Origin: Adineta vaga
Taxonomy: Eukaryota; Animalia; Rotifera
DNA: 64,000 nt
Reading direction: 5' to 3'
Assembly (NCBI GenBank): GCA_021613535.1
Contig: CP075492.1
Span: 14,119,769 to 14,183,768, forward strand
Shown: positions 1 through 64,000 of the stretch, one piece after another
How the letters are laid out: every line of letters begins with the position of its first letter
Numbering within the stretch: position 1 is the stretch's first letter
Made by a program: the position numbers and the translations under genes
The notes under the pieces: generated by a model
Told to the model about the DNA's origin: nothing
The model's database searches: none
The model's input: only the letters and a program-made list of their open reading frames with translations

Positions 1-21
1 TCTCCTCATCTTCATACCCTG

Positions 22-507
22 ATGATGAATAATTGCTGGAAGATTGACATAGATGAAACTTTTCTAACACAATCCTATCTACAATTGAACTCATTAACCT
101 TTAATGATTTACAAATGACTATGGATAAACTTGAATATTGTCTTGGGTTTTTACCATCGCTTATTCATCTGGATCTTACGAGTTCAGGTAAACCATTTGA
201 ATTCATTCAACGTTTATCGCAATGGGAAGAATTTCTTCGATTACGATTACCACGACTTAGTCAATTGGAAATTTGTATCTTTTGTTATTGTTGTGATTGG
301 AATCATTTCGATGCAATAATAAATGCATTTCGAACTCCATTCTGGCTTGAAGAGAAACAATGGTTTATTACGTGTCAATTTCGTGATGATTGGACATCTA
401 GTTTTACTTTCTTTACATCACCAGAATCATCATCAGTTCAATACACGAAAGAAAAACATCATTTTGATAGAATTGTATGTTCTAATTTACGAGATAAGAC
501 TTTATAA
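22..507 (+). CDS. F-box family protein, 3' part only (5' end cut by window edge)
   Basis: ORF in frame from the window start to TAA at 505-507. Its C-terminal region (…QWEEFLRLRLPRLSQLEICIF…FWLEEKQWFITCQF) is paralogous to the middle region of the F-box protein at 48669..50150 (…RWENLIRRHLPSLKYFHFKIH…FWSDQHQWFIHCDY). Confidence 0.45.
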   Translation: MMNNCWKIDIDETFLTQSYLQLNSLTFNDLQMTMDKLEYCLGFLPSLIHLDLTSSGKPFEFIQRLSQWEEFLRLRLPRLSQLEICIFCYCCDWNHFDAIINAFRTPFWLEEKQWFITCQFRDDWTSSFTFFTSPESSSVQYTKEKHHFDRIVCSNLRDKTL

Positions 508-566
508 GTTTATAAAATTATATTTTTACAACAAAAAAAGACAAAAAAATGACTGTGTTACAATTT

Positions 567-1199
567 TTATAAATCATAATATAATTTAAAATATTGATTC
601 AATAAAATACGTTGATAAGTATCTAGAAGTTTATCATAAACATGTTCACGTTCTTCAGGAGTTGCCATTTGAGGTTCATCGGTTGGTGCTTCAATAGTAT
701 CTGAAGAACTCAGTACATATGTCTTTTTTGCAGCTGTTTTACAGAGTTTTCTAGCAACGAATGTTAATACTTCATTGTGTTGTTGAGTTATTGGAGATAT
801 TGAATGAAATTGATTTGGTTCCACATGTAGTGTATTGCCCGGAAAATGGTCGTTAGTTTTTACCACGCGTAGAGCACCTGGTACACGAAAACTAGGATCA
901 AATTTATTACCCAAGGTTCTGGGAAATTGATATGTCATTGTGTCACTATGATCATCAATTATTTCCCACACATTCTCGATGTATTCGCCTTCCAAACAAT
1001 ATGTATCAAATGCATATCGATGATTATGGATATAAGTTTCAGAACAATCAAGAAACCAATGAAAACGATATTCGAAATTTGCATTAGTATTCTTTTCTGT
1101 ACAAATCACTTGATACATAACTCCCGGTAAAACACGAACAGTAACTGTTGACCAGTTCTGTAATACATAACATAAGTATCTCATGCTTTTTTCTTCCAT
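567..1199 (-). CDS. cupin-type thiol dioxygenase-like protein (ADO/PCO-like), 210 aa
   Basis: True ATG at 1199-1197 (cat on the plus strand). IHNHRYAFDTYCLEGEY resembles the cupin H-x-H…G motif of cysteamine and plant cysteine oxidases, and a later GNTLHV stretch looks like the third His region. The family call is tentative. Confidence 0.45.
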   Translation of the reverse strand: MEEKSMRYLCYVLQNWSTVTVRVLPGVMYQVICTEKNTNANFEYRFHWFLDCSETYIHNHRYAFDTYCLEGEYIENVWEIIDDHSDTMTYQFPRTLGNKFDPSFRVPGALRVVKTNDHFPGNTLHVEPNQFHSISPITQQHNEVLTFVARKLCKTAAKKTYVLSSSDTIEAPTDEPQMATPEEREHVYDKLLDTYQRILLNQYFKLYYDL

Positions 1200-2016
1200 T
1201 GTAGAATTTTATTTTTATCAACTGCGGTAGGAAGATACCTTCCTTAAATACGAGTGTGGATGTGAGATGGGAAAGTCACAAATCATTTTACCCACTGATA
1301 TAATAGCACAGTGTGTTAGAAAAATCCATCATTTTTCTCCAGACAACTGGCATGAGTCAATCCTTTGACGAAGAGAACAGCTGCTGTCATCTTATATAAA
1401 GCATATAACGAGTCAAATTTCAATTATTTTTTCTCGTTCTGTAAGTTTAAAGAAGTTTGCATAATGATAGAATTTCAAATGAAGTTCACTGAATTTACTA
1501 TATACAATGGTTGTTTTGCATTGATCAATTATAAAGACATTGAATATATTCAGATATACTTGATAATTTCTATCTATACATTCTAACATGCAATTGTTTC
1601 AATTTACATTTTATTTATCAGACAGAATGCAAAAAGCGACTCCTATCAAACTTGATTATACAGCGACTGCCTCGTGCTATTGGTTTCATTTTTATGCCAT
1701 TGAGAATTTTATTGATTTTGAATGCCACAGAGGAAACCATGCAACTATACGTAATTATGCTTCATTTCTTTTTCTTACTTGTAATCTCGTCTGGTTACGA
1801 TTCTGTTCACCCTTATTGTTACCGATCCAATAGTTAAAGCGACATATTTAATAATGTTCAGTTTGTGGCACAAGAATCCTCAATCAACATCCATTAAGCA
1901 TTTAAAACAAGAGTCTCTTTTGCTGCAACAGAATTATCCAATTTATCAAACAAAAGTGAAGGTAAATACGAACAACTTCAAATACTTTAAACACCCTTAT
2001 CATAAAATGTGTTATC

Positions 2017-2032
2017 GTATATATATATATAT
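2017..2032. repeat. (TA)n microsatellite in the promoter region of the beta-helix gene
   Basis: cgtatatatatatatatgac read directly, about 90 bp upstream of ATG 2119. Confidence 0.7.
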
Positions 2033-2118
2033 GACAAAGCTCTTTTATATAATGAAAAAAAAGATAATATATATAAACCTCTTCTTTGTCTATATAGTTC
2101 AAGAGCAATTCTACAACG

Positions 2119-4671
2119 ATGATATCTTTTGCTTGTATATTACTTATGTTGATAATTATGCTGTACGATTTACATAGTACGGTTACTTATTCAATGAGTA
2201 ATTTTGCATCAGAAAATTTAACTAAAATTAATCCTCGTTATGGAAGAGTCGACAATCCGAATGTTGCTCTCAAAGATGATTGTGCATTGCGAGCTTTTAC
2301 CATTGAAATGGCTGGTTATATAGCACCATCATTTTGGAAAAATAATTGGACGGCACTTAGTGAAAGTGCCTTTCAAATGAATGAATGTAATGGAACGAGT
2401 TATCATACCTCTAGATCGTCTAAAGCTCGGCAACCATTTCGAACGCCAGAAAGAATAAAAACAAATGTTTGTTATCGCTCGGTATTTGTAAATGGTGAAT
2501 CAGGTGATGATCGATCGAATGGAACATTCGAAAAGCCACTGAAAACGATACAAGCAGCTGTATCGTTGACACGAACTCTTCGCATTGCTTACGGTAGAAA
2601 CAATACAATGTGCATTATCCTGCGAGTAGGAACGTATTATTTGGGCACGAATGCTACTTCTTCATCGAGTAGTCAAATTGGTGCAATTGCATTAACAAGC
2701 GATGATAGTAATCTCGTGATTGAAAACTATCAAAATGAGCGTGTCGTAGTAAGCGGTGGTACTTTATTGCAATTACAATGGTCTGTTTATCAGAAAACAT
2801 CGACTGGTAGTACCATTATGAAAGCTCGAATACCAGCATATGTTGATCTCAATCAGTTTAATGAATTATATATCGATGGGAAAAGAGCTATTGTAGCTAA
2901 ATATCCTAATGGTGATCCTTCTACTCAAGGTCTGTATGCTAAAAACCCGGGATTTTGTTTCGAATGGCAAAAATGGTGGGGTCCTAGTTTCAATCGAACC
3001 GTAGAACTTCATGTACAAGAACCTTATCGCAATGGTACAGTATTCACAAACTTTCAACTTGGTATTGGTGGTGGTGCTTCTGTCTTTAATCCACCTACTA
3101 ATTTTTGGAGTACGGCTTCACCACCTGCAGGTGACAATTATGTCACGACTCGTGGTATTACTGTGAATAAAGACACATTGCCTCGTATAGCTAATTGGAC
3201 TAAACCAACGAATGGTATTGTACATACTTTTCAAGGAGAATATTGGGGTAGTTGGATATTTGAAATAGCATCGGTGAATAGCACTGAATATACGATTATG
3301 TTTGGTCGAGGAGGATTTCAAGAAGCGCGTGGTTTAAGTTGGGGTGGAGCATTCTATGTTGCGAATATATTCGAAGAACTCGATTCACCTAACGAATGGT
3401 TTCTAGACAAAGATACTCGTACTCTCTTTTTTATGCCCAATGAAACGATGCCAGAGACATTTATAGCCAGTCAAATTCCTTGTCTCATCTCTTTGCGTGG
3501 CAATAGTATTAATGATCCTATCCAGAATGTTTGGATACAAGGTTTGATCCTTTCAGAAACAACTAATACATATATGAGAGACTACATGGTACCGGGTGGT
3601 GGTGATTGGGCCGTTCATCGTGGTGGTACTATATATTTAACCAACACGAAAGATATTACTCTTGCACACAATTTATTTACACAATTAGGTAGCAATGGTG
3701 TCGCTTTAATTGATTATAATGATGGTACTTCTATTATTATGAATGAATTTGTCTGGTTGGCTGATTCAGCTATTATTCTTGTTGGTAGTACAAATGGAAT
3801 CGATGGTTTTAGTGTGGCTAGTCAACCTGCCAATACACTTATCCAATCAAATCTAATACATGAGACAGGCATCTATGTAAAACAATCATCTCCAATATTA
3901 ATTGCTGTAAGTAGAAGCGTGTCTATTATTGGTAATCTTATGTTCAATATACCGCGAGCAGCCATCAATATCAATGATGGCTTCTATGGTAATCATACAC
4001 TGAGTTGGAATGTGATGTTTAATACTGTACGAGAAACAAGTGATCATGGACCTATCAATACATGGGATCGTCAACCATTTTTGAGTGATGCTTCGCAATC
4101 TGGTATACCTTCACTATGGCAACATTACAGTTATATTCATCATAATACTATCTTCAATAATTATAATGCTTTATGGCCTATTGATCATGATGATGGCAGT
4201 TGTTTTTATGAAGATTCTTATAATTTTCATGTTTATGGTGGAAAGAAAAATTTTCTCGGTCACTCAAAATCAGATCATCATCAAATTTATGTCTATTCAG
4301 ATATGAATAAAGGTGATTATGGTAGTAATGTATGTCTAGGTTTTTATGCACCTAGACGAGGTTTTAGTGGTTGGGATGAAATTTGGGTTCAAAATACGTG
4401 CATACTTTACAAAATACCAATTCCTTACATTATCGGTAATTGTGAAACAACCGATCTATTTGTACCGTATTTAGCAAATAATAAAATATATATTCCAAAT
4501 GGTACTGAAGTGATATTTACATGTAATATTAATGGTACAAGTACAAAACTTAATTTAGAACAATGGCAATCATATGGAGTAGATATTGGTACTAGTATTT
4601 CTTCGACACCTGATGTTCAAACAATTATTGAATGGGGTCGTGAAATGTTGCAACCAACAACAACAGAGTAA
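2119..4671 (+). CDS. secreted right-handed parallel beta-helix (pectate-lyase-fold, PbH1-repeat) protein, 850 aa, single exon
   Basis: ATG at 2119 and TAA at 4669-4671. There is a hydrophobic N-terminus (MISFACILLMLIIMLY). PbH1-like repeats are present (NLFTQLGSNGVALIDYNDGTSIIMNEFVWLADSAIILVGSTNG; IHETGIYV…IIGNLMFN). Many N-x-S/T sites occur. It is a paralogous fold to the gene at 52964..54431. Confidence 0.75.
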   Translation: MISFACILLMLIIMLYDLHSTVTYSMSNFASENLTKINPRYGRVDNPNVALKDDCALRAFTIEMAGYIAPSFWKNNWTALSESAFQMNECNGTSYHTSRSSKARQPFRTPERIKTNVCYRSVFVNGESGDDRSNGTFEKPLKTIQAAVSLTRTLRIAYGRNNTMCIILRVGTYYLGTNATSSSSSQIGAIALTSDDSNLVIENYQNERVVVSGGTLLQLQWSVYQKTSTGSTIMKARIPAYVDLNQFNELYIDGKRAIVAKYPNGDPSTQGLYAKNPGFCFEWQKWWGPSFNRTVELHVQEPYRNGTVFTNFQLGIGGGASVFNPPTNFWSTASPPAGDNYVTTRGITVNKDTLPRIANWTKPTNGIVHTFQGEYWGSWIFEIASVNSTEYTIMFGRGGFQEARGLSWGGAFYVANIFEELDSPNEWFLDKDTRTLFFMPNETMPETFIASQIPCLISLRGNSINDPIQNVWIQGLILSETTNTYMRDYMVPGGGDWAVHRGGTIYLTNTKDITLAHNLFTQLGSNGVALIDYNDGTSIIMNEFVWLADSAIILVGSTNGIDGFSVASQPANTLIQSNLIHETGIYVKQSSPILIAVSRSVSIIGNLMFNIPRAAININDGFYGNHTLSWNVMFNTVRETSDHGPINTWDRQPFLSDASQSGIPSLWQHYSYIHHNTIFNNYNALWPIDHDDGSCFYEDSYNFHVYGGKKNFLGHSKSDHHQIYVYSDMNKGDYGSNVCLGFYAPRRGFSGWDEIWVQNTCILYKIPIPYIIGNCETTDLFVPYLANNKIYIPNGTEVIFTCNINGTSTKLNLEQWQSYGVDIGTSISSTPDVQTIIEWGREMLQPTTTE

Positions 4672-5048
4672 TATCTATTGAAGGTGGATGTTCATGTGGA
4701 CTCTATGTGAGTTATTCATACACCTACCATTAGGCATCTTTATGATAATTATACTTAATCAAAAGAGAAGAACCAATGGAACACATCGTAAACAATTTTG
4801 CGATTTAGCTTTTCGTAGTTTTTGAATTTGCCCATATTTTTAGATCGTTTTTGAACTACAGTAGTATAATTTTATAAATATTATAAAAATCAAACGTTGC
4901 GATATTTTATACAGTAATCAACGAAAATAAATTCACTTTCACATCATATAATCTTATTACTACGAGCAGTGACTATCGATAAAGTGCCTTATTTTTCAAC
5001 TAGTGCTGCTACGATAATCGATTAGCTCGTCATTTCGTCACATCAAGA

Positions 5049-5101
5049 ATCGCTTCGAGGGTGTGAACGAGGGTATAGTTTCTTCACATATATACGCTCA
5101 C
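5049..5101. repeat. short hairpin-forming element, copy 1 (gagggtgtg…cttc…ctcactctccccc)
   Basis: Alignable with the copies at 13836..13888, 38691..38740 and 54961..55010. They share GAGG(G/A)TGTGGGTG, GAATGAGGGT-like and CTTCTT blocks plus an inverted CACCCACACC-type arm. Confidence 0.35.
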
Positions 5102-5301
5102 TCTCCCCCGTGAAATATTTTGTATATTTAAAAGTATACATTTAGTAGGAGAGGAAAAAGAACATGTGCAAATGAATTCTAAAAACATTTCAACTTTTTG
5201 ATCGTTATGTTGTTCAAAAACCTTCATAATTTTCAGTTCATTAAATTATAGTAGAACTCGTATAAAAAATTTGTTTATTACAAGATTCGTGTTTCGTCAG
5301 A

Positions 5302-7103
5302 TTAAGACAAAGTAACAGAAACCATCCGACTTGCTACAGTTCCAGTTACTTTCAAACAAAATCGAATCGAATAACTTTGTCCGGTTGTTACGAAAAACGA
5401 CTGACTGATTTCATCAGCAACGTTTGCACACCAACTGTCTACACGGTAAGAACCAGTACGAGCTAAACCGCCCATAACTTGACTACCACTAGAGAATTGA
5501 CAAGCTCCATTTGGTATTGATCTTGTCCAACCAGGTGAGAAAGAGCCGTATTCAAAACCACCGTTGACTAATAATTCTGTAGTTCCATTAGTTACTGTTA
5601 CGTCATCTAAATACCAATGATCAATATTACTTCGAAATTGAAATACGAGGTTAACAGAGCCTGTAGTACTAGCTATCCATTCAGCATAACAACAAGTATA
5701 TGAAGTAAATGAAAATGTTGTTGAAGAAAATAAACTGGAAGATCCCACATTTATAGGAGTACCACATGGATTTGCAGTAGTAGTTGCTATTAAACAAGAA
5801 TGATGGAAAAATAAAGTAAAAGTTTTCAAAAAAAAATGACTAATTTACTCGCTATTTTACTAACTACAGAAAATAAACAATAGAAAGATTTTTAAGAAAA
5901 ACAATTCAATCATTTATCCGAATATTTACCAGAGTCTTTTTTTTCTACTGAATTTTGCTGTCTCTTTAATATTATCAGGTACTAAAATTGTTGACTTCAT
6001 TTTATCATAATGTAGATAATCTATGTTAGTCCTATATTTCTGGAATATGAATACGTAGAAATCATCATTATCACTAATTAAAAAGCTTCGACAACTAAGT
6101 TAAAATATGAACAGATGGGAAAGTGACATTTTCTCATGTAAATGTAAATAGATATCAACGACTTACATGTTGATGAAGTGCTGCTAGTCGATGATGATGT
6201 TGATGTGGAACTAGTAGTTGTTACGGATGCTATGAATTATAGAAATCTTCGGATGTAGATATATCAATTTGAAAAAGAAATATATACTTGTTGTTGTAGT
6301 AACAGTAGAAGTGGTCTCTGTTGTAGTAGTTGAAGTAGTTTCCGATGTGGTAGTAGATGTGCTCGTTGTTGTCGTGGTAGTTGCAGAGGTCGTGGTAGTC
6401 GTTGTTTCTGATGTAGTGCTTGTTGCTTTGTAATGATAAAAATAATAAATATAATTTTTTAGATGAAAATTTATAATTACTTGTGCTTGATGTAGTTGTC
6501 GTAACTGTTGTGATTGTCCTCTTGACAAAGAGACCTGCAAGTATACCAGCAAGACCAATGGCGAGTAATATAGCAATGATTATTGATGCAAGACAACAAT
6601 ATCGTGATCGAAGTCGACGGACTTTACGATTAAGATTAGGGTTCATATTTTCTTTCGTGCCTGTTTGGTTGAATCTGATGGTTTTAACTTTACTAAAACT
6701 TGATTTTGATCGCTTATGTTTGAGTCGTTTTGTTTTTCGTAATTGTTGTTCTTTAGACTGAGCACTACTATTGGAAAACGATTTTTGCGTGTTTGTCGAT
6801 GTTTTAGTTTCGCATATCGATCTGGATGGTATTGACAATGGAAGAGTCTGTAGAGGCAATATATAATGATTAATTGTAAACATTCATATTCAATAGTAAA
6901 ACAACTCCTACTTTGGATGAATCCATGAATTGATTAGAATTTCGTGGTAATATATTTGCATGAAAATCAAACTTCTTGTTCTGATATGATGATTGTAATC
7001 CAGAATTGATCGATGATGGTACAGATTGAGTTAGAAGAGGCGAAAATAACTTCACTCTATCTTGGCTCGATGGAAGTATTCGAGGCACTATACTTTCAAC
7101 CAT
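5302..7103 (-). CDS. multi-exon gene: single-pass TM protein with Thr/Ser-rich mucin-like stalk and C-terminal CBM4_9 (galactose-binding-like) domain
   Basis: Proposed exons on the minus strand: ~7103..6912 (ATG at 7103; donor AAA|GTAGGA), 6847..6481 (basic cytoplasmic tail KHKRSKSS, TM CCLASIIIAILLAIGLAGILAGLFV, donor CAA|GTAATT), 6425..6288 (TTSETTTTTTSATTTTTTSTSTTTSETT), 6229..6167 (all Ser/Thr codons, donor T|GTAAGT) and 5786..5302. All splice phases are consistent. Introns are 64, 55, 58 and ~380 bp. The terminal 'ORF' 5302..5829 has no ATG (the listed start is TTG) but carries the CBM_4_9 signature LLVNGGFEYGSFSPGW. Confidence 0.55.
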
Positions 7104-8176
7104 AGAAGTTTTTGCATTCAACTAAAAATATACGTTTAAATGCTTTTAAAATAACTTGATATATCTAAGAAAGATGCGTAGAAAAAACAAGCACTTTCTT
7201 TCTGCTCAGTGTTTACATTACAGATTATTCATAAGAACTTAAAACACTATCTACTTGAATTATACTAGGTATAGCAATCTTACTTGTCTAAGAACGCTGG
7301 CATGAATAGTGGACGTCGTTGTTGTGATTTAATTCGTTTCACACGTGTTACAGTAACATGACTCTTAAATAAAAAACAAGATGTTTTGAAAACATATACA
7401 ACAATTAATCCTACTTTGTCTTGATATGACCAGCGTTGAGATCTCGATTTCAAAGATTGCTCTGTTTTCATCATGTAGTTCGATTTTATTCTTCTAATCA
7501 AAATATTCTACTCACATATCATTCTGAAATCAAAGAAACTGAATATTTTTATCATTAAAAATCGACTAAGAATGGAATTCAATTTGACATAAATAGGTTT
7601 CTCCATGGAATATATAAGTCTTATTGTCATTAATGTAATTCATATTTGTTATTGTTTGGTATGTTCTCGAAATAAAGGTAAAGAACATTTCTTAATATCG
7701 AATTTGCGTTTCTTCTCTACAAATTATAGAAAAAGAATAATTGTATGGCAAGCCCTGTTTTTTGTTGGAAAAATAAAGTAATAAGAGAGGAAACATTTGC
7801 AAAAATTATTTTCGATATTGTAAGATTTCGTACATTGAATAATCATCGACAGCTAATAAAGAAAATCTTAAGTAGAAAGAAAAACAATGATTGTATAGTC
7901 TGCCGTATTTTTATTTTAAGTCAATAAAGAGTATTGATTATAGTTATATATTTATAGAGTTATATTATGTCTTAATTTTTTTTGCTATGAAATTAACCTC
8001 TCATTTTATTTGTGAGAGTCATTTGTAATCAAATTATTTAATGGGAAAGTCACACGTGTCATTGCATGTGATATACATATATATATCTGAAACTCTTTAT
8101 GTCAATGACTATTAGGATTATAATTATATTATTATGTTATGTGCAGTATAAAAATCAACGTTAAAAATTAGAAAGT

Positions 8177-10735
8177 TTAAAAACGCGTGTGAATTGTCTC
8201 TCCATCTTGTGTTTTGAAATAATCAGGTGGTGAAGAATTGATCTCGATGTTCATTTTCTCATTGAATCTTGCGCCATTCATTGACATTCGAACATGCGGA
8301 TAAGCTGCTTGAGTTTGTTGTATTTCAGCCATTGCAATACCAAGAGAATCCTGTGGAATCCATACAATTGGTTTCGGTTCTCGTAATGCTGGATTCATAT
8401 ATGCATTTTCCATTGTATTATCATAAAAATCCACCACAGCATCATTCATATCAGAAACACTACTAATATCATCAGTCGATCGGCAATGCGTCAATACTTT
8501 TATTGCTGTTTTTGTTACGGGAAATCGGCTCGCATGAGGATTTTCCAATCGTACATATTCTTCAGCATCAACTGGTAAATAATACGTCAGTGGATCGAAA
8601 CTAGAACGCATTGTCATGTACACAATAACAGTCAATACAATCAATATGCACATGAGAATACCTTGAGGAATAGCGGCTTGTCTACCGGATTCATTTTGTA
8701 CTAGAAAAAATAATGCTGCAAGCATGATTTCCATTAAATAAACGCCAGTAAATGATTGATAAATAGCTCGCGGAAAAGCAAGACCACCAGAATCATTGGG
8801 AAAGTCGTTCACATAGAACATTGTATAAGTATAGGCAATATAATATAAAGCAAATGCAATACCAGATATGATGAGCATAAGAGGAGCAACAATCGAATAA
8901 ACTAAAGTAATGACAATAAAATTTGTAAAAACGGGAAATATTGTTCCCCAATCGAGACTTGAAAGTGTAAAATATCGTCGCCATTTTTTTCGTGGTGTAT
9001 TATCGAATAATTTTCCAAGAAGATAAAATGAAATCAATGTTACAACTTGTAATAAAACACCACAAGCAATACTTAATCCTTGTAAGGCAATAAAACTAAA
9101 GAAGAAATTACTTGCCGTTGGAATATTTGCAGCAAGTATTGTTGCAGCACTCGGCGGATTTTGAAAAATATCAACAATAACACTGGAAACACTACTAGAT
9201 ATAGTAACAAATAAGAAAACATGCGTGACTTGAAAAACAAAATAGGATCCTTGTACATAACGATCAATTGCATCCGTAGTAGGTTTGCCAGATAATTTCG
9301 CCAATAATTTCAATATGATCGGTAGTATTGACATTAAAATAGCTAATAGAACAGTTGGTAGAAGACCAGTAACTAGACCAAGAAGTGATGTTGGTAATTT
9401 ATAAATAACTTGAAGAAATGTTACTTTATCTGTAAGATACGTAATATTAGAGAGTATACCGACAAATGTAACAGGAATAGCCCAGAAGACGATAAGAGCG
9501 GCTGTTGCTGCTAACATAATAAGTTTTCTTAGTTTTTGTTCATAATAGCTTAATTTTAAATTTGACCAAACGATATTCAATGGTTTAATATCAATAAATC
9601 GAGGTGACATCGCTAAAGGAATGGACGCTGCTACACTTTGAACAGCCATATGAGCTGCTATTTGTGTATGAAATTGAATAAATGCTGAATTAATCGGTTT
9701 ATAATTGTTCAAACGTGTTTTTTCTGTTTCAATTTCTGTATTTAATTGTGAGATGGTCGTTTTACAGTATGTCAGAGCATCGACTTTCTTACCACAGCAG
9801 AGAGATGAAAGTATAGGAATTATTCCAATTCGCATTGTTGGTCGTTTGCTTTGTGGAATATAATGATCTATAATCTCTTCTTCATTAATCGTAAGAGTTT
9901 GTTCAGAATTGATCGTGTTTTTCTTTTTCTTCTGTTTAGCATCGTTTTTCAACGCTGTTTTAAGTAATTTACATTCAATTGCTTCGAGTTTTTCGACTAA
10001 TTTCATACGTTGAGCTACTTTATCAGGAAGATTTTCAAGATTTCGATTGAGCCATATATATTTTACTCCACCGGGAAATTGATTAAAAATTCGAAAGAGT
10101 ATATCGGTATCCAAATATACTTTTGGTATTGCAGTAACAAGAATCGTCGTTGCACTAGCACGAGATTGATATATCGAACTTCGTAATAATGCTTGACGTT
10201 TTTCTACAAAAACTTTCATTTCAATATAAAGAAGAAAGAGATATGCACCAAGAAAAACATATGCAAGTACCAATGGAGCTATGTATCGTAAAGAATGACG
10301 TGATGGTATATTACCAAATGTTAGAATATCGAGTCCTGTTTTTCCATATGCTTTACCTTTTCCATCAATTGTATAAATTGGAAATAGAATGATTGCTATA
10401 AGAACGAATGAACTTAGGAAGAAGATAGCATGAATGTAGAGATAACGTGCGAAGAAATAAGCATCAAGACCTGAAGTACGAATAAGATCTTCTTTTGGCA
10501 TCTTTAATAGAGCGGGTAACCAACCATAAGGTGTACGAGGCAAAGATTCCACACGTCGTTTTTCATCTCCTAAATATGTTTTTGGTTCATAGATACGTTT
10601 AAATATTGTTCTAATAGCAACGAATAAAACGACTTCAATTGCACCAATTGTAGCAGAAGCAATGAGTGTTGTAAAAAATTGTGAGAGTGAATAACCCTGC
10701 ATGCTTTGAATAGCTTTGGTTGTATTACTTGCCAT
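8177..10735 (-). CDS. CSC1/OSCA/TMEM63-family (DUF221) stress-gated calcium-permeable cation channel, ~852 aa, single exon
   Basis: The real ATG is at 10735-10733 (MASNTTKAIQ…); the ORF-track start at 10789 is TTG. The N-terminus matches the family (…FVAIRTIFKRIYEPKTY…) and the long multi-TM C-terminal half is typical of RSN1_7TM/PHM7. Confidence 0.8.
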   Translation of the reverse strand: MASNTTKAIQSMQGYSLSQFFTTLIASATIGAIEVVLFVAIRTIFKRIYEPKTYLGDEKRRVESLPRTPYGWLPALLKMPKEDLIRTSGLDAYFFARYLYIHAIFFLSSFVLIAIILFPIYTIDGKGKAYGKTGLDILTFGNIPSRHSLRYIAPLVLAYVFLGAYLFLLYIEMKVFVEKRQALLRSSIYQSRASATTILVTAIPKVYLDTDILFRIFNQFPGGVKYIWLNRNLENLPDKVAQRMKLVEKLEAIECKLLKTALKNDAKQKKKKNTINSEQTLTINEEEIIDHYIPQSKRPTMRIGIIPILSSLCCGKKVDALTYCKTTISQLNTEIETEKTRLNNYKPINSAFIQFHTQIAAHMAVQSVAASIPLAMSPRFIDIKPLNIVWSNLKLSYYEQKLRKLIMLAATAALIVFWAIPVTFVGILSNITYLTDKVTFLQVIYKLPTSLLGLVTGLLPTVLLAILMSILPIILKLLAKLSGKPTTDAIDRYVQGSYFVFQVTHVFLFVTISSSVSSVIVDIFQNPPSAATILAANIPTASNFFFSFIALQGLSIACGVLLQVVTLISFYLLGKLFDNTPRKKWRRYFTLSSLDWGTIFPVFTNFIVITLVYSIVAPLMLIISGIAFALYYIAYTYTMFYVNDFPNDSGGLAFPRAIYQSFTGVYLMEIMLAALFFLVQNESGRQAAIPQGILMCILIVLTVIVYMTMRSSFDPLTYYLPVDAEEYVRLENPHASRFPVTKTAIKVLTHCRSTDDISSVSDMNDAVVDFYDNTMENAYMNPALREPKPIVWIPQDSLGIAMAEIQQTQAAYPHVRMSMNGARFNEKMNIEINSSPPDYFKTQDGETIHTRF

Positions 10736-11510
10736 TTTCAGATAAATATTCGACAGAGTGATGTGAAGAAATAATACTAAAAACGACAAAACTATGAGTA
10801 TATGAATTATATAATATACGAAGTATATCAGTAGGTGTTTGCATGAAAATATGAAAGAGAATCGTTTTGAAGACTATATTCTTTGATACAGAATGGTAAA
10901 AAAAATAATAAACGTTGCCACGATATGTTGAAGGAATGGTAATTTTTTTATGTTGATCTATGAAGCGACAGTATTCTACAACGTGAGAAGAGAATCGAAA
11001 CAGCCAGAAAAAAGATGGTAATGGAGGAAAAAATGATACACATGCCTTCAAGTGACTGACTCATTTATTCAATGAGTAATTGTCAAACATATACGAATGA
11101 ATGTGAAAAGATTAATCGTATGAAATCTTTTACAAAAAAGAAAATTCAAAGAGAATACAAAAATGTTACGATTTCATCGTTATATGATTTGATCATATCA
11201 TAAACTTTATTTTGTATTCTGTTTTATTGACATTAAACACTCGCATATATACATATATATATATATATAGCAATTAACATTGATAATGAAATATCTCTAT
11301 AAATATGTTTTGAAAAATGAATAAGTATTCATTAGTTTGATTGTACGATTGTTTTATGGGATTACGTTGAATAACTATGAAAAGTTTTTTTTCCACTGAG
11401 TGACTATTTTAATGAAAGGAATCAACAACAACATCATGCAGTTTTACTTATTTTGAATACAATCATTCATTTGATTATTCTACTTCGAAGAAATAACTCA
11501 CGACTAAACT
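10736..11510. promoter_or_regulatory. divergent intergenic/promoter region between the CSC1-like (-) and GPCR (+) genes; contains a (TA)n-rich tract at ~11245..11269
   Basis: It lies between two divergently oriented start codons, is AT-rich and contains TA repeats. No experimental support. Confidence 0.3.
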
Positions 11511-12476
11511 ATGCCAGTGACCATTTTACCATCGATACAACGAGAAATCATTCGATATGGTGTTAGCATATATCTTATATTCGGTCTTGTGGGTAATCTC
11601 TGTAATTGTGTAATGTTTACACGAAATTCATATCGCCGCAGTCCTAGTTCAATTTATCTTCTTTCACTTTCAATATTTTCTATAATTTATCTTATTTGGA
11701 CATTTGCTCCACTTTTCTATACACTTAATTATATAGATCCTCAAACTCAATCAATAATCTATTGTAAAGTACGACAATATGGTAGTCATACTCTTAGTCT
11801 TCATATTCGTTATGCAGTTGTACTTGCATGTTTTGACCGATTTCTTGTTACACGAACAAATGTTCGTATCCGTTCATTGAGCACCATTAAAACAGCAAGA
11901 ATTCTTACTTGTATCATGTGTTTTGTATGTTTATTAATTGCTTTACATATGCCTGTTGAAATGACTATCAATACTAGTAGAGTCTGTGGAATGTTCGGCA
12001 TGTACAAGTTATCGTATGCAATTTATCAAATTATAATTTTTACTTTAACACCACCTATCTTAATGATTCTATTCAGTATTTTTACGATTCATGATCTTCA
12101 GCAACGACATAATATAAATCAAAGTCATGCAAGAAAAAGAGATCGTCATCTTGCATATATGGTTATTGCGGAAGTAGCAATAAATATCATTTCATCAGTT
12201 CCATATGCAGCTAATCTTCTCTATGGTGCATTGACATATTATGTAACAAATAAAAGTACAGAAAGAGCAGAGATTGAAGCATTTTTAACTTTTATTACTC
12301 AATTTTTTATCTATTTCTTGGGCGTTGTTCCATTTTATCTATTCATATTAGTATCAAAACCATTTCGAGATGAATTCATGGATTTTCTTATCAATAATTG
12401 GTACAAATATATTTTACGACAAACACGAGTGGTTCCAACACATGAATTAAACGTTCTAGCTACAAACAATCATTGA
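11511..12476 (+). CDS. class-A-like orphan GPCR (7TM), 321 aa
   Basis: ATG at 11511. TM1 GLVGNLCNCVMFTR (GN…R), a DRY-like ACFDRFLVT at the end of TM3 and seven hydrophobic segments. TM7 …PFYLFILVSKPFRDEF. Confidence 0.7.
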   Translation: MPVTILPSIQREIIRYGVSIYLIFGLVGNLCNCVMFTRNSYRRSPSSIYLLSLSIFSIIYLIWTFAPLFYTLNYIDPQTQSIIYCKVRQYGSHTLSLHIRYAVVLACFDRFLVTRTNVRIRSLSTIKTARILTCIMCFVCLLIALHMPVEMTINTSRVCGMFGMYKLSYAIYQIIIFTLTPPILMILFSIFTIHDLQQRHNINQSHARKRDRHLAYMVIAEVAINIISSVPYAANLLYGALTYYVTNKSTERAEIEAFLTFITQFFIYFLGVVPFYLFILVSKPFRDEFMDFLINNWYKYILRQTRVVPTHELNVLATNNH

Positions 12477-12488
12477 ACAATATAATAT

Positions 12489-13520
12489 TTAATGATGTAA
12501 AGTTGTCGTATGTTTAGCATGCATTGCAGCCATAGGTATGGTATGCATATTAGTTCGACTATCATGATCAGCCGGCATTTGTCGATAAAACCATCTCATT
12601 CGTTTCAAAAGACGAAATAATTTTCGACGAAATGTTGGACTAGATAGTGTATGTAAATAAAATGCAGCACTAAAATTTAAATATGGTAATGTAAATGACA
12701 TATTGATCATGAATACACCTATTAATGTAATTTGAGTGCTTTGTGGCGCAGGATAGATCAAACTATAGATTAGATAGACGGCATATAATATATTACATAA
12801 AAGATCAGTGATGACCTGAGCCAATAACATTGTTATATATTGACCAATGATTTGACGTTCGTTATGTATAACATCATTCGTTGGTAAAATTCGTCTTTGC
12901 ATTGTTTTTAAATGACAAAAAGTAATCAGACCACATATAATCATACTTAATGGAATAGATATGCCTTGAATCAATGCAGATATTGTAGTATAAATAGCAT
13001 ACGTTGAATTTGGTGGTGATAAACATTGACCATAGATTATTGTATGATATATTAAAGCGGGTGACGAATACACGAAGGAAAAAATCCATATAAAAACAAT
13101 CAAATAATACGCTACTTTTGGTCGACTTTCCATACGCATCCATGCACTTCTCGAACTAGCACACATTCGATCAACGCAAGCAAATAAAATTGATAATCGA
13201 TAAATTAAGAAAGAAGTACTAGTCAAATAAGTACGTAAACGACAGAACCATAATGAAGTTAGAGCAGGATCAATATTGTAAAGACCACGAACAAGACGTA
13301 GTACAAGACCAAAATTTAATATAAATATATCAATAATTGATGCAGATAAAAAGTAAAGTAAACAAGAATTTGAACGTGATGTTGGTCGAGCAAATATTAA
13401 CAAATTCAAACAATTACCAATATTTCCCAATATAAAACAAATTGGTAATATAATATAATTAAAAGACCAATTCACATCATTGAATATAGTTGTTAAACTA
13501 GAAACGAAAGTGCCTGACAT
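12489..13520 (-). CDS. class-A-like orphan GPCR (7TM), paralog of 11511..12476, 343 aa
   Basis: ATG at 13520-13518. LGNIGNCLNLLIFAR and ACVDRMCASS motifs. It is tail-to-tail with the previous gene, with only 12 bp between the stop codons. Confidence 0.7.
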   Translation of the reverse strand: MSGTFVSSLTTIFNDVNWSFNYIILPICFILGNIGNCLNLLIFARPTSRSNSCLLYFLSASIIDIFILNFGLVLRLVRGLYNIDPALTSLWFCRLRTYLTSTSFLIYRLSILFACVDRMCASSRSAWMRMESRPKVAYYLIVFIWIFSFVYSSPALIYHTIIYGQCLSPPNSTYAIYTTISALIQGISIPLSMIICGLITFCHLKTMQRRILPTNDVIHNERQIIGQYITMLLAQVITDLLCNILYAVYLIYSLIYPAPQSTQITLIGVFMINMSFTLPYLNFSAAFYLHTLSSPTFRRKLFRLLKRMRWFYRQMPADHDSRTNMHTIPMAAMHAKHTTTLHH

Positions 13521-13835
13521 TTCTACTGATTATATCTTAGCAGCTTTATCTTAGTTTATAGTTCTTTTCTGTGAATTGTCAGAAGAAAATGAAGAAAGAA
13601 ATTCATTTATAAATGACGCATTTTGTGCTGTCAAAATCAGATTTACTATAAATATTACGAAGAGCGTTATCTTGTCATATTTCAGATCGTGATAAGTTCC
13701 AACTTCAGATAAACAACGTTTCTGACAGATCTAATTAGTTTTACAAGAGACACGATATATTTCCTTCGTTATTGAAGTTAGCGTAAACAAACATTTTCTC
13801 TAAATCTACAGTTTTGTTCATATCCTGAGGATGTG

Positions 13836-13888
13836 GGTGAATGAGGGTCTTCTTATGATTTATACTCACACCCACACCTTCAGGTCCA
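13836..13888. repeat. short hairpin element, copy 2 (gaggatgtgggtgaatgagggtcttcttatgatttatactcacacccacaccttc)
   Basis: Inverted arms GATGTGGGTG / CACCCACACC with a ~30-nt loop. Related to the copies at 5049, 38691 and 54961. Confidence 0.4.
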
Positions 13889-14367
13889 ACTGATGTATAC
13901 TGTGTTCGAAATAATGAGATTGTTGTGTAGACGAAAGTCTTTTAATAAAACCAGCATCTTATCGAAAGGGAAAAAACACATTTTTTTAACCTGTAATTAC
14001 ACAAGAAAGTATGTCTAATCGTGACAGAAAGCAAAAAAACCATACCCACGTCATTTTATTTTTTTTCTCACGAACATCAGCAAGGACAACGCATACATTG
14101 CTTCTGTTGTTGTGTTTGTTGTTAACAGGTAAGAAAAAGAATTCTTATTTCGGAAGAAAATAAACGCAAAGTTTTTGCATCTGAGAGACTCTCCTATAAA
14201 TCCAATCCCTAGGGAACCGTGTAGTTAACTCATCAATGATTTATCTGCGAACTTGAAGGTTAGAATATGTGGTTTTTTTTCGAAAAAAGATATATAATTT
14301 AATTTTACTCTTCTACACACGAATGATTCATTTCAGAACATAATATATACTTTACTAGTCTTCTACC

Positions 14368-15225
14368 ATGAGCGGCTCCGGAGAGCGTTTTACAGACGTT
14401 GATGTAACCAATAAACGCTTACCAGCGTGTTTTGGTTATATCGCATGGAAGGTATTACCTATTGAACAAGCTATGGCAGACTTAAATAGTTGTCTGCGCG
14501 AAATCAACAGATTTGTCAAGCTTGCCAAGAGATACTGTACATTTCCAAATGACCATCAGTTGACTAAAGATGAAGCCACGGCCATATATATTTATACTAT
14601 GGAAATGTCGGAAGATGAATGCATCTACCGTATATTAAATCAAACGTTACGTCTCGAAGATCGAACTAAAGTTCGGCCATGGTTCCCGTATTTAAAATTA
14701 TTTGACTCTGCAGTAGCTAAATTACCAACGTTCAAAGGTGTCGTCTGGCGTGGCGTTAATAAAGATGTCAGCCAGTCGTTCAAAAAAGGCCAAAAACTAA
14801 CTTGGTGGAGTATTAGCTCATGCTCAACATCAGTAAAGGTTATTTCATCGTTTTTGGGTGAAGTTCCTGAAAGCACTCTTTTTAACATTCAATGTTCGAC
14901 TGGAAAATGTATTGCAGCATACACATGTTACCCAAGTGAAAATGAAATTATCTTAATGCCAGGTACAACATTTGAAGTTGTAGACGATCCATTACATCAT
15001 CATGGTGGTTTACATATAGTTCATTTAAAAGAAATCAACGAGGAAGATGATAACGAAGACGATGATAAACAAAGAGAATCCATAGAATTAGCAACTCCCC
15101 AACCTATGGCTGCTGCTTCTGTGTCACAAAAATTCGAAAAATTGATCATAGGTAAAAATAACATGCAGGGTACTTCCTCTAAATTTACTGATCGACTCCG
15201 CAGTCTTTTTCTTACAATTTCTCAA
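14368..15225 (+). CDS. R-S-ExE mono-ADP-ribosyltransferase (ART/toxin-like, PF01129-type), first coding exon
   Basis: ATG at 14368. AIYIYTMEMSEDECIYRILNQTLR (aromatic-R block), VWRGV (the Arg in the hvYRG-like block), WWSISSCSTS (STS) and YPSENEIILMPGTTFEV (Q/E-x-E) are present. A consensus donor CAA|GTAAGT lies at 15226 and an AG acceptor 60 bp later at 15285, so the 3' end is probably spliced. A Pro-rich candidate downstream exon lies at ~15581..15696. Confidence 0.7.
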
Positions 15226-18200
15226 GTAAGTGCTCGCATTGACCTGCATCCTGTCATGGCTCTTCTCTGCTGGATAATATTCTAGGGGAAAGTACACAGT
15301 CCGATAATCTTAGAAAACTGAGAAGAATTCAATAGTATCTATTGGAACTCACATTACTCTCTTTAGTTCATTTTCTGGAGAGAAGTAAAAACTGACTTTA
15401 TAGTTCGCAAATACAATAGAGAATGGTTAGAGTACATCTAGTGAAGATATATTTGAATCAGTATTATGCTTTTATACCGCAATTATTCTGTTACTCGGAT
15501 TACACTCGTGAAGAAAAGATAATGTTTTATCTATGAGTATCAGTATGAACATGGAGTTATAAGAAATGGTCTCTTTCTCTATTTAGACCCTTATCACGCA
15601 AGTCCTTCAAAACCCAGCGATACATTTCATGGTACGAAGAACACAATGACATCAACTGAGCCATTGCCTAAACCTGTATCTATGCCAAAACCAGGTATGT
15701 TAATTTGAAGAAATTTACAATCTTTTCCTCACATCTAACCTCTCCATCGGTTTCAACATGGAAGAATTCTATTCGATCCACATAGAAGTCTCTATCTCTG
15801 ACGAACTATATCATAGTATCAAAATTCCTCACTTTCTATTCCAACGTATCTTTGATAGTTCTGCTCCTATTTTATTTAATACTTGTGCTTTGAAAAATTA
15901 TAAATTTTCTACGCAACATATGTGTGGCAGTCGGTTAGGGAATTTAGTTGAGATTGGAATATAGAAAAATACTATCTAAATCTATATTTTTATTTGTAGA
16001 GAGGAAAAATAGAATTGATAATTGTATATTAAAGAAAACAGTTATAATTTATTTAACTATGTTATGAAACGTTAAATAATTGTTTTATAAAGAGGATATT
16101 GATTTTTGTAAAAGTAGACAGATTTTTTTCATGAGCGGGACATGCGGGACATTGAAATTTTATATTGAAAGATAGAGATTTTCGTAGAAAAAATAGTTTT
16201 CTTTTCTAGGTGAGAAATGCGGCACATAGAGTTTTCTTTCGTTTTGTATTAAGAGAAAGATTTCTGCTACCTATTTTTCCTGTTACGGTTTATTTGACAC
16301 TGATTTAAATAAATCTTTCTCTTTCCCTTTTTTAAAAATTAGTTTTCTGCAATTTCTTATTTAGAATATAGGTGAGGCTGCTTCCGAATATTTCAATGTA
16401 TAAAAAAATATATTCGTATGCATAGAATAAGTATTTGCGAAGCATAAATTATATGGATGAAAAATGAATTATCTCTCAGATTTTTTTTAGAAAATAGAGG
16501 TTTTGTTAAATATTTTTATTGACTAACTAGAAATAGAATGTAATGAGTGGTACACTACTTTAGATATTGATAAAAATTTAGACAAGTTTGAAAACATTAC
16601 GAGCAGAGAGCTGATGAAAATGGCAACATAAATTAAAACGAGAAATAAAGCAGTTCAGTTTGAGGAATAGGAATATCGTTTTTTAGTGCCCCTTGAAATC
16701 AAAATAAAGTTGGAATAGTTTAGACGAAATGATTTCGAGTAGGAGGTAAAAAAGGCAGGGAGTACAATTGGTTAATGAAGTAAATATTTCTACAAAATTT
16801 GACAAGTTAAACATGTAACAAAGAGTTTAATAACTTAATTTAAAATGATTATCATAGGACTATCGCTAAATCTTCATTTTGTAGGAACGAACATCTACTA
16901 AGAGAATATAAAATAGAGAAATGATTGTGTCACTTAGATTTCTTACATAATAATATTTTGAAACACACTCTTTTATTCTTTGATAAAAAGAAAACGGTGT
17001 GAATGACAAAATGTTTCTTTATGAAAATCCGTTTATAATATTCCATTCGATTCAGATAGATTTATTGATGAAGAAATCTATTTAATTTTCGTTTCTCTTG
17101 TTTCTGTCTATTTTTTTCGCGCATTCCAATCTCAACTGAATTCTCATGTCAACTGTGACATTTTTATTTATAGATTTAGCAGTATCGTTCTGAGCTGTAG
17201 TAGATCTAAACACACAGGTAGTACTAGTTATTGATGGTAATACAGATAGAGACACAGAAAGTAAACATACAAGAGAAGAGATAGTTGACATGAAATACTC
17301 GCAGTCTTCACTTTAGCTAAATACTATAGTCATTAATCGAATGTTTTCCAGCATACTATTGTTCATCTCCTTCATAACTCTGTAACAGCTATGAATTTTT
17401 GTTTTAGAAGATAAAGAATTTGCTGAGCCTGGTAGCTGTGACAAACTCTATCACAATTATTCATTTGTTCTATGTCCAATAACTAACGAAGCATAGTAAG
17501 ACAACGGATTTAGACAAAATAATGTAAACGAATACAACTTTTGTCATAGGCAATCGTATATTCGATGCTTTATTGCAAATATATTCTAGCAGAACTTCCA
17601 TGTCTAGTGCGAGAAATATATGAACGAAATGCTGAAGGGCGTCGTATCTATTCATTTTGTCTGTCAACTATGAACTGTCCATGAAGTGTTATATTTGACT
17701 GAAAAGAACAAATAATAATCGAATGCTATGATCCTTGTGCAAAATGTCACAAGTGTCGTTGTTCTTATTCTATTATCGTATAATCAGAAATTAACAAATG
17801 AACTTCAGACTTTTATGAGATTAAGAAAAATAATGGAATAGAACTTTGATTTAAACGATTCAAAGGACATACTTTTTCTTTATGTTGATCGATTGAGTAA
17901 TATCGCTTTCAAACAACTGAAGTAGATGAATATGATCATTGGAATTTTCTAAATCATTCATGTGCTGCGTGAATATCAGTGGTCTATCCGTCTGAAATAT
18001 GAGCATTATTGTAGACAAAATAGGCTAATACAATCTACTGGTGATAGTAATTATTCATTTAATCAGTGAAACGTAAAGCTATGATTATGAACGAGTCATT
18101 CATTTCATATTAGTGAAATAGATGAATAGAAATGTCTGCCCATGTGGAAAATGATTGTACATTTAGTATGTAATGTTTTCATCTGAAGCAATAAAGAACA

Positions 18201-19597
18201 GCTTGTTTCTAGAGGAGTCGTATTAATAAACGAGACTATTGGGTACTGACAATTTGTTTTTCATGTGATTATTTATTGTCTGCGTAGATTGGATACTTCG
18301 CATCGTTGTAGGTGAAATAGTTGAATAATATGAATGTAATAAGAATAATTTAGTTTTCATGTGATCATTTCACAGGTGAACAACATTCAATATCAAATAC
18401 AAAGTGATTAGTATAGGAGATCATGGCCATTACGACAATTATAACCAACCATTTATAGTGCCATCGTCGAACTGTGAGTATGCTTCGATCTTTCTTTGAT
18501 GATATATCTTATTACTGAATAAGAACATTGGAGTCCGGAAGACAAGAAAATAATCATTCATTTTACATGGAATAACCTGTCTCAAAGAATAATTAACGTC
18601 TTCAATTTTAGGATCTTCGAAATAAGTGAATTCATCTCGCTGTGGTAAATAGTGATGGATGTATCATGAGATGTATGATTCACTTTGTCATTCGCATACA
18701 TTAGTAGGATCTTTATGAGATAGATGAACAGAATACCGATCATAGTCATCTATGAGTGATACATCTTCAATCCATATTGTAACTTGAAAAGTATTTCTGG
18801 TCCATGAGAATGATAAGCGAACGTCACGATGGTGGAAATAATATATTTGCCATATTACCTTTCATATTCTTGTCAACTCGTTGTACTTCTTCGAATTATA
18901 AAGTAAATAAATGAATGAATCCTTCGTTCGTATAATACCATTTTGATACGAACTATATTTATTTAAATTAGGGCTGATTTTAAAACTGAGTCGCAAATAT
19001 ACATGAATAAAGTACTTACAATCCTACTATTCATTTATATCGTACATTTCTTTTATTCAAACTGATTGAATTAAACCTTGATAGGAAATATTATTCAAGA
19101 ATGGAATTTGCTTCGCTTTTATTCGTTAACAATGTCATATTAACTCTATTGCATTCATTTCTATCAACCGCTTCTAAATAATCTTGATAATTGAACCGGC
19201 ATATTTCACAAAGCGTTGTCACTATTCATCTCACCTACGATCATTGATGACCTAGAACCAGGGCACCTATATTCATTACAAAGGAATGAATTTTGCGAAC
19301 AGATCTGTCTCAACAATTCATTTAATACGTGATAACAAATTGGCTGCATGAATTTTTCTATCTTTCCGGAGTCTCATATACGAACAGAGTAATGATCTCA
19401 TATATTCATTAACTTTGTGATATGTTCTCAAACATCAAACTTGAAAGCTCTCTTCAAGAGCTCATCCAACTAATAGAGAAATCTTTGGTACAAACTATTT
19501 ACCTACCATACAATCTTCAAATAAGTGATCCACACGTAGATATTACTTCACTGTCTTAACAAATACATGAATATGATATTGCGACTTGTTACTCGTA

Positions 19598-22500
19598 TTC
19601 AGTTGTTGTGTGATAGAGGTTGATGTGATTGAATGTTGATGTTGGTATGGAAGTGGGAAAGAGAGTTGAATAGAAGAATTATGAGAGATGTTCAGTTGTT
19701 GTGTGATAGAGGATGATGTGATTGAATGTTTATGTTGGTATGGAAGTGGGAAAGAGAGTTGAATAGAAGAATTATGAGAGATGTTCAGTTGTTGTGTGAT
19801 AGAGGATGATGTGATTGAATGTTGATGTTGGTATGGAAGTGGGAAAGAGAGTTGAATAGAAGAATGATGAGAGATGTTCAGTTGTTGTGTGATAGAGGAT
19901 GATGTGATTGAATGTTGATGTTGGTATGGAAGTGGGAAAGGGAGTTGAATAGTCGATTCGTGGTAGATGTTCAGTTGTTGTGTGATAGAGGATGATGTGA
20001 TTGAATGTTGATGTTGGTATGGAAGTGGGAAGGAGAGTTGAATTTCGGAGTGGTGGTAGATGTTCAGTTGTTGTGTGATAGAGGATGATGTGATTGAATG
20101 TTGATGTTGGTATGGAAGTGGGAAAGAGAGTTGAATAGAAGAATGATGAGAGATGTTCAGTTGTTGTGTGATAGAGGATGATGTGATTGAATGTTGATGT
20201 TGGTATGGAAGTGGGAAAGAGAGTTGAATAGAAGAATTATGAGAGATGTTCAGTTGTTGTGTGATAGAGGATGATGTGATTGAATGTTGATGTTGGTATG
20301 GAAGTGGGAAAGAGAGTTGAATAGAAGAATGATGAGAGATGTTCAGTTGTTGTGTGATAGAGGATGATGTGATTGAATGTTGATGTTGGTATGGAAGTGG
20401 GAAAGAGAGTTGAATAGAAGAATGATGAGAGATGTTCAGTTGTTGTGTGATAGAGGATGATGTGATTGAATGTTGATGTTGGTATGGAAGTGGGAAAGAG
20501 AGTTGAATAGAAGAATTATGAGAGATGTTCAGTTGTTGTGTGATAGAGGATGATGTGATTGAATGTTGATGTTGGTATGGAAGTGGGAAGGAGAGTTGAA
20601 TAGAGGAATGATGAGAGATGTTCAGTTGTTGTGTGATAGAGGATGATGTGATTGAATGTTGATGTTGGTATGGAAGTGGGAAAGAGAGTTGAATAGAGGA
20701 ATTATGGTAGATGTTCAGTTGTTGTGTGATAGAGGATGATGTGATTGAATGTTGATGTTGGTATGGAAGTGGGAAAGAGAGTTGAATAGTGGAGTAGTGG
20801 TAGATGTTCAGTTGTTGTGTGATAGAGGATGATGTGATTGAATGTTGATGTTGGTATGGAAGTGGGAAAGAGAGTTGAATAGAGGAATCGTGGTAGATGT
20901 TCAGTTGTTGTGTGATAGAGGATGATGTGATTGAATGTTGATGTTGGTATGGAAGTGGGAAAGAGAGTTGAATTTAGGATTGGTGGTAGATGTTCAGTTG
21001 TTGTGTGATAGAGGATGATGTGATTGAATGTTGATGTTGGTATGGAAGTGGGAAAGAGAGTTGAATAGAAGAATTATGAGAGATGTTCAGTTGTTGTGTG
21101 ATAGAGGATGATGTGATTGAATGTTGATGTTGGTATGGAAGTGGGAAGGAGAGTTGAATTTCGGAGTGGTGGTAGATGTTCAGTTGTTGTGTGATAGAGG
21201 ATGATGTGATTGAATGTTTATGTTGGTATGGAAGTGGGAAGGAGAGTTGAATTTCGGAGTAGTGGTAGATGTTCAGTTGTTGTGTGATAGAGGATGATGT
21301 GATTGAATGTTGATGTTGGTATGGAAGTGGGAAAGAGAGTTGAATTTCGGAGTGGTGGTAGATGTTCAGTTGTTGTGTGATAGAGGATGATGTGATTGAA
21401 TGTTGATGTTGGTATGGAAGTGGGAAAGAGAGTTGAATAGAAGAATGATGAGAGATGTTCAGTTGTTGTGTGATAGAGGATGATGTGATTGAATGTTGAT
21501 GTTGGTATGGAAGTGGGAAGGAGAGTTGAATAGAAGAATGATGAGAGATGTTCAGTTGTTGTGTGATAGAGGATGATGTGATTGAATGTTTATGTTGGTA
21601 TGGAAGTGGGAAAGAGAGTTGAATAGAAGAATTATGAGAGATGTTCAGTTGTTGTGTGATAGAGGATGATGTGATTGAATGTTGATGTTGGTATGGAAGT
21701 GGGAAAGAGTTGAATAGAAGAATGATGAGAGATGTTCAGTTGTTGTGTGATAGAGGATGATGTGATTGAATGTTGATGTTGGTATGGAAGTGGGAAAGGG
21801 AGTTGAATAGTCGATTCGTGGTAGATGTTCAGTTGTTGTGTGATAGAGGATGATGTGATTGAATGTTGATGTTGGTATGGAAGTGGGAAGGAGAGTTGAA
21901 TTTCGGAGTGGTGGTAGATGTTCAGTTGTTGTGTGATAGAGGATGATGTGATTGAATGTTGATGTTGGTATGGAAGTGGGAAGGAGAGTTGAATAGAAGA
22001 ATGATGAGAGATGTTCAGTTGTTGTGTGATAGAGGATGATGTGATTGAATGTTGATGTTGGTATGGAAGTGGGAAAGAGAGTTGAATTTAGGAGTCTTGA
22101 GAGATGTTCAGTTGTTGTGTGATAGAGGATGATGTGATTGAATGTTGATGTTGGTATGGAAGTGGGAAAGAGAGTTGAATTTCGGAGTGGTGGTAGATGT
22201 TCAGTTGTTGTGTGATAGAGGATGATGTGATTGAATGTTGATGTTGGTATGGAAGTGGGAAAGAGAGTTGAATAGAAGAATTATGAGAGATGTTCAGTTG
22301 TTGTGTGATAGAGGATGATGTGATTGAATGTTGATGTTGGTATGGAAGTGGGAAGGAGAGTTGAATTTCGGAGTGGTGGTAGATGTTCAGTTGTTGTGTG
22401 ATAGAGGATGATGTGATTGAATGTTTATGTTGGTATGGAAGTGGGAAGGAGAGTTGAATTTCGGAGTAGTGGTAGATGTTCAGTTGTTGTGTGATAGAGG

Positions 22501-25048
22501 ATGATGTGATTGAATGTTGATGTTGGTATGGAAGTGGGAAGGAGAGTTGAATTTCGGAGTGGTGGTAGATGTTCAGTTGTTGTGTGATAGAGGATGATGT
22601 GATTGAATGTTGATGTTGGTATGGAAGTGGGAAAGAGAGTTGAATAGAAGAATTATGAGAGATGTTCAGTTGTTGTGTGATAGAGGATGATGTGATTGAA
22701 TGTTGATGTTGGTATGGAAGTGGGAAAGAGAGTTGAATAGAAGAATTATGAGAGATGTTCAGTTGTTGTGTGATAGAGGATGATGTGATTGAATGTTTAT
22801 GTTGGTATGGAAGTGGGAAGGAGAGTTGAATTTCGGAGTGGTGGTAGATGTTCAGTTGTTGTGTGATAGAGGATGATGTGATTGAATGTTGATGTTGGTA
22901 TGGAAGTGGGAAAGAGAGTTGAATAGAAGAATGATGAGAGATGTTCAGTTGTTGTGTGATAGAGGATGATGTGATTGAATGTTGATGTTGGTATGGAAGT
23001 GGGAAGGAGAGTTGAATAGAAGAATGATGAGAGATGTTCAGTTGTTGTGTGATAGAGGATGATGTGATTGAATGTTTATGTTGGTATGGAAGTGGGAAAG
23101 AGAGTTGAATAGAAGAATTATGAGAGATGTTCAGTTGTTGTGTGATAGAGGATGATGTGATTGAATGTTGATGTTGGTATGGAAGTGGGAAAGAGAGTTG
23201 AATAGAAGAATGATGAGAGATGTTCAGTTGTTGTGTGATAGAGGATGATGTGATTGAATGTTGATGTTGGTATGGAAGTGGGAAAGGGAGTTGAATAGTC
23301 GATTCGTGGTAGATGTTCAGTTGTTGTGTGATAGAGGATGATGTGATTGAATGTTGATGTTGGTATGGAAGTGGGAAGGAGAGTTGAATTTCGGAGTGGT
23401 GGTAGATGTTCAGTTGTTGTGTGATAGAGGATGATGTGATTGAATGTTGATGTTGGTATGGAAGTGGGAAGGAGAGTTGAATAGAAGAATGATGAGAGAT
23501 GTTCAGTTGTTGTGTGATAGAGGATGATGTGATTGAATGTTGATGTTGGTATGGAAGTGGGAAAGAGAGTTGAATAGTGGAGTCTTGAGAGATGTTCAGT
23601 TGTTGTGTGATAGAGGATGATGTGATTGAATGTTGATGTTGGTATGGAAGTGGGAAAGAGAGTTGAATTTCGGAGTGGTGGTAGATGTTCAGTTGTTGTG
23701 TGATAGAGGATGATGTGATTGAATGTTGATGTTGGTATGGAAGTGGGAAAGAGAGTTGAATAGAAGAATTATGAGAGATGTTCAGTTGTTGTGTGATAGA
23801 GGATGATGTGATTGAATGTTGATGTTGGTATGGAAGTGGGAAGGAGAGTTGAATTTCGGAGTGGTGGTAGATGTTCAGTTGTTGTGTGATAGAGGATGAT
23901 GTGATTGAATGTTTATGTTGGTATGGAAGTGGGAAGGAGAGTTGAATTTCGGAGTAGTGGTAGATGTTCAGTTGTTGTGTGATAGAGGATGATGTGATTG
24001 AATGTTGATGTTGGTATGGAAGTGGGAAGGAGAGTTGAATTTCGGAGTGGTGGTAGATGTTCAGTTGTTGTGTGATAGAGGATGATGTGATTGAATGTTG
24101 ATGTTGGTATGGAAGTGGGAAAGAGAGTTGAATAGAAGAATTATGAGAGATGTTCAGTTGTTGTGTGATAGAGGATGATGTGATTGAATGTTGATGTTGG
24201 TATGGAAGTGGGAAAGAGAGTTGAATAGAAGAATTATGAGAGATGTTCAGTTGTTGTGTGATAGAGGATGATGTGATTGAATGTTTATGTTGGTATGGAA
24301 GTGGGAAGGAGAGTTGAATTTCGGAGTGGTGGTAGATGTTCAGTTGTTGTGTGATAGAGGATGATGTGATTGAATGTTGATGTTGGTATGGAAGTGGGAA
24401 AGAGAGTTGAATTTAGGAGTCTTGATAGATGTTCAGTTGTTGTGTGATAGAGGATGATGTGATTGAATGTTGATGTTGGTATGGAAGTGGGAAAGAGAGT
24501 TGAATTTAGGAGTCTTGAGAGATGTTCAGTTGTTGTGTGATAGAGGATGATGTGATTGAATGTTTATGTTGGTATGGAAGTGGGAAGGAGAGTTGAATTT
24601 CGGAGTGGTGGTAGATGTTCAGTTGTTGTGTGATAGAGGATGATGTGATTGAATGTTGATGTTGGTATGGAAGTGGGAAAGAGAGTTGAATAGTCGATTC
24701 GTGCTAGATGTTCAGTTGTTGTGTGATAGAGGATGATGTGATTGAATGTTGATGTTGGTATGGAAGTGTGAAAGAGAGTTGAATTTAGGAGTCTTGATAG
24801 ATGTTCAGTTGTTGTGTGATAGAGGATGATGTGATTGAATGTTGATGTTGGTATGGAAGTGGGAAAGAGAGTTGAATTTAGGAGTCTTGAGAGATGTTCA
24901 GTTGTTGTGTGATAGAGGATGATGTGATTGAATGTTGATGTTGGTATGGAAGTGGGAAAGAGAGTTGAATTTAGGAGTGGTGGTAGATGTTCAGTTGTTG
25001 TGTGATAGAGGATGATGTGATTGAATGTTGATGTTGGTATGGAAGTGG
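19598..25048. repeat. tandem satellite array: ~58 copies of a 93-bp monomer with a ~1.5-kb (16-monomer) higher-order repeat
   Basis: Monomer: gatgttcagttgttgtgtgatagaggatgatgtgattgaatgttgatgttggtatggaagtgggaaagagagttgaat plus a 15-nt variable cassette (agaagaattatgaga, agaagaatgatgaga, ttcggagtggtggta, agtcgattcgtggta, ttaggagtcttgaga and others). Monomer starts at 19690, 19783, 19876 and 19969 give a 93-bp period. The diagnostic variant agtcgattcg recurs at ~19951, 21808, 23297 and 24688, and the run 21421-22200 is repeated at 22921-23700. Confidence 0.95.
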
Positions 25049-25701
25049 CAGCCAAAGATGGATTACATCCTCATGTATGCCTATGCGAGATGCATTAACT
25101 TGTTCAATGAACATTCTGCGACTGAGGATAACACTCTTTGTAAATCGATTCGTTGGATGATAATTTAATATTCTTAAAATAAAAAATGACTGGAAACCAG
25201 AAAAGGGACACAGCGCGTTAATGCGAGCAAGCGCAAGCGCTTGCGAGCACGCTCCGAAAAACCGTCGATAGACGGCGCTAATTTACGGTGAATTAATTTT
25301 TTCCCTTATAAACATAAATACTTATATACGTAGCCACTGCAAAAGGACACAGAATAATGAAACATTTCAAGTGATACTGAGATATATATCCTTTCGCAAA
25401 CGCACCCGCTATGAATACCGTTCTGCTCACACTTTGCAAGGATTGCTTAATCTCAATCTACCATACAATTGCCACGGGATGTTGCTTTAACTGCACATCT
25501 GCTTCGAAATATAAACTGAACAAATCCTTTATACACATATTTTACGCATATTGAAAAATCACGATCGCCCTCTGATCTGCGCATCTAAAACGAAGAAATC
25601 CTCTTTCTGCACAATGCATTCAAACCAAGGCAACTTTAAACTGCACTATAAAGCACTCGAAAAGGTTCCCTTTATCACCCATACAATCACACTTAAGGTT
25701 T

Positions 25702-25735
25702 CCTCTCTTTCCCACTTCCATACCAACATCAACAC
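25702..25735. repeat. isolated inverted fragment of the satellite monomer
   Basis: ctttcccacttccataccaacatcaacac is the reverse complement of the monomer core gtgttgatgttggtatggaagtgggaaag. It lies ~650 bp beyond the array end. Confidence 0.7.
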
Positions 25736-26699
25736 TGAAACGTATTCGCTCTTTAGTGCAGAAGTGTTTTCATTCTAATATTGGAATGGGAAGAAACTCG
25801 TGAAAATGTTCGACGTATAGAAGTCGGTAGTTTGACAAGCGTCGCTAGTGATTCGAAGTTGTTTGCCGGTTTCATTTGTGTTTAAGAAAGGCGAACTGTT
25901 TAAGTTGCTGGTCTAAATTCATCAATTTTTACTCTTGCGGATAGTAATATAAAATGAAAGTAGTCAATCAGTACATTAATAACGTGAAATCCGATTCTCC
26001 AGAGAGTTCGATATTTTTAGCTGTTTTCTTTGGTTCAACAGGCCATTTTGACACAGTATGAAGGTAATCATGATTAAAATCGCTTTATATAAGACAAAAT
26101 CTTGATTAATAAGAGACAAGAGCAGATGAGATGAATGGGGAATTGCCGCTGTACTTATCAAGTGTCTTCATTTTATGATATTTTCAGCGTGTGTAAAAAA
26201 TGATGATTTTTCGACCATCCCCTTTATTCAAATCTGACTGCACAACAAGGTTATTCTATATTCGTATTGTTAGTTGAGATGGTAAAGGGCACTCTAGTAT
26301 TTATCTTCGTCGAGCCGCTCCTGCGGTCTTTTTGCAGTGTTCATGTTGGGCGCTCGGAATCTTTTCGTCAGGAAATCATTTTTAAATCAGGTTAATATTC
26401 GTACACATGGGCCACTTATAAGTCTGATAAATATTCAGCAGTTTTTCATTTATCGGTTGATGAATTTATTATTTAATAATTATTGCAGATGAGTCGATAT
26501 ACTCATCAAGTAGATTAAAAAAAAATAAGCGAAGAATGAGAAATCTTCGGAAAGGGTATATGACGTTAAACTCAGTTTATGTACATGAATAGTTTTTTGC
26601 TTTTGTAAAAATTAGATCGCAATTATTAGATGTATGTCTGAATAAGAAAAGTACTTCTAGTTCGGTTCGTTCGATTGCATCGGATCGTCTTCTCTCGAC

Positions 26700-26905
26700 C
26701 AAAGACTCGTTATCCTTCGGGAAGACCAGGGGCGTCCCGAGAGGGGGGCGCGTGGGGCGTAACGCCCCCCCCTGCTTCGGGAAAATTTTTGTTTTTTTTG
26801 CTCGCCAAAATTTTTTGCAGCAGAAAAAAAAAATTTTTTCGGAAAATTTTCAAAAATTTTTCGCTGCGCCCCCCCTGCTTTTGGCACCTCGGGACGCCCC
26901 TGACG
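26700..26905. repeat. GC-rich nested inverted-repeat (hairpin) island flanked by A/T homopolymer runs
   Basis: Outer arms aggggcgtcccgag (26731-) and ctcgggacgcccct (-26892). Inner arms aggggggcgcg…cgccccccc, with a duplicated gcccccccctgctt block. The three overlapping ORFs across it on both strands indicate low-complexity DNA, not coding sequence. Confidence 0.6.
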
Positions 26906-27197
26906 ATTCGTATACTTGAACGAAGCCTTTTCAGATTCAAGATCATAGTAAATTTCAATCGTTTTCGCCACTGTATGATATTGACTATTCGATCTAGTGA
27001 TAACAGCAATTGAGATAATGAAACCATTCTGCTTCAGTTTTTCTGCCATTTGTGTGCTTTTGTGACTGAAGAAGAATGGCTATAGCGACATCGATGAACA
27101 TAATATTGAGTAATTATATACAACTAAATCGTTACATTAGCTATTGTTTCGTCCTCTCTCATCTTTGTTCCTGAAAAGTTGAGTAGAATCAATTTCT

Positions 27198-28193
27198 TTA
27201 CCTAAATTTTGCTATACTGAACACTTTAGCAATGACAGTCGTAATACAGTTGCTTTCGTTGAATCCATCACCTACCACCAGTTTTAACGTATGAATATAG
27301 CAGGGTATTCGTAAAAGTTCGCTGGTACTGAGCGATGTATCACACCAGTGACAAATCACATCTTTTTCGTTTCCACTTCCTATTTCATCATCATCTTGTT
27401 CGTCAACAGATTCACTTGAAGGTTCCTCAAAGTAAGTTTCGAAACCAGGCACAATAACAGTACCATACGCTTTGATATTGTACGATGTCGTGATCATTTC
27501 GTATTCTTTGAACAATTTTTCGACGGTATGGCTGCCTTAACAGAAACATTTGACAGAAAAGAGTTTTAAATAAGTACATGGTTTGATATGCATATCAGAC
27601 AGATATTTGAATGCCAAAAAATGAGAATGAAAAATATTTTGATCTATCAAATGAATGGTGATATGGCATAGAAGGAACGCACTCTGCGATGAGTCCAAAG
27701 ATCAAATCATGTGTTATCATTCTTGACAATTCGACTTGTCGTGGATGGTTACTTGAATATTTTGTTCCATCTTGAGGGCTTGTCATTGCTGTCTTGCTAT
27801 CCGGTTGTTGAGATAGAATTTTCTCTTCTTTCAAAGCCAATATATTCGACCATCTCTTATATTCATCCATGTGATGGCGTTTAACGTGACGTACAAAATT
27901 GAAATATGAATCACCAGAGTTATTCACGGTACCACTGCAGAGTAAGCACATAGCCGACTTGTGCCAAACAGGATGATCCAAGCTTTATCTTTTGCGTTGG
28001 AATCTGCCACGATTGTTGGGCTCACAAGAACGGCAGGATCGTCATCAATTGTAATCGTTGCAGCATCATAAGATTTATCAGGATCAGAAGCCATTTTAAA
28101 TGAAAGACAAATAGCACAGCTTCTCAGAAATCGTCCGTATGCAATATAGCAAGCAAAGTTTGTTTGTGTACAGCTCGTTGTGCTTGCTAACAA
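27198..28193 (-). mobile_element. hAT-superfamily transposase relic (N-terminal half: BED zinc finger plus the C..H-TLKL block), frameshifted
   Basis: Three ORFs in different frames. 27981..27595 carries a BED finger (HPVWHKSAMCLLCSGTVNNSGDSYFNFVRHVKRHH). 27515..27198 has CYIHTLKLVVGDGF, resembling the conserved hAT RCxAHTLNL block. There is a frame switch near 27990 and no C-terminal hAT dimerisation domain. Confidence 0.55.
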
Positions 28194-28324
28194 ATTCCCT
28201 CTCTAATCGTACGGCCTGTTTGTTAAGTATGTTAATAATTTACACGTAAATTTATTCTGTTACAAAAAAAAGGCCTCCAGATTAGAATACTTAAAGTGTT
28301 AAAATAAAGAAAAATTCATTTAGT

Positions 28325-30878
28325 TTAGCTATTAATCGGATCGTTGCTAAGAAGCAGATGTTGAATAAACATATCCCATGATGAATCGTTGAGTTCTAAT
28401 TGTTTACAATAGATACCATGACGTTGGCTGGTATGCTGATAGAAATCAATCGCTTTGTATATCTGTTCGTTCATATTAGTAGATGAATTCTTGCAAATAT
28501 AGTCCTAAATGGTATTGAGAAATTTAAAGGAAAATCAAAGAAGATTTAATTTACTTTAATTTGTTCGATATTAAATGGAAATTCAAATGTATCATGATGT
28601 AAAATTTGCATTTGAAGAACGAGCCATAAGAGGATAACACCTGTACCAATCAAACGAAGAATTTCATTTTGTAAATTTAATGCTAATAAAATGATAGTTC
28701 ATATTTCTTTATAGTTTATATTGATAGTACGCAGTCGCTTACCGAGTGATTTTAAACCATGTTCGTTTAAATAATACTCAAGATTATGAAAAATAGTCTG
28801 ATCAAGGTGAAACACATCAGCTAACTCTTTATTTAATAGAAATGATCCATTCTATATTCGAATATTAAGAACATGTAACAAATAAATAATGAAATTTCGA
28901 AGAATTCTTACTTCAGATTGAAGTTTTAGTAGTTCATTCATCATTATTGGTGTCGATTGAATATCTTTCAATTGTCGGAGAAATGAAATATCAGTTGTCT
29001 TTTCTAAATGCAAATGCTATAACAATGTATAACAATGACAAGAGATAAATTACTAGAGAAATTCTGTATTATAGTCTGAACATGACCAGCAAGCTGCGAT
29101 AAAAGATTTCAAGATATAGTACAAAATCAAATTAGAATACGAACTTGATACAAAGGATCATCTGATTTGCGAGCATAAACTATATAAAGAAAACAAGAAT
29201 TAAATATTATTTATATTGGTTTAAAACTGACCCGATTTAGCTACAGCATTGGCTTGACTTTCAACGTATGCAATATGTTGTTCAATCCAGTCTTTTGTTG
29301 ATCCTAGATAATATAAATAATATTCTATCTATAGGTAAATCGCTGTCGAACTTTGATGATTAGAATCAACAGTATATGAAACTTTGGCACCTGAACGTGC
29401 TTCTTCAGCATCAACATGAAGTATACCATTTGCATCAATATTCATGCGAACAGCTATTTCAAGTGTTTGAGCAGCAAAGTTGTTTGTTAAACCAGAAAGA
29501 TTGAACTCTCCCAGAAACATCTACGATGAAACAAGATCATTTAAATCATATTTTAAACTGATTGAAATATGACGTACATTGTATTTTGTCAGAGTATGTT
29601 CACCTTCAAAAATGCGAATGGTAGCTGTTGTTTGATAAGCATATGCATTTGTAAATATTGACCAAAGTTCAGTACGAACTGGAATAGTTGTATTGCGACG
29701 AATAAGTGTATGCATATGACCATGAATATCTTCAATGCCCAATCCAAGTGGACAAACATCGAGAAGTAATAAGTCACAGATAGGAGTAATGCATGCTGCA
29801 TCATTCTTTTTTCTTAATCCAAAGTAAAATATTATCGATGAGAAATAGTGGTTCTTGTGAAACTTTGTAATACTTACAGTTTTTCTTGTCTACATTCATC
29901 TCCATCGAGAAGTGGTTTATTCGTAGGTACTGATCTACACTTACTGATCTTTAACTTTGGTTCTAATGCAATCGATGGCCCCATACAGCCACTACTCATT
30001 TGCTGTGTATTCGATGCTGCCTCTTCTGCTAATGATATTGTTCGATATGCTCTTTCTGGTGATAGTAGTCTGGCAGGTGAATTAGAATACAGACAGTTAG
30101 TATTAAGGTTGTCCATACGATTGAATGTTGTTTCATATTGTGGTACTCCTCCGGATAGCTCCTCCTCTATGCTTGACATCGGAGAAACGGATGCTGGTTG
30201 ATTTTGAAGCAACTGAGATGAAAGTTCAAGAGTATCTGTGAGAGTGAGACGAGACGATTCACCATTTTCACCGCCAACACAATCATTTTTACAGGCTGAA
30301 TCAGTTCGTTTTGATCGTAGTTCTGATAACCGGCTTGCTAAAAATAAAGATTGTTTACTGCTATATTTACATTTATGAAGATACTTTCATAAGTATGAAT
30401 ACAGAAACAAGTTCCGCACATCTCATGTTATCTTTAAATAGTATTACTAACTAAAGTCAATATAGGATGTTTCATCCATACAGTCTAAAAAGCCAAGATC
30501 GACATTATTCCAATCATCTGCTGTTTCTAATTCTTCTAGCACATGTTGCCATGGACAGTCTTCCTTTGTGAGTTCTTCCTCAATCTTGTCAAGATACATC
30601 ATATTATCAGTAGTTGGAAGCTGTTTGTTACATATTGTTGATGAACTTGCTGTTGCTGCTGCTGTTGATGGTTGAAGGAAGTCATTGGTATAATCAGGTA
30701 CGTCATCTAGCTAATAAAGAAACAGTCTAAATATAGAGTATTGAATTAGGTACCGAAGTGCATAGTTTTCTTATCTCTTCTGTTTTTTCATTTATAAGTA
30801 CTAAATTGTTCGCTTGACATTGTTGTTCTAATGCTTGTCGTTCTTCTGCAGTTGCACCAGCCATTTCCGTTATTATAT
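28325..30878 (-). CDS. HSP70 substrate-binding-domain-like exons, probably the 3' part of the PARP4-like gene (alternatively a separate downstream gene)
   Basis: Exon ~29818..29578 encodes KKNDAACITPICDLLLLDVCPLGLGIEDIHGHMHTLIRRNTTIPVRTELWSIFTNAYAYQTTATIRIFEGEHTLTKYN. After a 57-bp intron (donor AAT|GTACGT), exon 29520..~29350 encodes MFLGEFNLSGLTNNFAAQTLEIAVRMNIDANGILHVDAEEARSGAKV. Together these are a clear HSP70 SBD-beta match (LLLLDV, GIET, RNTTIPT, EGER, DIDANGIL). Upstream exons 30878..30804, 30713..~30445 and 30339..29876 were mapped with consistent phases. More 3' exons run to the stop at ~28325. A donor GAC G|GTATAT at 30941 and the acceptor at 30879 join this frame to the PARP4-like exon ending at 30942. 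Confidence 0.55.
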
Positions 30879-30896
30879 CTATTTTTTTCAAATTCA

Positions 30897-30923
30897 TTAT
30901 ATATATATATGTGTGTGTGTGTG
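30897..30923. repeat. (TA)n(TG)n compound microsatellite inside the proposed 63-bp intron
   Basis: atatatatatgtgtgtgtgtgtg read directly. Confidence 0.8.
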
Positions 30924-30933
30924 AATAGTCATT

Positions 30934-33900
30934 TTATATACCGTCTCGCATTTTCTGTTCAAATTCATCTGCTTTATTGTATTCATTCAATGAATAGCGA
31001 TATGTTCGTATAATACTCATCATTATGTCAAATTTCACATCTTCACTTGCTCGATAAGAAATATCCTGACAGATTTTTTCAATATCATGAATAACATCTT
31101 TTTTTCTTGCAATCGATGCACTTTCAAGTGCAATACGTGCATCAATTAATTTCTGTTTAATTAATGATAAATTTGACACATCACCATCCCATCTCATATA
31201 TGGAAATAAATCAACATCATGTTCAAGCATAACATCAAGAAGACGAACACCTACAATAGATAGTACATCATTTTACTAATAACGCTGTGCACGAATATAC
31301 CTGGTACAGATGTTTTTAAATCTGTTTTCATATCACGTTCTTCAATAGCAACAAAACTTGTATATGCACTAACAACAGAATGTTTTATACTTAGGTCAAT
31401 AAGATCTCGTTTATATTGAATTTTCATCAATTCATTTTCACTTTCGTCCAAATCGAATAATCCATTTTCATAATCATCAATAATCGTTCGAGCAGTTAAA
31501 CAGTGTAAAATACGACCGGTAGTTGCTGTCATTGAACTACTAAATACATTGGTCACAAATTCTTGTCCATCAATCAGTACTGACAATGTTGCTTTATGAC
31601 AATTTCGTATAAATCGATAGACAGTAAGTCGCATTCCATTGAATAATGATCGAATCATTTTCGGTGCTTGCATGTGAAATTTTTCTTGTTCATCTACATG
31701 ACCATGCCAATCAATCGAAATACTTGTCACACATGGTTGTCGAACATAATCGAGAATATTCAATACTTTTGTTTTCCATTTCGATCGATAATTTGAATCG
31801 AATATTGTTGCTAGACCACCTCCACTTGCTCCATTAGCTAACTGTTTTAAACAATGTTTATTCGCAACATTACCAATCGAACACGTAAATAGACGATCAT
31901 AACGCATAGTGAGCTGTTGTTTCAGTAGAATAAGAATCGAATTGAGATCATTAATATGTCCATCAGATACGAGAATAAACTGACGAGCTACCTTCGATGG
32001 TAATAATGAATAACGATGAAGAACAGAGAATAGATCTGTATTTCCACGATGAATCAATGAATGCTGAAATACATGAAAAGAATAAGATATACTTCAATTT
32101 CAAAGTAGATTACAAACCAAAACAAAATGTTTAGCTCTATCAAGATTCTCTTTTGTAGTTGGTACGGATATTGGAAAACATTCATCATTATCTAAGTAGT
32201 TTAAATGAAAAGAATAGAAAACGATCCCTGTATTCTACCTGATCCGAAAGTAATGAGATTAAAATATGTATTTTCATCATCGATTTTCATATTTGTTAAA
32301 AACAAATGAGTCAATTGTTTTGCCTGTTGTGAATGATTTCCATCCATTGAATTCGATACATCAATAATGAAAATAATTTCAATTTGTTCATTTGTATTCA
32401 TTAATGTTTCAAATCGTGGATAGAAAGTTAACATACATGCTTGAGAAGTGAAATAATCTGATGATAATGTTTCAATGGACATTCGAGGTAAATTAGGATT
32501 ATGTAATGTGATTGAAAGAATGAAATCTCGATCGAGTAAAACATTATCCACTAGTTCAATCATAGCAATACAATTTGTTAATTTTCGACGAAGACGATGC
32601 GTTGGTGAAAAAAGTTTTGTTATATTATATGGCATTCGAATGGATGTTTTAAAAGTAAATTCGACTTTTTCATTTATAATACCAAATGATCGTAAAATTG
32701 ATTGATCTCTTGTTTCAATTGCTTGTTTTGATTGCCATGATGTCATTTTAGCTGGAAGACGAAATATAATATCATCATTTTCAATTTCTAATTCAGCGAC
32801 ATAGGTTATTTTAATGATCACTTCATTATTTGCTGGCAGATTACCAACAGCTACACTGAAGACTTGTGCTTCTTCCTGATGCATTAAATACGCACCATGA
32901 CCTTTTTCAATTGCTTCTCGATATTCTTGTTTAGCTTGTTCTTTTTCTTTTACAACTCCTTTGATTACTTTATTATTAATATGTGCTTCAAAACCACAAA
33001 CCGTGGAATTTTCATCAAGTGGAAATACATATTTAGCTTCGATTGGTACGGAACTTGTATTGTGATAGACTTGATACATAACAACCTTTGTTTAGGAAAT
33101 AGAAATCGCGAATGTATTAACTTTGATAGAAGAATTAACTGTATATTACTTCAACTGTAGTATCAACAATTTGTGCACGAATATGAAATGATTTCAGTGG
33201 TACAAGTTTTCCTGATGATGGACATATTAAACCATAATCTTGTTCAGCTACTTCAATAATTTCATCATCGATGGTCATGAGAACTTCGACTATATGACCT
33301 TACCGTCATAGGTTTATTTCTAATCAAGAAAGACTTATTCTTACCATGTTCACTTAACTTCAATGTATATTGATCATGATGAGTTATTGATAAGCGTTCA
33401 AATTCATTATTTAGAACATCCTTCGGTAACCATGATACTTCCACAATATAGAGTAGAAGTTGTTGATCCAGTCGATAGATTGCATATTCATTATCCTAGT
33501 TGAATAGCAATCACTTTTATTTTTGGAGTTTTCAAATTCGAAAAGATACTTACAATAAACATTGAATGATTCTCTTCAGTTCGTTTAATTCCATGAGTAC
33601 TATGAAATCCATCGGCAGGTTTAGTAAGGGTTGGTGAAAATGAATAATATTTGGCAGATTCACCTAGTGCTACTCGACAAATGCATAATAACCGACGACC
33701 TGGTCGTACTGTGCTTGCTGTCGTATATTGGAGTGAAGTTGAAACGGAATCAGAAAAATATATTCCATAACCAAGACAACCAACATCCGTACGTGTGACA
33801 CCTAATTCTTCAACTACCATTTTCGGCATCACTAAACCGCTGAATATACAGCATACATTTACTACGTAAATATTTAAGAAATGCAATATAAATATATACT

Positions 33901-35678
33901 ACCGTGAAAGAATTCCAAGAAAATTAGTATATTTTGAACCATGGAATAATTGTTGTTGATGGGATAATGTGGTAGAAAAATTAAAAGTATCAGTCTGTTT
34001 AGCGACACTAAATATGTTATGAATAACGATCTGCTCACCACTTAGTATGAACAAATAAGTCTATATTATATTTATCAAGTTAAATTTCAAATATATTTTA
34101 CCTGTCTGTTGATGATTCAATAAGTTTTACAATATTCTTATATTCAGGTGTTGAACTAGATAATGTTTCAATGTAACATTTTAATGCTCGATATTTTGCT
34201 TCGATCGGTGCTTTCATATTCCAATTCGTCAGTTCATTGACTGTCAGCATATCTCGAAGCATCTTTGAATTGTACAGACGTTCTAGTAGAGCAAATCAAA
34301 AGAATATATCAATACATACTTGACATAAGTCTAATTTTTCAATCAATACTCGACGATTGTTGATGAGATCAATTTGATACTGTGATCGATGTGGTAAGAA
34401 TGAATAGAAACGAGTTACAGCAGTAGGATCATTGGTAGATTTCAATTCCAGTAGTGCAGCTTCAGCTTCAATGATCTATACAATAATTTTGGATATGAAC
34501 TATATTTTATACGCATGTAGAACAATGAATGTGAATACCGTTTTAAGAGTGATGGATTCCAGTGATATACTCAACATTTTATTCAGATCACCAATGGATT
34601 CTAACCAAATTGATTCAATGAATTGACACACATTTTCGTCAAGTATTTGTGCATCAAGACGATGAGTAAATAATGACTAAGTACAATAAGATCATTATTC
34701 AGTTATTGATTCAATATCATTTTGCTTACGCGTAATAATAATTTTGAACCTAATTTATTCGGTAATATGTCACGAATTCGTGTTATACGTGGCATTGTAG
34801 ATATTCGATTATAGTAAGATGCAAATAATTGTTGTTGTTCATTCGGATCATTACCAAATGCATACTGTATTAAAACATTCTTATCGTGTTGCTGCACTCG
34901 TTCATCAACGATCTGTTTTTCATATCGAAATCGTATACGATAATCACTTGTCTTCGAATTGTAGTATTGTTCAGGAATAATTTGAAGTTCGAGAGCAAAG
35001 AAAACAGTTGAACTATCATTCGTTTCCTATATTATGAACAATAAAACTTGTAGAAATTCGAACATAAGTATGTACTTTGAAAATTGCCCATTTACCAATC
35101 GTACAATGTGTTAATTCATCAAAATGAGGTAAATTTCTATCGTCTGCATTCCATAGTTTGATCTTATTTAAATCGAGTTTAATGATTTTAGTCGCATTTG
35201 CTCGAGATTCTATATCGATTAAGAAAATATAAAACCAATGCAAATAAAAAATACAATACAGTACCTGTAAGAGTAATTGTGCCAGTCTTAGTAAAATTGT
35301 CTTGATCTTCAACTGATTTGATACTAAATTTATTAATATCGATCGATATTTGATCAGACGATAGGCAACGACATTGATACACATATTCAACATCGATTAC
35401 TGGTATACCAAGCTTTTTAGCACGACGTATTTTATAACTATCCACATTGTTTGTAGTTAAAACATAATCAGTCTTAAAGAAAATTTAAACTATGTGTTTA
35501 CGGACGAGAAGAGATAGAAGGAAAACAAACATACACTAGCGGTAAGAATATATGAGATCTGTGCGTGTTGTTCTCGTAGATAATTGATCAAGTCTTTTTT
35601 AGCTTTGAAGCTTTTTTCATGACCAAGTTCCAATACAATAGTTTTTCCGTTGAATGGCGATATACGTGAAGAAGTCAT
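30934..35678 (-). CDS. vault-PARP (PARP4)-like multi-exon gene: BRCT - PARP catalytic - VIT - VWA
   Basis: ATG at 35678. BRCT-like exons lie at 35678..35490 and 35445..35188 (…SYKIRRAKKLGIPVIDVEYVYQC). The PARP catalytic exon is 33886..33491 (GYGIYFSDSVSTSLQY, RRLLCICRVALGES). The VIT domain is at 33079.. (MYQVYHNTSSVPIEAKYVFPLDENSTVCGFEAHINNKVIKGVVKEKEQAKQEYREAIEKG…). The VWA domain has the MIDAS motif IIFIIDVSNSMDG and LVSDGHIND (32300..31251). Frame changes between ORF blocks imply many short introns that were not all mapped. Confidence 0.7.
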
Positions 35679-35986
35679 CGATGATATTTAAGGTAATTTT
35701 CGATATAAACGTGCAAAAATATAAGTATGGTTACTCTGACTCACATACATTTTACACGTTGCGCGTTATTGCACAAGCCGTTGAAATACGTGTATGGTGA
35801 ATGTTTTCTCCAGTCATGCAAGAAGGATTGTCGCTAATTGTCTTAGAGAATGAATATTTTTTACTGGAAAAAGTACCTTTTATAAATCTACAGTTTGATA
35901 ACATGAAACTGAATTTAATCAACGAGGAATCGCTCTAGACAACGGTAATTGAAAGTTAGAATTAATCTACGTTAAGCTGTCTATAT

Positions 35987-36352
35987 TTGATCAGTATAGG
36001 AACATGTGATCATGATACTTGTCAATGCGATAAAGTTGCTGTTGAATGTTTTCTTCGTCATAGAAATACTACTTATGATCGTGATTTCAATAATTGGAAA
36101 GGTCTATGTACTAAAACATCCAACGAACCATCAGATGATCCTCAGAGATGTCCACCTGTTTGGAATAAGAAAACAAAATATATGCGTAATAATTTAGTAA
36201 GTATCAATGGAATTGTATATCAATATCTTCAGACAAATAATCCAGGTGAAAATCCCAAGAAAAAACTACCCAGTATGAATATACTAGAACGTGAAGCACG
36301 ATGGAAAAAGTTGAAACGATGCCGACGTATGGACATAGTGAATGACTTTTAA
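35987..36352 (+). CDS. group-III (bee-venom-type) secreted phospholipase A2-like, C-terminal exon
   Basis: TCDHDTCQCDKVAVECFLRH resembles the SCDCDDKFYDCLKN block of group III sPLA2. The catalytic CCxxHDxC block would lie in an unlocated upstream exon. An acceptor …tttgatcag|TATAGG lies immediately upstream. The gene is divergent from the PARP4-like start 300 bp away. Confidence 0.35.
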   Translation: MISIGTCDHDTCQCDKVAVECFLRHRNTTYDRDFNNWKGLCTKTSNEPSDDPQRCPPVWNKKTKYMRNNLVSINGIVYQYLQTNNPGENPKKKLPSMNILEREARWKKLKRCRRMDIVNDF

Positions 36353-36666
36353 AACTTGAAAATAAATCATCATGATAGTAGTAAAATGGTTAACAGATAT
36401 TTATATATTGTGGAATTCTACGATATAACGCGTGATGTATGATTCATCCTTTCAGTTATACACATTTCATAGTGATTCACACATATGTTAATATATAGAG
36501 AAAACGAAAAAAAGATAAAAGATAACTATATCTGACTATATATATGCACATGTTCGAGGATAGAAAGTCAAAGAAAAGAAGATAAAACTACACAATATAT
36601 GTTCGCATTTTAACGATCACATCCAAGTGACTTTTCTTTCTTAAAACATTTTCGTCGAAAATCATT

Positions 36667-37931
36667 ATGTATACACTTTCATACGATACATTTATTAACA
36701 ATAATGATATCTGTTTATTACCTGGTATTAATCCTCAAACAATTGAAACTTGCTGTGATCTACTTCAAAAGAATCGTGAAACTCATCATGTTTTTTTCTA
36801 TATACCAGGTGGTTTTCATAATCATATTGCACATCATCTTTTAGCTGCTCTTGGACTAGGTGCTTCATCTTCTACATTGAAACATATCTATGAAAAGCAA
36901 ACAAAGATTCAACAACCATTAGTTGCACTTAATCAGAAAAATGATTTTAATGCAGAAAAATGTTTAGGTAATGATAATTATTATCATAATTATTTGGAAT
37001 TCTTTGAAAACGAATTGAAAAATGAAAAATATCATGGAAGTAGTATTGATTTAATTGAAGATTATGTGTTCAATAAAGGTTATCTTGGTCTTATATTAGG
37101 TGGTGCTTATCATCCATTTATTCATCTTGGATATGCTCTCGAATTTCAATCGAAAATAATGACTATTGAAGGTTTAGCGATGGCAGCAGTTGATCGAATC
37201 AATATGAACGAGATTGTCGAACATTTAAATTATGATCAAATAAATAACGATGGTAATCGAACAGCTTTAGAAATTATTGACTTAATTTTGAACGATCGTC
37301 GTTTTGATGAAATGATTTTTTATACAGATCCGAGACCAAAAACAGATACATTCTTGAAAAGAGGTGGTGCTCCATTGATTGCAGAATATGCTCGAATGTG
37401 GAAAGTAGATTTAAATGAAGCAAGACAAATTAGTATCTTAGTGAATACGGCTGCTCTACGACCAAAGAAAGAACCACGTTTAGATTTTTTTCTTATGCAT
37501 GCAACAACAAGTGGTTTATTCTTGGATATCATTGTTCATTCATTAAAAAACAAAGAAAATCAATTGAAATTAATAAGAGCTAAATTTGCCGTCGATCTTT
37601 TTATTACGTTGCACGTGGACGACCAAAATTAAATATAGATTACTTATGTAATGAATATCAAGTCTCAAAAGAACATTTATATGCTGATGCAACAAATCCA
37701 TGGTTACCTCTTATTGATAAATGTTTAACACATTCAGATGAACATGTACCAAAGACAATAAGAGCATTGATCTATGCAGAAAAATTTGATAAGGCACAAG
37801 ATAAAGAGAAATTACCGTATTTAAAAATTGCACAAATGGTTATGGATACTTTATTTCCAATTGGAGAAAAAGATTGGGTTGAAGAAGGGATTGGTTGGGA
37901 TGAATATTGGATGACTGTAAACGATTTGTAA
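36667..37931 (+). CDS. questin-oxidase-like (DUF4243, AflY-like) oxidoreductase, interrupted by a single +1 frame switch near 37600
   Basis: ATG at 36667. The family signature HNHIAHHLLAALGLGASSSTLKHIY is present. The ORF stops at 37632, but the next frame continues with a convincing C-terminus (YVARGRPKLNIDYLCNEY…GIGWDEYWMTVNDL*) to 37931. No GT-AG intron can explain a 1-nt shift. Confidence 0.6.
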
Positions 37932-38355
37932 AGATTTTGATGTCATCTTTGAAATAAACTTTATCTTTGATCATTAGTTTTAATATTTTATATTTAAAGT
38001 CTTTCAAAACAATACTAAAAAGTAGAGTGAAATGATTGTTTATTGGTTTTAACTGATTGACGAATACTTCAAACAAAATTATTTCAGTTGAAATTACAAT
38101 CAGTAATTACAACAACATCAATATATAGTTTTTACAAATTATTACGAATAGAGAAATAATCGTCTACGGAATACGTTTCTATTTCAGCATCATGCCAATC
38201 ATATATAGTTATATTATCAGATTATTCGCCATTCACTTTTATACTTTATAGATAATAATAGTCAAGAGAATTAGTTATGAGTATTAGTAAAAAGCATCTT
38301 ATGTTAGTATCTACGGATGATAAGAAAACGTTTCTTTCCATGTTCCATCAGTTGT

Positions 38356-38668
38356 TTAACATGGTTTTAGAACATTTTCCTCATATAGATCGGCCATATT
38401 TCCACCTGAAACATAGTTTCCAACGACATACAAAGTGTTGCTCTTAGACACTGCTCTACCAATACTCGAACGTGTTGTACTTTTCCAGACTACTTGCGTG
38501 AAATGTCCAGTAAGCTTCTCCACCTTTTGAGAACAAGAAGAAAGTTTTAGATGCGAAAATGAAACAGATATTATGATTTACCTTCGCTGGATACTACTGA
38601 ACCCGATGAACTAGCTGAATAAAAGTTCTCACCCATCCATTCTCCATGGAATTTATTTCCACTGTGCT
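38356..38668 (-). CDS. CAP/SCP (GAPR-1/GLIPR2-like) protein, two 3' exons (model incomplete)
   Basis: The last exon 38523..38356 encodes VEKLTGHFTQVVWKSTTRSSIGRAVSKSNTLYVVGNYVSGGNMADLYEENVLKPC*, carrying the CAP1 (GHFTQVVW) and CAP4 motifs. The exon 38668..38582 encodes …HSGNKFHGEWMGENFYSASSSG. The 58-bp intron between them has good signals but the phases do not reconcile (phase 1 versus phase 0), so a frameshift or a missed micro-exon is possible. Confidence 0.5.
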
Positions 38669-38690
38669 CTAAATACATCATTATTTGAGG

Positions 38691-38740
38691 GTGTGGGTGT
38701 GGCAATTGATAAGTTAAACGAATGAAGGGTAAAGTACTAC
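38691..38740. repeat. short hairpin element, copy 4 (gagggtgtgggtgtgg…gaatgaagggt), inside the CAP gene
   Basis: Shares the GAGGGTGTGGGTG and GAATGA(A)GGGT blocks with the copies at 5049 and 13836. It is probably intronic. Confidence 0.35.
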
Positions 38741-39219
38741 TTGACATGAAATAGAGATTTATTTGCGAAGATCACTTTACAACCATCAGGACTATATGAT
38801 ATGGTTCAACGTTTGGCAATGATCATACTTGGTATACATAGATAACAAAAACTATTGTAACTTGACAAGTGCGTACAGTTATCTCAATACACACATTCTT
38901 ATGAACTTCTTCATTTGAATTCGTAATATCTAGCTCAAACATTGTAAGAAAATTGTGTTTTGTCTAGAAAGCAATAAACATACTTCGCCAAGGTTTGATA
39001 AGAAGGGAATATAGAACGTAAAAAACAAATATAATTTCGCAACGTGTTAGCCGAAGGTGACGTTTTATATGGTTATCGATATGAAAAATCCAAATCATCA
39101 TTCTGTATGCCTTACGCAATACGTTTACGATTCATAAGACTATAAAACAGTAGGATATCAATGATATACTATCGAAAATGAGCTCAGACATTATTACTAA
39201 CGATAGAACGAAAACAGTC

Positions 39220-40255
39220 ATGAAAAAAACTGTTTTACTTGATATTCCACCACGATTACAATGGGATCATGGCAATGGTTTCTGTGGTGAAACATCGCTT
39301 CAATCTATCGGTAAATAAAATTCGACTTTTTTTACAAACTCTCACTATAAATGATAATTATTTGATATTATTAGGTCTAAAGTATGGTGCTTGGATTTCA
39401 CAAAAATTAATTCGTGATATTAACAAAGGTGAATACCTTTTACAACCAATGTCCTCCAATGATCGTCGAAATTCATTACGTACTTTGGCAAAACTTCATT
39501 TCACATATGACGAATGGGATTGGAAGAATTCTCCTCAACCACAATTCCATCAGTTTTGTCTTTGGATGAAACGATGTATTTTACAACGATGTCCTATTAT
39601 ATTTGCTATTTTTCTTCCTGGTATGGATTATGAAGATTATGATCATATTGTTCCTGCAGTTGGCATACAATATCAAAATGAAGATGAATACGATCCAGAT
39701 GATAAACTGATCTATTATGATTTATACGCGAAGAAACAAATTAAAAAAAGACTCAATAACGAGGAATTCGGTGCAACTAGAAGAACTATTGATTACAAAA
39801 AGAATGCTGGCGATGGATGTTTACCAATTGATGTAAGCTTTTTCATTCTAATTCTATATCATCATTGAATACAGACATAGAAATCTTTTCTGATATCGTA
39901 GATTGATTATGGTATTGCTATCACTGGTATAGTCGATGAAGATCAAGTAACATTACCAATTCATTTATCTGTTTCTGCGTGTGATGAACCTGATCCAATC
40001 TTTTGTGAAGCTCCACGAGAAATGACTGGAATCATTACCGTAGAAAATCTAACAATTGGAATGTTTTACGCTCTACTAAGATATTCATCCTACAAACATG
40101 TGCCAACAAAAGGTGATGCGGATGCTTTTCTTCAATCGAACTTTGATGAAATACATGTATTTATGGCAATGGAAACGAACTATGTGTATGAAGATCCAAA
40201 GCAAATATCATCAAAACGATCCGTTTATTATCGATGTGTTATAGTACCTGAATAA
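39220..40255 (+). CDS. three-exon gene encoding a papain-like (peptidase C39-like / BtrH-N-like) cysteine-peptidase-domain protein, 300 aa
   Basis: Exons 39220..39310, 39375..39832 and 39902..40255. Introns are 64 bp (GTAAAT…ttattag) and 69 bp (GTAAGC…atcgtag), with phases 1 and 0 consistent. The N-terminus MKKTVLLDIPPRLQWDHGNGFCGETSLQSIG|LKYGAWISQ carries a C39-like Cys block, and DHIVPAVGIQY later supplies a His. The family call is tentative. Confidence 0.6.
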
Positions 40256-40868
40256 TATTTGTCAAATTTCATACAGATGTAAACAGATGAATAACAACTA
40301 CCAATGTCGACTTTTATCAAGCGATTTTTTGATGAAAATATTGCAAGAAATTGATTGTCTTATACTTTACAGATGTTAGATTATGGAGTTAGGTTTTTTT
40401 TCTGTAATTATAAATTTGTGAAAACTAAACGCAAAGGATGTATTCGTAACATAAATAAAACGAAGCGTACAAGGAAAAACGATATCGAAGTTTAGAAGGA
40501 CATCTATTTATCAGTGAGAAAAATGTGTTTGTGTATATCCTTCGTTATACAGTAATCTGATCGAAGGAAATAAATCAAAGAAAACTGTTTTGAATGTAGA
40601 GCTATAAAATATCAAGTTTTGAACTTTTATTAACAAAATACATCCGACGTATGCGTCTCAAAGAAAACGTATCATTGATTTTTGTCGTAAGAAAAGAAAG
40701 AAAACATGCCTGTCTATAGAACACTATGATGATTTTGCATATACTATAACCAAGGGTATCAATGGTATATTTAGAAAAACTTTCTATAAGATAGTTATAT
40801 TTTATTCAGACATACTGCATGAAACTCATCTTAACATTCATCACAGTGTCTCTTTCGTTTTTTTTTAT

Positions 40869-43800
40869 TATGTTTGTGAAGATGGTTGTGAATTAACATT
40901 TGATCGAGCCAATGCTTCTGTTAATCGTTTTAATGTGATTGTAATCTATGAAGAAAAGAAAATCAGAATACGTTAGACAAATATGATATAGTTTCAAAAC
41001 ATACTTCATTCAATTGTCTTTGCATATCTTCATATGTATTCCCGTTGATTGAACTAAAAAGATATTCAATGAATCATACAGTAAACTTATATTCAATACA
41101 TGTCTCTCTACTAACGATTCCAGTAATTTTCTTTGTTGATTTAAATTCTTTTCCTTCTCGAAATTTACAACCGATCTAGCATAACCATACGTTGCAGCAT
41201 TTTCAAATTTACTCCATCGTTTATGAAGTACTTGACGATTTAATGGAATTATCTCTAAAAAATATTATCTATGCTTCATCTTGAATCTCTTTTAATTCTA
41301 TTATTCTTACTAAAAATCGGTGTTGTAACAGAATTATGTTCAGTTCTGATACTATCAAGATTTGAAGAGCAACATTTCTTCCACAGAGCAAGACACACAA
41401 TCCATATATGTGGTATAAGTATCAATGGTGGATAAGCTAACCATGGACGCTCGAAATATTCACGTACAAATGAATATCGTTGAAAACGCCAGTAGAATTC
41501 TGTATTTTCTTGAACTTCATGAATAGTACGGCTATAAAAGAAAAGAAATTTGATTGCCTAAATCGTCTCGAAAAATACAAGTATGTTGTTACGTAAAAAC
41601 AGCAATTAATAAATTCAACAATAAGATATTAATGAATAACATATGAAATGCTAAAAGAACATGTGTCGCAGTTGCTTCAGCAATAAATGTACTATTTTCG
41701 TTATGTATTATATCTATAGACGAAATATTTAGTCTATATGCATAAGAAAAAAGGCAAGCCTATCAAATGTTCTTACTATCTAGTGTGATTGTGTCGTTAT
41801 ATTGTCCATGAATGAACCAATATGGTGAATAAAATATATTCTCAAATATACCTTGACCAGTAAATGGTACTTGTTTGTACATAAAAAGTGCACGTGAAAC
41901 AACACCATATGCAGCAATAGCAATAAATATCATATACACAAATGCACCTAAATCACGCAACTAAAATAATCAAAGATAAACTATCTATACAATAATCTTA
42001 ATTATTTACCATATTTCTCAGCATAAAAAGTTTTGGTCCTAAAAATTTGAGAGCAATCACAAATTTTAATGAACGAAGATACCACAATTCTAAATCGAAT
42101 GCCATGATAATTCGTGCTGCTGATAAGACACTTGGTGTATTACCAAATGCATAACGTAACAAGATTCCAAGATAGAAAAGAAGAAATGGTAGAGCATAGA
42201 AAGGATTAGCTAACTTAGTAAGAATTAAATGAGTAGTTGTATTCCATTTCTCGAGCATTCTTGTATGCAAATCATGAACAATCTAGAAGTTCAAGATGAA
42301 TAAAAAGAGAAAATTCATTATTTCACATTACATACTTGTCGTATTTCTTCGAGAAACATGGTAGTAACAATAATGATGATTGCATATTCAGTCCAATGTA
42401 GTTTACCATTTGTATATGCAAGTGAATCGAAATGATAAAGCATCATATAACTGAATATCAACAAGAAGAAAATATATGAAATCTAAATTGAAATACAAAA
42501 AATGATGTAGAATCGTTTGATCGAATTGTTTACTTACGACATGATAGCACATTTTAACGAGTGGAGTTTCGTGAAAACTAACGAATTTCTTCCAAAAACT
42601 AGGTTGATCTTCATCAATATCATAATTGATACCATTTTCAGATAATCTAAATAAAAATTAATTGATGAAATACTTCGAACATGAATGTAGTATTCCAAAA
42701 TATTAACATACTTTACATTTCTCGTATGATCATCAAATGCTTCCTAAAATGCAAAGAAATGAGAGAAAATAGTTGTGAAGTAATTCTATACATACATTAG
42801 AATGATAATCTTCTTTTGATCGATATTCAAGAACTTTAGGTGCAACAAGTCCAAATGTTGCTATACTACATGTCAACCAAATTTTCGAGGAAAGAGATTT
42901 GTTTGAAAGAGCCAATTTATTATACCAAATTTGATTGAGTACATGATCAAAACATGCTGTTTCTAAGAATTTAGCATTCTTTCCAGATATTGCAATCTAT
43001 ATCAAGAATTGTCGTAATTATATGACCAAAGTAATTTGATAAAGAATACTCACCTGCATACATGTGACATTTCCAAATGAAGGAATTACTCTCATTAGTA
43101 ATTGACAAGTGAGTGCTTCATTAATTTCATAGCAGAAATTAACACATTGTGCTGAATAATTTTCGAATTCAATCACTTGTCGATTGAGTCTATCTCTAAC
43201 ATCAATAATTGGTGTTTCATTTGCATAACTCTTGAAGATTTTTGCAGCAATCAATGAAGCAGAAATACGTTCTTTCATATGAATTAAAATAGTCTTTGCC
43301 ATTAATGAAAGATCCATGAATACAGACCAAAGAAATAGATCTCTTAACATATCTTGTTGCGAATAATTGTAGTTACTGTCATTTGCTGTCGTATTGTTCG
43401 GATTAATACCTATTGTAGTAATGTTTTGAACAGTTTTCATACCTTCCAATACATCCTGATGAACTTGTAGAATAATATTTTCATTCTCAGACGCAACTTG
43501 ATTCTTGAAATATTTCACGGAAGACCAATTTGCTGAGGGTGTCCTTGGTGCAGTCGGAGGAAGAGAATGATATACAGAATCAACGTATGAACCTAACCAT
43601 TTCCTTAACTTTTTATTCAGTATTCGAATATTTGTCAAGTCTTCATTTCTTTGACCATAAAATAACTTTACTGATTCTTTGTTATGATACTACAATGAAA
43701 AGATTTTCAAGAAAGTGTATTCGAATAGAATAAGTGACAAAGTTTTATTAACTTCGTGTGCGTTATCTTTGATATGCTTGTATAAGCTAAGAACAAACGT

Positions 43801-45728
43801 TTGACATGCTGTTGCGGTGTCTACGTTGGGTGTTTCAGATTCAAGTTGTTCATTATTGGAAGAAGTTTGACCGGTAAGACTTGATAAATCTCTTGGATCA
43901 CAATCACAACGTAGGAAATAGTCAACGAAAGACGGACGATTTTGTTCTAATGCTAGTTTCAATAATTTTCCACGAAGATACTTATCCTAAATTGTAAAGA
44001 ACATAAAAAATGTAGTTCAAAAAATAATATTTCAATTACCTTTGTTTGACCGTCTTTTTCTCTTTTCGTATTATTTACTTCAAGTAATTGTTTTGCACCA
44101 TCTAAAAAATTCCATCTGATAGATAAATCTAGTAATCGTGCACGTTTCTCATCATCGGGATTGTCTTTGTAAGCTAGAAAGAATCAAACAATTAGTTTTT
44201 ATACAAAATACAAGGATCACTTGCAATGACTTACCTGAGAAAATAGCTTGAAATATAGTTTCTGAAACATTTTTCTCTGCATCAAGTTGATATACGTGCA
44301 ATAAATATCGATTGCTACTTTTCATTACGTCAATGATCTGTTTGATACGAGTGGATCGATCTTTGTCTCCTATTAGCGCAGGAAAATAGGTATCTAGCTG
44401 CTCTTCTATTTCAGATTCTGTCGGTTCTCTAGAGAAAAGATCTGTGACGAAATAGAAACTATTCAGTACACGATAAAAGCATACCGTAATTTAGTTCGAT
44501 CAGTATTTGTTGTCAACTGTATGAGACTGGCTAATACATCAGATATTCGACCACTTTTCTAAACAAAGATTTCATACAAAGTTCGGCATGATTGTCGGAT
44601 CAACATCAATACTATCGATACAAACTTGCAATAAAACAACAGGTCTTTTTACTCCAAGATCAGCTTGTATTACTTCTAAAGTATTAGCACCTCCTTCTAC
44701 TATGATTGTTACCCCATAGCCTAAATATGATACATTTAAATTAGAATATATCGCACCATGTAATAGGAAAAATATGTCTGAAAAGTGATACTCGATACTT
44801 ACAACTTCCATCGCGTGTTGCTTGTTCGACAAATTGTGCTCTTGGCATATCACTCAGATGACCACACAATTGACCGTTGTCTAATATTAAGTGATGGGTA
44901 TGATTTAATTCTAGTGAATCTGCTTCTTCTTGCCAGTTTGGATCAGTTTGTCTAATACGTTTCAATTCTTCGGGATAATCCTTAATATAACATTATAAGA
45001 GAAATAGATTAGTGCAATCTGTAATAGCTCAGAATAGCTTACAGGTGAGTTCTGCTTCAACATCATTCGTGTTTGTTCCGTTAGACTACCCCATTGTGTT
45101 AGACCAATACATGTTATATTTTTAGGATGTTGTTTTAAAACTCGATATTGTGAAATGCCTTCTCCAATTAGATTTGCCACACCATTATTCACACCAGCTG
45201 TTAGAATCCATGCATCTATTTAAAATGAAAATTAAATTCATATTCTAGAATCTGTCAAAATCATGATCATCTACCAGCTCTCGTTGCTAAATCAATAATA
45301 CCAGTAACAAAATCTTTTTCTATTCGTTCACTCAATGTAAAATATCTTGCACCACCATAGGCACTTATTAATAGATTGGGCTTTTGATTGTTACAGTCGT
45401 TAAGAATTAAATTGTATAATGCTACCGATTTTGTACGATTCTCGCAACGAACAAATTTCGGACCATTGGATGATAATTGACCATAAATATTAATATCAAC
45501 TGCAGCTGTGTCTTTTCCTTCATTCCATTTAGTATTGATATCATCGTTTTCGTTAAGAGTTCCCTGATGAAGTGTGACATAGCTATGCCTTGATTTTAAA
45601 CGACCACATTGACACAAATCTTTTTCTTGATGTGCTACATAGATTTTACACGTTCGTGACTTCAATTGTTTATTCTGTTTAAGATCGACTATTCGATCGG
45701 TCCATCTAAGAGACGATGCCGTACTCAT
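40869..45728 (-). CDS. TRPM-family cation channel, multi-exon
   Basis: ATG at 45728. N-terminal TRPM homology blocks: KIYVAHQEKDLCQCGRLKSRH, NLLISAYGGARYF, VNNGVANLIGEGI, LNHTHHLILDNG, GVTIIVEGGANTLEV and RPVVLLQVCIDS. Transmembrane region: AARIIMAFDLELWYLRSLKF, MIFIAIAAYGVVSRALF. A TRP box YWRFQRY lies at ~41440. The terminal exon ends …ARSNVNSQPSSQT* at ~40869. Confidence 0.8.
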
Positions 45729-46113
45729 TAAATAAGAATTATGAAATCATACAGTAGAAAAGTATTTCAACTTTTAGAGTAGTGTCGAGTTTGTATGCTG
45801 ATGTAACTTATGTTTGTGTAATATGAAGTTTGTTGTTACTAATGAAAAGAACAGGAGACGTTATAGCCACGTGTTTATTGCAACAGCATACAGTGAAGAA
45901 ATGAACGCAAGAAAGACATTTTTCATTCTTTTCAACAAGTTTTAAAATATTGACTGAAGAACAAGAAAAAAAAATGGTTGCTACTATGAATATTTAATCA
46001 AAAAGCAGATCAATGGTAATTTACCCAAATATTTTATTAAAATGATGATAGTTATTGTAATTATGAAACAAAGATTTTATTCATATGATAAACTATGTTA
46101 TAAATTTAAATCT

Positions 46114-48330
46114 TTATAAAAGTTCAATTTTCAGATGAATATTACTACATATCGCCGTATGATTATCACTCGTATCAAATAAAACTTCTATTTCAAGGTC
46201 AGTTGTTGCAACATTGAGAATTCTACTATCGGAATGTTCAAAAACTTTCCAAACATTTAAAATCTTCTCATTTACATTTCGTTCAATGATTGTAAATTTA
46301 ACATAACTATTACAATTACCATTCAAATGTACACTACACAAACGACGACTAATAATCGATTGATAACGTGTCATATTAATTCGTTGATTCATTTTTGCTT
46401 TCGTTAAAGATCGAACGGAAAGAAATACACAATTATTTTCTTCCGTTTGTTTACTTGTTACAATTGAATAAGGTGGCTCGACTTTCCAATCTTGTTCAAG
46501 AGATCGATTACACTGAGGATATCCATTTTGAATCAGTCGACTATCGTGTGCAATAGTTCCATTCGGTAATGTTGTATTTTCAATTGAGAATGCAGCATGA
46601 AATTGTTCATCGGTTATATGAGCATTTAACAAATTTGAATGAGATAGATCAACCATCGATAGATCAGCACCAGTTAGATCTACCTTCATTAAATTGCTTT
46701 CTAACAATCGACTAGCAAACATTTTTGCATTGGTTAAATTTGCTTCATACATATTAACTTGATAAAATTCACAAAGATTAGCTGTAATATTTTGCATTTG
46801 AGCTCGATGAAACGTATCTCTGAAAAAATAAGTATAATCCGAAAAGGTAACATTATCTTGAAAATTAGCATTTTCTAAATTAACGTCGATAATACTTCCT
46901 TGAAATATAACATTTGACATTGTCATATTCATCAACAAACAATCTTCGAAGTAAGAGGTGAAGAAAGTTGAATCGTTAATTGTTGTATTGATAAATGATG
47001 ATTGAGAGAATGGTAGATTAAGAAATTCAATTTGTTTCATGTGAGCAAAATTAAAATTGTTTTTTCCAAATCTCGTAGAACCATCTCTGGCAAGAAGTTT
47101 CACATTGTCTAAAGTAGCCATATAAAACGTTACGTTCATTAAATCACGTAAATCAGAAAATATAACATCACCAGACAATTCTGCGTATGAAAAATCCAAA
47201 TTCTGTGCAGAAACTCGTTCAAATATTGTAAAACCGAATGATGTATTCGAAAAATTGATAAGATCTAAATCACCCTGGAAATATACACTTCCAAAATTAA
47301 CTCCAACGAAACAAGTATATTGTAATTGAGTATTACTGAAATTCATAGACAATAAATATCCGTTACGAAACCATTCGTTGGCATTCGAATAAGGTTTTGT
47401 TATACTTGTAAAATCAATACCTTTTAGATCGGCATTAACGAAATTAATATTATGTAAGAAAGCATTCTGAATATTGAATGAACCATTGAATATCGCACCA
47501 GAAAAATCTAGATGAGTTAATATTGTTGAAGAAAAATTGACATCACGCAAGATAGACAATGAAAAATTACTTCCATTTAAATCTTGATGAGCAAATGAAC
47601 TACCGGTTAGATCAACATTTGATAGATGAATATGATTCATATGACCACGAGGTTTCGTAGAATTCAAATTGAGATTATGTAATTCAGCATCAGTTAAATC
47701 AAGAGATGATTTCGGTCGTGTATCTAATTGACCAGCATCATAAAGTAAACGAATTACTTGACTAATTCGATTAGAATCAAGTTGACGAATTAATGTTAAT
47801 GTTTTCAAACGTGTTAATTTTGCGATAAGGTCTGTTTTTGTTAAACTTCCATTATTTTTTTCTAACAAATCACTTATTTCAATAATATAATTCGTGAGAA
47901 GACCGTCTTGATAATGTTTATCTTCTAATGTTAATTCATGTTTTCGATTTTGTTCAGTTTGATTTCGTCTTTCATTAGCAATTGTACGTTCAACTTCTCG
48001 TTGCAATGTTGTTTGATTTAGATCTTGGAATCGTTGTTCACGTGCTATTTCCCTATCTTCACGTCTTTGTTCACGTGATATATTTAAATCTTGTTCACGT
48101 TGTTCATCCGCTAATCGTCGATCTTCCAATCGTTGTTGAGCTGCTGAATATTTCTGATCAAACGTAATAACTACTGTGAATATGCCTAACATCAATGGAA
48201 GGGCAAGTGAAGTTAAAATAGTTAAAATCTCTTTTCGTGTTAGACCACAATACTTTCGAGTTGATCGAGTACGATGATTATACATGGGTAATAATCGACG
48301 TCGTTGACGAAAGCTATATCGTGATGACAT
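46114..48330 (-). CDS. single-pass TM protein with a charged coiled-coil segment and a long pentapeptide-repeat domain, 738 aa, single exon
   Basis: ATG at 48330. TM LTILTSLALPLMLGIFTVVITF. Then RLEDRRLADEQREQDLNISREQRREDREIAREQRF. Then about 300 aa of A(D/N)LxG-type pentapeptide repeats (NVDLTGSSFAHQDLNGSNFSLSILRDVNFSSTILTHLDFSGAIFNGSFNIQNAFLHNINFVNADLKGIDF…). Confidence 0.75.
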   Translation of the reverse strand: MSSRYSFRQRRRLLPMYNHRTRSTRKYCGLTRKEILTILTSLALPLMLGIFTVVITFDQKYSAAQQRLEDRRLADEQREQDLNISREQRREDREIAREQRFQDLNQTTLQREVERTIANERRNQTEQNRKHELTLEDKHYQDGLLTNYIIEISDLLEKNNGSLTKTDLIAKLTRLKTLTLIRQLDSNRISQVIRLLYDAGQLDTRPKSSLDLTDAELHNLNLNSTKPRGHMNHIHLSNVDLTGSSFAHQDLNGSNFSLSILRDVNFSSTILTHLDFSGAIFNGSFNIQNAFLHNINFVNADLKGIDFTSITKPYSNANEWFRNGYLLSMNFSNTQLQYTCFVGVNFGSVYFQGDLDLINFSNTSFGFTIFERVSAQNLDFSYAELSGDVIFSDLRDLMNVTFYMATLDNVKLLARDGSTRFGKNNFNFAHMKQIEFLNLPFSQSSFINTTINDSTFFTSYFEDCLLMNMTMSNVIFQGSIIDVNLENANFQDNVTFSDYTYFFRDTFHRAQMQNITANLCEFYQVNMYEANLTNAKMFASRLLESNLMKVDLTGADLSMVDLSHSNLLNAHITDEQFHAAFSIENTTLPNGTIAHDSRLIQNGYPQCNRSLEQDWKVEPPYSIVTSKQTEENNCVFLSVRSLTKAKMNQRINMTRYQSIISRRLCSVHLNGNCNSYVKFTIIERNVNEKILNVWKVFEHSDSRILNVATTDLEIEVLFDTSDNHTAICSNIHLKIELL

Positions 48331-48668
48331 TCTTGTTTTTTCTTATATGAAATTTTATCAAATCTTGTTATATCGATATTTATTATTTAGATTAGATTTT
48401 ACGTAGTGACATATGAATATTAAATTTCAAGTACGTCATTAGAAATGAATTCTTACTAACAACACAAATGATAAAAATAGAATTGATCAATAATGACTAA
48501 TCCATAAGAGTAATAAACTTTCTGTGTTAGTTTGAAATCGAATTTGATAAGTAAAATTCTTCAATCTTGGAACATTGTCTGTTAACCATTCAAATATTTG
48601 TTCATTATTCATTCGTACATCAGTTGAATCATATTCTACTACCATACTATGTACTTTCAACATAGCAT

Positions 48669-50150
48669 TTAATAATAGGGAACATCATGAAGAGATCTAA
48701 CAGATACGTTTAATTTTTCGAGGTTAATTGAAAATATTTTGATAAGATTTATAATCGCTTGACATTTGTTTTGTTCAATTTTCGATAGCGATTGTGATAT
48801 ATGTAAACATTTGATTTGTTTTGTTAGTAATGAACATACATGTTGATTGGTAAAATCTCCAGTTATTTCTCTCAATGTTTGCCAAGGAACTTGTAATGAA
48901 TGAAGATTAATTGAATATGTTAAAATTTCAGAAAAGAATTGTTCCGAAGATATAGTATTACTTTTTTCAATAGTTAAATGCTTGATTTGAGAAAGATCAA
49001 TAAAACCAATTAATGGTATAAAAACAAATAAATTTTGAATGGTCAATGAATTAAGGTTGGGAAAATAATATTGTTGGAGAATATGTGAATGATACTCACA
49101 ATTAATAACTAAACGTAATTTTTTAATGGTTTGATACACATCTTTTTTCAGTTTAGTTAAAGATTGTATTGATGTAGATAAATAAAATTCTTCATCACAA
49201 TATGGTAATGTATAGAGATGAATATTTTTTATAGTATGAAATGCCGAATTCATCGTCTCATCATAATCACAATGAATAAACCATTGATGTTGATCTGACC
49301 AGAATGATGTTTGAAATGGAGCAAACAATTGTATAGTATTAACACTATCTAAACTTGGATGAATTTTAAAATGAAAATATTTTAAACTAGGTAAATGTCT
49401 TCGAATAAGATTTTCCCATCGATCACCATTAACTAATCGAAATCCTTTTTTTGCACAAACTGTTAACACTTCCAATTTGGACATACAAGCAAATAGTGTG
49501 TCAAGTTCATCAAATGTAACATTAGATTTTTCTGGAAGTTTTAATATTAATTGACAAATATTCAGATCCATTGGATTCATACTGAATATATCACCTGTGT
49601 TTGATACTTCAGCAAACAATTGAACTTCTATTTTTCTTAACATTGGCGTATGTACTAACCATTGATGCAGATTTCGGACTGGACATAAACCTAAAGTTAA
49701 ATATTTTAATGGTAATTCTGTGGTTATTGGTGACAGTTGATGAGAAGATTGAATGGAAAGTGAAGTTAACTTTGGAAGATAATGAAGTTTTCGAGCGATT
49801 TTAATCCAATCTAGTTCTGATATTTCATTTAATGTTAATAATTTGAGATTAATACATCGTCGAATATAAAATGATCGAAAGAATAAATGAATTTGTCGAA
49901 CTGTATCATTTGTATCAGATAATATTAATGATTGAATTTGTTCAGGAGAAATCGATTGACGAACAAAATCAAATTTTGATTTCGGCCAAGATTGAAAATT
50001 CAAATTATATTTATCATAATTATTTAAAAGTTTATTGATACGTTTATTAATTCCTTGAAATGCATAGAGAATGTCATAAATTGTCAAATACTCAAATACT
50101 TCGTAAAGTAATTCATTTGGAAAACGATCAAACATGGTTCGCATCGGCAT
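48669..50150 (-). CDS. F-box domain protein with LRR-like C-terminal region, 493 aa
   Basis: ATG at 50150. F-box: FDRFPNELLYEVFEYLTIYDILYAFQGINKRINKLL. It is a paralog of the partial gene at 22..507. Confidence 0.7.
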   Translation of the reverse strand: MPMRTMFDRFPNELLYEVFEYLTIYDILYAFQGINKRINKLLNNYDKYNLNFQSWPKSKFDFVRQSISPEQIQSLILSDTNDTVRQIHLFFRSFYIRRCINLKLLTLNEISELDWIKIARKLHYLPKLTSLSIQSSHQLSPITTELPLKYLTLGLCPVRNLHQWLVHTPMLRKIEVQLFAEVSNTGDIFSMNPMDLNICQLILKLPEKSNVTFDELDTLFACMSKLEVLTVCAKKGFRLVNGDRWENLIRRHLPSLKYFHFKIHPSLDSVNTIQLFAPFQTSFWSDQHQWFIHCDYDETMNSAFHTIKNIHLYTLPYCDEEFYLSTSIQSLTKLKKDVYQTIKKLRLVINCEYHSHILQQYYFPNLNSLTIQNLFVFIPLIGFIDLSQIKHLTIEKSNTISSEQFFSEILTYSINLHSLQVPWQTLREITGDFTNQHVCSLLTKQIKCLHISQSLSKIEQNKCQAIINLIKIFSINLEKLNVSVRSLHDVPYY

Positions 50151-50695
50151 CTTAATGTAAAAGAATTACGAATATCTTATATTTTTCAAAAGTGATGTGA
50201 AATTACTCTTGATATTAGTTAGTCACCATGAGCAACAGTCTCGCTACTGTTCTATTCAATGTTTCAAACTAATCAATAGTAAATATGATAGAGGGCACAT
50301 TGTACCGGAATGGAAATGCATTGATTTCGTGTTTTATTCTCTTCCAGAAGACAAATATAGAACATTAGTAGGCAATTGCACATTTCATATTTGGAGGTTT
50401 GTTCATCCATTTAAAAGTCGTGGTCAGGTCATATCGTGAATGTATTAAAGACGAGTTTGTTGAGTTGAATTAAATTACAAATGAGACGTGAAGGAGAAAA
50501 GATCAGATTATTGAGAAAGACAAATTTTTTATAAAGAAGTTCATTTGCTAACACAGACTTCTATATATGCATTATAGTCTCACTGTAGAATTTAAAAATA
50601 ATCTTTCATTCAATTCATATTTATTATTCTGTATGTTAGAAGATATTTTACGATTACAATGTAATATTTTTAAATAATATTCATTGAATTGAAAA

Positions 50696-51076
50696 TTATC
50701 GTGGTAGGACAATAGTAGCTTTTGTATTAGCACCACCTGAGATTTGAATAGATGCACCAGTATAATAACTAGTATCTAATCCAACCGTTTGAATATTAAT
50801 TGAAATTTGACGACCGATGATAGCATCACAGTAATCATCTAATGTTAAATCAACTAATTTAGCATCACATTGAACAGGATAAGATTCACGACAAGTGCCC
50901 ATTTTCAATTCAAATTTATGTTCTGCACAGCCACCACTATATTGAAGATTAATATCGATGGTTTTTGTTTGTTTATTATAACGCGCATCTTTAATAAAAG
51001 GCATATATTCTGCATTTATTATTGAAAAACAGAGCAGAAAAACAGTCACGACACTTTTTTGTAATTGATAAGCCAT
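50696..51076 (-). CDS. small secreted Cys-containing protein, ~126 aa, unknown family
   Basis: The real ATG is at 51076 (MAYQLQKSVVTVFLLCFSIINA signal-peptide-like); the ORF-track start at 51088 is TTG. Confidence 0.4.
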   Translation of the reverse strand: MAYQLQKSVVTVFLLCFSIINAEYMPFIKDARYNKQTKTIDINLQYSGGCAEHKFELKMGTCRESYPVQCDAKLVDLTLDDYCDAIIGRQISINIQTVGLDTSYYTGASIQISGGANTKATIVLPR

Positions 51077-51583
51077 GAGATAGAGCAAAAAAAACGATAA
51101 ATGAAGCTTGATTGTAATTCCTTATTTTTATATATTGATCCTCACCAGATGCAAACTTGAATAATACAAAAGAAAAAAGTATTTTTTATTTTATACCTTC
51201 TTTCTTTTTCGTTCGCCAATCGAATGATCGAATGTATGTATTGTAACACGTGATTTTTCGTTTCTTCCAATTTATAACGTCGTTGAAGTGTAATTGATCG
51301 ATATGAGTCATACGAAATTCAACAGGTGAATATATGAAAGAAGTCGAACGTTCAAAGTAATCTAGCTTATCTTCGTCTGTAAAAAAAGAATTAGTCTAGA
51401 GGATGGGTGTGCATGTGCCTGTTTTGCAAATCAAAACTGAATACGTTTAAAAAATGTTGATAAAATAGAAGATATCTGAAAGAAGAAAGAAAATAAAAGA
51501 TACCATATTGTTGATGACAAGTATAAGTAAGCAACGAATATATTCTCACTTCTCTCTTAGAAAAGAACCATTTTCAAATAACT

Positions 51584-52511
51584 ATGTTAAATACAACAAA
51601 GGATTCATTATTTATGGCTTATTATCCATTAACTCTAGTCATTGTTGGTACTATATTAAATCTTTTAACATTCATTGTACTTTGTCGACCAATATTTCGT
51701 GATACAATAAAAAGACAACCTGTTATTCATTATATGCGTACAATAGCAATCTTTGATATTCTGATGGTATATAGATGGAATCTTGATCATTATCTTTCAG
51801 AATTGTTCATGGTTATATTCTTTTAACATATTCAATAGCGTCATGTAAGATTTTTGGTTTTATGAATTATTTTGCATGTCAATCATCAGCTTGGCTTCGA
51901 GTATTCATTTGTTTGGATCGATATTTATCTGCTAATCGTCTTCATCGAACATGGTTTAGCCGTCAAAAAAATGTTTTAATCATCATTATTTCAGTGATTA
52001 CAATTATAATTTTATTTAATTTTCATTTCTTTATATTTACATGTTACTATAGATCTAATGGTACTATCAATCCTAATGCTCAATTATATCAGGTTTATCC
52101 ACTTTGGGATTATATTAATCTCAGTGTATACCATTTATTCTTATGGTTACATTTAATAGTGGTGTAATTTATCATTTATTTCATCGTAAACAATCACAGA
52201 TGATTCAACATTCACGTATACCTTATCAAACAATCTCAATAACATTGTTAATTACAACATTTCTCTTTTTAATTATGACAATTCCAGCAACGATTGTGGT
52301 AGCATTCTTTTTCACAATACCAACATCTACATTAGCTAAAATATTAGGTTCGATACTTTATACATATCATATAATATCCTTTTCACTTTATTTTCGTACA
52401 TTTAAAGAATTTCGTCAAGAATGTATCATGATGATTACATGTAGAAAAAATCATCATCGAATTAGACCAATTTTGACAACGATTCGTGCAGAAAAAATGC
52501 TCAATAAATGA
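51584..52511 (+). pseudogene. GPCR paralog (same family as 11511 and 12489) split over three frames; probable pseudogene
   Basis: ATG at 51584. TM3 SIASCKIFGFMNYFACQSSAWLRVFICLDRYLSANRL (DRY), TM5 CIPFILMVTFNSGVIYHLFHRK and TM7 ISFSLYFRTFKEFRQE are present. The frame switch at ~51795 has no phase-compatible GT-AG, so it is a true frameshift. The second switch at ~52120 could be a 32-bp GT..AG interval (52093..52124), but that is shorter than every other intron in the window. Confidence 0.55.
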
Positions 52512-52963
52512 ACGGTTGAATATACGCCTTCGGTCTATTTCTTGTCCAATATATAAATAAAAATATTTACGTGAATAAGCATGACTTCTCTCCATTTAAT
52601 TAAAGGAGGAAATCTTAAAAAAATCTGTTCTTCATGTTATTATTTGCGAAAAAGTGTTGGAATAAAGAAAAGCATATTGTACATACGTAGAACGTTAGTA
52701 ATAAAAAAAACACAAATCTTATTCGTTTGAAGAAATAAAAGTGACATGACTATTTACTTTTACTTTAATTCACAACTACAAGTAAGTGATATTTAAAGGT
52801 TTGATACATTGATGTGATACTATTCAGTATAACTAAGTTTTATGATGATTTTACATATGCAATTGATTTGTTTCGTCAATGTTCTACTCTGGATTCAAAT
52901 AAGTATGTGTCAGACACTATATGTATGTTCTTAGATGAAACCTTTTCTATGTTTATCACATAG

Positions 52964-54431
52964 CAGCAGGCAAGTCTTATTATGTAACAAAATCTGGTAA
53001 GGATAGTAATGCGGGAACGACTGAAGCAACTGCTTGGTTTACCATACAAAAGGCAGCAAATTCAGCAACACCTGGTTCGACTGTTTATATTGGTGCTGGC
53101 ATTTATTATGAAGCAGTCACAGTAAACGTGCAAGGCAATGCAATAGACGGTCCGATTACTTTCACTAATTTAACACCAAATAAAATACCTGTTATTTCTG
53201 GCAAACAAACGACTATTGCATCTCCTGATGGAACTTTAAATGTAATTTATATTCAAGATAAGAGCTACTTACGTTTTATCAATCTTGAATTAACAGAATT
53301 AAAAGCAGTTGAATGTAGTGGAGTAAGAATTGTGGGCAGTGGAACCAATATTGGTGAGTTTTTTTTTAAAATTTTGATTTCTCTGATAGAAATCGATATT
53401 CTATTCTACCCTTGTAGAACTACGAAATTTACACATTTATAATATCCGTGGTGGAGATGAAAGTGGTGGTGCAATGGGAATTACTGTCTATAATAATAAT
53501 CAAAAAACAAGTCGTCGTCAACTGATCATTGACAATTGTACACTTCATGATTGTGATCCAGCATGGAGTGAAGCATTGACATTGAATGGCAATATTGAAC
53601 AATTTCAAGTGACGAATAATCGAGTATACAATATGAACAATATTGGAATTGATTTTATTGGTAAGTGTAGTTTCATGCATCATCAGAGATATTTTGATTC
53701 CCTTTTCGAATAGCTGGCGAAAATTGGTTAAGCGGTTTAGGAACTCGATCAGGTCTATGTGCTAATAACACTGTCTGGAATATTCATTCAGTTTATGACT
53801 CTAGTGCAGCTGGCATCTACGTTGACGGCGCTTCCAATATAACTTTAGAAGGAAATGAAGTTCATCATTCAGATATGGGAATAGAAGTAGGTGCCGAAAA
53901 TAAAGGACAAGTAGCAACAAAAATGCTTGTTCGAAGTAATTATCTTCATCATAATGATAAATTTGGATTAGCCTTTGGAGGATACGATTCTCAGTAAGTC
54001 ATCCAAACATTCTTTTGCAAAATAAAACGAATATATTGATGATTTATAGACGAGGTCGGGTTACAAATAGTTTATTCATATCTAATCGACTTGAACAAAA
54101 CGATATGATGCATACAGGTGGTGGAGAAATATCTATTTCATTTGCTTCTGACAATACAGTTCTTCGCAATATCGTGAAGCCAAATGATCAAAATATCATT
54201 CTTCTTGCAAATCAAGATGGTGGTTTAAATAATCAATTCGATTATCAAATATATTATCCAAATGGACAAGGTGCAACACAAGAAAAACTTATTTTCTATT
54301 GGGGAAACACAGAGTGTGATGGTTTACGTGCATTTCAACAAAATAGCAAACAAGAAATGCATGCTCAAACCAATGCAGTGAAACGTGCCTTCGGAATAAA
54401 AGGTTTTTTTCCACGAAAGTTTTATTTCTAA
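52964..54431 (+). CDS. secreted right-handed beta-helix (DUF1565 / pectate-lyase-fold) protein, four mapped exons; 5' signal exon not resolved
   Basis: Exons ~52964..53353, 53418..53660, 53714..53993 and 54050..54431. Introns are 64, 53 and 56 bp with donors GTGAGT, GTAAGT and GTAAGT. The phases 1/1/2 are all consistent. The N-terminal domain SYYVTKSGKDSNAGTTEATAWFTIQKAANSATPGSTVYIGAGIYYEAVTV is typical of bacterial-type beta-helix proteins. A candidate ATG at 52746 is followed by the donor CAA|GTAAGT, but its phase does not fit. Confidence 0.7.
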
Positions 54432-54960
54432 TGAAACAACATACAAATACATATACTATAATTTAAATGCGATATAGTTAGATCCAAATAAAAATAAAGC
54501 TCCGTTTGAATCAATATACGCCTTGTAATTTTAACGAAAAATATAATGATATGGTCGCGAAGTATCATTTGCTGACAAATTTACTTCACATATCTTTCAA
54601 TGATTCAGAATACGAAATCACGACTGTTTTCTTTTCTTAAATGCGTAAAGTGCATTAATTGCGTTGAAAGGTTAGTATAACACAATGTCTGAAATGCTTT
54701 TTAACTGTGTAATCGAAAACGAAGTAAAATCAGTGAAGAAAAATTAAAATTAACTAAATATTTTTTTTTGGATATCTGCCTTGGCAACGTTGATAGTATA
54801 TAACGAAGAAGAAAACTGTGCTGGACACAATTCGTATTTACTGACTTGATCATGTTTATTCAAGTAAAGATTATATGTCTCATGAATGCACTTTTATGGA
54901 CTCAGACATGTAAGCATGAAAAATTCTATGATAATATATAGGTTTTTGCTGAATTTCTGT

Positions 54961-55010
54961 TATGTAGTGGGTGTGGGTGTATAACTTCTTCTCTTACCCA
55001 CACCCTCAAA
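54961..55010. repeat. hairpin (GTGGGTGTGGGTG … CACCCACACCC) at the junction between the beta-helix gene and its truncated copy; element copy 3
   Basis: agtgggtgtgggtgtataacttcttctcttacccacaccctc. The arms are (TGTGGG)2-like and the loop contains CTTCTT, as in the other copies. Confidence 0.45.
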
Positions 55011-55680
55011 GTGACGAATAATCGAGTATAGAATATAAATAATATTGGAATTGATTTCATTGGTAGGTTCTGGACCGTTTCTTTAGTTTAAACTTAACTA
55101 TCTTTTTTTTTATTCGCTGGAGAAAGTTGAGCCGGTGGTTTAGGAACTCGACCTGGCTGATGTGGTAATAATACTGTTTGGAATATTCATTCAGTTTATG
55201 ACTCTAGTCCAGCTGGCATCTACATTGATGGGGCTTCCCGATATGACTTTAGAAGGCAATGAAGTTCGTCATTGAGATACGGGAATAGAATTAGGTGCAG
55301 AGAATAAAGGACAAAAAGCAATCCAACTGACTCTCAGATATAATTATGTTCATCGTAATGATAAATTTGGATTGGCTTTTGAAGGATATGATTCTAAGTA
55401 AATGAATAGATTTTTGTATGATAATGAAAATGATAATTTGATTTCGTAGACTCAGCCAAGTCATCAATCGTTTATTTGCCGATAATCGTCTTGAAGAAAA
55501 CGATGGTAATCATGCAATTGGTTTAAAAAATACATTTGATTATCAAGTGTATTATTCAAATGGACAAGGTGCAACACAAGCAGATCTTATATTCTCATGG
55601 GGAAACACTGAATATAATGGATTGAGTGCTTTTCAAAAGAAAACTAAACAAGAATCGCAAGCTCAAATTATTTCTGGTTA
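54990..55680 (+). pseudogene. truncated tandem duplicate of exons 3-5 of the beta-helix gene, with an in-frame stop
   Basis: It starts in mid exon 3 (…GTGACGAATAATCGAGTATAGAATATAAATAATATTGGAATTGATTTCATTGGTAGG), keeps the intron positions, and carries CGTCATTGAGATACGG where the parent has CATCATTCAGATATGG (a stop). Its 3' end is diverged. Confidence 0.7.
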
Positions 55681-55753
55681 GAAGATATTTTTCGACAACA
55701 GAAATGACACATTTTAAACTCTTTTATAGTTCTCGAAATTTTTCCAAAAGTAT

Positions 55754-57604
55754 TTATCCATCAAATACATAGCTAAATCGACCATCCGGAGCAGTGTCTC
55801 CATTCTGAATAAGACTGAGAATATCACCATCGCGTATCATATTGTCTATCCATTTGAAATTAAACTTAACGGGAGTAGTACTATTGAATCCGAGCAATGT
55901 TCGCGGAACCGCGAATTGTAATTCATTACCGATCGTAACAAAAGGAATTTGTGAAACAAATTGCCAAATCCAACCAGATTGACTTCTTTCAATAGAAGTG
56001 AGAGAACCATTGAGATGTCGATTAATAACAATATCGAATCCTTCCCATCCTGTTGTAAAATTTTGATCAATATCAATGAATAGCAGCATCCAATTGGAGC
56101 TATTGCTCGGATTTGTTAATGATCGATTAGTTCGAGCATAGAAATAAACGTTATTGATGTCTCTCGCCACTTTTGCAAGTACAATATCGTTTCGACCTGT
56201 ATCATCTGTGTATCGAATATTAGTATTATAACCGATCTCGTCACGATGTTCTATATCATTGATATGATCCATAAATGAAGGTCCAACATTGTCCCATTGT
56301 TTAAAATCTGATCCAATGGTAATGGTAACGGGTGCAGTAGGCGTTGGGACCATTCGAGTACCTTTGTAATGACGAATATTAGTTACCAATTGATAGTAAT
56401 ATGCATCCTGGTAATAATTTCCTTAGAAAATAGCATGCATCGTGTATAAAACAAATATAAATTAACTGTTTCAACTCATACCTTCTGGAAATCCTCCACT
56501 GATTCCACCAGCACAAGGTTCAATATCACGACTATGTTCCCAATCAAATTCATCTACAAACATGACTGGAAGTTTGATACTAGCAAATTCAGATAGACGT
56601 AAAGCAATCCATTCATTCCAACCAGTGACGAAAACGAATTCGGGATCAACTTGTAAAGCACGTTCCCATTGTTCTTGTATATTGAGTCCATACGGTGTTG
56701 ATGTTTTTCCAGATGGAATCGTATTATTATGAAAACTACGTCCTCGAGCACCGACTTCACTCATTGATCCAATACGATTACCAACTGCATTTTGTCCTAC
56801 ACCAACAGTCATTTGTTCAGCTACGTTCGCACTATTTTTAAATATATGTTGCGGATATACTTCTAACCAACCCCATTGGTTTACGTCAGTTGGACCAATG
56901 AAATAACTAGGTTGAGGAGTTCTAAATGTAAAAAAATTCAAGATATCTGGACGTGATGGAAAAAATTGTGGATTAGTGAGAATCAATGGTTTTCCTTCCC
57001 ACATAAACCATAGTTCTGGATGATAATTGATTTTATAGATGTTATCGAAAAGAGTTTGTACTGTTTGAAAAGGTGCTCCAAAAGGTGTAAGAAATGCGAC
57101 TTGAGGCGTCGATCCACCTAATGCACGAACATCGGAAAATGCTTGACATAAAGCTTGAAAAGATTCTAGATAAACACGATCATTTGTTACATCGAAGAAA
57201 ATAACATCTACACCAGCATTAGAAAGCATTCTAGCATGTCGTCGAATAACCCATTGATCTGTTGAACGATAATAACCAAAATAAGCTTCACCCCAATGAT
57301 GATAATGATTCATTGGTCCCCACGCTGAATTATTTGGCTCTAACATTGCATTCGGATTAGCCGTTAGAATTTTGCTTATATCAAACGGTCCATCGGTTGT
57401 TTCAAATCCAAGCCAAAGAAAATAAAACACACCAACAAATCGATCTGTTCGTGGTGATCGCACTGTTTTAGGTAAAGAACGACCAAGACCATCTGTTGCC
57501 GTCCATGTATCACTCATCAAATCCAATGAAGAAACAATTCCATTCCATGTTAATAAGAGACAGAGAAGTGAAGAAAATAAGGATAGATTGACATGTAACA
57601 TCAT
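55754..57604 (-). CDS. secreted TIM-barrel glycoside-hydrolase-like protein (GH99/GH71-like pattern) with a C-terminal beta-sandwich domain, two exons
   Basis: Exons 57604..56482 and 56421..55754 with a 60-bp intron (G|GTATGAG…tttctaag|GA, phase 1 consistent). ATG at 57604 (MMLHVNLSLFSSLLCLLLTWNG signal; the track start at 57652 is GTG). VGVFYFLWLGFETTDG…NHYHHWGEAYFGYYRSTDQWVIRRHARMLSNAGVDVIFFDVTN matches the hxFYxxWxG…G.Y.S.D..VI..H…aGvDVi pattern of GH99-type enzymes. The family call is tentative. Confidence 0.65.
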
Positions 57605-58303
57605 ACTATTTGTAATATAATCAACGCAGAAAAACAGTAAAATAATTGTCACTCTATTCTCTCACAAATAGAAAGATGAAATCATTGTTTCTTATCTTAT
57701 AGTTGCAGAAGACCAACAATTTTATCTTTTCAACAGAATATTTTACCTGTATAGTTTTTGTATACATTTGAAGATACCATCCATCCTACATAATTCATGA
57801 CATTCGTCTTCTATACTATTTTTATTCAAGTCTTTCTATTCCTAGATGTAACTGACTAGTTATCTAATTAATATAGATTAGAACTGATCATGTCTATATC
57901 AGGTACAATTACTCGTTATCAAATGGTTTGTCCATCGTCCGAATATTTATGCTTATCAAACAACCTTCCACAGACGATCATTGTACTATGCTATCGATTA
58001 CATAATTATCAATCAAATCTTACCAAAGAAGCTCTTCTTTTAAGATACAACAAGCTACAGTAGTAATGACTATCTCACACCTTATCATCATGGATCATAT
58101 TTAAACCCGGAAAAACAAGCATTCGGATGGAGTGCAAAGCAAATAGGCAATACATGAACTCAACATGTGATTTCTAACTCTCATATCAACATTATCAATG
58201 CAAACATTATATTACGTAAACCTCATTCATTCTTTGCTGTTGGCTATTCGATTGAAACAGATACAGCACGATTTCGTACAATCAATCATATTCCTGTACT
58301 GTA

Positions 58304-58774
58304 ATGTCACCTATGGATCGTAGTTATTCACATATCGAACGTCGAACAATAAAACCAGATAGACGTACGACGGATCTAAATTGTAGTCAATTTGTGATTT
58401 GGGATAGTTTGACAGTTGATAAACGAATAATTACTGGTCGTAATATGGATGGTGAATGTGATATTCGTCGTGTAACTGTATCGACAACTTTACTATTTGC
58501 TATAAACAGTTCAGATGTGTCAAAACAGTATCGTTATATTAATTTAATATGGCGTGGAATGGTAGGAGCATTACCTGGAGTCAATGAAACGGGTTTCTAT
58601 TGTATAGAAAATGCTGGATCTTCTCAAATTGGATGTCAGATTAAAGGTTTAACACCAGTTTCCTATGTAGCAACTCATGCACTAAGAACGCTCAATGCTC
58701 GTACAGCTACAAAAAACTATGTCAAACTTGCATTTGAAGCATTCATACTCGATTCTACACTCAAGAAGCGATGA
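58304..58774 (+). CDS. choloylglycine-hydrolase / linear-amide C-N hydrolase (Ntn, peptidase C59)-like N-terminal fragment, 156 aa; probably truncated
   Basis: ATG at 58304. The catalytic-Cys block LNCSQFVIWDSLTVDKRIITGRNMDGE and GALPGVNETGFYCIENAG are present. Only ~300 bp remain before the convergent lectin gene, so the C-terminal half of the fold is missing. Confidence 0.45.
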   Translation: MSPMDRSYSHIERRTIKPDRRTTDLNCSQFVIWDSLTVDKRIITGRNMDGECDIRRVTVSTTLLFAINSSDVSKQYRYINLIWRGMVGALPGVNETGFYCIENAGSSQIGCQIKGLTPVSYVATHALRTLNARTATKNYVKLAFEAFILDSTLKKR

Positions 58775-59081
58775 CTGATTCGAAAGGTCTTATTTGTGGT
58801 TCTGGAGGGTGTGGGACTATTTCAACAATTTGAATGTTCTCTTACTTGTCAACAATGTGGTCATTCACTACAAATAAAACATTTAAAACTGAGAAACTTC
58901 ATTCCAAATAAAGTTGACTATTTTAATTCAGAAAATTTTCGAAGATCTGTTTTAGTTTTTATTATTATCAAACTCAAGAAGTAATCCTTTTTCATTTGAA
59001 AAACAATTGATAGAGAATTGTTTAAATGAATTTCATAAGGGCAATCACACACGTTAATTAACAATAAGATGACGAAAAAAA

Positions 59082-60058
59082 TTATCCACTTTGTGTCGTA
59101 TTTGTTTGCCAAACAATTGACTTAGTTTTATCAGTCCATATTAGATTTCCTGAATCTAATATTTCGAAACAGAAAGGAGTTCCACTACCATTATTATAAA
59201 TCGCAGCTGTCCATAGTACTTGCATAGTACCCAATGCATAAACAACTAAATTACGATCATACTGTAATGCAAGAAAACATGAAATTGATGTTGATATTTG
59301 ATTTGCAGTCCAGAGTGTTGTTGAAGTAACATTTCCATAGCTGTAAGCACTATAAACACCGAATTGATTATTTAACATACCGACTGCATAAGTTTGTGAA
59401 GTTGGTGAATAGATAAATTCATCATTATAAAAGTATATACTGTTATTATATACGCAAACGGACGACGGAGGAGCTACAACATAGAAAAAAACGAAAAATG
59501 ATCAGTAGTCATTTACATAATTCATCTACATTTCTCAAACCTGTCGTAGTTGTTGCAGTTGTTGTGCTTGTAGCTAGAAAACAAATGAGAAAGAATTTCT
59601 ACTTTAATATACTCAATCATCCTTCTTTTACTTGCAGTAGTACTTTTCGTTGTCGTGCTAGTGAAATTTATAGTAGTAGAAGTCATTACTATAAAGAAAA
59701 AAGGACACATGTATTATTTTCTTCGGAGTAGCTTACAGTTGATTGATGCCGTAGTTGAATCTGTTCCTGTTGACAAGAAATTAGAAAATATACATTCATT
59801 AATTTTATCTGATTCTCTGAATTAAACTTTTTGCTTACCTGATCTTTGCCATAAAACAACAACAACAGCCAAAACATTTCCTGCTACTAATAAACCCAAA
59901 ACTAATCCAATTACAAACATTGTTTTTGCTGAAGTAGTTGATTGTTTCGTTGTTGATTGTATTGTAGTAGAATCATGATCAACACTATCTACTTCAGACA
60001 ACCCATGAGTACTAGCATCCAAGGTTTGTAATTCATAGCCATTTTCTAACGTATTCAT
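59082..60058 (-). CDS. multi-exon gene: N-terminal TM anchor, Thr-rich mucin-like stalk and C-terminal bulb-type (B_lectin) mannose-binding lectin domain
   Basis: ATG at 60058. Exon 1 runs to ~59839 with donor G|GTAAGC and contains the TM FVIGLVLGLLVAGNVLAVVVVL. Short exons follow, with Thr-rich stretches (TSTTINFTSTTTKSTTA, TTSTTTATTTT) and ~55-60-bp introns. The terminal exon ends at 59082 (…NLVVYALGTMQVLWTAAIYNNGSGTPFCFEILDSGNLIWTDKTKSIVWQTNT…), the B_lectin signature. Internal exon boundaries are approximate. Confidence 0.55.
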
Positions 60059-60702
60059 ACTTCTTATTTTGCGATTTTTTACTAACTATGATGTACTTTT
60101 CTGCTCATTATCATTTTCAATTACTTATGTTTCATCAGATTATGGACAAAAATAATTAAAAAAGAGGCCATAGTATAATGCAGTCTATTGAAGAAAAGAA
60201 AAGTAATGATTGTTTAAATATATCCACATGATGTAAGTACCCGCATGCACAGAGAAATAAAAGGTTATACGTATTTATTCCAACATGTCGATGAAGGTGA
60301 AGATGTGGAAACATATTTTTTTCATGAATGTCAAGATTCTCTTTTTTAGATTGAGAACTATAATAAAAGACACGTAACTTCCATCAACGAAACAATCGTT
60401 TTAAATTCAGATCCTACATTTTTATCAGATAACTTCTAATTTGATGTGCTTTTCGATGATCCATCATTTTCATGACTATGAAGTGTTTTCACCATTGTTT
60501 TTTATCCTTACTCTATCAGTAAACTACGATGTTTACAATAATTCGATTGAAATAGATATATCCCACCGAAAAATCATGTTCATACAACGCTGATGTTTAT
60601 TTCAACGGCTTTTCATTTGAAAAGAAAATCATTTGAATATCAATGATGTATAGAATTATTTTACAATTCCTTTTCTGTTATAAAAAAAACAAAGTTTTCA
60701 TT

Positions 60703-62238
60703 CTAATAGTTTTCTGCACGTTTTTTACTGTTGTTTAACCATTGTTGAAGATCATCTAAATTTCTTGGTTCAAAACGACATTTAAACATTTTCGGTTGAA
60801 CAACGAGTGCTGTAGGTCGTGTATTGACTTCCATACCATCTAAAATTGCTGCGTATTCTTTATTCAATGGTTCAAGAATTCGAAAACCAACGATAAGACG
60901 AATAAAAAATGTAAATAATTCTCGATTTGCTAAATGAGCACCAATACACATTCTTGTTCCAGCACCATAAGCATAGTGAGGTGTGCCATCAGCATCACCA
61001 AGATAACGATCTGGATTAAAAGTATATGGATCTTCAAAATGATTTTCATCATAATCACCAGCAAATGCATTCATATAAAATGAAGTACCAGCAGGAATTC
61101 GTGCACCTTCATATTCAATCTCTTGAATACTGCGACGAGGAAGACTCATATGATGAACAGTATAAAAACGAAGAATTTCTTTATATAAAGCAGTTACATA
61201 TGGAACACGTTCCTCGTCTATACATCGATCCCATGCATCACCATCGGGATAAACATCGAGAATTTCTCTATAGGCACGTTCTTGAATATCTTGACCATGT
61301 GGTGAAGAAAGATAACCAATACCAAGAATAATATTTGTTGGAACTGTTTCAAGAGCAGCACTAATCATTGTCAAGCAAATACTTCGAATTTCTGTTTCAT
61401 TCAATTTTGCAGATGGATCTTTGAGAATATTACCGGTAATACATGGTTTATCTACTCCATTAGCAATATCTTTTTTTAAACCCTCTAATAATTGTCCGAG
61501 ATAACGATCACGACGAAGACGAATCGTCGCAGCTTCATTCGATCGGGCTGGAAATAAACGTAGAAGAGGAACATAATCTTGCCAATTATTTGATGCTGAT
61601 CGCAGTTGTGCAACAGCTCCTTCGACTATCACAATTTCTTTGAGAAGTTCATCAGATGATGAACCAATACGTGTACCATAATTCAATGTTAACGATGTAT
61701 TTAAAGCAAATCGTTGAAGATGAGGAATAATATTAATATCTGCTTGACCATTTTGACATTCATGTAGTATTTCATTAATAGCGACATAGGATTCGAGATC
61801 AATAATGGGCATATAGGATTGAACAGCTGGTTTATTCAGTGCTGTTGCTGCTGCTTTACGACGTTGTTTACATGATTCATCCCAAGGTGAAGTACCGATC
61901 GATAATACTTGACTACTTACAACATTGTGAAATGTATGTAATGTAGGTCGACTGATTAATGCTGCTTGATTTTTAACCCAAAAATATTTGATTGAATCAT
62001 AAGAATTAGCAATGACGATACGTTTGTTTCCCATACGAATTTGAAAAACAGGACCCAGTTTTTTCGCAAGTTTTGAAAGAGATTTTGAATGATTGTCACC
62101 CAATAGAAATAGACTTCCAAATATAGGCCAACCAGATGCTTCGGGAAGTCCATGAATCTTAGGAATTTCGGTTGTATCGAATATTTTGATGAGAAGTAAA
62201 AGAATAACGATGACACCAAATAAAACAAGAATCATCAT
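60703..62238 (-). CDS. cytochrome P450 monooxygenase, single exon, ~511 aa
   Basis: The real ATG is at 62238 (MMILVLFGVIVILLLLIKIF membrane anchor); the track start at 62283 is TTG. Heme loop YGAGTRMCIGAHLANREL (FxxGxRxCxG). PERF-like DPYTFNPDRY. ExxR-like EILRFYT. Confidence 0.8.
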   Translation of the reverse strand: MMILVLFGVIVILLLLIKIFDTTEIPKIHGLPEASGWPIFGSLFLLGDNHSKSLSKLAKKLGPVFQIRMGNKRIVIANSYDSIKYFWVKNQAALISRPTLHTFHNVVSSQVLSIGTSPWDESCKQRRKAAATALNKPAVQSYMPIIDLESYVAINEILHECQNGQADINIIPHLQRFALNTSLTLNYGTRIGSSSDELLKEIVIVEGAVAQLRSASNNWQDYVPLLRLFPARSNEAATIRLRRDRYLGQLLEGLKKDIANGVDKPCITGNILKDPSAKLNETEIRSICLTMISAALETVPTNIILGIGYLSSPHGQDIQERAYREILDVYPDGDAWDRCIDEERVPYVTALYKEILRFYTVHHMSLPRRSIQEIEYEGARIPAGTSFYMNAFAGDYDENHFEDPYTFNPDRYLGDADGTPHYAYGAGTRMCIGAHLANRELFTFFIRLIVGFRILEPLNKEYAAILDGMEVNTRPTALVVQPKMFKCRFEPRNLDDLQQWLNNSKKRAENY

Positions 62239-62879
62239 GTAATAAAAAAAAGAAGAAGAAACGTAATAGTGATGCAGTTGCAATCGTGTTGAATATATAT
62301 GAGATTTATTTTTTCATTCTATACTCTTTATAATACTGATAACACATTTTATCTCTTCATCTTTTTCACACAATGTGTTTCGTTACTTTGTCATATAGAC
62401 GTTATAATAGGCGTATCTGATTTTTTGTACGCTGATCTGTTATATCTAATTGTGTGCAAGTGATATTATCGATTGCGTAATTGATAAAAAGGAAGCTAAA
62501 ACAAACAGTAAGAGAATTCTGATTACATTAATATGCCAATCAAATAGTTGATGTAATCACTTTTTGGTCCGCGAAACAAGAAACAAGCCATATTGTACGA
62601 TAATAGTTAGCATAAACTAATAAAAAAAATATTTTCTGTAAATAATAAATCATTTCGAAAATCTTATGATATATTAATTCACATATGATGAAGTTTTATT
62701 TTCTTAGCAGTAGTTCTCAATTGGTACTTATTGTTTCAGAAAATACGTCAAGTTCATGATAGAGATTGTCGCTTATTTCATTTACTTCCAATCTAGATTT
62801 CAAACATATCAAACTGGAGAAAAATGAGAAAATCGTTCGCTATTACAAAAAAGAATGGTATTGAAATGAATGGATAAGA

Positions 62880-63300
62880 AATATCTTACAATGTTGTCAA
62901 CCTACGACGATGATGATGATGTGACGATTATTCATAAAAGAAACAAACAAACTGAAACAATATCACTATGGGAGGCATTGATCTGGCCGACCAACAGATA
63001 ACACCTTACAGTGTTCCTCGAAAACGGTTGAAAAAATATTACAAAAAATATTTATGATTTTATCAGATTTAGCTATACTGAACTCTTATAATTTATGTAA
63101 AATACAGACTCTTCAAACAAATCATACTGTGATGACACAACTTCAACCTACACTAATCCATTTGATTGGATGTCATTTTCCGTCTACAATTCTCCCTAAC
63201 TCAAATACAAAACGTTCAAGAAGACGATGTTTTGTTTGCAGTCATACAAAATCCCAAAGCAATCGAAGACGACGTGAAACAACATACATGAATCTTCAAT
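62880..63300 (+). mobile_element. piggyBac-type transposase C-terminal relic (frameshifted)
   Basis: …MGGIDLADQQITPYSVPRKRLKKYYKK (the conserved MGGVDxxDQ…KKWYKK block). After a frame switch comes IFMILSDLAILNSYNL… and then KRSRRRCFVCSHTKSQSNRRRRETTYMC, resembling the Cys-rich C-terminus. No upstream DDE region remains. Confidence 0.45.
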
Positions 63301-64000
63301 TTTTAGTGTTCAGCTTTGTATTGATCTATGTTTTCGCATTTATCATACTGTACTGAATTTTTAAACAAAACATTCTATTTTGAAAAAATTTACTGAAAGA
63401 AATATTTTGCTATTTCTTGTTCAAAAGTAACATCTGTCTCATACACATATATATATATATCAACAAAAGGTTCATTACTCTTAAAGACCCATAAATTTGT
63501 AAAATTTTAGGAAAAAAGAATTTTTAGTTAGTGAAAAAACTTAACAGTCAAGATGGTTAAAGACTTATCACCAGTTCCATTTTTTTCCCGTGAAATATCA
63601 TGTCAAAAACGCGTTAACTATAGTGCCACCAATATAGTGGAACTGGCTTTTATCAGAAAAAAGTATAGTTTGAATAAAGAATTATTTTATGATATTTCTG
63701 TGATATTTTTTTCAGTCTTTCGTAGTAAATTTCAGATGTCGCCACGCGTTTTCAGTTGTTAGTGATTGGCATTTCTATTTTACTGTTTTTCATCAGATTA
63801 ACGTACTAATGAGATATTTCTACTATGTTTTCTGTAATCGAATCTATTGGACAAGCTATCCGTCCAATTATTTTTTTTGTTTTCTTGTCGCTCACATTCT
63901 ATATACATGCCATGTGCCAAACGTAAGAACGCCATTTTCTCTTCACACACGATTACGATCGTACACATAAGCAGTTTACATAACATATTTACTAACTATA

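Follow-up and report, generated by a model that had tools for sequence, protein, structure and literature searches.

A 64-kb window of Adineta vaga chromosome 3 as a probable mosaic of native, bdelloid-specific, and domesticated foreign genes

The window analyzed here, a 64,000-nucleotide stretch of DNA, is very likely a mosaic on chromosome 3 of the bdelloid rotifer Adineta vaga, probably internal, in which native, bdelloid-specific, and domesticated foreign genes are accompanied by the products of decay and repair. Native intron-rich animal genes (TRPM, PARP4-like, rhodopsin-type GPCRs, and a clan-2-type P450) and bdelloid-specific families such as the F-box-like genes would be interleaved with genes that were acquired from bacteria or fungi and later domesticated. 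The base composition of the latter would since have become host-like, several would have gained the 50- to 70-nt introns typical of rotifers, and at least three (the GH99-like, beta-helix, and C39-like peptidase genes) would already have been in place before A. vaga and Adineta ricciae split. Overlying this would be a layer of decay and repair: pseudogenes left by truncation (a copy of the beta-helix gene and the C45/Erg28 deletion), the relic of a piggyBac element, a satellite of 5.4 kb, and three very short telomere-repeat patches. Bacterial and fungal genes carrying introns among animal genes are a known and well-described pattern in bdelloids.

Metazoan-type, bdelloid-specific, and other genes

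For ten of the proteins encoded in the window, the sequence matches a deposited Adineta vaga protein exactly, all within the range I4U23_015377 to 015397, which confirms the bdelloid assignment made in a preliminary description of this DNA. The tags lie on a 20,354,754-bp record, chromosome 3 of assembly AV20; the published chromosome 3 window size of 81,419 bp, multiplied by 250, gives the length of this record (PMC13564844). The genes named there were also borne out by their Pfam domains (beta-helix, RSN1/CSC1, three 7tm_1, ART, PARP/VIT/VWA/BRCT, Questin_oxidase, TRPM, Pentapeptide, and P450). The genes without assigned foreign affinity are as follows.

1-507, plus strand: 3' part of a gene of the bdelloid F-box-like family that is truncated at the window edge (matches the F-box-like protein at 48672-50150 with 27% identity, E 2e-7)
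567-1199, minus strand: I4U23_015377, 210 aa (exact match to UJR11196.1)
5302-6646, minus strand: Thr-rich membrane protein, predicted model; C-terminal domain like bacterial NTTRR-F1 (NCBIfam E 2.5e-5), mucin-like match
8177-10735, minus strand: CSC1/OSCA-type channel, I4U23_015380, intronless, 852 aa (exact match to UJR11199.1)
11511-12476, plus strand: rhodopsin-type GPCR, intronless, 321 aa (7tm_1 E 2.5e-12)
12489-13520, minus strand: rhodopsin-type GPCR, I4U23_015382, intronless, 343 aa (exact match to UJR11201.1; 7tm_1)
28546-35678, minus strand: PARP4-like gene, predicted model with at least 17 short introns (BRCT, PARP_reg, PARP, VIT, VWA)
40868-45728, minus strand: TRPM channel, I4U23_015389, 1241 aa, 19 introns, metazoan-type (exact match to UJR11208.1; LSDAT_euk and TRPM2 domains)
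46114-48330, minus strand: pentapeptide-repeat membrane protein, I4U23_015390, intronless, 738 aa (exact match to UJR11209.1; Pentapeptide in Pfam and NCBIfam)
48669-50150, minus strand: F-box-like protein, I4U23_015391, 493 aa (exact match to UJR11210.1; F-box Pfam only at E 0.042)
50696-51076, minus strand: I4U23_015392, 126 aa, hydrophobic N terminus, conserved in A. ricciae (exact match to UJR11211.1)
51584-52511, plus strand: rhodopsin-type GPCR, predicted model (DP) with two predicted introns (7tm_1; A. ricciae orthologue)
59082-60058, minus strand: Thr-rich membrane protein with bulb-type lectin domain, I4U23_015396, four introns (exact match to UJR11215.1; B_lectin E 3.6e-4)
60703-62238, minus strand: cytochrome P450, I4U23_015397, intronless, 511 aa, metazoan-like (exact match to UJR11216.1)

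The best PDB matches of the TRPM channel are TRPM2-like and other TRPM channels, with 6co7, which we take to be a Nematostella channel, at the top. For the P450, the best PDB matches are vertebrate CYP1A1, CYP1A2, CYP21, and CYP17 (E 1e-29 to 1e-24), followed by cinnamate 4-hydroxylase, ferruginol synthase, and sugiol synthase, presumably plant enzymes; no bacterial or fungal P450 was recognized among the 60 PDB matches listed, and the A. ricciae orthologue has 82% nucleotide identity. This P450, earlier suspected of being foreign, thus looks metazoan-like, since its closest solved structures are metazoan. The PARP4-like gene ends in a fragment of an Hsp70 substrate-binding domain at its 3' end, and A. 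vaga PARP4-like genes with Hsp70 domain annotation and metazoan best matches are on record (PMC10809525 supplements).

Two genes had been counted as conserved metazoan ones and were not confirmed as such. The I4U23_015380 channel contains RSN1_TM, PHM7_cyt, RSN1_7TM, and PHM7_ext domains, and all 16 of its PDB matches at E ≤ 1e-5 are named OSCA, CSC1, ERD4, or HYP1 (in our understanding plant channels) and none TMEM63, so that it looks plant- or fungal-like rather than TMEM63-like. Every named match among 22 for the F-box-like I4U23_015391 is from Adineta or Rotaria, and the family is, judged by these relatives, bdelloid-restricted. The pentapeptide-repeat protein reaches only 23 to 26% identity with bacterial plasmid matches; A. 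steineri is the sole organism named among the ten best relatives looked up, one of two traced long metagenome contigs with relatives carries an LTR-retrotransposon-like gene pair, and the gene is absent at the syntenic A. ricciae locus. I4U23_015377 has no Pfam match and no recognizable domain, and the predicted model (DP) at 5302-6646 differs from the deposited proteins, with no exact match.

Splice models that reproduce deposited proteins exactly validated 24 introns in the TRPM (19), GH-like (1), and lectin (4) genes. These introns are 48 to 82 nt long (median, 59.5), 19 of them fall within 53 to 69 nt, and their mean A+T content is 0.74 versus 0.67 in coding sequence, in agreement with the short introns of 53 to 69 bp and about 70% A+T described before.

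Genes with bacterial or fungal relatives

Seven genes are foreign-like, and a copy of one of them has been truncated.

2119-4671, plus strand: right-handed beta-helix protein, intronless, 850 aa (weak GH141_M and DUF1565 matches); foreign-like (bacterial)
14368-15285, plus strand: ADP-ribosyltransferase, 305-aa ORF (Pfam ART E 1.2e-10); foreign-like (bacterial)
36667-37931, plus strand: questin-oxidase-like gene (PF14027 E 7e-70); foreign-like (fungal or bacterial)
39220-40255, plus strand: C39-like peptidase, 300 aa, two introns (64 and 69 nt); foreign-like (bacterial, Bacteroidota-type)
52842-54431, plus strand: beta-helix protein, 451 aa, four predicted introns (61, 64, 53, and 56 nt; Beta_helix Pfam); foreign-like (bacterial)
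55009-55681, plus strand: pseudogene, a duplicate of the beta-helix gene that lacks the 5' part (80% identity to 53607-53997 and 54221-54369)
55754-57604, minus strand: GH99-like protein, I4U23_015394, 596 aa, one 60-nt intron (exact match to UJR11213.1); foreign-like (bacterial, actinomycete-type)
58107-58774, plus strand: remnant of a C45-family Ntn hydrolase (NCBIfam C45_proenzyme E 2.6e-8, below the cut-off)

The preliminary description had counted at least eight such genes; seven stand (two beta-helix, GH99-like, C39-like, questin-oxidase-like, ADP-ribosyltransferase, and the C45 remnant), the P450 drops out, and the pentapeptide-repeat gene is not among the seven. Foreign affinity here means, for most candidates, that bacterial or fungal relatives were found by plasmid tblastn or in the PDB or NCBIfam, and on this footing foreign-like genes make up 7 to 8 of about 22 to 26 in the window, against a genome-wide share of 8.3% (PMC8494291), with P between about 1e-3 and 1e-4.

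The GH99-like gene is the sole candidate for which the comparison amounts in effect to an alien-index test. Among its named matches, after those named Adineta or at least 74% identical, Actinopolymorpha and Actinomadura have 55 to 56% identity with coverage up to 95% (E about 1e-220), Armatimonadota also occur, and a metazoan name is absent from the best 120. The 850-aa beta-helix protein matches a Phocaeicola plasmid in tblastn (29.7% identity, E 3e-43) and 29 other bacterial plasmids, while the 451-aa protein aligns with Bacillus plasmid genes at 33 to 35% identity over 96 to 100% of its length in a single piece (E 6e-61) and has three tandem A. ricciae orthologues. The C39-like peptidase, which has a syntenic A. 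ricciae orthologue, is 37% identical over residues 7 to 296 (E 3e-64) to a metagenome protein with a T9SS sorting domain, and the alignment is unbroken at both exon junctions. Introns inside foreign-like genes are thus validated in the GH99-like gene and supported by colinearity in the C39-like and beta-helix genes.

The ADP-ribosyltransferase has 34% identity (E 2e-22) with sequences from Nonomuraea and Streptomyces, and its best PDB and NCBIfam matches are a PAAR repeat-containing protein (6dre, taken here as Tre1), Vis, HopU1, and XopAI, all of which we recognize as bacterial effectors. The questin-oxidase-like gene matches AflY, questin oxidase BTG13, and PaD in the PDB (E 1e-23 to 2e-20), presumably fungal proteins, as well as a Legionella plasmid (33% identity, E 6e-28); it is interrupted near 37.59 kb, either by a frameshift or by an atypical intron of 125 nt, and no short intron candidate was found there. 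The gene once labeled CBAH is a foreign-like Ntn hydrolase of a different family, a truncated C45-type remnant for which no Pfam or PDB match to CBAH was obtained. Plasmids of Persicobacter and Aureispira encode C45 peptidases that it matches, and portions of an A. ricciae gene of 591 aa align with it; a roughly 1.6-kb deletion cut it short and took most of an Erg28 gene with it.

Satellite, transposon relics, and telomere-type patches

13832-13879, unstranded: patch A, TGTGGGTGAATGAGGGT, a 16-nt spacer, and CTCACACCCACACCT, head-to-head, between the starts of the GPCR and ART genes
19598-25048, plus strand: satellite with a 93-bp unit (TRF, 58.6 copies [59 units, 5.45 kb], 94% matches)
25682-25739, minus strand: isolated inverted partial satellite unit, 58 nt with 81% complementarity (100% in a 32-nt core), about 650 bp past the array
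27201-28202, minus strand: three broken ORFs with a possible BED-finger-like motif
38359-38771, minus strand: weak CAP/SCP-domain relic overlapping patch B (PF00188 E 0.0097, below the cut-off)
38686-38703, plus strand: patch B, TGAGGGTGTGGGTGTGGC
54966-55008, unstranded: patch C, AGTGGGTGTGGGTGTA, a 13-nt spacer, and TACCCACACCCTCA, head-to-head, adjoining the truncated gene copy
62834-63290, plus strand: decayed piggyBac transposase C terminus with stops and frameshifts (PF13843 DDE_Tnp_1_7 E 7.4e-9, profile positions 263-349 of 349)

The large satellite noted before is thus real. Its unit has a conserved 66-nt head and a variable 27-nt tail, a block of about 16 units is repeated, and the plus strand is C-depleted (1.7% C; GC skew, about 0.92), a base composition that accounts for the minus-strand ORFs. 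The piggyBac relic was likewise borne out, in a frameshift-corrected translation whose match beats the Pfam cut-off. The supposed hAT relic was not: the ORFs at 27201-28202, in which a BED-finger-like motif may be present by our own reading, match zf-BED only at E 0.19 and have no PDB match.

Enrichment of TGTGGG-type sequence holds for two-unit motifs (5 observed versus 0.07 expected, about 70-fold), which cluster at the three loci above, but not for the single hexamer (11 observed versus 7.9 ± 2.7 expected in the window). The patches are only two to three units long, and the head-to-head motif is the palindromic GGGTGTGGG...CCCACACCC. They would be scars of broken ends that were briefly capped by telomerase and then rejoined. 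We favor this reading because of the two-unit enrichment, because patch C lies at the 5' break of the beta-helix copy, because A. ricciae has three intact beta-helix copies and no patch at this locus, and because deletion breakpoints in A. vaga have been reported to carry telomeric repeats, as have neotelomeres that exist only transiently (PMC13564844). Homology in the truncated copy begins directly after the C-rich arm of patch C; the copy aligns to 12112-12633 of A. ricciae L003 and is the positional orthologue of the copy adjoining the GH-like gene there. Patch C at this truncation point is consistent with the scar of a healed break.

Alternatively, the patches may not be telomerase products at all but G-rich words that arose by chance, what is left of a small element (palindromic or MITE-like), or CACCC-box-like cis-regulatory palindromes in intergenic DNA, which we consider somewhat unlikely. 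Besides the unenriched single hexamer, the fourth GGGTGTGGG, at 58807, turned out to be ancestral coding sequence; the setting of patch A is a divergent promoter region, and the C39-like start codon follows patch B at a distance of about 520 bp. The 15-mer TTTGAGGGTGTGGGT occurs in both patch B and patch C, and the arms of patch A have the common flanking sequence CTGA(G/A)G, which may point to a small palindromic element instead of separate additions by telomerase. Against these explanations, the two-unit excess is large, the repeat unit is identical to the telomere hexamer of bdelloids (PMC8494291), and patch C meets the truncation point to the base; moreover, the A. ricciae loci in synteny lack the motif, also within the roughly 570 bp that precede the C39-like orthologue, and it is therefore not a conserved promoter element.

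Chromosomal position and integration of the foreign-like genes

The preliminary description placed this DNA in a subtelomeric setting, and in content the likeness is good. Published bdelloid telomeric fosmids contain tandem repeats, transposable elements (TEs), ORFs for repetitive or foreign proteins, and short stretches of telomeric repeat (PMC2861651), and the window similarly combines foreign intron-bearing genes, repetitive-protein ORFs, tandem repeats, TE relics, and telomeric-repeat stretches. In AV20, subtelomeric regions are enriched in both TEs and horizontal-transfer candidate genes, or HGTc (PMC8494291). A truly subtelomeric window, in which foreign genes, TEs, repeats, and telomeric stretches pile up through repeated terminal breakage, healing, and addition, would account for these features, and certain chromosome orders other than the natural one, by subset-sum arithmetic on chromosome lengths, bring the tags near a chromosome 3 end.

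We nevertheless regard such a location as unlikely. If I4U23 tags were numbered from chromosome 1 through chromosome 6 and genes are spread more or less evenly, the tags of the window map about 10 to 16 Mb from the start of the 20.35-Mb chromosome, and its nearer end is at least about 4.7 Mb away. The window is gene-dense, with 21 gene models covering about 57% of its length, at or above the genome average; its TE remains are short decayed relics only; no reverse transcriptase turned up when ORFs of 55 codons or more were scanned against Pfam; and no (TGTGGG)n array longer than three units occurs in the 64 kb. Between 39 and 62 kb, synteny with two A. ricciae contigs is largely preserved, and HGTc are also numerous along chromosome arms (Simion et al.). 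Because of the tag arithmetic, the high gene density, and the conserved synteny, the window probably lies inside chromosome 3, several megabases from an end and not adjoining a telomere.

Actinomycete genomes are far more GC-rich than the 31 to 39% of the foreign-like genes, a range similar to that of native genes. That these genes are contaminants or assembly chimeras, as their bacterial closest non-rotifer relatives might suggest, is extremely improbable and effectively refuted already: they contain rotifer-type spliceosomal introns, have the GC content of their neighbors, are flanked by TRPM, PARP4, and GPCR genes on the same contig, and have orthologues in the same order in the independent A. 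ricciae assembly. For the same reasons, they are very likely integrated in the rotifer genome.

Identity of the sequence and its gene models

A bdelloid rotifer genome can be recognized by reading its sequence alone, without tools, and this is the main point of the present analysis. The preliminary description had assigned the sequence to a bdelloid on account of foreign-looking genes, short introns, transposon relics and telomere-type motifs; its guess of the organism is correct, and what it observed is largely real. Ten encoded proteins are identical to deposited Adineta vaga proteins, with locus tags from I4U23_015377 to I4U23_015397, and all lie on a single record of 20,354,754 bp. The source assembly, AV20, is a published and annotated A. 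vaga assembly at chromosome scale (Simion et al. 2021, PMC8494291). The I4U23 numbers do not equal the FUN_ numbers of the PMC10809525 supplements, where FUN_015380 is an NAD(P)H-binding gene and not the CSC1 channel gene.

Deposited A. vaga proteins recovered exactly from the window
Intronless: UJR11199 (I4U23_015380), UJR11201 (015382), UJR11209 (015390), UJR11210 (015391), UJR11216 (015397)
From a second look-up, with spliced models: UJR11208 (015389), UJR11213 (015394), UJR11215 (015396), UJR11211 (015392), UJR11196 (015377)

For gene prediction, codon and splice models were trained on the window itself and used in a small dynamic-programming finder, which gave about 21 gene models spanning roughly 57% of the window. 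The finder recovers, residue for residue, the deposited proteins of three genes, TRPM (19 introns), GH-like (1 intron) and lectin (4 introns), and 24 introns are thereby validated. These measure 48 to 82 nt (median, 59.5; mean, 60.0), and 19 of them fall within the 53 to 69 nt described earlier. Their mean A+T content is 0.74, versus 0.67 both in coding sequence and in the whole window, and the 64 predicted introns taken together give a similar picture of length and composition; the description of short, AT-rich introns thus holds. A tRNA scan and an Rfam scan of the 64-kb window returned no match.

Foreign-like genes and their neighbors

The earlier count of at least eight genes with mainly bacterial or fungal affinities is upheld for seven, is open for a pentapeptide-repeat gene and fails for a P450 gene. 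Absence of metazoan relatives was assessed for the GH-like gene alone; every other call means that bacterial or fungal relatives exist. Sequence comparison strongly supports a bacterial or fungal affinity for three of them, namely, the GH-like (GH99-like), 451-aa beta-helix and C39-like genes.

Foreign-like genes in the window, with the candidate pentapeptide-repeat gene
2119-4668, plus strand: beta-helix protein of 850 aa, with plasmid matches
14368-15282, plus strand: ADP-ribosyltransferase (ART), with bacterial relatives
36667-37931, plus strand: questin-oxidase-like gene, PF14027 at E 7e-70
39220-40255, plus strand: C39-like peptidase, 2 predicted introns
46114-48330, minus strand: pentapeptide-repeat protein, Pfam and NCBIfam family typical of bacteria
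52842-54431, plus strand: beta-helix protein of 451 aa, 4 predicted introns
55754-57604, minus strand: GH-like protein, one validated 60-nt intron
58107-58774, plus strand: C45 Ntn-hydrolase remnant (formerly "CBAH"), matching an NCBIfam C45 model

For the GH-like protein, 5.8 billion proteins were searched and the best 120 matches considered. Among these, the named matches beyond those from Adineta or at least 74% identical were Actinopolymorpha, Actinomadura, and Armatimonadota, and no metazoan name appeared. Identity to Actinopolymorpha and Actinomadura proteins is 55 to 56%, with coverage up to 95% and E about 1e-220, and some homologues contain a GH99 domain. The query itself was the only A. 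vaga protein among the matches listed; a PDB sequence search and a bacterial plasmid search were both without match.

The 451-aa beta-helix protein aligns in a single piece with beta-helix genes of Bacillus plasmids (33 to 35% identity over 96 to 100% of its length; E 6e-61), and this colinearity supports its four predicted introns. The 850-aa protein has 29.7% identity (E 3e-43) to a Phocaeicola plasmid, and another 29 bacterial plasmids match it. Residues 7 to 296 of the C39-like peptidase match a metagenome protein with the T9SS sorting domain PF18962 (37% identity; E 3e-64), in an alignment that runs continuously across both predicted exon junctions; the second match also carries PF13529.

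The best solved structures for the questin-oxidase-like gene are AflY, questin oxidase BTG13, and PaD, all of which we take to be fungal proteins, and the gene has 33% identity (E 6e-28) to a Legionella plasmid gene. Its reading frame is broken near a T-run at about 37.59 kb (37480-37640), by either a frameshift or an atypical 125-nt intron, and no short intron candidate fits at the break. The gene could be a pseudogene, or the assembly could contain an indel there. ART shares 34% identity (E 2e-22) with Nonomuraea and Streptomyces proteins, and its best PDB and NCBIfam matches are a PAAR repeat-containing protein (6dre, assumed here to be Tre1), Vis, HopU1, and XopAI, presumably all bacterial effectors.

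The name CBAH did not survive, as the ORF gave no Pfam match at E ≤ 1 (CBAH, PF02275) and no relevant PDB match (BSH/PVA structures). The ORF is similar instead to a related family, the C45 Ntn hydrolases (NCBIfam NF040521, E 2.6e-8), and to C45 peptidases of Persicobacter and Aureispira; comparison with A. ricciae identifies it as the leftover of a 591-aa gene. The pentapeptide-repeat protein matches bacterial plasmids at 23 to 26% identity only. In an exhaustive search, A. steineri was the only named organism among the ten best relatives looked up, and one of the two long metagenome contigs traced for its relatives carries an LTR-retrotransposon-like gene pair. The P450 gene (60706-62238, minus strand) was rejected as foreign, its best solved relatives being vertebrate CYP1A1, CYP1A2, CYP21, and CYP17. 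The next structure matches are three that we take to be plant P450s, and none of the 60 structures listed was recognized as a bacterial or fungal P450.

The foreign-like genes are interleaved with TRPM, PARP4, and GPCR genes, the GC content of all those flagged (31 to 39%) is similar to that of their neighbors, and introns lie within the GH99-like (1), C39-like (2), and 451-aa beta-helix (4) genes. Linkage to native genes, host-like composition, introns, and synteny with A. ricciae together indicate that these putatively acquired genes are integrated. They number 7 to 8 out of 22 to 26 genes in the window, an enrichment (P about 1e-3 to 1e-4) over the 8.3% of horizontal-transfer candidates (HGTc) reported genome-wide in A. 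vaga (PMC8494291).

Among the genes described as conserved and metazoan, the designation fits TRPM and the PARP4-like gene but not CSC1, which has OSCA-named matches only, or the F-box gene, which has relatives in bdelloids only. TRPM is clearly of metazoan type; its best PDB matches are TRPM2-like and TRPM channels, headed by entry 6co7, which we take to be the Nematostella TRPM structure. Three rhodopsin-type GPCR genes are also present. The PARP4-like gene encodes BRCT, PARP_reg, PARP, VIT, and VWA domains, and the 3' end of its model (28546-30447) adds an Hsp70 substrate-binding fragment (PF00012, E 1e-27). The A. vaga annotation holds PARP4-like genes with an Hsp70 domain that are radiation induced and have metazoan best matches (PMC10809525 supplements).

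The CSC1/OSCA-type channel gene (8177-10735) is intronless and carries PHM7_ext. Its PDB matches at E ≤ 1e-5 are all named OSCA, CSC1, ERD4, or HYP1, presumably plant proteins. Animal TMEM63 is absent from them, and assignment as a metazoan TMEM63 channel was rejected on that ground. A bacterial plasmid search with CSC1 was without match. The gene may be a further, fungal-type acquisition that the preliminary description did not flag. The F-box-like protein has a weak F-box match (E 0.042), and no second A. vaga match with shared words was found for it.

Two further reading frames were seen among these genes. A Thr-rich membrane protein (5302-6646) has a C-terminal domain weakly like bacterial NTTRR-F1 (E 2.5e-5); the domain, also unflagged before, may be of foreign origin. 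Between the PARP4-like and questin-oxidase genes, a plus-strand ORF (35966-36349) has weak matches to phospholipase A2 (E 0.012) and CBM_5_12 (E 8e-4) and may be a gene fragment.

Repeats, chromosomal position, and the subtelomeric label

The large satellite of the earlier description is confirmed at 19598-25048, where 59 units of 93 bp each are arrayed. Units combine a conserved 66-nt head with a variable 27-nt tail, and the recurrence of a higher-order block, about 16 units long, indicates that the array grew via segmental duplication. The plus strand is only 1.7% C, and the long minus-strand ORFs of the satellite were dismissed as coding sequence, being a by-product of this near absence of C. 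One partial unit, isolated and inverted, was seen at 25682-25739, some 650 bp beyond the end of the array. The satellite core had no exact match in JGI metagenome contigs. The approximately 4 kb from the ART gene to the satellite (15300-19500) contain no convincing ORF or domain. A GC-rich palindromic element stands beside A/T homopolymer runs, amid AT-rich DNA, at 26700-26900; its arms are GGGGCGTCCCGAG and CTCGGGACGCCCC, with GCCCCCCCTGCTT repeated internally.

Of the two transposon relics described, piggyBac was borne out. At 62834-63290, a translation corrected for two changes of frame and read through one stop codon matches PF13843 (DDE_Tnp_1_7) at E 7.4e-9, with 35.8 bits against a cutoff of 22.4, over the C-terminal 87 profile positions only. 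The hAT assignment (27201-28202) was not: the sequence yields zf-BED at E 0.19 only, with no other Pfam match and no PDB match. Transposable-element remains thus consist of one confirmed relic of about 0.46 kb and an unconfirmed hAT-like relic of 1 kb. Outside the satellite, all stop-to-stop ORFs 55 codons or longer were scanned against Pfam, and no reverse-transcriptase domain was found among them.

The chromosomal position was approached through published window sizes, which are given per chromosome and include 81,419 bp for chromosome 3 (PMC13564844). Since 250 × 81,419 bp is 20,354,750 bp and the record measures 20,354,754 bp, the record is chromosome 3; by the same reckoning, chromosome 1 measures 18.15 Mb and chromosome 2 measures 16.27 Mb. 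If the I4U23 tags were numbered in order from chromosome 1 through chromosome 6, and the genome has 31,000 to 35,000 genes, tags 015377 to 015397 would lie between 9.9 and 15.6 Mb along chromosome 3 (20.35 Mb long), which leaves at least 4.7 Mb to either end. The gene density, the lack of retroelements and of a long telomere array, and the gene order held in common with A. ricciae agree with an internal position, which we consider probable.

The subtelomeric claim divides. Foreign genes, tandem repeats, and short telomeric stretches are all present and match the feature list of PMC2861651; elevated transposable-element content with reduced gene density is not found, given a gene cover of about 57% and a single confirmed relic of about 0.46 kb. 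The label describes content rather than likely location.

Bdelloid telomeric and subtelomeric regions were reportedly found by Gladyshev, Meselson, and Arkhipova in 2008 to be rich in foreign genes. The window resembles such DNA in having bacterial and fungal genes with acquired introns beside metazoan genes, together with repetitive-protein ORFs, tandem repeats, decayed piggyBac, and short (TGTGGG)n (PMC2861651, PMC8494291). Unlike bdelloid subtelomeres, it lacks retroelements, Athena/Penelope-like ones included, as well as a long telomeric array; the window is gene dense, syntenic with A. ricciae over 39 to 62 kb, and, by locus-tag arithmetic, several megabases internal. HGT candidates are numerous along chromosome arms, and two visible internal hotspots occur on chromosomes 1 and 4, one of which has interstitial telomeric repeats (Simion et al., PMC8494291). 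The window is like these hotspots in combining dense foreign genes away from chromosome ends with interstitial telomere-type repeats, and in containing some old foreign genes, here common to A. ricciae; it differs in lying on chromosome 3, whereas the hotspots are on the homoeologous chromosomes 1 and 4 (PMC8494291).

The overall pattern is the known bdelloid one and is not new: about 8% foreign genes, short introns, TGTGGG telomeres, and subtelomeres rich in HGT and transposable elements are established for A. vaga. What is added here is a gene-by-gene correction of the earlier calls, an indication that subtelomere-like content may occur well inside a chromosome, and one clean head-to-head telomere-repeat patch at a gene-truncation junction, a candidate marker of past break repair.

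Telomere-type patches and comparison with A. ricciae

The TGTGGG patches noted earlier are real as two-unit matches, of which 5 were found against 0.07 expected, at three loci; the single hexamer is not enriched (11 found versus 7.9 ± 2.7 expected).

Telomere-type patches
13832-13879: patch A, head-to-head
38686-38703: patch B
54966-55008: patch C, head-to-head

In patches A and C, the G-rich arm comes first and the C-rich arm follows 13 to 16 nt later. Self-comparison revealed that two segments of the 451-aa beta-helix gene, 53607-53997 and 54221-54369, recur at 55009-55401 and 55519-55667 with 80% identity, the homology starting at the very base that follows the C-rich arm of patch C. The order in A. 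vaga is thus one intact beta-helix copy, patch C, and a 5'-truncated copy (to 55681). In A. ricciae, the syntenic locus contains a tandem of three beta-helix genes, all intact, beside the GH-like gene, and it lacks the telomere-type patch.

This arrangement is the one expected from a break that was capped and then rejoined. A break or deletion within the beta-helix array would have left two ends, telomerase would have capped both briefly, and their rejoining would have left patch C. We infer such capped-end repair from sequence alone. As a whole, the proposal that this is a chromosome-internal pocket on chromosome 3 whose fixed head-to-head telomere-repeat scars mark telomerase-capped, re-fused double-strand breaks is tentative, possible rather than probable. 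A published study of A. vaga found telomeric TGTGGG repeats at the breakpoints of deletions, and its authors propose that neotelomeres form transiently and leave scars (PMC13564844, Sci Adv 2026). Patch C likewise lies at a deletion or truncation junction, within a tandem gene array. That study drew on experimental lines and read-level data; patch C, in contrast, is fixed in a reference assembly, is head-to-head, and has 2 to 3 units, and telomerase would be its presumed source.

The patches might instead be remnants of a small palindromic element. Patches B and C have a 15-mer in common, and the arms of patch A are flanked by bases common to both, which keeps this explanation in contention; we judge it unlikely. 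If capped-end repair did occur, patch C would be a natural, base-pair-resolution record of the break, neotelomere, and rejoining route recently proposed for A. vaga, and it would hint that such repair shapes foreign-gene pockets away from chromosome ends.

Gene order over 39 to 62 kb is largely conserved with two A. ricciae contigs. The pentapeptide gene, between the F-box-like and TRPM genes, occurs in A. vaga only and is missing at the syntenic A. ricciae locus; a BTB/BACK gene between the TRPM and C39-like genes (contig L005, 11609-13087) and two additional beta-helix copies occur in A. ricciae only. At 58807 there is a fourth GGGTGTGGG, but it belongs to ancestral Erg28 coding sequence and was discounted as a telomere scar. 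Relative to A. ricciae, A. vaga has a deletion of about 1.6 kb (58107-58910; contig L003, 6859-9534) that removed the 3' part of the C45 gene and most of Erg28, and the two remnants now lie 40 bp apart.

What the first reader, a model, noticed from the sequence alone, without database searches (positions are those of the whole stretch)
2119..55680. Two secreted beta-helix proteins of bacterial type, one freshly tandem-duplicated into a pseudogene
2119-4671 is a single 2.5-kb exon. 52964-54431 has four exons with three 53-64-bp introns. Both have PbH1-type right-handed beta-helix folds typical of bacterial and fungal polysaccharide lyases or hydrolases, which is unusual for animals. The second is followed, after a hairpin, by a partial copy (54990-55680). 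The copy keeps the intron positions but has an in-frame stop. So a horizontally acquired-looking gene has gained spliceosomal introns and is undergoing local duplication and decay.
Basis: partly seen in the sequence, partly recalled or inferred. Interest (0 to 1): 0.6.

Follow-up and report, generated by a model that had tools for sequence, protein, structure and literature searches.

The report
Rotifer beta-helix genes, old decayed copy
This stretch of the bdelloid rotifer Adineta vaga carries one beta-helix enzyme gene of ancient bacterial origin and one from a eukaryote-wide family, plus an old, decayed neighbouring copy whose internal deletion is sealed by telomere repeats; all of this is typical of bdelloid genomes.

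Summary
The window is Adineta vaga chromosomal DNA (gene 1 is 100% identical to I4U23_015378). Both genes exist and both are right-handed beta-helix proteins with hydrophobic N-termini.

Gene 2 has five exons, not four. Its nearest non-bdelloid relatives lie on bacterial contigs (about 47-49% identity). Its intron positions are shared with A. ricciae and Rotaria. It is therefore an ancient, fully domesticated bacterial acquisition.

Gene 1 is a GH141-like protein. Its nearest outside relatives are eukaryotic: sponges, Pigoraptor, Blastocystis (37-43% identity, full length). The best bacterial matches found are about 30% and partial. "Bacterial type" is not supported for gene 1.

The "fresh" duplicate is old. 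Exons are 80% identical and introns 51%. It is the positional orthologue of the third of three intact tandem copies in A. ricciae. It keeps exon 1 and intron 1, has an internal deletion of about 0.64 kb, four stops, a frameshift, a 102-nt deletion and a lost acceptor site.

The "hairpin" is a head-to-head pair of A. vaga telomere repeats (TGTGGG) exactly at the deletion junction. It is possibly a healed-break scar. Overall this is a good example of known bdelloid biology, with one interesting side observation.

The parts
2119..4671 (+). Gene 1: intronless ORF of 850 aa encoding a GH141-like right-handed beta-helix protein with a hydrophobic N-terminus (A. vaga I4U23_015378)
   Evidence: ORF. 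100% identity to the annotated protein. Family profile vs PDB: BT_1002 8e-38, 9rx2 2e-41. Foldseek vs BT_1002 1.6e-22. N-terminal hydrophobic stretch.
52842..52902 (+). Gene 2 exon 1 (new): Met plus signal-peptide-like MMILHMQLICFVNVLLWIQI. Ends in phase 1 and is followed by a 61-nt GTATGT..AG intron (52903-52963)
   Evidence: Splice/frame search. Homologous N-termini in P0122, P0123 and P0128. Same exon in A. ricciae copies.
52964..53353 (+). Gene 2 exon 2
53418..53660 (+). Gene 2 exon 3 (preceded by a 64-nt intron)
53714..53993 (+). Gene 2 exon 4 (preceded by a 53-nt intron)
54050..54431 (+). Gene 2 exon 5 including the stop codon (preceded by a 56-nt intron). The full product is 451 aa.
   Evidence: Exon model. 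Pfam Beta_helix.
54852..54909 (+). Pseudogene relic of exon 1 (MFIQVKIICLMNALLWTQT), followed by the relic of intron 1 (54910-54967)
   Evidence: Alignment to exon 1 and intron 1 of A. ricciae copy 3
54967..55008 (.). Junction filler: head-to-head telomeric repeats GTGGGTGTGGGTG - 16 nt - ACCCACACCC. It replaces about 0.64 kb (exon 2, intron 2 and the 5' part of exon 3).
   Evidence: The A. vaga telomere repeat is TGTGGG (PMC7943196; PMC8494291).
55009..55681 (+). Pseudogene remainder: 3' part of exon 3 (55009-55062), intron 3 relic (55063-55116, acceptor lost), exon 4 (55117-55397), intron 4 relic (55398-55449), exon 5 (55450-55681, with a 102-nt deletion). Four in-frame stops and a 1-nt insertion.
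   Evidence: Collinear with the 3' end of A. ricciae copy 3 and the downstream gene.
51589..52511 (+). Upstream flanking rhodopsin-type GPCR gene. It anchors the locus in animal DNA and in synteny with A. ricciae.
55754..57652 (-). Convergent downstream gene (two ORFs, weak GH99-like match), orthologous to the 588-aa A. ricciae gene. It anchors the right side of the array.

Best explanation
The window is ordinary chromosomal DNA of the bdelloid rotifer Adineta vaga.

Gene 2 (52842-54431, five exons, 451 aa) descends from a bacterial DUF1565 / Pel9A-like beta-helix gene. An early bdelloid ancestor took it up. It then gained a signal-peptide exon and four short spliceosomal introns, and it was amplified into a tandem array between a GPCR gene and a convergent GH99-like gene.

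A. ricciae still has three intact copies in that array. A. vaga has one intact copy (gene 2) and the wreck of the last copy (54852-55681). That copy stayed functional for a long time. It then lost about 0.64 kb internally, with the break sealed by head-to-head telomeric repeats. It also accumulated four stops, a frameshift, a 102-nt deletion and a dead splice acceptor.

Gene 1 (2119-4671, intronless, 850 aa) belongs to a very large bdelloid expansion of a GH141-like beta-helix family. That family's closest outside members are eukaryotic (sponges, a unicellular holozoan, Blastocystis and eukaryote-like metagenome contigs). Bacterial GH141-like proteins are distant cousins.

Both proteins most likely work as secreted glycan-cleaving enzymes. 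The beta-helix groove would bind a polysaccharide chain and conserved Asp/Glu residues would do the chemistry. Fold and homology are shown here. Secretion, substrate and catalysis are inferred.
For: - Identity of the organism.
- Gene models.
- Signal-peptide exon homology.
- Gene 2 homologues: bdelloids at 56-80% identity, then bacterial contigs at 42-49%. Those contigs are compact and intronless, with peptide deformylase, a P-type ATPase and aminotransferases as neighbours. One homologue is labelled as a Chlamydiota MAG.
- NJ bootstraps: 100/100 for bdelloid monophyly and 94/100 for the bdelloid plus bacterial-contig grouping.
- Intron positions are shared with A. ricciae and Rotaria.
- The A. 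ricciae array has three intact copies in the same gene neighbourhood. The alignment is collinear from the pseudogene 3' end into the downstream gene.
- Decay inventory of the copy, with exon identity 80% against intron identity 51%.
- Relics of exon 1 and intron 1, and the exact deletion junction.
- Gene 1: 5441 cluster representatives at E<=1e-3. Sponge, Pigoraptor and Blastocystis members. Eukaryote-like contigs for the nearest outgroups. Bit-score gap to bacterial genomes. NJ tree.
- GH141 link for gene 1.
- Fold of the gene 2 family.
- Background that about 8% of A. vaga genes are HGT candidates, some predating tetraploidisation: PMC8494291.
Against: - No expression or splicing data could be examined, so the gene 2 model (especially exon 1) rests on sequence and homology alone.
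- Gene 2 has no identical protein in the 5.8-billion-protein collection, so it appears unannotated. This could mean the annotators saw no support for it.
- The trees are distance-based NJ trees on limited, partly unlabelled samples.
- The bacterial genome scan for gene 1 used two exact peptide patterns and is not exhaustive.
- Many close gene 1 relatives are metagenomic sequences of unknown organism.
- Patchy eukaryotic distribution of gene 1 could still reflect several transfers rather than vertical descent.
- Catalytic residues were not mapped, and no signal-peptide predictor was available.
Confidence: 0.8

Rival explanations
1. One reading: gene 2 was recently duplicated in tandem and the new copy immediately became a pseudogene.
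For: The copy lies directly downstream in the same orientation, with the same intron positions.
Against: - Exon identity is only 79.7% and introns are essentially randomised at 51%. Third codon positions diverge most. This implies a long period as a selected gene.
- A. ricciae has intact copies at the same positions. The pseudogene 3' end is collinear with A. ricciae copy 3 and the downstream gene.
- The copy matches A. ricciae copy 3 about as well (73-83%) as it matches gene 2 (76-81%).
Confidence: 0.03
2. Gene 1, like gene 2, was acquired directly from bacteria by bdelloids.
For: - The fold and the profile homology point to the bacterial family GH141.
- Bacterial homologues exist in Acidobacteriota, Bacteroidota, Verrucomicrobiota and others.
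- The gene is intronless.
- The family is absent from most named animals in the hit lists.
Against: - Sponge (Ephydatia, Dysidea), Pigoraptor and Blastocystis proteins align over the full length at 35-42% identity. This includes an N-terminal Cys-containing region that is not covered by the bacterial matches.
- The best bacterial hits are about 30% identical over residues ~120-710.
- The nearest outgroups sit on eukaryote-like contigs carrying Arf, a cytochrome bc1 14-kDa subunit and kinases.
- Bacterial sequences form a separate clade in the NJ tree.
Confidence: 0.12
3. The beta-helix genes are bacterial or other contamination, or an assembly artefact.
For: The domain content of gene 2 looks foreign.
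Against: - GC content is uniformly about 31%.
- The genes are flanked by GPCR, P450, OSCA/TMEM63-like and VIT-VWA genes.
- Gene order is conserved over more than 13 kb with an independent A. ricciae assembly.
- Introns are GT-AG and their positions are conserved in Rotaria.
Confidence: 0.01
4. Sub-feature rival: the telomere-like hairpin at 54967-55008 is not a healed-break scar. It would instead be a copy or footprint of a small palindromic mobile element, or a fold-back repair product that happens to be telomere-like.
For: - A second hairpin at 13824-13884 has arms that pair beyond the telomeric part (CCTGAGG / CCTTCAGG).
- Both loops, and about 9 of 41 loops in bdelloid-like metagenome contigs, share a CTTCTCTTT-like motif, against 2 of 80 in high-GC contigs.
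Against: - Most loops are unrelated in sequence and length.
- The structure sits exactly at the two ends of a 0.64-kb deletion, not as a simple insertion.
- The orientation is the one expected if telomerase extended both broken 3' ends. No pair in the opposite order was seen.
- Telomeric repeats at deletion breakpoints have been reported in A. vaga lines (PMC13564844).
Confidence: 0.4

Closest known systems
Bdelloid rotifer horizontally acquired genes (Gladyshev et al. 2008; Flot et al. 2013; Simion et al. 2021, PMC8494291)
   Same: Gene 2 is a bacterial-type carbohydrate-enzyme-like gene sitting among animal genes. It has short acquired introns, is conserved across bdelloid genera, has a paralogue on another chromosome, and shows local amplification and decay. 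Short interstitial telomeric repeats lie nearby.
   Different: Nothing essential differs; this is another instance. Gene 1 would not pass a metazoan-versus-non-metazoan test now that sponge genomes are available.
CAZy family GH141 (founding member BT_1002 of Bacteroides thetaiotaomicron, PDB 5mqp; Pfam GH141_M PF21231)
   Same: Gene 1 shares the overall architecture: an N-terminal helix cap, an inserted domain and then parallel beta-helix repeats. Family profile E = 8e-38. Foldseek E = 1.6e-22, TM 0.62 on the target.
   Different: - Only about 15% identity.
- Gene 1 itself scores below the Pfam cut-off (19.7 vs 27 bits).
- It has extra N-terminal Cys-containing and C-terminal regions shared only with eukaryotic relatives.
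- Catalytic residues and activity are untested.
DUF1565 (PF07602) / Pel9A-like beta-helix (PF22842) / Beta_helix (PF13229) bacterial proteins; structural neighbours GH136 lacto-N-biosidase, PL9 lyase, GH120 xylosidase
   Same: Gene 2 passes Beta_helix. Its bacterial homologues at 45-49% identity pass DUF1565. The model is a single right-handed beta-helix. Top solved matches are glycoside hydrolases and polysaccharide lyases (E 4e-10 to 1e-7).
   Different: - Only 11-16% identity to any solved enzyme, so substrate and reaction type cannot be assigned.
- The rotifer version has a eukaryotic signal-peptide exon and introns.
Neotelomere formation and telomeric scars at break sites in A. vaga (PMC13564844). 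Short interstitial telomeric repeats inserted at repaired breaks in primates (Nergadze et al. 2004, recalled from memory).
   Same: Telomere hexamers sit exactly at the edges of a deletion.
   Different: Here two short arrays face each other (G-strand toward the junction on both sides) inside a gene, fixed in the reference genome. I found no description of this head-to-head form in the papers read.

Membership tests
Pfam Beta_helix PF13229 / parallel beta-helix (PbH1) repeat | Score above the curated cut-off (gene 2) | tested here: met
   49.6 bits against a cut-off of 25.9. TIGR03804: 19.9 against 19.45.
DUF1565 PF07602 | Score above the curated cut-off (gene 2 itself) | tested here: not met
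   Not reported at E<=0.1 for gene 2. Its bacterial homologues P0140 and P0145 pass with 26.9 and 30.3 bits against 20.3.
CAZy GH141 | Sequence match to the GH141 insertion domain above the Pfam cut-off (gene 1) | tested here: not met
   19.7 bits against 27. Many close paralogues carry a precomputed PF21231 hit.
CAZy GH141 | Homology to and fold of BT_1002 | tested here: met
   Family profile E = 8.3e-38. Foldseek E = 1.6e-22, TMt 0.62, 13 orders of magnitude ahead of the next family.
CAZy GH141 | Conservation of the catalytic acidic residues; glycosidase activity | not tested
   HMM alignments do not reach the catalytic region reliably. Invariant acidic motifs exist in the family (DHDDGS, NDG) but were not mapped onto BT_1002. 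Activity needs an experiment.
Bacterium-to-bdelloid horizontal transfer (gene 2) | Closest relatives outside the recipient clade are bacterial, and the recipient clade is nested among them | tested here: met
Bacterium-to-bdelloid horizontal transfer (gene 2) | Physical integration in host DNA (host neighbours, introns, synteny) | tested here: met
Bacterium-to-bdelloid horizontal transfer (gene 1) | Closest relatives outside bdelloids are bacterial | tested here: not met
   Sponges, Pigoraptor, Blastocystis and eukaryote-like contigs are closer than any bacterial genome hit
Secreted protein | Cleavable N-terminal signal peptide | tested here: inconclusive
   Hydrophobic N-termini in both proteins and in homologues. 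No signal-peptide predictor was available.
Recent tandem duplicate | Near-identity of copies including introns; absence from sister species | tested here: not met
   80% exon and 51% intron identity. An orthologous copy is present in A. ricciae.

The most novel reading that the evidence does not exclude
The head-to-head telomeric palindrome at 54967-55008 may be a fixed germline scar of a double-strand break inside a gene. In this reading, both broken ends were first capped by telomerase and then rejoined. The left end could have been seeded on a GGGT at the start of exon 2, as seen in the A. ricciae orthologue.

Such "double neotelomere" scars would then be a recurrent signature of break repair in bdelloids. 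Three observations point that way. A second hairpin lies about 0.3 kb beyond the last aligned base at the left edge of a 14.8-kb lineage-specific block at 13824-13884. At least 41 bdelloid-like (low-GC) metagenome contigs carry the same arrangement. None of those contigs shows the opposite order.
Probability: 0.35. Interest if true: 0.6.

Novelty: new member of a known kind. Interest (0 to 1): 0.35.

Why it matters
The locus is a clean, datable example of how a bacterial gene is domesticated in an animal. It gained a signal-peptide exon and introns before the Adineta-Rotaria split, was amplified in tandem, and then lost copies in one lineage.

It also shows that not every "bacterial-looking" beta-helix gene in bdelloids is a bacterial import. 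Gene 1 belongs to a large GH141-like family shared with sponges and protists. That changes how such genes should be scored in HGT screens.

The telomere-repeat junction inside the pseudogene would, if confirmed, be a natural fossil of the neotelomere-based break handling recently proposed for A. vaga.

Tried and rejected
I modelled the 80%-identical A. vaga paralogue P0122 instead.
- The locus of P0122 could not be fetched, so I could not check whether the paralogous chromosome also has a tandem array.
- tblastn of paralogues against the pseudogene did not identify its closest relative. Synteny did.
- The first bootstrap run reported 0/100. I had left one A. ricciae sequence (P0131) out of the bdelloid list. 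I repeated it correctly.
- The context of P0252 was uninformative.
- Telomere-like 8-mers at 51404 and 58807 are chance or homologous sequence, not insertions.
- I considered that the hairpin is a severely truncated Athena/Terminon insertion. Those elements are flanked by telomeric repeats in the same orientation (description in PMC6431247; the orientation argument is my inference). They therefore do not explain a head-to-head pair.
- Many high-GC hits in the metagenome scan are an unrelated bacterial palindrome.
- A literature search for bdelloid carbohydrate-enzyme HGT with tandem duplication gave nothing specific.
- NCBIfam gave no family for gene 1.


Full report
**What the window is.** The 850-aa ORF at 2119-4671 is 100% identical to "hypothetical protein I4U23_015378 [Adineta vaga]" on a 20.35-Mb record. 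GC content is about 31% throughout. Introns are 53-64 nt. The region carries rhodopsin-type GPCRs, a P450, an OSCA/TMEM63-like channel and a VIT-VWA protein next to foreign-looking single-exon genes. Two stretches (1-13522 and 48537-61447) are collinear with one A. ricciae contig. This is genuine bdelloid chromosomal DNA, not contamination.

**Gene 2.**
The first of them starts in phase 2 directly after an AG, so an upstream exon is needed.
- *The missing exon.* The only candidate with an ATG, an open frame, a good donor (GTATGT) and a bdelloid-sized intron (61 nt) is 52842-52902. It encodes MMILHMQLICFVNVLLWIQI. This matches the N-termini of annotated paralogues, for example P0122 ...LVSALLWTQTLAGKSYYVTKSG, and exon 1 of the A. 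ricciae copies.
- *Family and fold.* The 451-aa product passes Pfam Beta_helix and marginally passes the TIGR03804 repeat. An AlphaFold model of the 80%-identical A. vaga paralogue is a single right-handed beta-helix with pLDDT 93.8. Its best solved neighbours are GH136 lacto-N-biosidases, a PL9 lyase, GH120 xylosidase and PL6 lyases, at 11-16% identity.
- *What that allows.* A glycan-cleaving enzyme is likely, but the reaction and the substrate cannot be named.

**Origin of gene 2.**
- Homologues at 56-80% identity are all bdelloid (Adineta, Rotaria, Didymodactylos). The next tier, at 42-49%, is bacterial.
- The two best of these sit on compact contigs with peptide deformylase, a heavy-metal ATPase, an alcohol dehydrogenase and aminotransferases. 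One relative is labelled as a Chlamydiota MAG.
- In NJ bootstraps the bdelloid sequences are monophyletic (100/100) and group with these 14 bacterial-contig sequences (94/100).
- Intron positions (codons ~20, 150, 231, 324) are the same in the A. ricciae copies and in a Rotaria orthologue whose introns have very different lengths.
- The transfer and the intron gains therefore predate the split of Adinetidae and Philodinidae. This fits the known picture of about 8% HGT candidates in A. vaga, some of them ancient (PMC8494291).

**The downstream copy.**
- *Extent and divergence.* Homology to gene 2 runs from 55009 to about 55681. Exon identity is 79.7% and intron identity 51%. Identity by codon position is 80/84/74%. 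This is the pattern of two genes that both evolved under purifying selection for a long time, not of a new duplicate.
- *Comparison with A. ricciae.* The syntenic A. ricciae locus has GPCR, then three intact tandem beta-helix genes (443, 436 and 432 aa), then a convergent 588-aa gene. Window 55529-57576 aligns without a break to the 3' end of the third A. ricciae copy plus that downstream gene. The A. vaga pseudogene is therefore the positional orthologue of copy 3.
- *Not a 5' truncation.* 54852-54909 is a recognisable exon 1 (MFIQVKIICLMNALLWTQT, donor GTAAGC). 54910-54967 is intron 1 up to its AG.
- *The deletion.* Homology stops right after that acceptor and resumes in mid exon 3. About 0.64 kb was deleted internally.
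- *Further damage.* There are stops at 55029-31, 55128-30, 55158-60 and 55273-75, a 1-nt insertion at 55237, a 102-nt deletion in exon 5, and an AG-to-CG change at the intron-3 acceptor.
- *The middle copy.* A. vaga also lacks the middle A. ricciae copy. I cannot tell whether that is a loss in A. vaga or a gain in A. ricciae.

**The hairpin.**
- The 42 nt that replace the deleted segment read GTGGGTGTGGGTG-TATAACTTCTTCTCTT-ACCCACACCC-TCA. The stem is a perfect 10 bp (dG -10.6 kcal/mol, z -3.7).
- The arms are the A. vaga telomeric repeat TGTGGG (PMC7943196; PMC8494291). Telomere-like 12-mers occur 5 times in the window against 0.07 expected.
- The G-rich strand runs toward the junction on both sides. 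That is what two broken 3' ends extended by telomerase and then joined would look like.
- The A. ricciae orthologue has GGGT at the left breakpoint, which could have served as a seed for telomerase (inference).
- Telomeric repeats at deletion breakpoints, and transient neotelomeres that leave scars, were recently reported for A. vaga (PMC13564844).
- A second hairpin of the same kind lies at 13824-13884. It starts about 0.3 kb after the last base that aligns to A. ricciae (13522), near the left edge of a 14.8-kb block absent from A. ricciae.
- A metagenome scan found the same arrangement in at least 41 low-GC, bdelloid-like contigs, with mostly unrelated loops. No pair in the opposite order occurs in those 172 kb. 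That sample was selected for the pattern, so the bias is only suggestive.
- About nine loops, and both loops in the window, share a CTTCTCTTT-like motif. The second hairpin also pairs beyond the telomeric part. A small palindromic element or a fold-back repair product therefore remains a live alternative.

**Gene 1.**
- *Sequence-level signal.* Pfam gives only sub-threshold hits (GH141_M, DUF1565). A profile of the family matches GH141 BT_1002 at 8e-38 and an unnamed beta-helix structure (9rx2) at 2e-41.
- *Structure.* The AlphaFold model (pTM 0.83, pLDDT 76.5) matches BT_1002 at Foldseek E 1.6e-22. The next family is at 1e-9.
- *Size of the family.* It has 5441 representatives at E<=1e-3 in the 50%-clustered library. 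The top 120 hits in the 90%-clustered library are all bdelloid or unnamed, at 62-86% identity.
- *Nearest non-bdelloid relatives.* They are P0243 and P0249 (43% and 41%), on contigs with eukaryotic genes (Arf, cytochrome bc1 14-kDa subunit, kinases). Next come sponge proteins from chromosome-scale assemblies of Ephydatia muelleri and Dysidea avara (37-42%, 456-525 bits), Pigoraptor (462 bits) and Blastocystis.
- *Bacterial relatives.* The best bacterial genome matches found (Acidobacteriota, Bacteroidota, Verrucomicrobiota) reach 246 bits and about 30% identity over residues ~120-710 only. They form a separate clade in the NJ tree.
- *Shared N-terminal region.* The eukaryotic members share an N-terminal DC.L[RK] region and hydrophobic leaders.
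- *Conclusion for gene 1.* It is a member of a patchily distributed eukaryotic GH141-like family that expanded massively in bdelloids. A direct bacterial origin is not supported. Vertical descent with many losses and eukaryote-to-eukaryote transfer cannot be told apart here.
- *Annotation note.* The GenBank model starts at Met14 and cuts the hydrophobic N-terminus.

**Verdict.** The sequence features are real and the coordinates are nearly right. The beta-helix call is right for both genes. The HGT-plus-introns story holds for gene 2 only. "Fresh duplication" is wrong. Everything fits established bdelloid genome biology, so the main finding is a new example of a known kind. The telomere-repeat junction is the one element that deserves a genome-wide follow-up.

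Noticed in passing
window 13824-13884: A second hairpin with telomere-repeat-like arms (CCTGAGGATGTGGGTGAATGAGGG ... CTCACACCCACACCTTCAGG; dG -13.2 kcal/mol, z -3.4). It starts about 0.3 kb after the last base aligned to A. ricciae (13522), near the left edge of a ~14.8-kb block (13522-28346) that is absent from the syntenic A. ricciae contig.
   Followed up: partly
window 19598-25048: A 93-bp unit repeated 58.6 times (94% matches). The + strand is almost free of C (GC skew 0.92). The minus strand has open stretches of up to 774 codons built from a 31-aa S/Q/H/I-rich unit. I did not resolve whether this is a coding repeat or a satellite.
   Followed up: partly
window 38686-38703: A third short telomeric-repeat stretch (TGAGGGTGTGGGTGTGGC) with no inverted partner. 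Its context was not examined.
   Followed up: no
window 4660-8177: A 3.5-kb segment between gene 1 and the OSCA/TMEM63-like gene that is only ~0.2 kb in A. ricciae. It contains ORFs 5302-5829(-) and 6230-6883(-). ORF 5302-5829 has no Pfam match; ORF 6230-6883 was not scanned.
   Followed up: no
window 46114-48330(-), 36667-37632(+), 14368-15285(+), 55754-57652(-): Further foreign-looking genes without obvious introns: a pentapeptide-repeat protein, a questin-oxidase-like protein, an ADP-ribosyltransferase and a weakly GH99-like protein. The window is rich in HGT-candidate-type genes.
   Followed up: no
window 52842-54431: No identical protein to the five-exon gene 2 product exists in the 5.8-billion-protein collection. 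The best A. vaga hit is an 80%-identical paralogue on another chromosome. Gene 2 therefore appears to be missing from, or modelled differently in, the public annotation.
   Followed up: partly
loci L039, L052, L054, L059, L063 and others (metagenome, high GC): A recurrent bacterial palindrome, GTGGGTCAGGGTGTGGGT-CAACTTTG-ACCCACACCCTGACCCAC, turned up many times in the scan. It is unrelated to rotifers and looks like a conserved bacterial repeat or terminator-like element.
   Followed up: no
Ephydatia muelleri and Dysidea avara proteins P0420, P0427, P0441-P0446: Sponges carry multiple paralogues of the GH141-like family on chromosome-scale scaffolds; two of the Ephydatia genes have near-adjacent gene IDs. 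This animal distribution (sponges plus bdelloids) was not described in any of the papers read.
   Followed up: partly

Follow-up and report, generated by a model that had tools for sequence, protein, structure and literature searches.

The window analysed here, a 64,000-nt stretch of Adineta vaga contig CP075492.1, holds a beta-helix gene with a truncated tandem copy, a fragment of a CAP-domain gene, an ART gene, a 93-bp satellite and several short elements built on a telomere-like hexamer (Table 1). The initial annotation had counted four copies of one such element, three of them hairpins, at coordinates that proved to be about 8-10 nt off. Two are true hairpins (c2 and c4), one is a single arm (c3) and one is a weak, decayed look-alike (c1). 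Folding as DNA gives real hairpins for two: c2 folds at -13.8 kcal/mol (z -2.4), and c4, in which a perfect stem of 10 bp encloses a loop of 17 nt, at -10.6 kcal/mol (z -3.4). The z-scores of c3, a lone G-rich arm, and of c1 are +0.7 and -0.8, which reduces the claimed three hairpins to two.

Table 1. Elements, neighbouring genes and lineage-specific intervals in the window (window positions).
Feature	Position	Strand	Details
Hairpin c2	13822-13886	.	ATCCTGA at 13822-13828; TTCAGG at 13879-13884
c2 G-rich arm	13829-13848		GGATGTGGGTGAATGAGGGT
c2 centre	13849-13864		CTTCTTATGATTTATA
c2 C-rich arm	13865-13878		CTCACACCCACACC
Hairpin c4	54967-55009	.	TCAA at 55006-55009
c4 G-rich arm	54967-54979		GTGGGTGTGGGTG
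c4 centre	54980-54995		TATAACTTCTTCTCTT; minus strand GGGT-AAGAGAAGAAG
c4 C-rich arm	54996-55005		ACCCACACCC
Solo arm c3	38684-38703	+	TTTGA + GGGTGTGGGTGTGG(C); no inverted partner
c1, possible decayed member	5054-5109	.	TTCGA, GGGTGTGAACGAGGGT, ATAGTTTCTTCAC..., CTCACTCTCCCCC
Matches to core GGGTGTGGGTG	13829, 38689, 54969	+	
Matches to core GGGTGTGGGTG	13869, 54995	-	
Parent beta-helix gene, copy A	53128-54431	+	duplicated part ~53604-54372
Pseudogene copy B of beta-helix gene	55006-55670	+	5′-truncated; intron kept; in-frame TGA
CAP-domain fragment	38356-38668	-	two exons, ~38583-38668 and 38356-38524
A. vaga-specific block	4662-8164	.	A. ricciae ~200 nt here; c1 near left edge
A. vaga-specific block	13524-28336	.	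c2 near left edge; ART gene 14368-15285; 93-bp satellite
Non-syntenic interval	37958-39223	.	c3 and CAP fragment in A. vaga; unrelated 822-aa gene in A. ricciae

The arms of c2, c4 and c3 are internal arrays of A. vaga's own telomere repeat: the (TGTGGG)n-like hexamer, which had been put down to bdelloid telomeres, is indeed the telomeric repeat of this species (PMC8494291, PMC7943196). That the window is A. vaga is borne out by its 100% match to I4U23_015387. With at most one mismatch, the core GGGTGTGGGTG has 5 matches in the window where 0.06 would be expected, and 0 of 100 shuffles reached 5. Pairwise similarity between the copies is limited to the arms and a short loop motif, and comparison of the flanks of the four copies found no extra homology. 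The exact 15-nt match TTTGAGGGTGTGGGT is common to c3 and the minus strand of c4. Read on the minus strand, the centre of c2 (...ATAAGAAGAC-CC) is the motif of a wider family described below, and the orientation is specific to the centre: the family HMM scores c2 and c4 6-10 bits better in this direction (E 1.6e-4 on the minus strand vs 0.015 on the plus strand for c2; 4.1e-4 vs 0.56 for c4). For c1, pairwise alignment scores lie at about the 95th percentile of random windows and the family HMM search missed it at E ≤ 10; by sequence it may bear a weak resemblance to the family, taken alone at chance level.

Two of the elements lie flush with points where genes are truncated, and in neither case is the missing part of the gene found beyond the element. 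The C-rich arm of c4 caps pseudogene copy B on the left, and homology to the parent gene begins at 55006-55009, right after the arm, which bears out the proposal that this copy sits at the breakpoint of a tandem duplication. At the break point, the parent gene reads CTTGA, a 5-nt match to the terminal motif of the family. The second case is c3, which had been placed inside a CAP gene. It lies instead at the 5′ edge of a half-domain fragment, which covers no more of the Pfam CAP profile (117 positions) than positions 65-117. The minus-strand reading of c3 is CCACACCCACACCCTCAAA, immediately 5′ of the fragment, and no N-terminal CAP half was found between the fragment and the divergent gene starting at 39178. 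No coding (ORF) continuity was found across c2 or c4, no reverse-transcriptase ORF adjoins the copies within the window, and neither a hammerhead ribozyme nor any other Rfam family was detected beside the elements at gathering or relaxed thresholds.

Comparison with A. ricciae adds a second kind of boundary. Three A. vaga-specific intervals were delimited by where coding homology between the two species ends, and c1, c2 and c3 fall in these, 300-730 nt from an interval edge: c1 is 396 nt inside its block and c2 starts 300 nt past the last A. ricciae-syntenic base (13523). An element is present at one edge only of each block. "A. vaga-specific" is meant relative to A. ricciae, and the differences may be insertions in one lineage or deletions in the other. 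The orthologous A. ricciae intervals are without the elements; the non-coding DNA there is not alignable, and nucleotide alignment of intergenic DNA between the two species gave noise only.

The same structure is present in assemblies of Rotaria sordida (L123) and Adineta steineri (L134, L136, L138) and in rotifer-like metagenome contigs. Between two stretches of unique DNA, it runs from (A)TCTTGA through an irregular arm of 8-200 nt, (GGGTGT/GGGTGA)n, the conserved centre GT-AAAGAGAAGAC-CC and a C-rich arm to TCAAGAT. The rotifer-like metagenome contigs L113, L096, L110, L052, L022, L041 and L080 each carry GGGT-AAAGAGAAGAC-CC. Of the 122 arm candidates that were scored, some 70 are bdelloid-like; ATCTTGA stands directly before the first GGG in 7 of the 122 (about 0.004-0.007 by chance) and TTGA in 16; the termini are often cut at variable points. 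One further ATCTTGA case is L138. As judged from these sequences, the elements form a family in which centre and termini are conserved, and are not a random set of scars that arose independently. Their density in the sampled loci is about 1 per 20 kb, and copies in annotated assemblies are all intergenic, often 30-550 nt from the start or end of a gene. R. sordida carries two hairpins in tandem (L123), and a minimal A. steineri member (L136), present in both haplotig copies, is a perfect 31-nt palindrome with ATCTTGA complete on both sides. A scan for the centre motif found none in GTDB genomes and one coding chance match in viral contigs; matches in high-GC metagenomes were unrelated bacterial palindromes.

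Outside A. vaga, the link to gene breaks recurs in a Rotaria-like contig (L043), where a 3′-truncated ART-TPR gene ends at an arm and the R. sordida orthologue is intact and runs on; the other flank of the interrupted gene is missing from the contig. Two cases only are informative on microhomology at the break: c4 has the 5-nt match CTTGA, and this junction, with a match of 1 nt, shows no microhomology. In A. steineri, hairpins B and C are located where gene order differs, and an armless, 5′-truncated RSN1 duplicate (L136) proved to be a haplotig join and hence no counter-example. No element occurs in seven Rotaria sp. Silwood1 assemblies of one locus, and two R. sordida assemblies (L123 and L131) are 99.9% identical, with no presence/absence difference to read.

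The arms follow a strict order but differ from one another. In 209 kb of bdelloid DNA that was not picked for the motif, the G-rich arm precedes the C-rich arm in 10 of 11 adjacent pairs, and the reverse order occurs once. Arm lengths differ within one hairpin (180 vs 156 nt in L113; 15 vs 54 nt in L041), as does the order of repeats, and the two arms of one hairpin resemble each other no more closely than arms of different hairpins do: they share only their outermost 7 nt and the repeat type. A fold-back (self-copy) origin would make the arms complementary copies of each other, which they are not, and was rejected. Unlike arms within a hairpin are as expected from two separate extensions.

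From the observed anatomy, family, orientation rule, arm independence and link to truncated genes and lineage-specific blocks, we infer a template RNA, an enzyme and an order of events. The elements would be junction scars of DNA-break repair, in which both 3′ ends were extended from one RNA with fixed flanks and then joined; we consider this the best explanation, at about even probability. The enzyme would be a reverse transcriptase of telomerase type, either telomerase itself or an Athena/Terminon-type enzyme deficient in endonuclease, and would extend the 3′ ends of two DNA ends. The relevant part of the putative template RNA would be 5′-GUCUUCUCUUU-(ACCCUC/ACACCC)n-UCAAGAU-3′, and each end would therefore gain (A)TCTTGA and then irregular GGGTGT/GGGTGA repeats. 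On one end, copying would overrun the repeat template and add AAAGAGAAGAC. The two extended ends would then anneal, be filled in and be ligated, giving [DNA 1]-ATCTTGA-(G-rich arm)-AAAGAGAAGAC-(C-rich arm)-TCAAGAT-[DNA 2], with the G-rich arm always first. Hairpin formation would be a by-product, and the elements would mark joins of unrelated or truncated DNA segments. In the roughly 300 kb of bdelloid DNA examined, no such template RNA turned up.

The initial annotation had offered two origins, a MITE-like element or telomere-repeat healing or capture at old breakpoints, and the latter fits better: arms abut copy B (c4), the half CAP domain (c3) and the truncated ART-TPR gene (L043), and c1-c3 lie at block edges. 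A mobile origin is a possibility to which we give clearly less than even probability. The elements would then be small, non-autonomous palindromes (foldback or MITE-like DNA, or products of an Athena-type reverse transcriptase acting on a hairpin RNA) with termini ATCTTGA...TCAAGAT, arms changing length by slippage and a short conserved centre, inserting at breaks or in intergenic DNA. Conservation of termini and centre across species, in multiple copies with homologous interiors and defined ends, is what such an element would show, as are the tandem pair, the density and the intergenic position; the minimal palindrome with both termini complete is explained at least as well by a discrete unit as by two independent extensions. 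Against it, no target-site duplications were seen by eye in the flanks of L134A, L019, L110, L096, L136, c2 and c4, the termini often stop short, at variable points, neither arm is a copy of the other, and no coding partner is known. The position of c4 and c3, flush with gene truncations whose missing parts are not on the other side, also speaks against a mobile element.

The remaining readings fare worse. A functional cis-element (paired CACCC-box sites of KLF/Sp type, a G-quadruplex/i-motif, an insulator or an intergenic terminator) could make use of CCACACCC in the arms, and copies near gene ends and in both haplotigs are compatible with it, but arms that range from 8 to 200 nt and decay (c1, c3), absence from the orthologous A. 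ricciae intervals, copies on pseudogene fragments and the lack of any apparent positional rule relative to genes make it improbable. Spliceosomal introns or mirtron-like hairpins would take GT from the G-rich arm and a pyrimidine tract with AG from the C-rich arm: either strand of c2 allows the reading GTGGGT...CTCAC...CAG, and its size, about 50 nt, would be typical of bdelloid introns. Yet no copy lies inside a called gene in the annotated assemblies, and with coding continuity and Rfam matches both lacking we regard this reading as very improbable; intron, mirtron and promoter-box readings were all weighed and found unsupported. Chance similarity of GT-rich low-complexity DNA, which would suffice for c1 alone, is ruled out for c2, c3 and c4, and the excess of core matches, the strict orientation rule and the centre and termini common to other species leave it a negligible probability for the whole.

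Bdelloid rotifers withstand massive breakage of their chromosomes and have an unusually large number of foreign genes, and the elements may bear on how fragments are rejoined and captured. Speculatively, and with a probability that we set low, ATCTTGA and AAAGAGAAGAC could be reverse-transcribed flanks of the template of the bdelloid telomerase RNA or of a dedicated small template RNA, and the hairpins the signature of a routine, telomerase-assisted end-joining that stitches broken, duplicated and possibly foreign DNA after desiccation damage. A signature that marks joins between telomere-capped ends would yield a genome-wide, datable map of such events and would predict the sequence around the template of the telomerase RNA (UCAAGAU on the 3′ side of the C-rich template, CUUCUCUUU on its 5′ side), and it could be sought in long-read data that already exist for irradiated or desiccated lines. 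If the elements are mobile palindromes instead, they are an unrecorded repeat family that would inflate the counts of "telomeric repeats" used in published analyses as a subtelomeric proxy.

Several known systems resemble these elements in part. Relics of head-to-head telomere fusion, such as human 2q13, also present a G-rich array and then a C-rich array on one strand; the bdelloid elements are not relics of whole-chromosome fusions but occur many times per genome at lengths of tens of bases, with a conserved spacer and termini. The ciliate telomere-bearing transposons Tel-1 and TBE1 and MITE/foldback elements are likewise repeated elements bounded by telomere-like inverted repeats. In Tel-1 and TBE1, however, the repeats face outward in the orientation of a linear molecule (C-rich left, G-rich right), opposite to the bdelloid one, and the bdelloid elements differ from MITE/foldback elements in having neither target-site duplications nor identical inverted repeats. 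Closest in organism are the A. vaga deletion breakpoints that carry telomeric repeats and Athena fragments, read as neotelomeres leaving scars (PMC13564844), and the repeat-capped, 5′-truncated Athena/Terminon copies (PMC6431247, PMC3846280), whose RNAs carry a terminal (ACACCC)n or (TCACCC)n (PMC6431247). These share the organism group, the repeat including its TCACCC/GGGTGA variant, a reverse transcriptase that primes on exposed 3′ ends and the capture of gene fragments beside repeats (PMC13564844, PMC6431247, PMC3846280). Their arrays run in one orientation and adjoin a retroelement body with a hammerhead ribozyme, whereas the window elements are inverted, with neither body nor ribozyme. 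In mammals, telomerase-mediated repair of double-strand breaks has left interstitial telomeric repeats at the break sites: these short internal telomere-repeat runs, mouse TERC-ITS loci among them, show junction microhomology, and a few nucleotides that flank the template in the telomerase RNA were copied with them (Nergadze et al., 2007; PMC2246262). Compared with these loci, the bdelloid elements are known from filled sites alone and their template RNA is putative, and their arrays face each other in pairs, around a conserved centre and between conserved outer termini.

Five matches of GGGTGTGGGTG (at most one mismatch) occur in the window against 0.06 expected, which speaks against a chance origin and leaves it a minor reading. 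The window contains the hexamer TGTGGG just 11 times, mostly within three loci. Its attribution to bdelloid telomeres in the initial annotation was correct: bdelloid telomeres are built of (TGTGGG)n, which ends every scaffold of the chromosome-level A. vaga assembly, and interstitial copies exist too (PMC8494291, PMC7943196). The annotation had further proposed four copies (here c1 to c4), three of them hairpins. Two do fold as hairpins (c2 and c4) and were recovered by a family HMM built without the window copies, but c3 has one arm and c1 did not rise above chance; true copy coordinates are also about 8-10 nt lower than it gave. The HMM favoured the minus strand, the one matching the conserved centre, for both c2 (19.7 bits vs. 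13.5 on the plus strand) and c4 (18.4 vs. 8.5). In pairwise comparison, window copies resemble each other only in their T(T)TGAGGGTGTGGGTG-type arms and in a short motif of the loop, and the blocks earlier described as shared are explained, since CTTCTT is the centre on the opposite strand and GAATGAGGGT a decayed GGGTGA repeat.

Metagenome contigs were scanned for GGGTGTGGGT-N8-38-ACCCACACCC, yielding at least 120 stretches that were then sorted by composition. Among the matches listed, at least 38 contigs, many of which come from three related samples, have less than 45% GC, and the majority of the low-GC contigs, not all, share the layout of the window elements. An ORF on one contig (L043) has its best named match in Rotaria sordida (77% identity), with all named matches bdelloid, and three others (L014, L057, L064) likewise match bdelloid DNA. 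High-GC matches were rejected as unrelated bacterial palindromes, separated from the family by composition; L008, L021, L024, L029, L033, L072 and other loci above 50% GC carry REP-like bacterial palindromes of an unrelated family, tgggtcaGGGTGTGGGTCAA(A)GTTGACCCACACCCtgaccca, that fits the same pattern.

A member consists of unique DNA, (A)TCTTGA, a G-rich telomere-like run (G-arm), a conserved centre, a C-rich run (C-arm), TCAAGAT and again unique DNA. Of 122 scored arm candidates, 7 have the exact 7-mer ATCTTGA directly before their first GGG, and 16 have TTGA there. G-arms are built of irregular GGGTGT, GGGTGA or GGGTG units and range from 8 to about 200 nt; the centre consensus from alignment is GGGTGTGGGTGnGGGTAAAGAGAAGACCCnCACCCACACCC, and a 13-mer centre has arms on both sides in 7 contigs among the matches listed. 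Across 209 kb of bdelloid DNA chosen without regard to the motif, ten pairs of adjacent arms run G-then-C and a single pair C-then-G, the latter being the gap between two tandem hairpins, and element density is about 1 per 20 kb in this small, non-random sample. The arms within one element are not mutual complements: repeat variants differ in order, lengths are unequal (180 vs. 156 nt in L113, 15 vs. 54 nt in L041), and any arm resembles the arms of other elements as closely as its own partner. Outer ends are frequently shortened, at variable points. Where both ends of a copy are visible, inspection of its flanks by eye showed no target-site duplication, and the elements match no Rfam family, hammerhead ribozymes included.

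Candidate copies, synteny blocks and family members (L-numbers in this table denote loci in named bdelloid assemblies)
Sequence	Coordinates	Feature	Detail
Window	1-4661	syntenic with A. ricciae	no element
Window	4662-8164	without A. ricciae counterpart	c1, 396 nt from edge
Window	8165-13523	syntenic with A. ricciae	no element
Window	13524-28336	without A. ricciae counterpart	c2, 300 nt from edge
Window	28337-37957	syntenic with A. ricciae	no element
Window	37958-39223	without A. ricciae counterpart	c3, ~520-730 nt from either edge
Window	39224-44176	syntenic with A. ricciae	no element
Window	5054-5109	c1	chance level by folding, pairwise alignment and HMM search
Window	13822-13886	c2, hairpin	fold z -2.4
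Window	38684-38703	c3, single arm	without partner
Window	54967-55009	c4, hairpin	fold z -3.4
R. sordida L123	897-975	solo G-arm	then AGAGAAGAC
R. sordida L123	9370-9490	family member	
R. sordida L123	15600-15790	tandem pair	spacer TTGATGAGC; second begins ATCTTGA
A. steineri L134	448-537, 8126-8190, 8715-8776	three members	
A. steineri L136	7410-7445, 13646-13681	minimal perfect palindrome	ATCTTGAGGGTGTGA-G/C-TCACACCCTCAAGAT, in both haplotig copies
A. steineri L138	17148-17210, 18213-18275	two members	

Orthologous loci were anchored by the RSN1/CSC1-like gene at 8177-10789, with two A. ricciae stretches (L132 and L001, both on one 190-kb contig) as reference. The edges of the synteny blocks are the ends of coding homology only, and differences between A. 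vaga and A. ricciae may reflect gain in one lineage or loss in the other. Hairpins B and C of A. steineri sit between RSN1 and an upstream gene that differs; a "partial RSN1 duplicate" annotated on L136 was rejected as a real duplication, being a haplotig join. The anchor (RSN1_7TM/CSC1-like channel, minus strand) is useful for synteny across Adineta species, and its best non-rotifer matches are fungal (36-40% identity), which suggests, from sequence similarity, a horizontal origin. When window interval 37958-39223 is compared with L001 11283-14827, A. ricciae has an 822-aa gene in place of the A. vaga CAP fragment, and a 157-aa secreted-looking A. ricciae gene beside the GPCR pair is absent from the window. 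The window's gene content, which includes GPCRs, ART, pentapeptide repeats, questin oxidase and P450, is in keeping with A. vaga; its ORF at 36667-37632 (321 aa) is 100% identical to A. vaga I4U23_015387, the next matches being other bdelloid rotifers.

Genes are cut short at several element edges. At c4, the C-arm and TCAA are directly followed by a partial copy of a beta-helix gene (55006-55670), with a sharp onset of homology, and sequence left of the hairpin is unrelated. The parent gene lies 1.4 kb upstream and carries CTTGA at the break point. The copy is about 80% identical to it; its retained intron and in-frame TGA mark it as a 5'-truncated pseudogene copied at the DNA level. At c3, on the minus strand, a C-rich run is followed by a fragment of a CAP domain that spans just positions 65-117 of the 117-position profile, and no N-terminal half was found in the 420 nt up to the next, divergent gene. 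The ART-TPR gene of L043 ends at a G-arm about 292 of some 440 aligned residues in, and its R. sordida orthologue runs through that point.

Given the G-then-C rule, both flanks carry repeat as chromosome ends do, with these "ends" facing each other; since termini and centre are conserved, random filler is ruled out and a common template is indicated. The arms are read as telomere repeat added onto broken DNA ends. A telomerase-type enzyme would extend both 3' ends of a break from a common template RNA, 5'-GUCUUCUCUUU-(C-rich repeats)-UCAAGAU-3', one of the two extensions would continue into the template's 5' flank, and the extended ends would anneal and then be sealed. The template might derive from a single-copy, non-palindromic locus with CACCCUCAAGAU or CUUCUCUUUACCCUC, such as a telomerase RNA or an Athena/Terminon 3' end, and freshly formed junctions would be predicted to bear ATCTTGA-(GGGTGT)n and AAAGAGAAGAC. 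There are precedents for such scars: A. vaga deletion breakpoints bear neotelomeres and Athena fragments (PMC13564844), Athena/Terminon RNAs have (ACACCC)n or (TCACCC)n tails (PMC6431247), and mammalian interstitial telomeric repeats are inserted at breaks together with template-adjacent telomerase RNA nucleotides (PMC2246262).

The main competing explanation is a small palindromic mobile element, and a discrete mobile unit accounts at least equally well for the minimal perfect palindrome of L136. Against it, the arms of one element are independent and the outer ends ragged, so that a cut-and-paste element or self-copying fits less well than two separate reverse-transcription events. Because the L136 palindrome fits a mobile unit, no empty site was found for any copy, and the proposed template RNA did not turn up in the roughly 300 kb of bdelloid DNA examined, we hold the break-repair reading with about even confidence and give the mobile element a modest probability; regulatory and intron readings are minor. 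On the break-repair reading the elements are a variant of interstitial telomeric repeats from break repair, which are already known. The literature searched, coverage of which was partial and may have missed an earlier mention, yielded no account of bdelloid palindromes in which head-to-head telomere repeats surround a conserved centre.

At 1252-1300, on a synteny-block edge, GTGTGGATGTGAGATGGGAAAG...ACCCAC may be one more decayed element, with an HMM E-value of only 7. The A. vaga-specific block that begins beside c2 also contains a 93-bp tandem repeat (19598-25048; 58.6 copies, 94% matches) without a long ORF, whose plus strand is nearly free of C (GC skew about 0.92). A 37-nt segment of the unit, in inverted orientation, occurs 650 nt downstream of the array (25701-25737), and the unit includes GTGGGAAAGAGAG, which is similar to the hairpin centre.

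Follow-up and report, generated by a model that had tools for sequence, protein, structure and literature searches.

A Probable Circular Permutant of the CBM_4_9 Jelly Roll at the Tip of a Membrane-Anchored, Mucin-Stalked Protein of Adineta vaga

The question raised by this locus is whether an open reading frame (ORF) of 175 aa on the minus strand of the Adineta vaga genome, at 5302..5829, is a gene in its own right, and what kind of domain it encodes. The ORF starts with TTG and contains no ATG. Both facts were given correctly in the initial annotation, which regarded the ORF as the last exon of a gene encoding a transmembrane (TM) helix, a mucin-like region, and a CBM_4_9 domain. Analysis of the 64-kb stretch of A. 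vaga chromosomal DNA (hereafter, the window) bears out this gene structure. Five minus-strand exons within 7103-5302 join into an uninterrupted coding sequence of 1245 nt, and the 414-aa product of this gene (gene 1) is letter-for-letter identical to GenBank UJR11198.1, annotated as the "hypothetical protein" of Adineta vaga I4U23_015379. The public annotation already includes this gene, which encodes a membrane-anchored protein with a mucin stalk, and the 175-codon ORF represents its last exon. The features of gene 1 are as follows:

6912..7103, minus strand: exon 1, containing the start codon (7103) and codons 1-64 of the predicted cytoplasmic tail
6481..6847, minus strand: exon 2, with the remaining basic tail, the RKVRRLRSR-YCC juxtamembrane cluster, the TM helix, and the start of the Ser/Thr stalk
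6524..6601, minus strand: predicted TM signal-anchor, aa 147-172, YCCLASIIIAILLAIGLAGILAGLFV
6288..6425, minus strand: exon 3, a 138-nt Ser/Thr exon of symmetric phase 1-1
6167..6229, minus strand: exon 4, a 63-nt Ser/Thr exon of symmetric phase 1-1
5302..5786, minus strand: terminal exon, the genuine portion of the 175-aa TTG ORF, with the CBM_4_9-like, probably permuted beta-sandwich module and the stop codon
5274..5279, minus strand: AATAAA polyadenylation signal, 23 nt past the TAA stop

All four introns have the form GT...AG (lengths of 64, 55, 58, and 380 nt; phases 0, 1, 1, and 1), and the phase-consistent junctions proposed initially, 6912^6847, 6481^6425, 6288^6229, and 6167^5786, are all present in the sequence. 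The start codon is the first in-frame ATG downstream of an in-frame stop, the donor GT of exon 1 is located at 6911, exon 2 ends in phase 1, and the acceptor AG of the terminal exon, which is of the polypyrimidine-AG type and in phase 1, is located at 5788-5787. The GC content of the exons is 0.34-0.43, versus 0.11-0.27 in the introns. The description of the 63-nt exon as consisting entirely of Ser/Thr codons is almost exact, since it contains 20 such codons and one Val codon. The public A. vaga annotation was made with funannotate, PASA, and RNA-seq (PMC8494291). The gene 1 junctions are based on this annotation and on comparative conservation: similarity among the homologues starts precisely at the proposed acceptor of the terminal exon, and a phase-1 intron five codons ahead of an N/D-P-C motif recurs in loci L001 and L005. 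A literature search under the locus-tag prefix I4U23 yielded no expression data linked to gene 1 or to gene 2, which is described below.

The gene 1 product comprises a basic, presumably cytoplasmic tail of 146 aa, one TM helix, an 86-aa stalk, and a C-terminal beta-sandwich of 155 aa. Residues 1-155 include 29 K+R versus 7 D+E. A hydrophobic signal is absent from the N terminus (the Kyte–Doolittle maximum over the first 40 aa is 0.42), and the TM segment is the sole hydrophobic one in the protein, with a 19-aa maximum of 2.88. Its flanks carry charges of +6 on the N side and +2 on the C side and therefore favour the N-in (type II) orientation, as judged by a simple charge count and the Kyte–Doolittle heuristic, not by TMHMM, SignalP, or another trained predictor. 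With no cleavable signal, a single TM segment, and a more positive N flank, the protein has the features of a type II single-pass protein, and by the positive-inside rule it would insert as an N-in signal-anchor. An Arg cluster and a Cys-Cys pair are located at the predicted cytosolic face of the helix, and these juxtamembrane cysteines may be palmitoylated. Among the relatives, no conservation of the cytoplasmic tail was found past the TM region.

Ser and Thr account for 87% of the stalk residues. A six-frame scan of the window revealed no second strongly S/T-rich coding stretch. A candidate giant mucin gene at 20-25 kb, in a region of strong GC skew, was rejected; the region is a tandem array of 93-bp units that contains no continuous ORF. 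A tblastn search of the window with the tip domains of genes 1 and 2 and the N-terminal tail detected no extra copies, and the two large ORFs on either side of gene 1 are not related to each other.

The LLVNGGFEYG sequence, named initially as a CBM_4_9 motif, is indeed found in the ORF. However, a Pfam search with the gene 1 protein and with its C-terminal 160 aa gave no match to any domain, even at E ≤ 10, and the protein stays below every curated domain threshold. The CBM_4_9 label holds as a statement of homology, whereas the order of the two halves of the domain is swapped. The module carried by this five-exon mucin-stalk gene probably represents a bacterial-type CBM_4_9 jelly roll in circularly permuted form, and this permutation would be the reason why curated domain searches miss it. 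From the N terminus, the module consists of the canonical C-terminal strands (...W-Y-x-D-D-V-S-V), a short linker, the N-G-G-F-E...F-W-L-K part, and the closing strand VSVTLS. Its two halves are located as follows:

5593..5745, minus strand: first half of the module, corresponding to the canonical C-terminal part (profile positions 83-132, ...WYLDDVTV)
5341..5571, minus strand: second half of the module, corresponding to the canonical N-terminal part (profile positions 1-72, LVNGGFE...SIRFCLK)

These positions refer to a purpose-built profile of 132 positions obtained from 50 canonical bacterial units. The profile was needed because Pfam found only sub-threshold CBM_4_9 and DUF642 matches in the re-permuted modules, several of them spanning the artificial junction. 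Native modules match the profile in two pieces and in the swapped order, 83-132 and then 1-72; in P0018, these pieces are at residues 10-60 and 68-144, respectively. When the modules were re-permuted in silico, the match ran end-to-end (1-132) in 24 of 25 proteins, and the re-permuted gene 1 module gave an end-to-end match of 62.8 bits. In the reverse direction, a rotifer profile matches proteins whose units reach 42-92 bits to PF02018, and its alignment runs without a break from one bona fide CBM_4_9 unit into the next. In P0033 (92 bits to PF02018), positions 27-165 of the rotifer profile align with residues 231-357. In P0233, where single canonical units occur with PEP-CTERM, the rotifer profile matches in two swapped pieces. 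A solved CBM, that of an arabinogalactan endo-beta-1,4-galactanase (PDB 2xom/2xon), is the best PDB sequence match of the module, over the NGGFE...FW half. The 2xom domain is canonical in order and matches the rotifer profile in the swapped order (E 1.8e-6), with its D-D last strands matching the first half of the profile weakly.

The module has the signatures NGGFE..., G-x-Y, Q-x-F, Y-x-[LV]-S-F-W-L, and W-x-x-D-D-V-S-V in common with the PF02018 CBM_4_9, NTTRR-F1, and choice-of-anchor C jelly-roll units, which are found in surface proteins of bacteria, in tandem arrays and with PEP-CTERM. Each canonical profile position is represented in the module, and both are beta-sandwiches. In contrast to CBM_4_9 and NTTRR-F1, the halves of the module are swapped, and curated models therefore miss it or recognise no more than one half; its score with the NTTRR-F1 model of NCBIfam is 19.9 bits versus a cutoff of 70. 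Unlike the bacterial units, the gene 1 module occurs in an animal host and is encoded by one spliced terminal exon.

The AF2 model of the module (pLDDT 85.4, pTM 0.83) places all 155 residues in one beta-sandwich, in agreement with the beta-jelly-roll fold of CBM_4_9. Foldseek searches of the PDB with this model and with another of pLDDT 69.5 found nothing at E ≤ 0.001 (TM ≤ 0.43), which fits a permuted topology, although it is not positive evidence for permutation. A single-sequence search of the PDB returned only chance matches to nanobodies (E about 0.09), and no solved structure with the permuted chain order of this module was found. Known permuted jelly rolls of the lectin type, both natural and engineered, namely, the concanavalin-A-type legume lectins, 1,3-1,4-beta-glucanase (1ajo), and CBM21 CP90 (PMC3511584), show no sequence relation to the module (identity of 4-9%).

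A profile search for the module family revealed 2921 representatives at E ≤ 1e-3, and the permuted "CN" pattern was found in 121 of the 223 fetched relatives inspected. In bdelloids, the module is encoded by one terminal exon, which is entered in phase 1 five codons ahead of N/D-P-C and ends with ...VTLS-stop; this exon structure was seen in gene 1, L001, and L005. It is mostly preceded by a TM segment and S/T mini-exons, or else by a PAN/apple-like exon or GEVED. Adineta and Rotaria proteins have the same tail-RRRR-Cys-TM-S/T-module plan. In a crude census of 33 fetched relatives whose upstream part measured 60 aa or more, only 8 carried both a TM-like segment and an S/T-rich stretch, many of these relatives being poor or truncated gene models. 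For protein-family curation, this means that a sizeable circularly permuted group escapes Pfam and NCBIfam, and with a dedicated model of the permuted module, annotation would extend to hundreds of proteins from rotifers and of bacterial adhesins.

The best non-rotifer matches are the N-terminal domains, in the permuted order, of giant bacterial Ig-repeat/RTX adhesins and of autotransporters; these domains match the rotifer profile in one piece with 87-102 bits. In P0088, P0106, P0109, P0121, P0133, and P0149, the permuted order, the linker DDVSVxN-GTx-L-x-NGGFE, and the end points are like those of the rotifer modules. In both the bacterial adhesins and the rotifer proteins, a long surface-exposed stalk carries the module at its far end. 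However, the bacterial carriers, with their Big_13/Big_6, RTX, or autotransporter parts, are secreted or belong to the outer membrane and have an N-terminal module, whereas the rotifer carriers have a eukaryotic TM anchor, a mucin stalk, and a C-terminal module. As judged from similarity scores, not a phylogeny, and with other eukaryotes not systematically excluded, the module probably came to bdelloids from bacteria in its permuted form, after which exon shuffling would have dispersed it. As a fuller scenario, put forward tentatively, the permuted domain may have arisen in bacteria at the tips of giant adhesins, been transferred horizontally to a bdelloid ancestor, and been shuffled as a mobile phase-1 terminal exon onto TM-mucin, PAN, and other front ends, giving a lineage-specific family of stalked surface receptors invisible to curated domain libraries. 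For bdelloid biology, the module offers an example of a domain that was probably imported from bacteria and afterwards shuffled as an exon. The gene models themselves are already public; the permutation and the description of the family appear to be new.

A sister architecture had been proposed at 59082-60058, about 53 kb away, and it was found there. The exon model of this gene (gene 2), built by hand with GT-AG introns in consistent phases, encodes a product of 243 aa identical to UJR11215.1 (I4U23_015396):

59839..60058, minus strand: exon 1, with an acidic 46-aa N-terminus and the TM helix (59849-59920), ending in phase 1
59541..59766, minus strand: stalk, with three Thr/Ser mini-exons of 30, 57, and 33 nt (59766-59737, 59688-59632, and 59573-59541), symmetric phase 1-1, with their introns
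59082..59473, minus strand: terminal exon in phase 1, with the GNA-type bulb lectin domain

Genes 1 and 2 have a common construction kit consisting of a TM exon ending in phase 1, S/T mini-exons of phase 1-1, and a terminal domain exon in phase 1. No homology between their proteins is detectable; they are not homologous, and "sister" refers to the common design alone.

The initial assignment of the gene 2 tip to B_lectin stands at the family level, but the score of the protein itself with PF01453 (23.6 bits, E 7.5e-5, profile positions 1-75 of 105) is below the cutoff of 32.4. The bdelloid orthologues of gene 2 pass PF01453, and most of its 51 homologues carry this domain, with the UniRef name "Bulb-type lectin domain-containing protein". 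The domain is similar to the solved GNA-type lectins 3a0c (E 7.5e-6), 1jpc (8.5e-5), and 1xd5 (4.4e-4), and also to pyocin L. Of the three canonical mannose-binding QxDxNxVxY motifs, one is intact (QYDRNLVVY, aa 184-192, 59264-59238), while the other two (LNNQFGVYS and LDSGNLIWT) are degenerate. These comparisons support the tip of gene 2 being a genuine GNA-type bulb lectin at the family level. In contrast to typical GNA-type lectins, the gene 2 product is anchored in the membrane on an S/T stalk.

If the S/T stalk of the gene 1 product is O-glycosylated, it would form an extended rod of roughly 20 nm, which would hold the beta-sandwich off the membrane, where the latter could bind a glycan or another extracellular ligand. 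The protein might then act as a cell-surface lectin or as an adhesion/recognition molecule. We infer carbohydrate binding by the module, and the initial suggestion that both proteins are heavily O-glycosylatable and perhaps function in the glycocalyx or in pathogen recognition is reasonable. In a less likely alternative, the architecture would stand, but the ligand of the tip would be a protein, a collagen-like matrix, a metal, or the tip itself instead of a carbohydrate, the protein being a structural component of the glycocalyx or cuticle and not a lectin. Such a reading is consistent with the bacterial carriers being adhesins, one of them named a "fibronectin-binding autotransporter adhesin" by its source, and with the fact that sugar-binding residues could not be identified in the module. 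However, its nameable sequence relatives are all carbohydrate-binding modules (CBM_4_9, DUF642, and the galactanase CBM 2xom), and the analogous neighbour, gene 2, has a bona fide lectin on the same type of stalk.

The design of the two lectin-like products is not new in kind; there are precedents for surface lectins on mucin stalks as well as for permuted lectins with a beta-sandwich fold. Animal type II or single-pass mucin-stalked lectins and adhesion molecules share this plan, in which a cytoplasmic tail and a TM helix are followed by a Pro/Thr/Ser stalk with a ligand-binding domain at its distal end, but instead of the usual animal lectin folds, the tip of the gene 1 product is a CBM-like, probably permuted module and that of the gene 2 product a GNA bulb lectin. 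The one survey of rotifer lectins that was found left out TM proteins and did not search for CBM_4_9-like or GNA domains (PMC8878817). For bdelloid biology, the present genes add two membrane-anchored lectin-like families, which that survey excluded by design.

Returning to the fold of the gene 1 tip, an ordinary co-linear, divergent CBM_4_9 domain, with the upstream 70 residues forming a linker or an extra small domain, appears improbable. The NGGFE motif is present, PF02018 matches are precomputed for P0054 and P0006, and the closest relatives score 13.6-26.5 bits with this model, the highest value (P0006) exceeding the gathering cutoff of 25.9 bits. However, the Pfam match in the relatives covers only profile positions 2-84 of 136 (~60%), with the protein ending ~5 residues later, and the canonical C-terminal strands with their W-x-x-D-D-V-S-V signature occur upstream of the NGGFE motif. 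It is this upstream location that argues for a circular permutant and not a co-linear domain; in addition, the AF2 sandwich includes the upstream residues.

Even less probable is a reading of the module as two half-domains left over from a decaying tandem array, in a remnant gene that no longer functions. The C-half-then-N-half order is what one would expect from a cut across two tandem units, and tandem arrays of canonical units are common in bacteria. Nevertheless, Adineta and Rotaria proteins agree in the boundaries, the N/D-P-C start, the VTLS end, and ten invariant residues. The reading frame is unbroken, its splice sites are clean and a poly(A) signal follows, and the single-domain AF2 model is confident. 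Moreover, the bacterial P0133 and P0149 use the permuted unit as a stand-alone N-terminal domain after a signal peptide.

Finally, an independent small gene of 175 aa with its own non-ATG start, unrelated to the upstream S/T and TM stretches, is effectively refuted: the ORF is uninterrupted over its 175 codons, and equivalent ORFs are repeatedly called as stand-alone by metagenome gene callers, as is the A. vaga paralogue I4U23_004618 in its annotation, but an ATG is missing, no homologue aligns with the initial 14 codons (MKTFTLFFHHSCLI), each homologue having a different extension ahead of the acceptor, a phase-1 polypyrimidine-AG acceptor is found at the same codon position in three loci, the host genome is eukaryotic, with introns of 50-65 nt, and the spliced product is the public model UJR11198.1. 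For genome annotation, the last exon of gene 1 is a clean case of a eukaryotic terminal exon mimicking a stand-alone ORF, an error repeated by these gene callers and by at least one public A. vaga model, that of the above paralogue.

The window is AT-rich (GC content about 31%), and its introns are short. The ORF at 5302..5829 on the minus strand (175 aa) has a TTG start, and the initial annotation interpreted it as the last exon of a transmembrane (TM) mucin gene. This was borne out by a stop-free splice model (gene 1), in which the junctions proposed there proved exact and all introns are GT...AG; the conceptual protein is identical in every letter to UJR11198.1 (I4U23_015379, 414 aa, Adineta vaga). 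The exons of gene 1 and of its sister gene (gene 2) are as follows.

Exons of genes 1 and 2 in the window
7103-6912, minus strand, gene 1, exon 1
6847-6481, minus strand, gene 1, exon 2
6425-6288, minus strand, gene 1, exon 3
6229-6167, minus strand, gene 1, exon 4
5786-5302, minus strand, gene 1, terminal exon
60058-59839, minus strand, gene 2, exon 1
59766-59737, minus strand, gene 2, exon 2
59688-59632, minus strand, gene 2, exon 3
59573-59541, minus strand, gene 2, exon 4
59473-59082, minus strand, gene 2, terminal exon (all five gene 2 exons together, 732 nt)

The gene 1 introns are 64, 55, 58, and 380 nt in length, the incoming exon phases are 0, 0, 1, 1, and 1, and the spliced CDS comprises 1245 nt (414 codons without the stop). 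The GC content is 0.34-0.43 in the exons versus 0.11-0.27 in the introns; the ATG at 7103 is the first in-frame ATG past a stop, and AATAAA lies 23 nt downstream of the TAA stop codon. The last intron (5787-6166) is longer than the other three (380 versus 55-64 nt), and no further S/T exon was found inside it; in two other loci carrying the terminal domain, the equivalent intron measures 123 nt (L005) and about 1 kb (L001). Both UJR11198.1 and UJR11215.1, the gene 2 protein, are labelled "hypothetical protein" in GenBank on a 20.35-Mb chromosome, annotated using funannotate, PASA, Augustus, and GeneMark with RNA-seq (PMC8494291). The two gene models are already public; the families are unnamed.

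The topology of the gene 1 protein was evaluated heuristically, using a Kyte-Doolittle profile and charge counts. The profile revealed no N-terminal hydrophobic segment; the predicted basic cytoplasmic tail, single TM helix, and S/T stalk were found in the profile and in the charge and composition counts. Residues 1-155 contain 29 K+R versus 7 D+E, the sole strongly hydrophobic segment (aa 147-172) follows NRKVRRLRSR-Y-C-C, the stalk is 87% S/T over 86 aa, and the C-terminal module spans N259 to S414. The charge of the 15-residue N flank of the TM segment is +6 and that of the C flank is +2; under the positive-inside rule, this points to a type II signal-anchor protein whose module faces outward.

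The same plan (long basic tail, RRRR, Cys-rich TM start, S/T run, module, VTLS) recurs in Adineta steineri, A. ricciae, Rotaria magnacalcarata, R. socialis, and Rotaria sp. Silwood1/2, where all annotated relatives are "unnamed" or "uncharacterized". The only conserved part of the front half in the family is an Arg cluster followed by 2-6 Cys at the cytosolic TM start (RRRR…CC…CCCCC; window 6481-6601 and P0026, P0027, P0028, P0031, P0036, and P0040), which resembles a juxtamembrane palmitoylation cluster. Fetched relatives extending 60 residues or more upstream of the module, many of them visibly truncated models, were counted in a crude census: 18/33 have a TM-like segment, 14/33 an S/T-rich stretch, and 8/33 both.

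The claim of a sister architecture at 59082-60058 also held: the gene 2 model closes, its conceptual protein is identical in every letter to UJR11215.1 (I4U23_015396, 243 aa), and it has a TM + S/T front, also present in several of its homologues. The B_lectin assignment stands with a qualification. The protein scores 23.6 bits (E 7.5e-5) against Pfam B_lectin, under the 32.4 cutoff, but its domain matches solved GNA-type lectins (3a0c, 7.5e-6; 1jpc, 8.5e-5; gastrodianin; pyocin L), and most of the 51 bdelloid homologues satisfy the PF01453 model, under the name "Bulb-type lectin domain-containing protein". One intact QxDxNxVxY motif is present (QYDRNLVVY, 59264-59238). No homology between genes 1 and 2 was detectable; they share construction only: the TM exon ends in phase 1, S/T mini-exons of phase 1-1 follow (in gene 2 all internal exons are symmetric 1-1), and a terminal exon entered in phase 1 carries the domain.

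The module has 17 close homologues (45-59% identity), most of which are short ORFs from metagenome contigs. They agree between "ATTTxNPCGTP" and the C-terminal "SVTLS", and upstream of the former they are unrelated to one another. The L001 acceptor (ttttaacag^CT GCT ACT ACC GTA AAT CCA TGT) is in phase 1, five codons ahead of N-P-C; in L005, the Adineta ricciae gene of P0032, the terminal exon is in phase 1, five codons ahead of D-P-C, and is preceded by phase 1-1 S/T mini-exons of 30 and 33 nt. The intron position and phase are therefore conserved in three loci. Judging by these sequences, 5786 is a splice acceptor rather than a position within an ORF. The public model of P0205 (Adineta vaga I4U23_004618, another chromosome; 166 aa, start 'MYICQTATTPTPPC…') contains the terminal-exon module alone and is probably truncated by an ORF-for-exon error like that flagged in the window ORF track. 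In L001 (4601-6597), the phase-1 terminal exon is joined through the ~1-kb intron to a signal peptide and a PAN/apple-like Cys-rich exon in place of TM-mucin; the same front is found in P0229, and in P0197 the module exon follows a GEVED domain. That L001 has the same terminal exon behind a different front end speaks for exon shuffling of the module.

The initial CBM_4_9 assignment of the module holds in part: it is homologous to canonical units once re-permuted, but the gene 1 protein has no Pfam match, even at E ≤ 10, and the halves are in swapped order. The best score of the relatives against CBM_4_9 is 26.5 bits (cutoff 25.9), covering just profile positions 2-84 of 136, where the protein ends. 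A search of 1.84 billion representative proteins with the rotifer family profile gave 2921 matches at E ≤ 1e-3, including bacterial proteins with tandem bona fide CBM_4_9 units, which also match DUF642, NTTRR-F1, and choice-of-anchor C; P0033 scores 92 bits across three units, with positions 2-129 in each. The rotifer profile aligns with these proteins contiguously over unit boundaries (in P0033, profile 27-165 to residues 231-357), the first unit matching only its second half and the last unit only its first half, which is the signature of circular permutation. Against a canonical profile (132 positions, built on 50 canonical units from 24 proteins), the native modules of rotifers match as swapped pieces, 83-132 at residues 10-60 and then 1-72 at 68-145. 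When the halves were exchanged in silico, a single end-to-end match (1-132) was obtained in 24/25 proteins; the re-permuted gene 1 module scores 62.8 bits. The pattern with the canonical C-half first was found in 121/223 fetched relatives. The best PDB match of the family profile, the 152-aa CBM of endo-beta-1,4-galactanase (2xom, E 1.8e-6), is likewise in swapped order, with the N-half-like part leading in the chain and the D-D part following it. Taken as a whole, these alignments make it likely that the module is a circular permutant of a CBM_4_9-type unit.

The AlphaFold2 model of the module improved from pLDDT 69.5 with 18 sequences to 85.4 (pTM 0.83) with 53; the latter has about 11 strands in a single sandwich using all 155 residues. 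Foldseek, a sequential aligner, found no significant match for either model, as expected of a permuted jelly roll.

Both half-orders occur as stand-alone bacterial units. A lone canonical unit, flanked by a signal peptide and a PEP-CTERM anchor, is found in P0233 and P0244, and such units match the rotifer profile as two swapped pieces, whereas the permuted unit, found singly at the N-terminus of Ig-repeat/RTX adhesins and autotransporters (P0088, P0106, P0109, P0121, P0133, and P0149), matches in one piece (87-102 bits), linker included. As the rotifer and bacterial permuted units resemble each other in order, linker, and end points, the module may have come from bacteria already permuted and then have spread by exon shuffling. 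Among the matches of the profile search, P0124 (1157 aa) contains two permuted units in tandem (C-Full-N pattern), and P0046 (2203 aa) contains 13 canonical units; both have an amino-acid composition like that of AT-rich genomes, and their source organisms would be informative about the origin of the permutation.

Gene 1 would encode a signal-anchored surface glycoprotein, whose O-glycosylated stalk would keep the ligand-binding sandwich clear of the membrane. Mucin domains usually extend by ~0.25 nm per residue, so the stalk is estimated to be ~20 nm long. Circular permutation of beta-sandwich lectins has a precedent in ConA-type lectins and, among CBMs, in engineered CBM21 (PMC3511584). The one rotifer lectin survey found required TM-free proteins and did not look for PF01453 or PF02018 (PMC8878817). 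The permuted module is of use in annotation and in the curation of families, and is of moderate biological interest.

Two other features of the window can also be noted. A 93-bp tandem array (19598-25048; 58.6 copies, 94% matches, no indels) drives the GC skew to an extreme value of about 0.92. Its unit equals 31 codons, and the minus strand reads as an S/T/P-rich peptide (…TSIPTSTFNHIILYHTTTEHL…) in a frame interrupted by stops (longest ORF 163 aa, 24564-25055). The array may represent a satellite or the decayed remains of a repetitive coding region. An intronless 850-aa ORF (2119-4671, plus strand), convergent with gene 1, ends 630 bp from its 3' end. Its only matches are weak ones to GH141_M and DUF1565 (right-handed beta-helix). 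No entry of the protein collection equals its product exactly, and the public model must therefore differ. If it is beta-helix carbohydrate-active-like, this intronless ORF beside a lectin-like gene would fit the usual profile of bdelloid HGT candidates.

What the first reader, a model, noticed from the sequence alone, without database searches (positions are those of the whole stretch)
19598..25048. 5.45-kb satellite: 93-bp monomer (78-bp constant core plus 15-nt variable cassette) organised in ~1.5-kb higher-order repeats
About 58 monomers with a period of exactly 93 bp (= 31 codons). The core is near-invariant. A 15-nt cassette takes one of about a dozen recurring states, and the order of states repeats: 21421-22200 matches 22921-23700 monomer for monomer. 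The variant agtcgattcg recurs at spacings of 1857, 1489 and 1391 bp. That is a 16-monomer HOR, indicating recent unequal-crossover homogenisation. The layout superficially resembles repeat-spacer organisation, but the 'spacers' recur and are 15 nt. A 4.3-kb ORF-free, very AT-rich block precedes the array, so this may be a centromere- or heterochromatin-associated satellite.
Basis: seen in the sequence. Interest (0 to 1): 0.6.

Follow-up and report, generated by a model that had tools for sequence, protein, structure and literature searches.

The report
Ordinary non-coding 93-bp satellite, bdelloid rotifer
This is a real but ordinary 5.45-kb block of 93-bp DNA repeats lying between genes in a bdelloid rotifer chromosome; it encodes no protein or structured RNA, grew by unequal exchange, and nothing here ties it to a centromere.

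Summary
The array is real. It spans 19598-25048, with period 93 and 58.6 copies at 94% match. The "HOR" is narrower than claimed. It is one recent tandem duplication of a 16-monomer block (21365-22850 / 22851-24338), differing by 3 substitutions and one 2-bp indel. Older partial blocks also exist, but there is no signal at lag 32. The "variable cassette" has 15 states, of which only 7 recur. They look like mosaics of a few parental types. The host is a bdelloid rotifer, whose species is absent from the databases searched. The array sits in a ~14-kb stretch with no recognisable intact gene, between the 3' end of an ART gene and Hsp70-like fragments read toward it. A frameshifted BED-finger (hAT-like) remnant lies nearby. 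The + strand is almost C-free. That leaves two minus-strand frames nearly open, but both contain stops, there is a frameshift, and neither has a protein homologue. No Rfam family or RNA fold was found, and no related DNA turned up elsewhere. The left flank is ORF-poor but not unusually AT-rich. The centromere idea is unsupported: the array is small, the "HOR" has two copies, and Adineta vaga shows no discrete centromeres. Verdict: a lineage-specific non-coding satellite of low interest. Its extreme strand asymmetry remains unexplained.

The parts
19598..25048 (.). 93-bp tandem array. It holds 58 full monomers plus a 59-nt partial one, in 22 distinct full-length monomer sequences. The + strand is G/T/A-rich with only 92 C in 5,451 nt.
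   Evidence: TRF; monomer table and base counts; 58 in-array matches to a 31-mer against 0 expected by chance.
21365..22850 (.). Copy 1 of the 16-monomer block (monomers 19-34; 1,486 bp). It carries the 2-bp AG deletion at about 21709/21710.
22851..24338 (.). Copy 2 of the 16-monomer block (monomers 35-50; 1,488 bp). It differs from copy 1 by 3 adjacent substitutions in one cassette plus the 2-bp indel.
25702..25741 (-). Orphan partial monomer in inverted orientation, about 655 bp beyond the array end. 33 nt are identical to monomer core (TGTTGATGTTGGTATGGAAGTGGGAAAGAGAG). Weaker similarity extends over 25682-25739.
   Evidence: nhmmer E = 6e-7.
15286..19597 (.). Left flank. It is ORF-poor (longest open stretch 86 codons), has no Pfam match and has GC 30.7%. 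It starts at the stop codon of the ART gene (14368-15285, + strand).
25049..29331 (.). Right flank with no recognisable intact gene. It contains the orphan monomer, a 176-bp MITE-like element (26727-26902) and a frameshifted BED-finger/DUF659 (hAT-like) remnant (about 27198-28202, - strand). It ends at Hsp70-like fragments (29332-29889, - strand).

Best explanation
This is a lineage-specific, non-coding 93-bp satellite (large minisatellite) array. It lies in an intergenic pocket with no recognisable intact gene, which carries at least one transposase-like remnant, in a bdelloid rotifer chromosome.

Shown:
- It is a head-to-tail array of one strongly strand-asymmetric monomer.
- Its variants are shuffled among monomers.
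- Its most recent large event is a tandem duplication of a 16-monomer, 1,488-bp block.

Inferred:
- The array expands, contracts and homogenises by out-of-register exchange between sister chromatids or homologues, or by template switching during double-strand-break repair.
- Short-tract gene conversion creates the mosaic 'cassette' states. These derive from a few parental types, mainly ...ATAGAAGAATKATGAGAG and ...ATTTCGGAGTGGTGGTAG.
- The array makes no protein and no structured RNA. It most likely has no sequence-specific cellular function beyond being repetitive DNA that may be packaged as silent chromatin.
For: Array and period.

Non-coding:
- All three + strand frames have 146-204 stops.
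- The two nearly open minus-strand frames still carry stops. By my own count of monomers with stop-creating variants in the table, checked against the open stretches, frame a is hit in about 23 monomers and frame b in 7.
- A 2-bp frameshift is also present.
- Their near-openness is expected, because a G-poor strand can form only TAA stops.
- The monomer shows no period-3 signal and no internal sub-repeat.
- Neither frame has a homologue among 5.8 billion clustered proteins.
- A search of 1.84 billion representatives gave only compositional hits at 20-35% identity to unrelated repetitive proteins.

No RNA:
- No Rfam family and no tRNA were found.
- The + strand dimer folds no better than shuffles (z = -0.31). 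The - strand has a minimum free energy of 0.

Exchange dynamics:
- Lag 16 gives 15 exact monomer pairs, against at most 12 in 2000 shuffles.
- The two 16-monomer blocks differ by 3 substitutions and one indel.
- 27 of 66 site pairs show all four allele combinations.
- Singleton monomers cluster at the array edges and in one patch (monomers 10-14).

Context:
- The host is a bdelloid: the neighbouring ART protein is 71-75% identical to Rotaria and Adineta proteins.
- ART (+ strand) ends at 15285 and Hsp70-like fragments (- strand) lie at 29332-29889.
- A BED/DUF659-like remnant lies at 27.2-28.2 kb.

Lineage-specific: no DNA match in metagenome, viral or prokaryotic collections, and no match in the literature.
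Against: - Variation is concentrated in columns 75-88 (p = 1.4e-4). Under pure neutrality it should be spread more evenly. This could mean the core is constrained, for example as a binding site, or simply that one multi-nucleotide replacement was later recombined.
- The monomer is a strong compositional outlier. C-less runs reach 92 nt, against a maximum of 56 nt in the other 58.5 kb. I have not explained this.
- The period is a multiple of 3, and frame b is open for 774 codons.
- Genome-wide copy number, transcription and chromatin state are all unknown.
Confidence: 0.8

Rival explanations
1. The array is a decayed coding tandem repeat. It would be a former exon on the minus strand encoding a 31-residue Ser/Thr/Pro/His/Gln-rich repeat with a variable 5-residue patch, now a pseudogene. 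Frame b reads ISHHSSIQLSFPLPYQHQHSITSSSITQQLN. Frame a reads HLSSFFYSTLFPTSIPTSTFNHIILYHTTTE.
For: - The period is 93 = 31 codons.
- Frame b is open for 774 codons (24412-22091). It also stays open for 78 codons upstream of the array, and that stretch includes an ATG.
- The common T variants that create stops in frame a are silent for openness in frame b.
- A G-poor coding strand is typical of Ser/Thr-rich low-complexity exons. One example is the minus-strand ORF at 6230-6883, where GC skew is also positive.
Against: - Reading from the upstream ATG, frame b hits a stop in the very first cassette (and direct reading).
- Frame b has 7 stop-bearing monomers and a frameshift.
- There is no signal peptide and no homologue in two very large protein searches that include bdelloid proteomes.
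- The variable sites show no third-position excess (worked out by hand from the columns), and the monomer has no period-3 signal.
- A repeat using essentially 11 amino acids, without Gly, Ala, Val, Asp, Arg or Cys, is unlikely to be a folded module.
- An open frame has roughly a 0.4 chance of arising in a 93-nt G-less unit.
Confidence: 0.07
2. The array is a centromere-associated satellite. It would be either a classical regional centromere or one unit of a repeat-based holocentromere, as with the Tyba arrays of Rhynchospora.
For: - It is a tandem array with some higher-order structure in a local gap free of recognisable genes.
- A. vaga chromosomes are proposed to be holocentric (PMC13564844).
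- From my own knowledge, repeat-based holocentromeres consist of many small dispersed arrays. A single 5-kb array in 64 kb would not contradict that pattern.
Against: - The array is only 5.45 kb, with a two-copy block rather than a homogenised HOR.
- An intact gene lies 4.3 kb away, and the flank is not AT-enriched.
- There is no second array in the 64 kb.
- Hi-C found no discrete centromeric domains in A. vaga.
- No related repeat appears in any other bdelloid-derived sequence reachable here.
- There is no positive evidence of any kind.
Confidence: 0.04
3. The array derives from a transposable element. It would be the expanded arm of a foldback-like or subterminal-repeat-bearing DNA transposon, with the inverted orphan at 25702-25741 as its other arm.
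For: - An inverted partial monomer with a 33-nt exact match lies 655 bp from the array end.
- A BED/DUF659 (hAT-like) remnant and a MITE-like element lie within 2 kb.
- CGTA occurs just outside both putative ends (direct reading).
Against: - The inverted arm is only about 40-58 nt. It matches the interior of a monomer, not the array terminus.
- The 4-bp flank match is weak, at roughly 1-2% by chance once offsets are allowed.
- There is no second copy of the flanks or the loop anywhere in the window.
- No transposase is associated in a way that defines an element.
Confidence: 0.06
4. The array is an assembly artefact, meaning a collapsed, expanded or chimeric repeat.
For: - It contains a perfectly identical 744-bp internal duplicate (monomers 27-34 = 43-50).
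- It contains a 2-bp AG dinucleotide deletion of the kind long-read consensus errors produce.
Against: - 22 distinct full-length monomer types lie in a largely aperiodic order.
- Both junctions to unique sequence are clean.
- 5.4 kb is well within the length of a single long read.
Confidence: 0.03

Closest known systems
Satellite / large minisatellite DNA of animal genomes evolving by unequal exchange and gene conversion (concerted evolution)
   Same: It is a head-to-tail array of near-identical monomers with monomer subtypes. Variants are more diverse at the array edges. A multi-monomer block has been duplicated. It has no coding capacity.
   Different: Only one 5.45-kb locus is known. Genome-wide abundance is unknown. 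The monomer (93 bp) is shorter than the common 150-180-bp class. Strand asymmetry is extreme: one strand has 1.7% C.
Primate alpha-satellite higher-order repeats
   Same: Monomer variants recur in a fixed order over a multi-monomer period, here 16 monomers or 1,488 bp.
   Different: There are two copies of the block, not hundreds to thousands, and no signal at twice the period. The array is three orders of magnitude smaller. There is no CENP-A evidence, and the host lineage may lack regional centromeres.
Tandem repeats of Adineta vaga, including the two 4mC-hypermethylated repeats beside Athena retroelements (PMC8885841)
   Same: Both are tandem repeats in a bdelloid genome, a class that makes up only 0.84% of the A. 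vaga assembly. The C-rich minus strand is full of CA dinucleotides and carries a few CG dinucleotides. These are the contexts most often 4mC-modified in A. vaga.
   Different: The tested A. vaga fragment is 451 bp, and the published primers for it look unrelated to this monomer by eye. No Athena element was recognised beside this array, but no specific search for one was run. Methylation cannot be tested here.
CRISPR repeat-spacer arrays
   Same: They share a superficial constant-plus-variable periodic layout.
   Different: The genome is eukaryotic. The 'spacer' is a 14-nt patch of a few polymorphic sites whose states recur. The constant part is 78 nt. No cas genes were seen among the window's ORFs of 150 aa or more, but no dedicated cas search was run.
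Modular repeat proteins with a hypervariable patch, such as TALE repeats of 33-35 residues
   Same: The unit is a 31-codon near-identical repeat with variation focused on about 5 codons.
   Different: Both candidate frames are broken by stops. There is no homologue, and the amino-acid alphabet is extremely restricted.

Membership tests
Non-coding satellite / tandem-repeat DNA | Head-to-tail copies of one monomer with high identity | tested here: met
   58.6 copies, period 93, 94% matches; 57 of 58 spacings are exactly 93 bp.
Non-coding satellite / tandem-repeat DNA | No protein-coding or structured-RNA capacity | tested here: met
   Stops occur in all six frames and there is a frameshift. No homologues were found. 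No Rfam hit. No fold beyond shuffles.
Non-coding satellite / tandem-repeat DNA | Monomer present at many copies or loci genome-wide | not testable with these tools
   Only the 64-kb window is available. Within it there is one array plus one orphan fragment.
Centromeric HOR satellite (alpha-satellite type) | Multi-copy, homogenised higher-order repeat units | tested here: not met
   The 16-monomer block has two copies only. Lag 32 gives 0 exact monomer pairs.
Centromeric HOR satellite (alpha-satellite type) | Large array (hundreds of kb or more) in a gene-free, compositionally distinct region | tested here: not met
   The array is 5.45 kb. An intact ART gene lies 4.3 kb away. Flank GC is 30.7% against a median of 31.7%.
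Centromeric HOR satellite (alpha-satellite type) | Association with CENP-A/CENH3 nucleosomes | not testable with these tools
   This needs ChIP or CUT&Tag.
Repeat-based holocentromere unit (Tyba-like) | Many small arrays of the same monomer spaced along every chromosome and bound by CENH3 | not testable with these tools
   This needs the whole assembly and chromatin data.
CRISPR array | Short repeats separated by unique spacers of similar length, with adjacent cas genes, in a prokaryote or virus | tested here: not met
   The host is a bdelloid rotifer. The variable patch has 15 states, 7 of them recurrent, built from 9 polymorphic sites. No cas genes were seen among ORFs of 150 aa or more; no dedicated cas search was run.
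Coding tandem-repeat protein (mucin-like or modular) | One uninterrupted reading frame across the array | tested here: not met
   The best frame (b) has stops in 7 monomers and a 2-bp frameshift. Frame a has stops in about 23 monomers (monomer counts are mine, from the table, checked).
Coding tandem-repeat protein (mucin-like or modular) | Homologous proteins, or a frame conserved in relatives | tested here: not met
   No hit at E <= 0.01. Only compositional hits appeared among 1.84 billion representatives.
Foldback-like DNA transposon | Two long inverted arms made of tandem sub-repeats, flanked by a target-site duplication | tested here: inconclusive
   The inverted arm is only 40-58 nt. A possible 4-bp CGTA flank match exists. 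No other copies are available.

The most novel reading that the evidence does not exclude
The 93-bp repeat could be a functional chromatin element of a bdelloid chromosome. One version is that it is one unit of a dispersed, repeat-based holocentromere. The other is that it is a strand-asymmetric target for N4-methylcytosine/H3K9me3 silencing: the G-poor strand offers about 37% C, largely in CA context, on one strand only. Under either version the near-invariant 78-nt core would be a constrained protein-binding module, and the 14-nt patch would be unconstrained.
Probability: 0.04. Interest if true: 0.75.

Novelty: new member of a known kind. Interest (0 to 1): 0.2.

Why it matters
As it stands, this adds one previously undescribed satellite family to a group of animals whose genomes are notably poor in tandem repeats: 0.84% of the assembly in A. 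vaga (PMC8885841). Its monomer map is a clean small example of block duplication plus short-tract conversion. That could be used to study mitotic or meiotic-like recombination and break repair in an asexual, desiccation-tolerant animal. It would matter much more only if the monomer proved to be dispersed genome-wide and bound by kinetochore or silencing proteins. Bdelloid centromere structure is still unresolved.

Tried and rejected
1. Coding repeat. I translated all six frames. I searched both minus-strand frames against 5.8 billion clustered proteins and frame b against 1.84 billion representatives. Only compositional matches came back, so I rejected it.
2. Structured RNA, ribozyme or tRNA. 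The Rfam gathering scan and ARAGORN found nothing. Folds were no better than shuffles.
3. Internal sub-repeat or microsatellite origin of the monomer. Circular autocorrelation showed no significant shift and no period-3 signal.
4. Related arrays elsewhere. Two metagenome scans found nothing: a 26-mer, and a periodic 13-mer pair that hit only 3 unrelated repeats of period 24, 44 and 6. Viral and prokaryotic scans also found nothing. A Rotaria locus encoding the closest named ART paralogue has no such array and is not syntenic. A literature string search returned 0 hits.
5. Exact look-ups of two window proteins, to identify the source assembly. Neither is on record, and the A. vaga homologue P0010 is not on record either.
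6. Pfam on flank ORFs. The left flank gave nothing. The right flank gave only Hsp70 fragments.
7. A PDB sequence search of the putative transposase remnant found nothing useful. A protein search then showed bdelloid homologues with weak zf-BED and DUF659 matches.
8. Link to the 4mC-hypermethylated A. vaga repeats. The tested fragment there is 451 bp, and the published primers look unrelated to this monomer by eye. I did not pursue it further.
9. Bacterial promoter and terminator scan. It is uninformative for a eukaryote.
10. Dispersed repeats linking the flanks to the rest of the window. None were found.


Full report
**1. Observation**

Tandem Repeats Finder reports one large array at exactly the stated coordinates: 19598-25048, period 93, 58.6 copies, 94% matches. 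I split the array on the invariant start TTCAGTTGTTGTGTG. This gives 59 monomer starts, with 57 spacings of 93 bp and one of 91 bp. The 91-bp unit comes from a 2-bp AG deletion at about 21709/21710.

There are 22 distinct full-length monomer sequences. A 31-nt core probe matches 58 times in the array and once elsewhere, against zero expected by chance. So the array is real and far beyond chance.

**2. Composition**

The + strand of the array has 2028 G, 1823 T, 1508 A and only 92 C. GC skew is about 0.9. Each monomer has one constant C, and the others occur only in the variable patch.

C-less runs of 92 nt occur in the array. The longest C-less run in the other 58.5 kb is 56 nt. The monomer has no internal sub-period and no period-3 signal. 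This asymmetry is real, and I have not explained it.

**3. The 'cassette'**

Substitutions occur in fourteen alignment columns, and nine of them lie in columns 75-88 (permutation p = 1.4e-4). Columns 73-90 take 15 states, of which 7 recur and 8 are singletons.

Two states dominate. The first is ATAGAAGAAT[T/G]ATGAGAG (25 monomers). The second is ATTTCGGAGTGGTGGTAG (14 monomers). Many of the others look like mosaics of existing types.

27 of 66 site pairs show all four allele combinations. The only substitutions between the two copies of the duplicated block are three adjacent bases in one cassette. They turn type ATTTAGGAGTCTTGAGAG into ATAGTGGAGTCTTGAGAG, which joins the left half of one existing type to the right half of another.

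I read the cassette as a patch where a few diverged parental versions have been recombined by short-tract conversion. It is not a set of independently acquired 'spacers'.

**4. Higher-order structure**

At lag 16 there are 14-15 exact monomer pairs. The count is 14 with the 2-bp deletion left in and 15 with it restored. Every other lag gives 7 or fewer. The maximum in 2000 shuffles of monomer order is 12.

The matching blocks are monomers 19-34 (21365-22850) and 35-50 (22851-24338). They differ by three substitutions and the 2-bp indel. Lag 32 gives no exact pairs.

So this is one recent tandem duplication of a 1,488-bp block. Older, shorter correspondences exist at lags 13, 20, 29 and 36. It is not a multi-copy homogenised HOR.

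The AGTCGATTCG spacings are 1858, 1488 and 1395. Singleton monomer types cluster at the array ends and in a patch at monomers 10-14, as expected when homogenisation is weakest at the edges.

**5. Coding test**

The + strand has 146-204 stops per frame. The minus strand is G-poor, so only TAA stops can form, and two frames are nearly open.

- Frame a (HLSSFFYSTLFPTSIPTSTFNHIILYHTTTE) is broken by TAA in every monomer carrying either common T variant. That is about 23 monomers, by my count from the monomer table.
- Frame b (ISHHSSIQLSFPLPYQHQHSITSSSITQQLN) is open for 774 codons (24412-22091). It has stops in 7 monomers by the same count, and the 2-bp deletion shifts it.
- Frame b is also open for 78 codons upstream of the array, and that stretch includes an ATG. 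Read from that ATG, it stops in the first cassette.

A 93-nt G-less unit has roughly a 0.4 chance of being open in a given frame, so openness carries little weight. The variable sites show no third-position excess in any frame (derived by hand from the columns).

Neither frame has a homologue among 5.8 billion clustered proteins. phmmer against 1.84 billion representatives returned only nine hits at 20-35% identity to unrelated repetitive proteins. I conclude the array is not coding now. A coding origin cannot be excluded but has no positive support.

**6. RNA test**

There is no Rfam family at gathering threshold and no tRNA. A + strand dimer folds no better than shuffles (z = -0.31). The minus strand has a minimum free energy of 0 kcal/mol.

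**7. Host and context**

Window ORFs include rhodopsin-type receptors, an OSCA/RSN1-type channel, a P450, a pentapeptide-repeat protein and glycoside-hydrolase-like proteins. The ART protein nearest the array is 71-75% identical to proteins of Rotaria and Adineta, and more weakly to Didymodactylos.

The window therefore comes from a bdelloid rotifer whose own proteins are not in the collection.

The ART gene (+ strand) ends at 15285. The next recognisable coding sequence on the other side is a pair of Hsp70-like fragments on the minus strand at 29332-29889, downstream of VIT/VWA ORFs. The array therefore lies in a ~14-kb convergent interval without an intact recognisable gene.

Features of that interval:

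- The left 4.3 kb has no ORF over 86 codons and no Pfam match. Its GC (30.7%) is ordinary for the window (median 31.7%).
- The right side holds a frameshifted remnant whose bdelloid homologues carry weak zf-BED and DUF659 matches, suggesting a hAT-like origin.
- The right side also holds a 176-bp element with perfect 15-bp inverted termini.

**8. The orphan copy**

An inverted partial monomer lies at 25702-25741, about 655 bp past the array end. It has 33 nt identical to the core. Weaker similarity extends over 58 nt.

It could be a by-product of a repair or inversion event, or the short arm of a foldback-like element. The evidence for the foldback idea is thin. The match is to the monomer interior, there is only a 4-bp possible target duplication, and no other copies exist in the window.

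**9. Relatives elsewhere**

- Two metagenome scans found nothing related. The three hits to a periodic 13-mer pair are unrelated repeats of period 24, 44 and 6.
- Viral and prokaryotic scans found nothing.
- A Rotaria locus encoding the closest named ART paralogue is not syntenic and has no such array.
- No paper in the library contains the core sequence.

**10. Centromere question**

There is no positive evidence. The array is 5.45 kb, the block has two copies, a gene lies 4.3 kb away, and the flank is not compositionally distinct.

[quoted passage not shown] Holocentric chromosomes are proposed on the basis of stable inheritance of chromosome fragments (PMC13564844). That makes a classical centromeric satellite unlikely.

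It leaves open, as speculation only, a dispersed repeat-based holocentromere. That idea would need the whole assembly and CENH3 data.

In A. vaga, tandem repeats make up 0.84% of the assembly. Two repeats next to Athena elements are heavily 4mC-methylated, with CG and CA as the preferred contexts (PMC8885841). The tested fragment is 451 bp, and its published primers look unrelated to this monomer by eye. Any methylation of this array is untested.

**11. Verdict**

This is a genuine, lineage-specific, non-coding 93-bp satellite array. It evolves by out-of-register exchange and short-tract conversion, and it lies in a pocket of a bdelloid rotifer chromosome with no recognisable intact gene and at least one transposase-like remnant.

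It is a new member of a known kind and of low general interest. Two features remain unexplained: the almost C-free strand, and the concentration of variation in a 14-nt patch.

Noticed in passing
window 26727-26902: A 176-bp MITE-like element. It has perfect 15-bp terminal inverted repeats (CAGGGGCGTCCCGAG) and G/C-rich ends around an A/T-rich palindromic centre. It is a sharp GC island in AT-rich DNA. Only this copy is in the window.
   Followed up: partly
window 25200-25285: A GC-rich ~80-nt island between the array and the orphan monomer. It contains a perfect 12-nt palindrome (GCAAGCGCTTGC) inside a longer imperfect one, and a CCGTC-GATA-GACGG hairpin next to an A/T run. No Rfam match; its nature is unknown.
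   Followed up: no
window 27198-28202 (- strand): Frameshifted ORF pieces with a C..C...H...HH motif. Their bdelloid homologues (Adineta ricciae, A. vaga and metagenome proteins, 46-88% identity) show weak zf-BED and DUF659 Pfam matches. This is probably a decayed hAT-like or domesticated-transposase gene.
   Followed up: partly
window 29332-29889 (- strand): Two adjacent open stretches match Hsp70 profile positions 381-503 only (E = 1.5e-13 and 8e-7). They lie downstream of VIT/VWA ORFs at 31251-33079. This is either a VIT-VWA-Hsp70-like multi-exon gene or a truncated Hsp70 pseudogene.
   Followed up: no
window 2119-4671, 46114-48330, 55754-57652: Long intron-less ORFs of bacterial flavour: one with a weak GH141-domain match, a 738-aa pentapeptide-repeat protein, and glycoside-hydrolase-like ORFs with a weak GH99 match. 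They fit the horizontally acquired genes for which bdelloids are known. Origin was not tested.
   Followed up: no
window 53607-54369 vs 55009-55667: A local direct duplication at 75-80% nucleotide identity over about 650 bp. It is the only dispersed similarity found by a self-BLAST of the window outside the array.
   Followed up: no
window 6230-6883 (- strand); TRF 6304-6357: An ORF with Thr/Ser/Tyr/Asn-rich low-complexity segments and a 24-bp, 2.2-copy repeat. It gives the second-highest GC skew in the window (0.28), a mild version of the array's strand asymmetry.
   Followed up: no
window 11511-12476 (+) and 12489-13520 (-): Two convergent intron-less rhodopsin-family receptor genes whose ORFs end 13 bp apart, showing how gene-dense the window is outside the array interval.
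   Followed up: no
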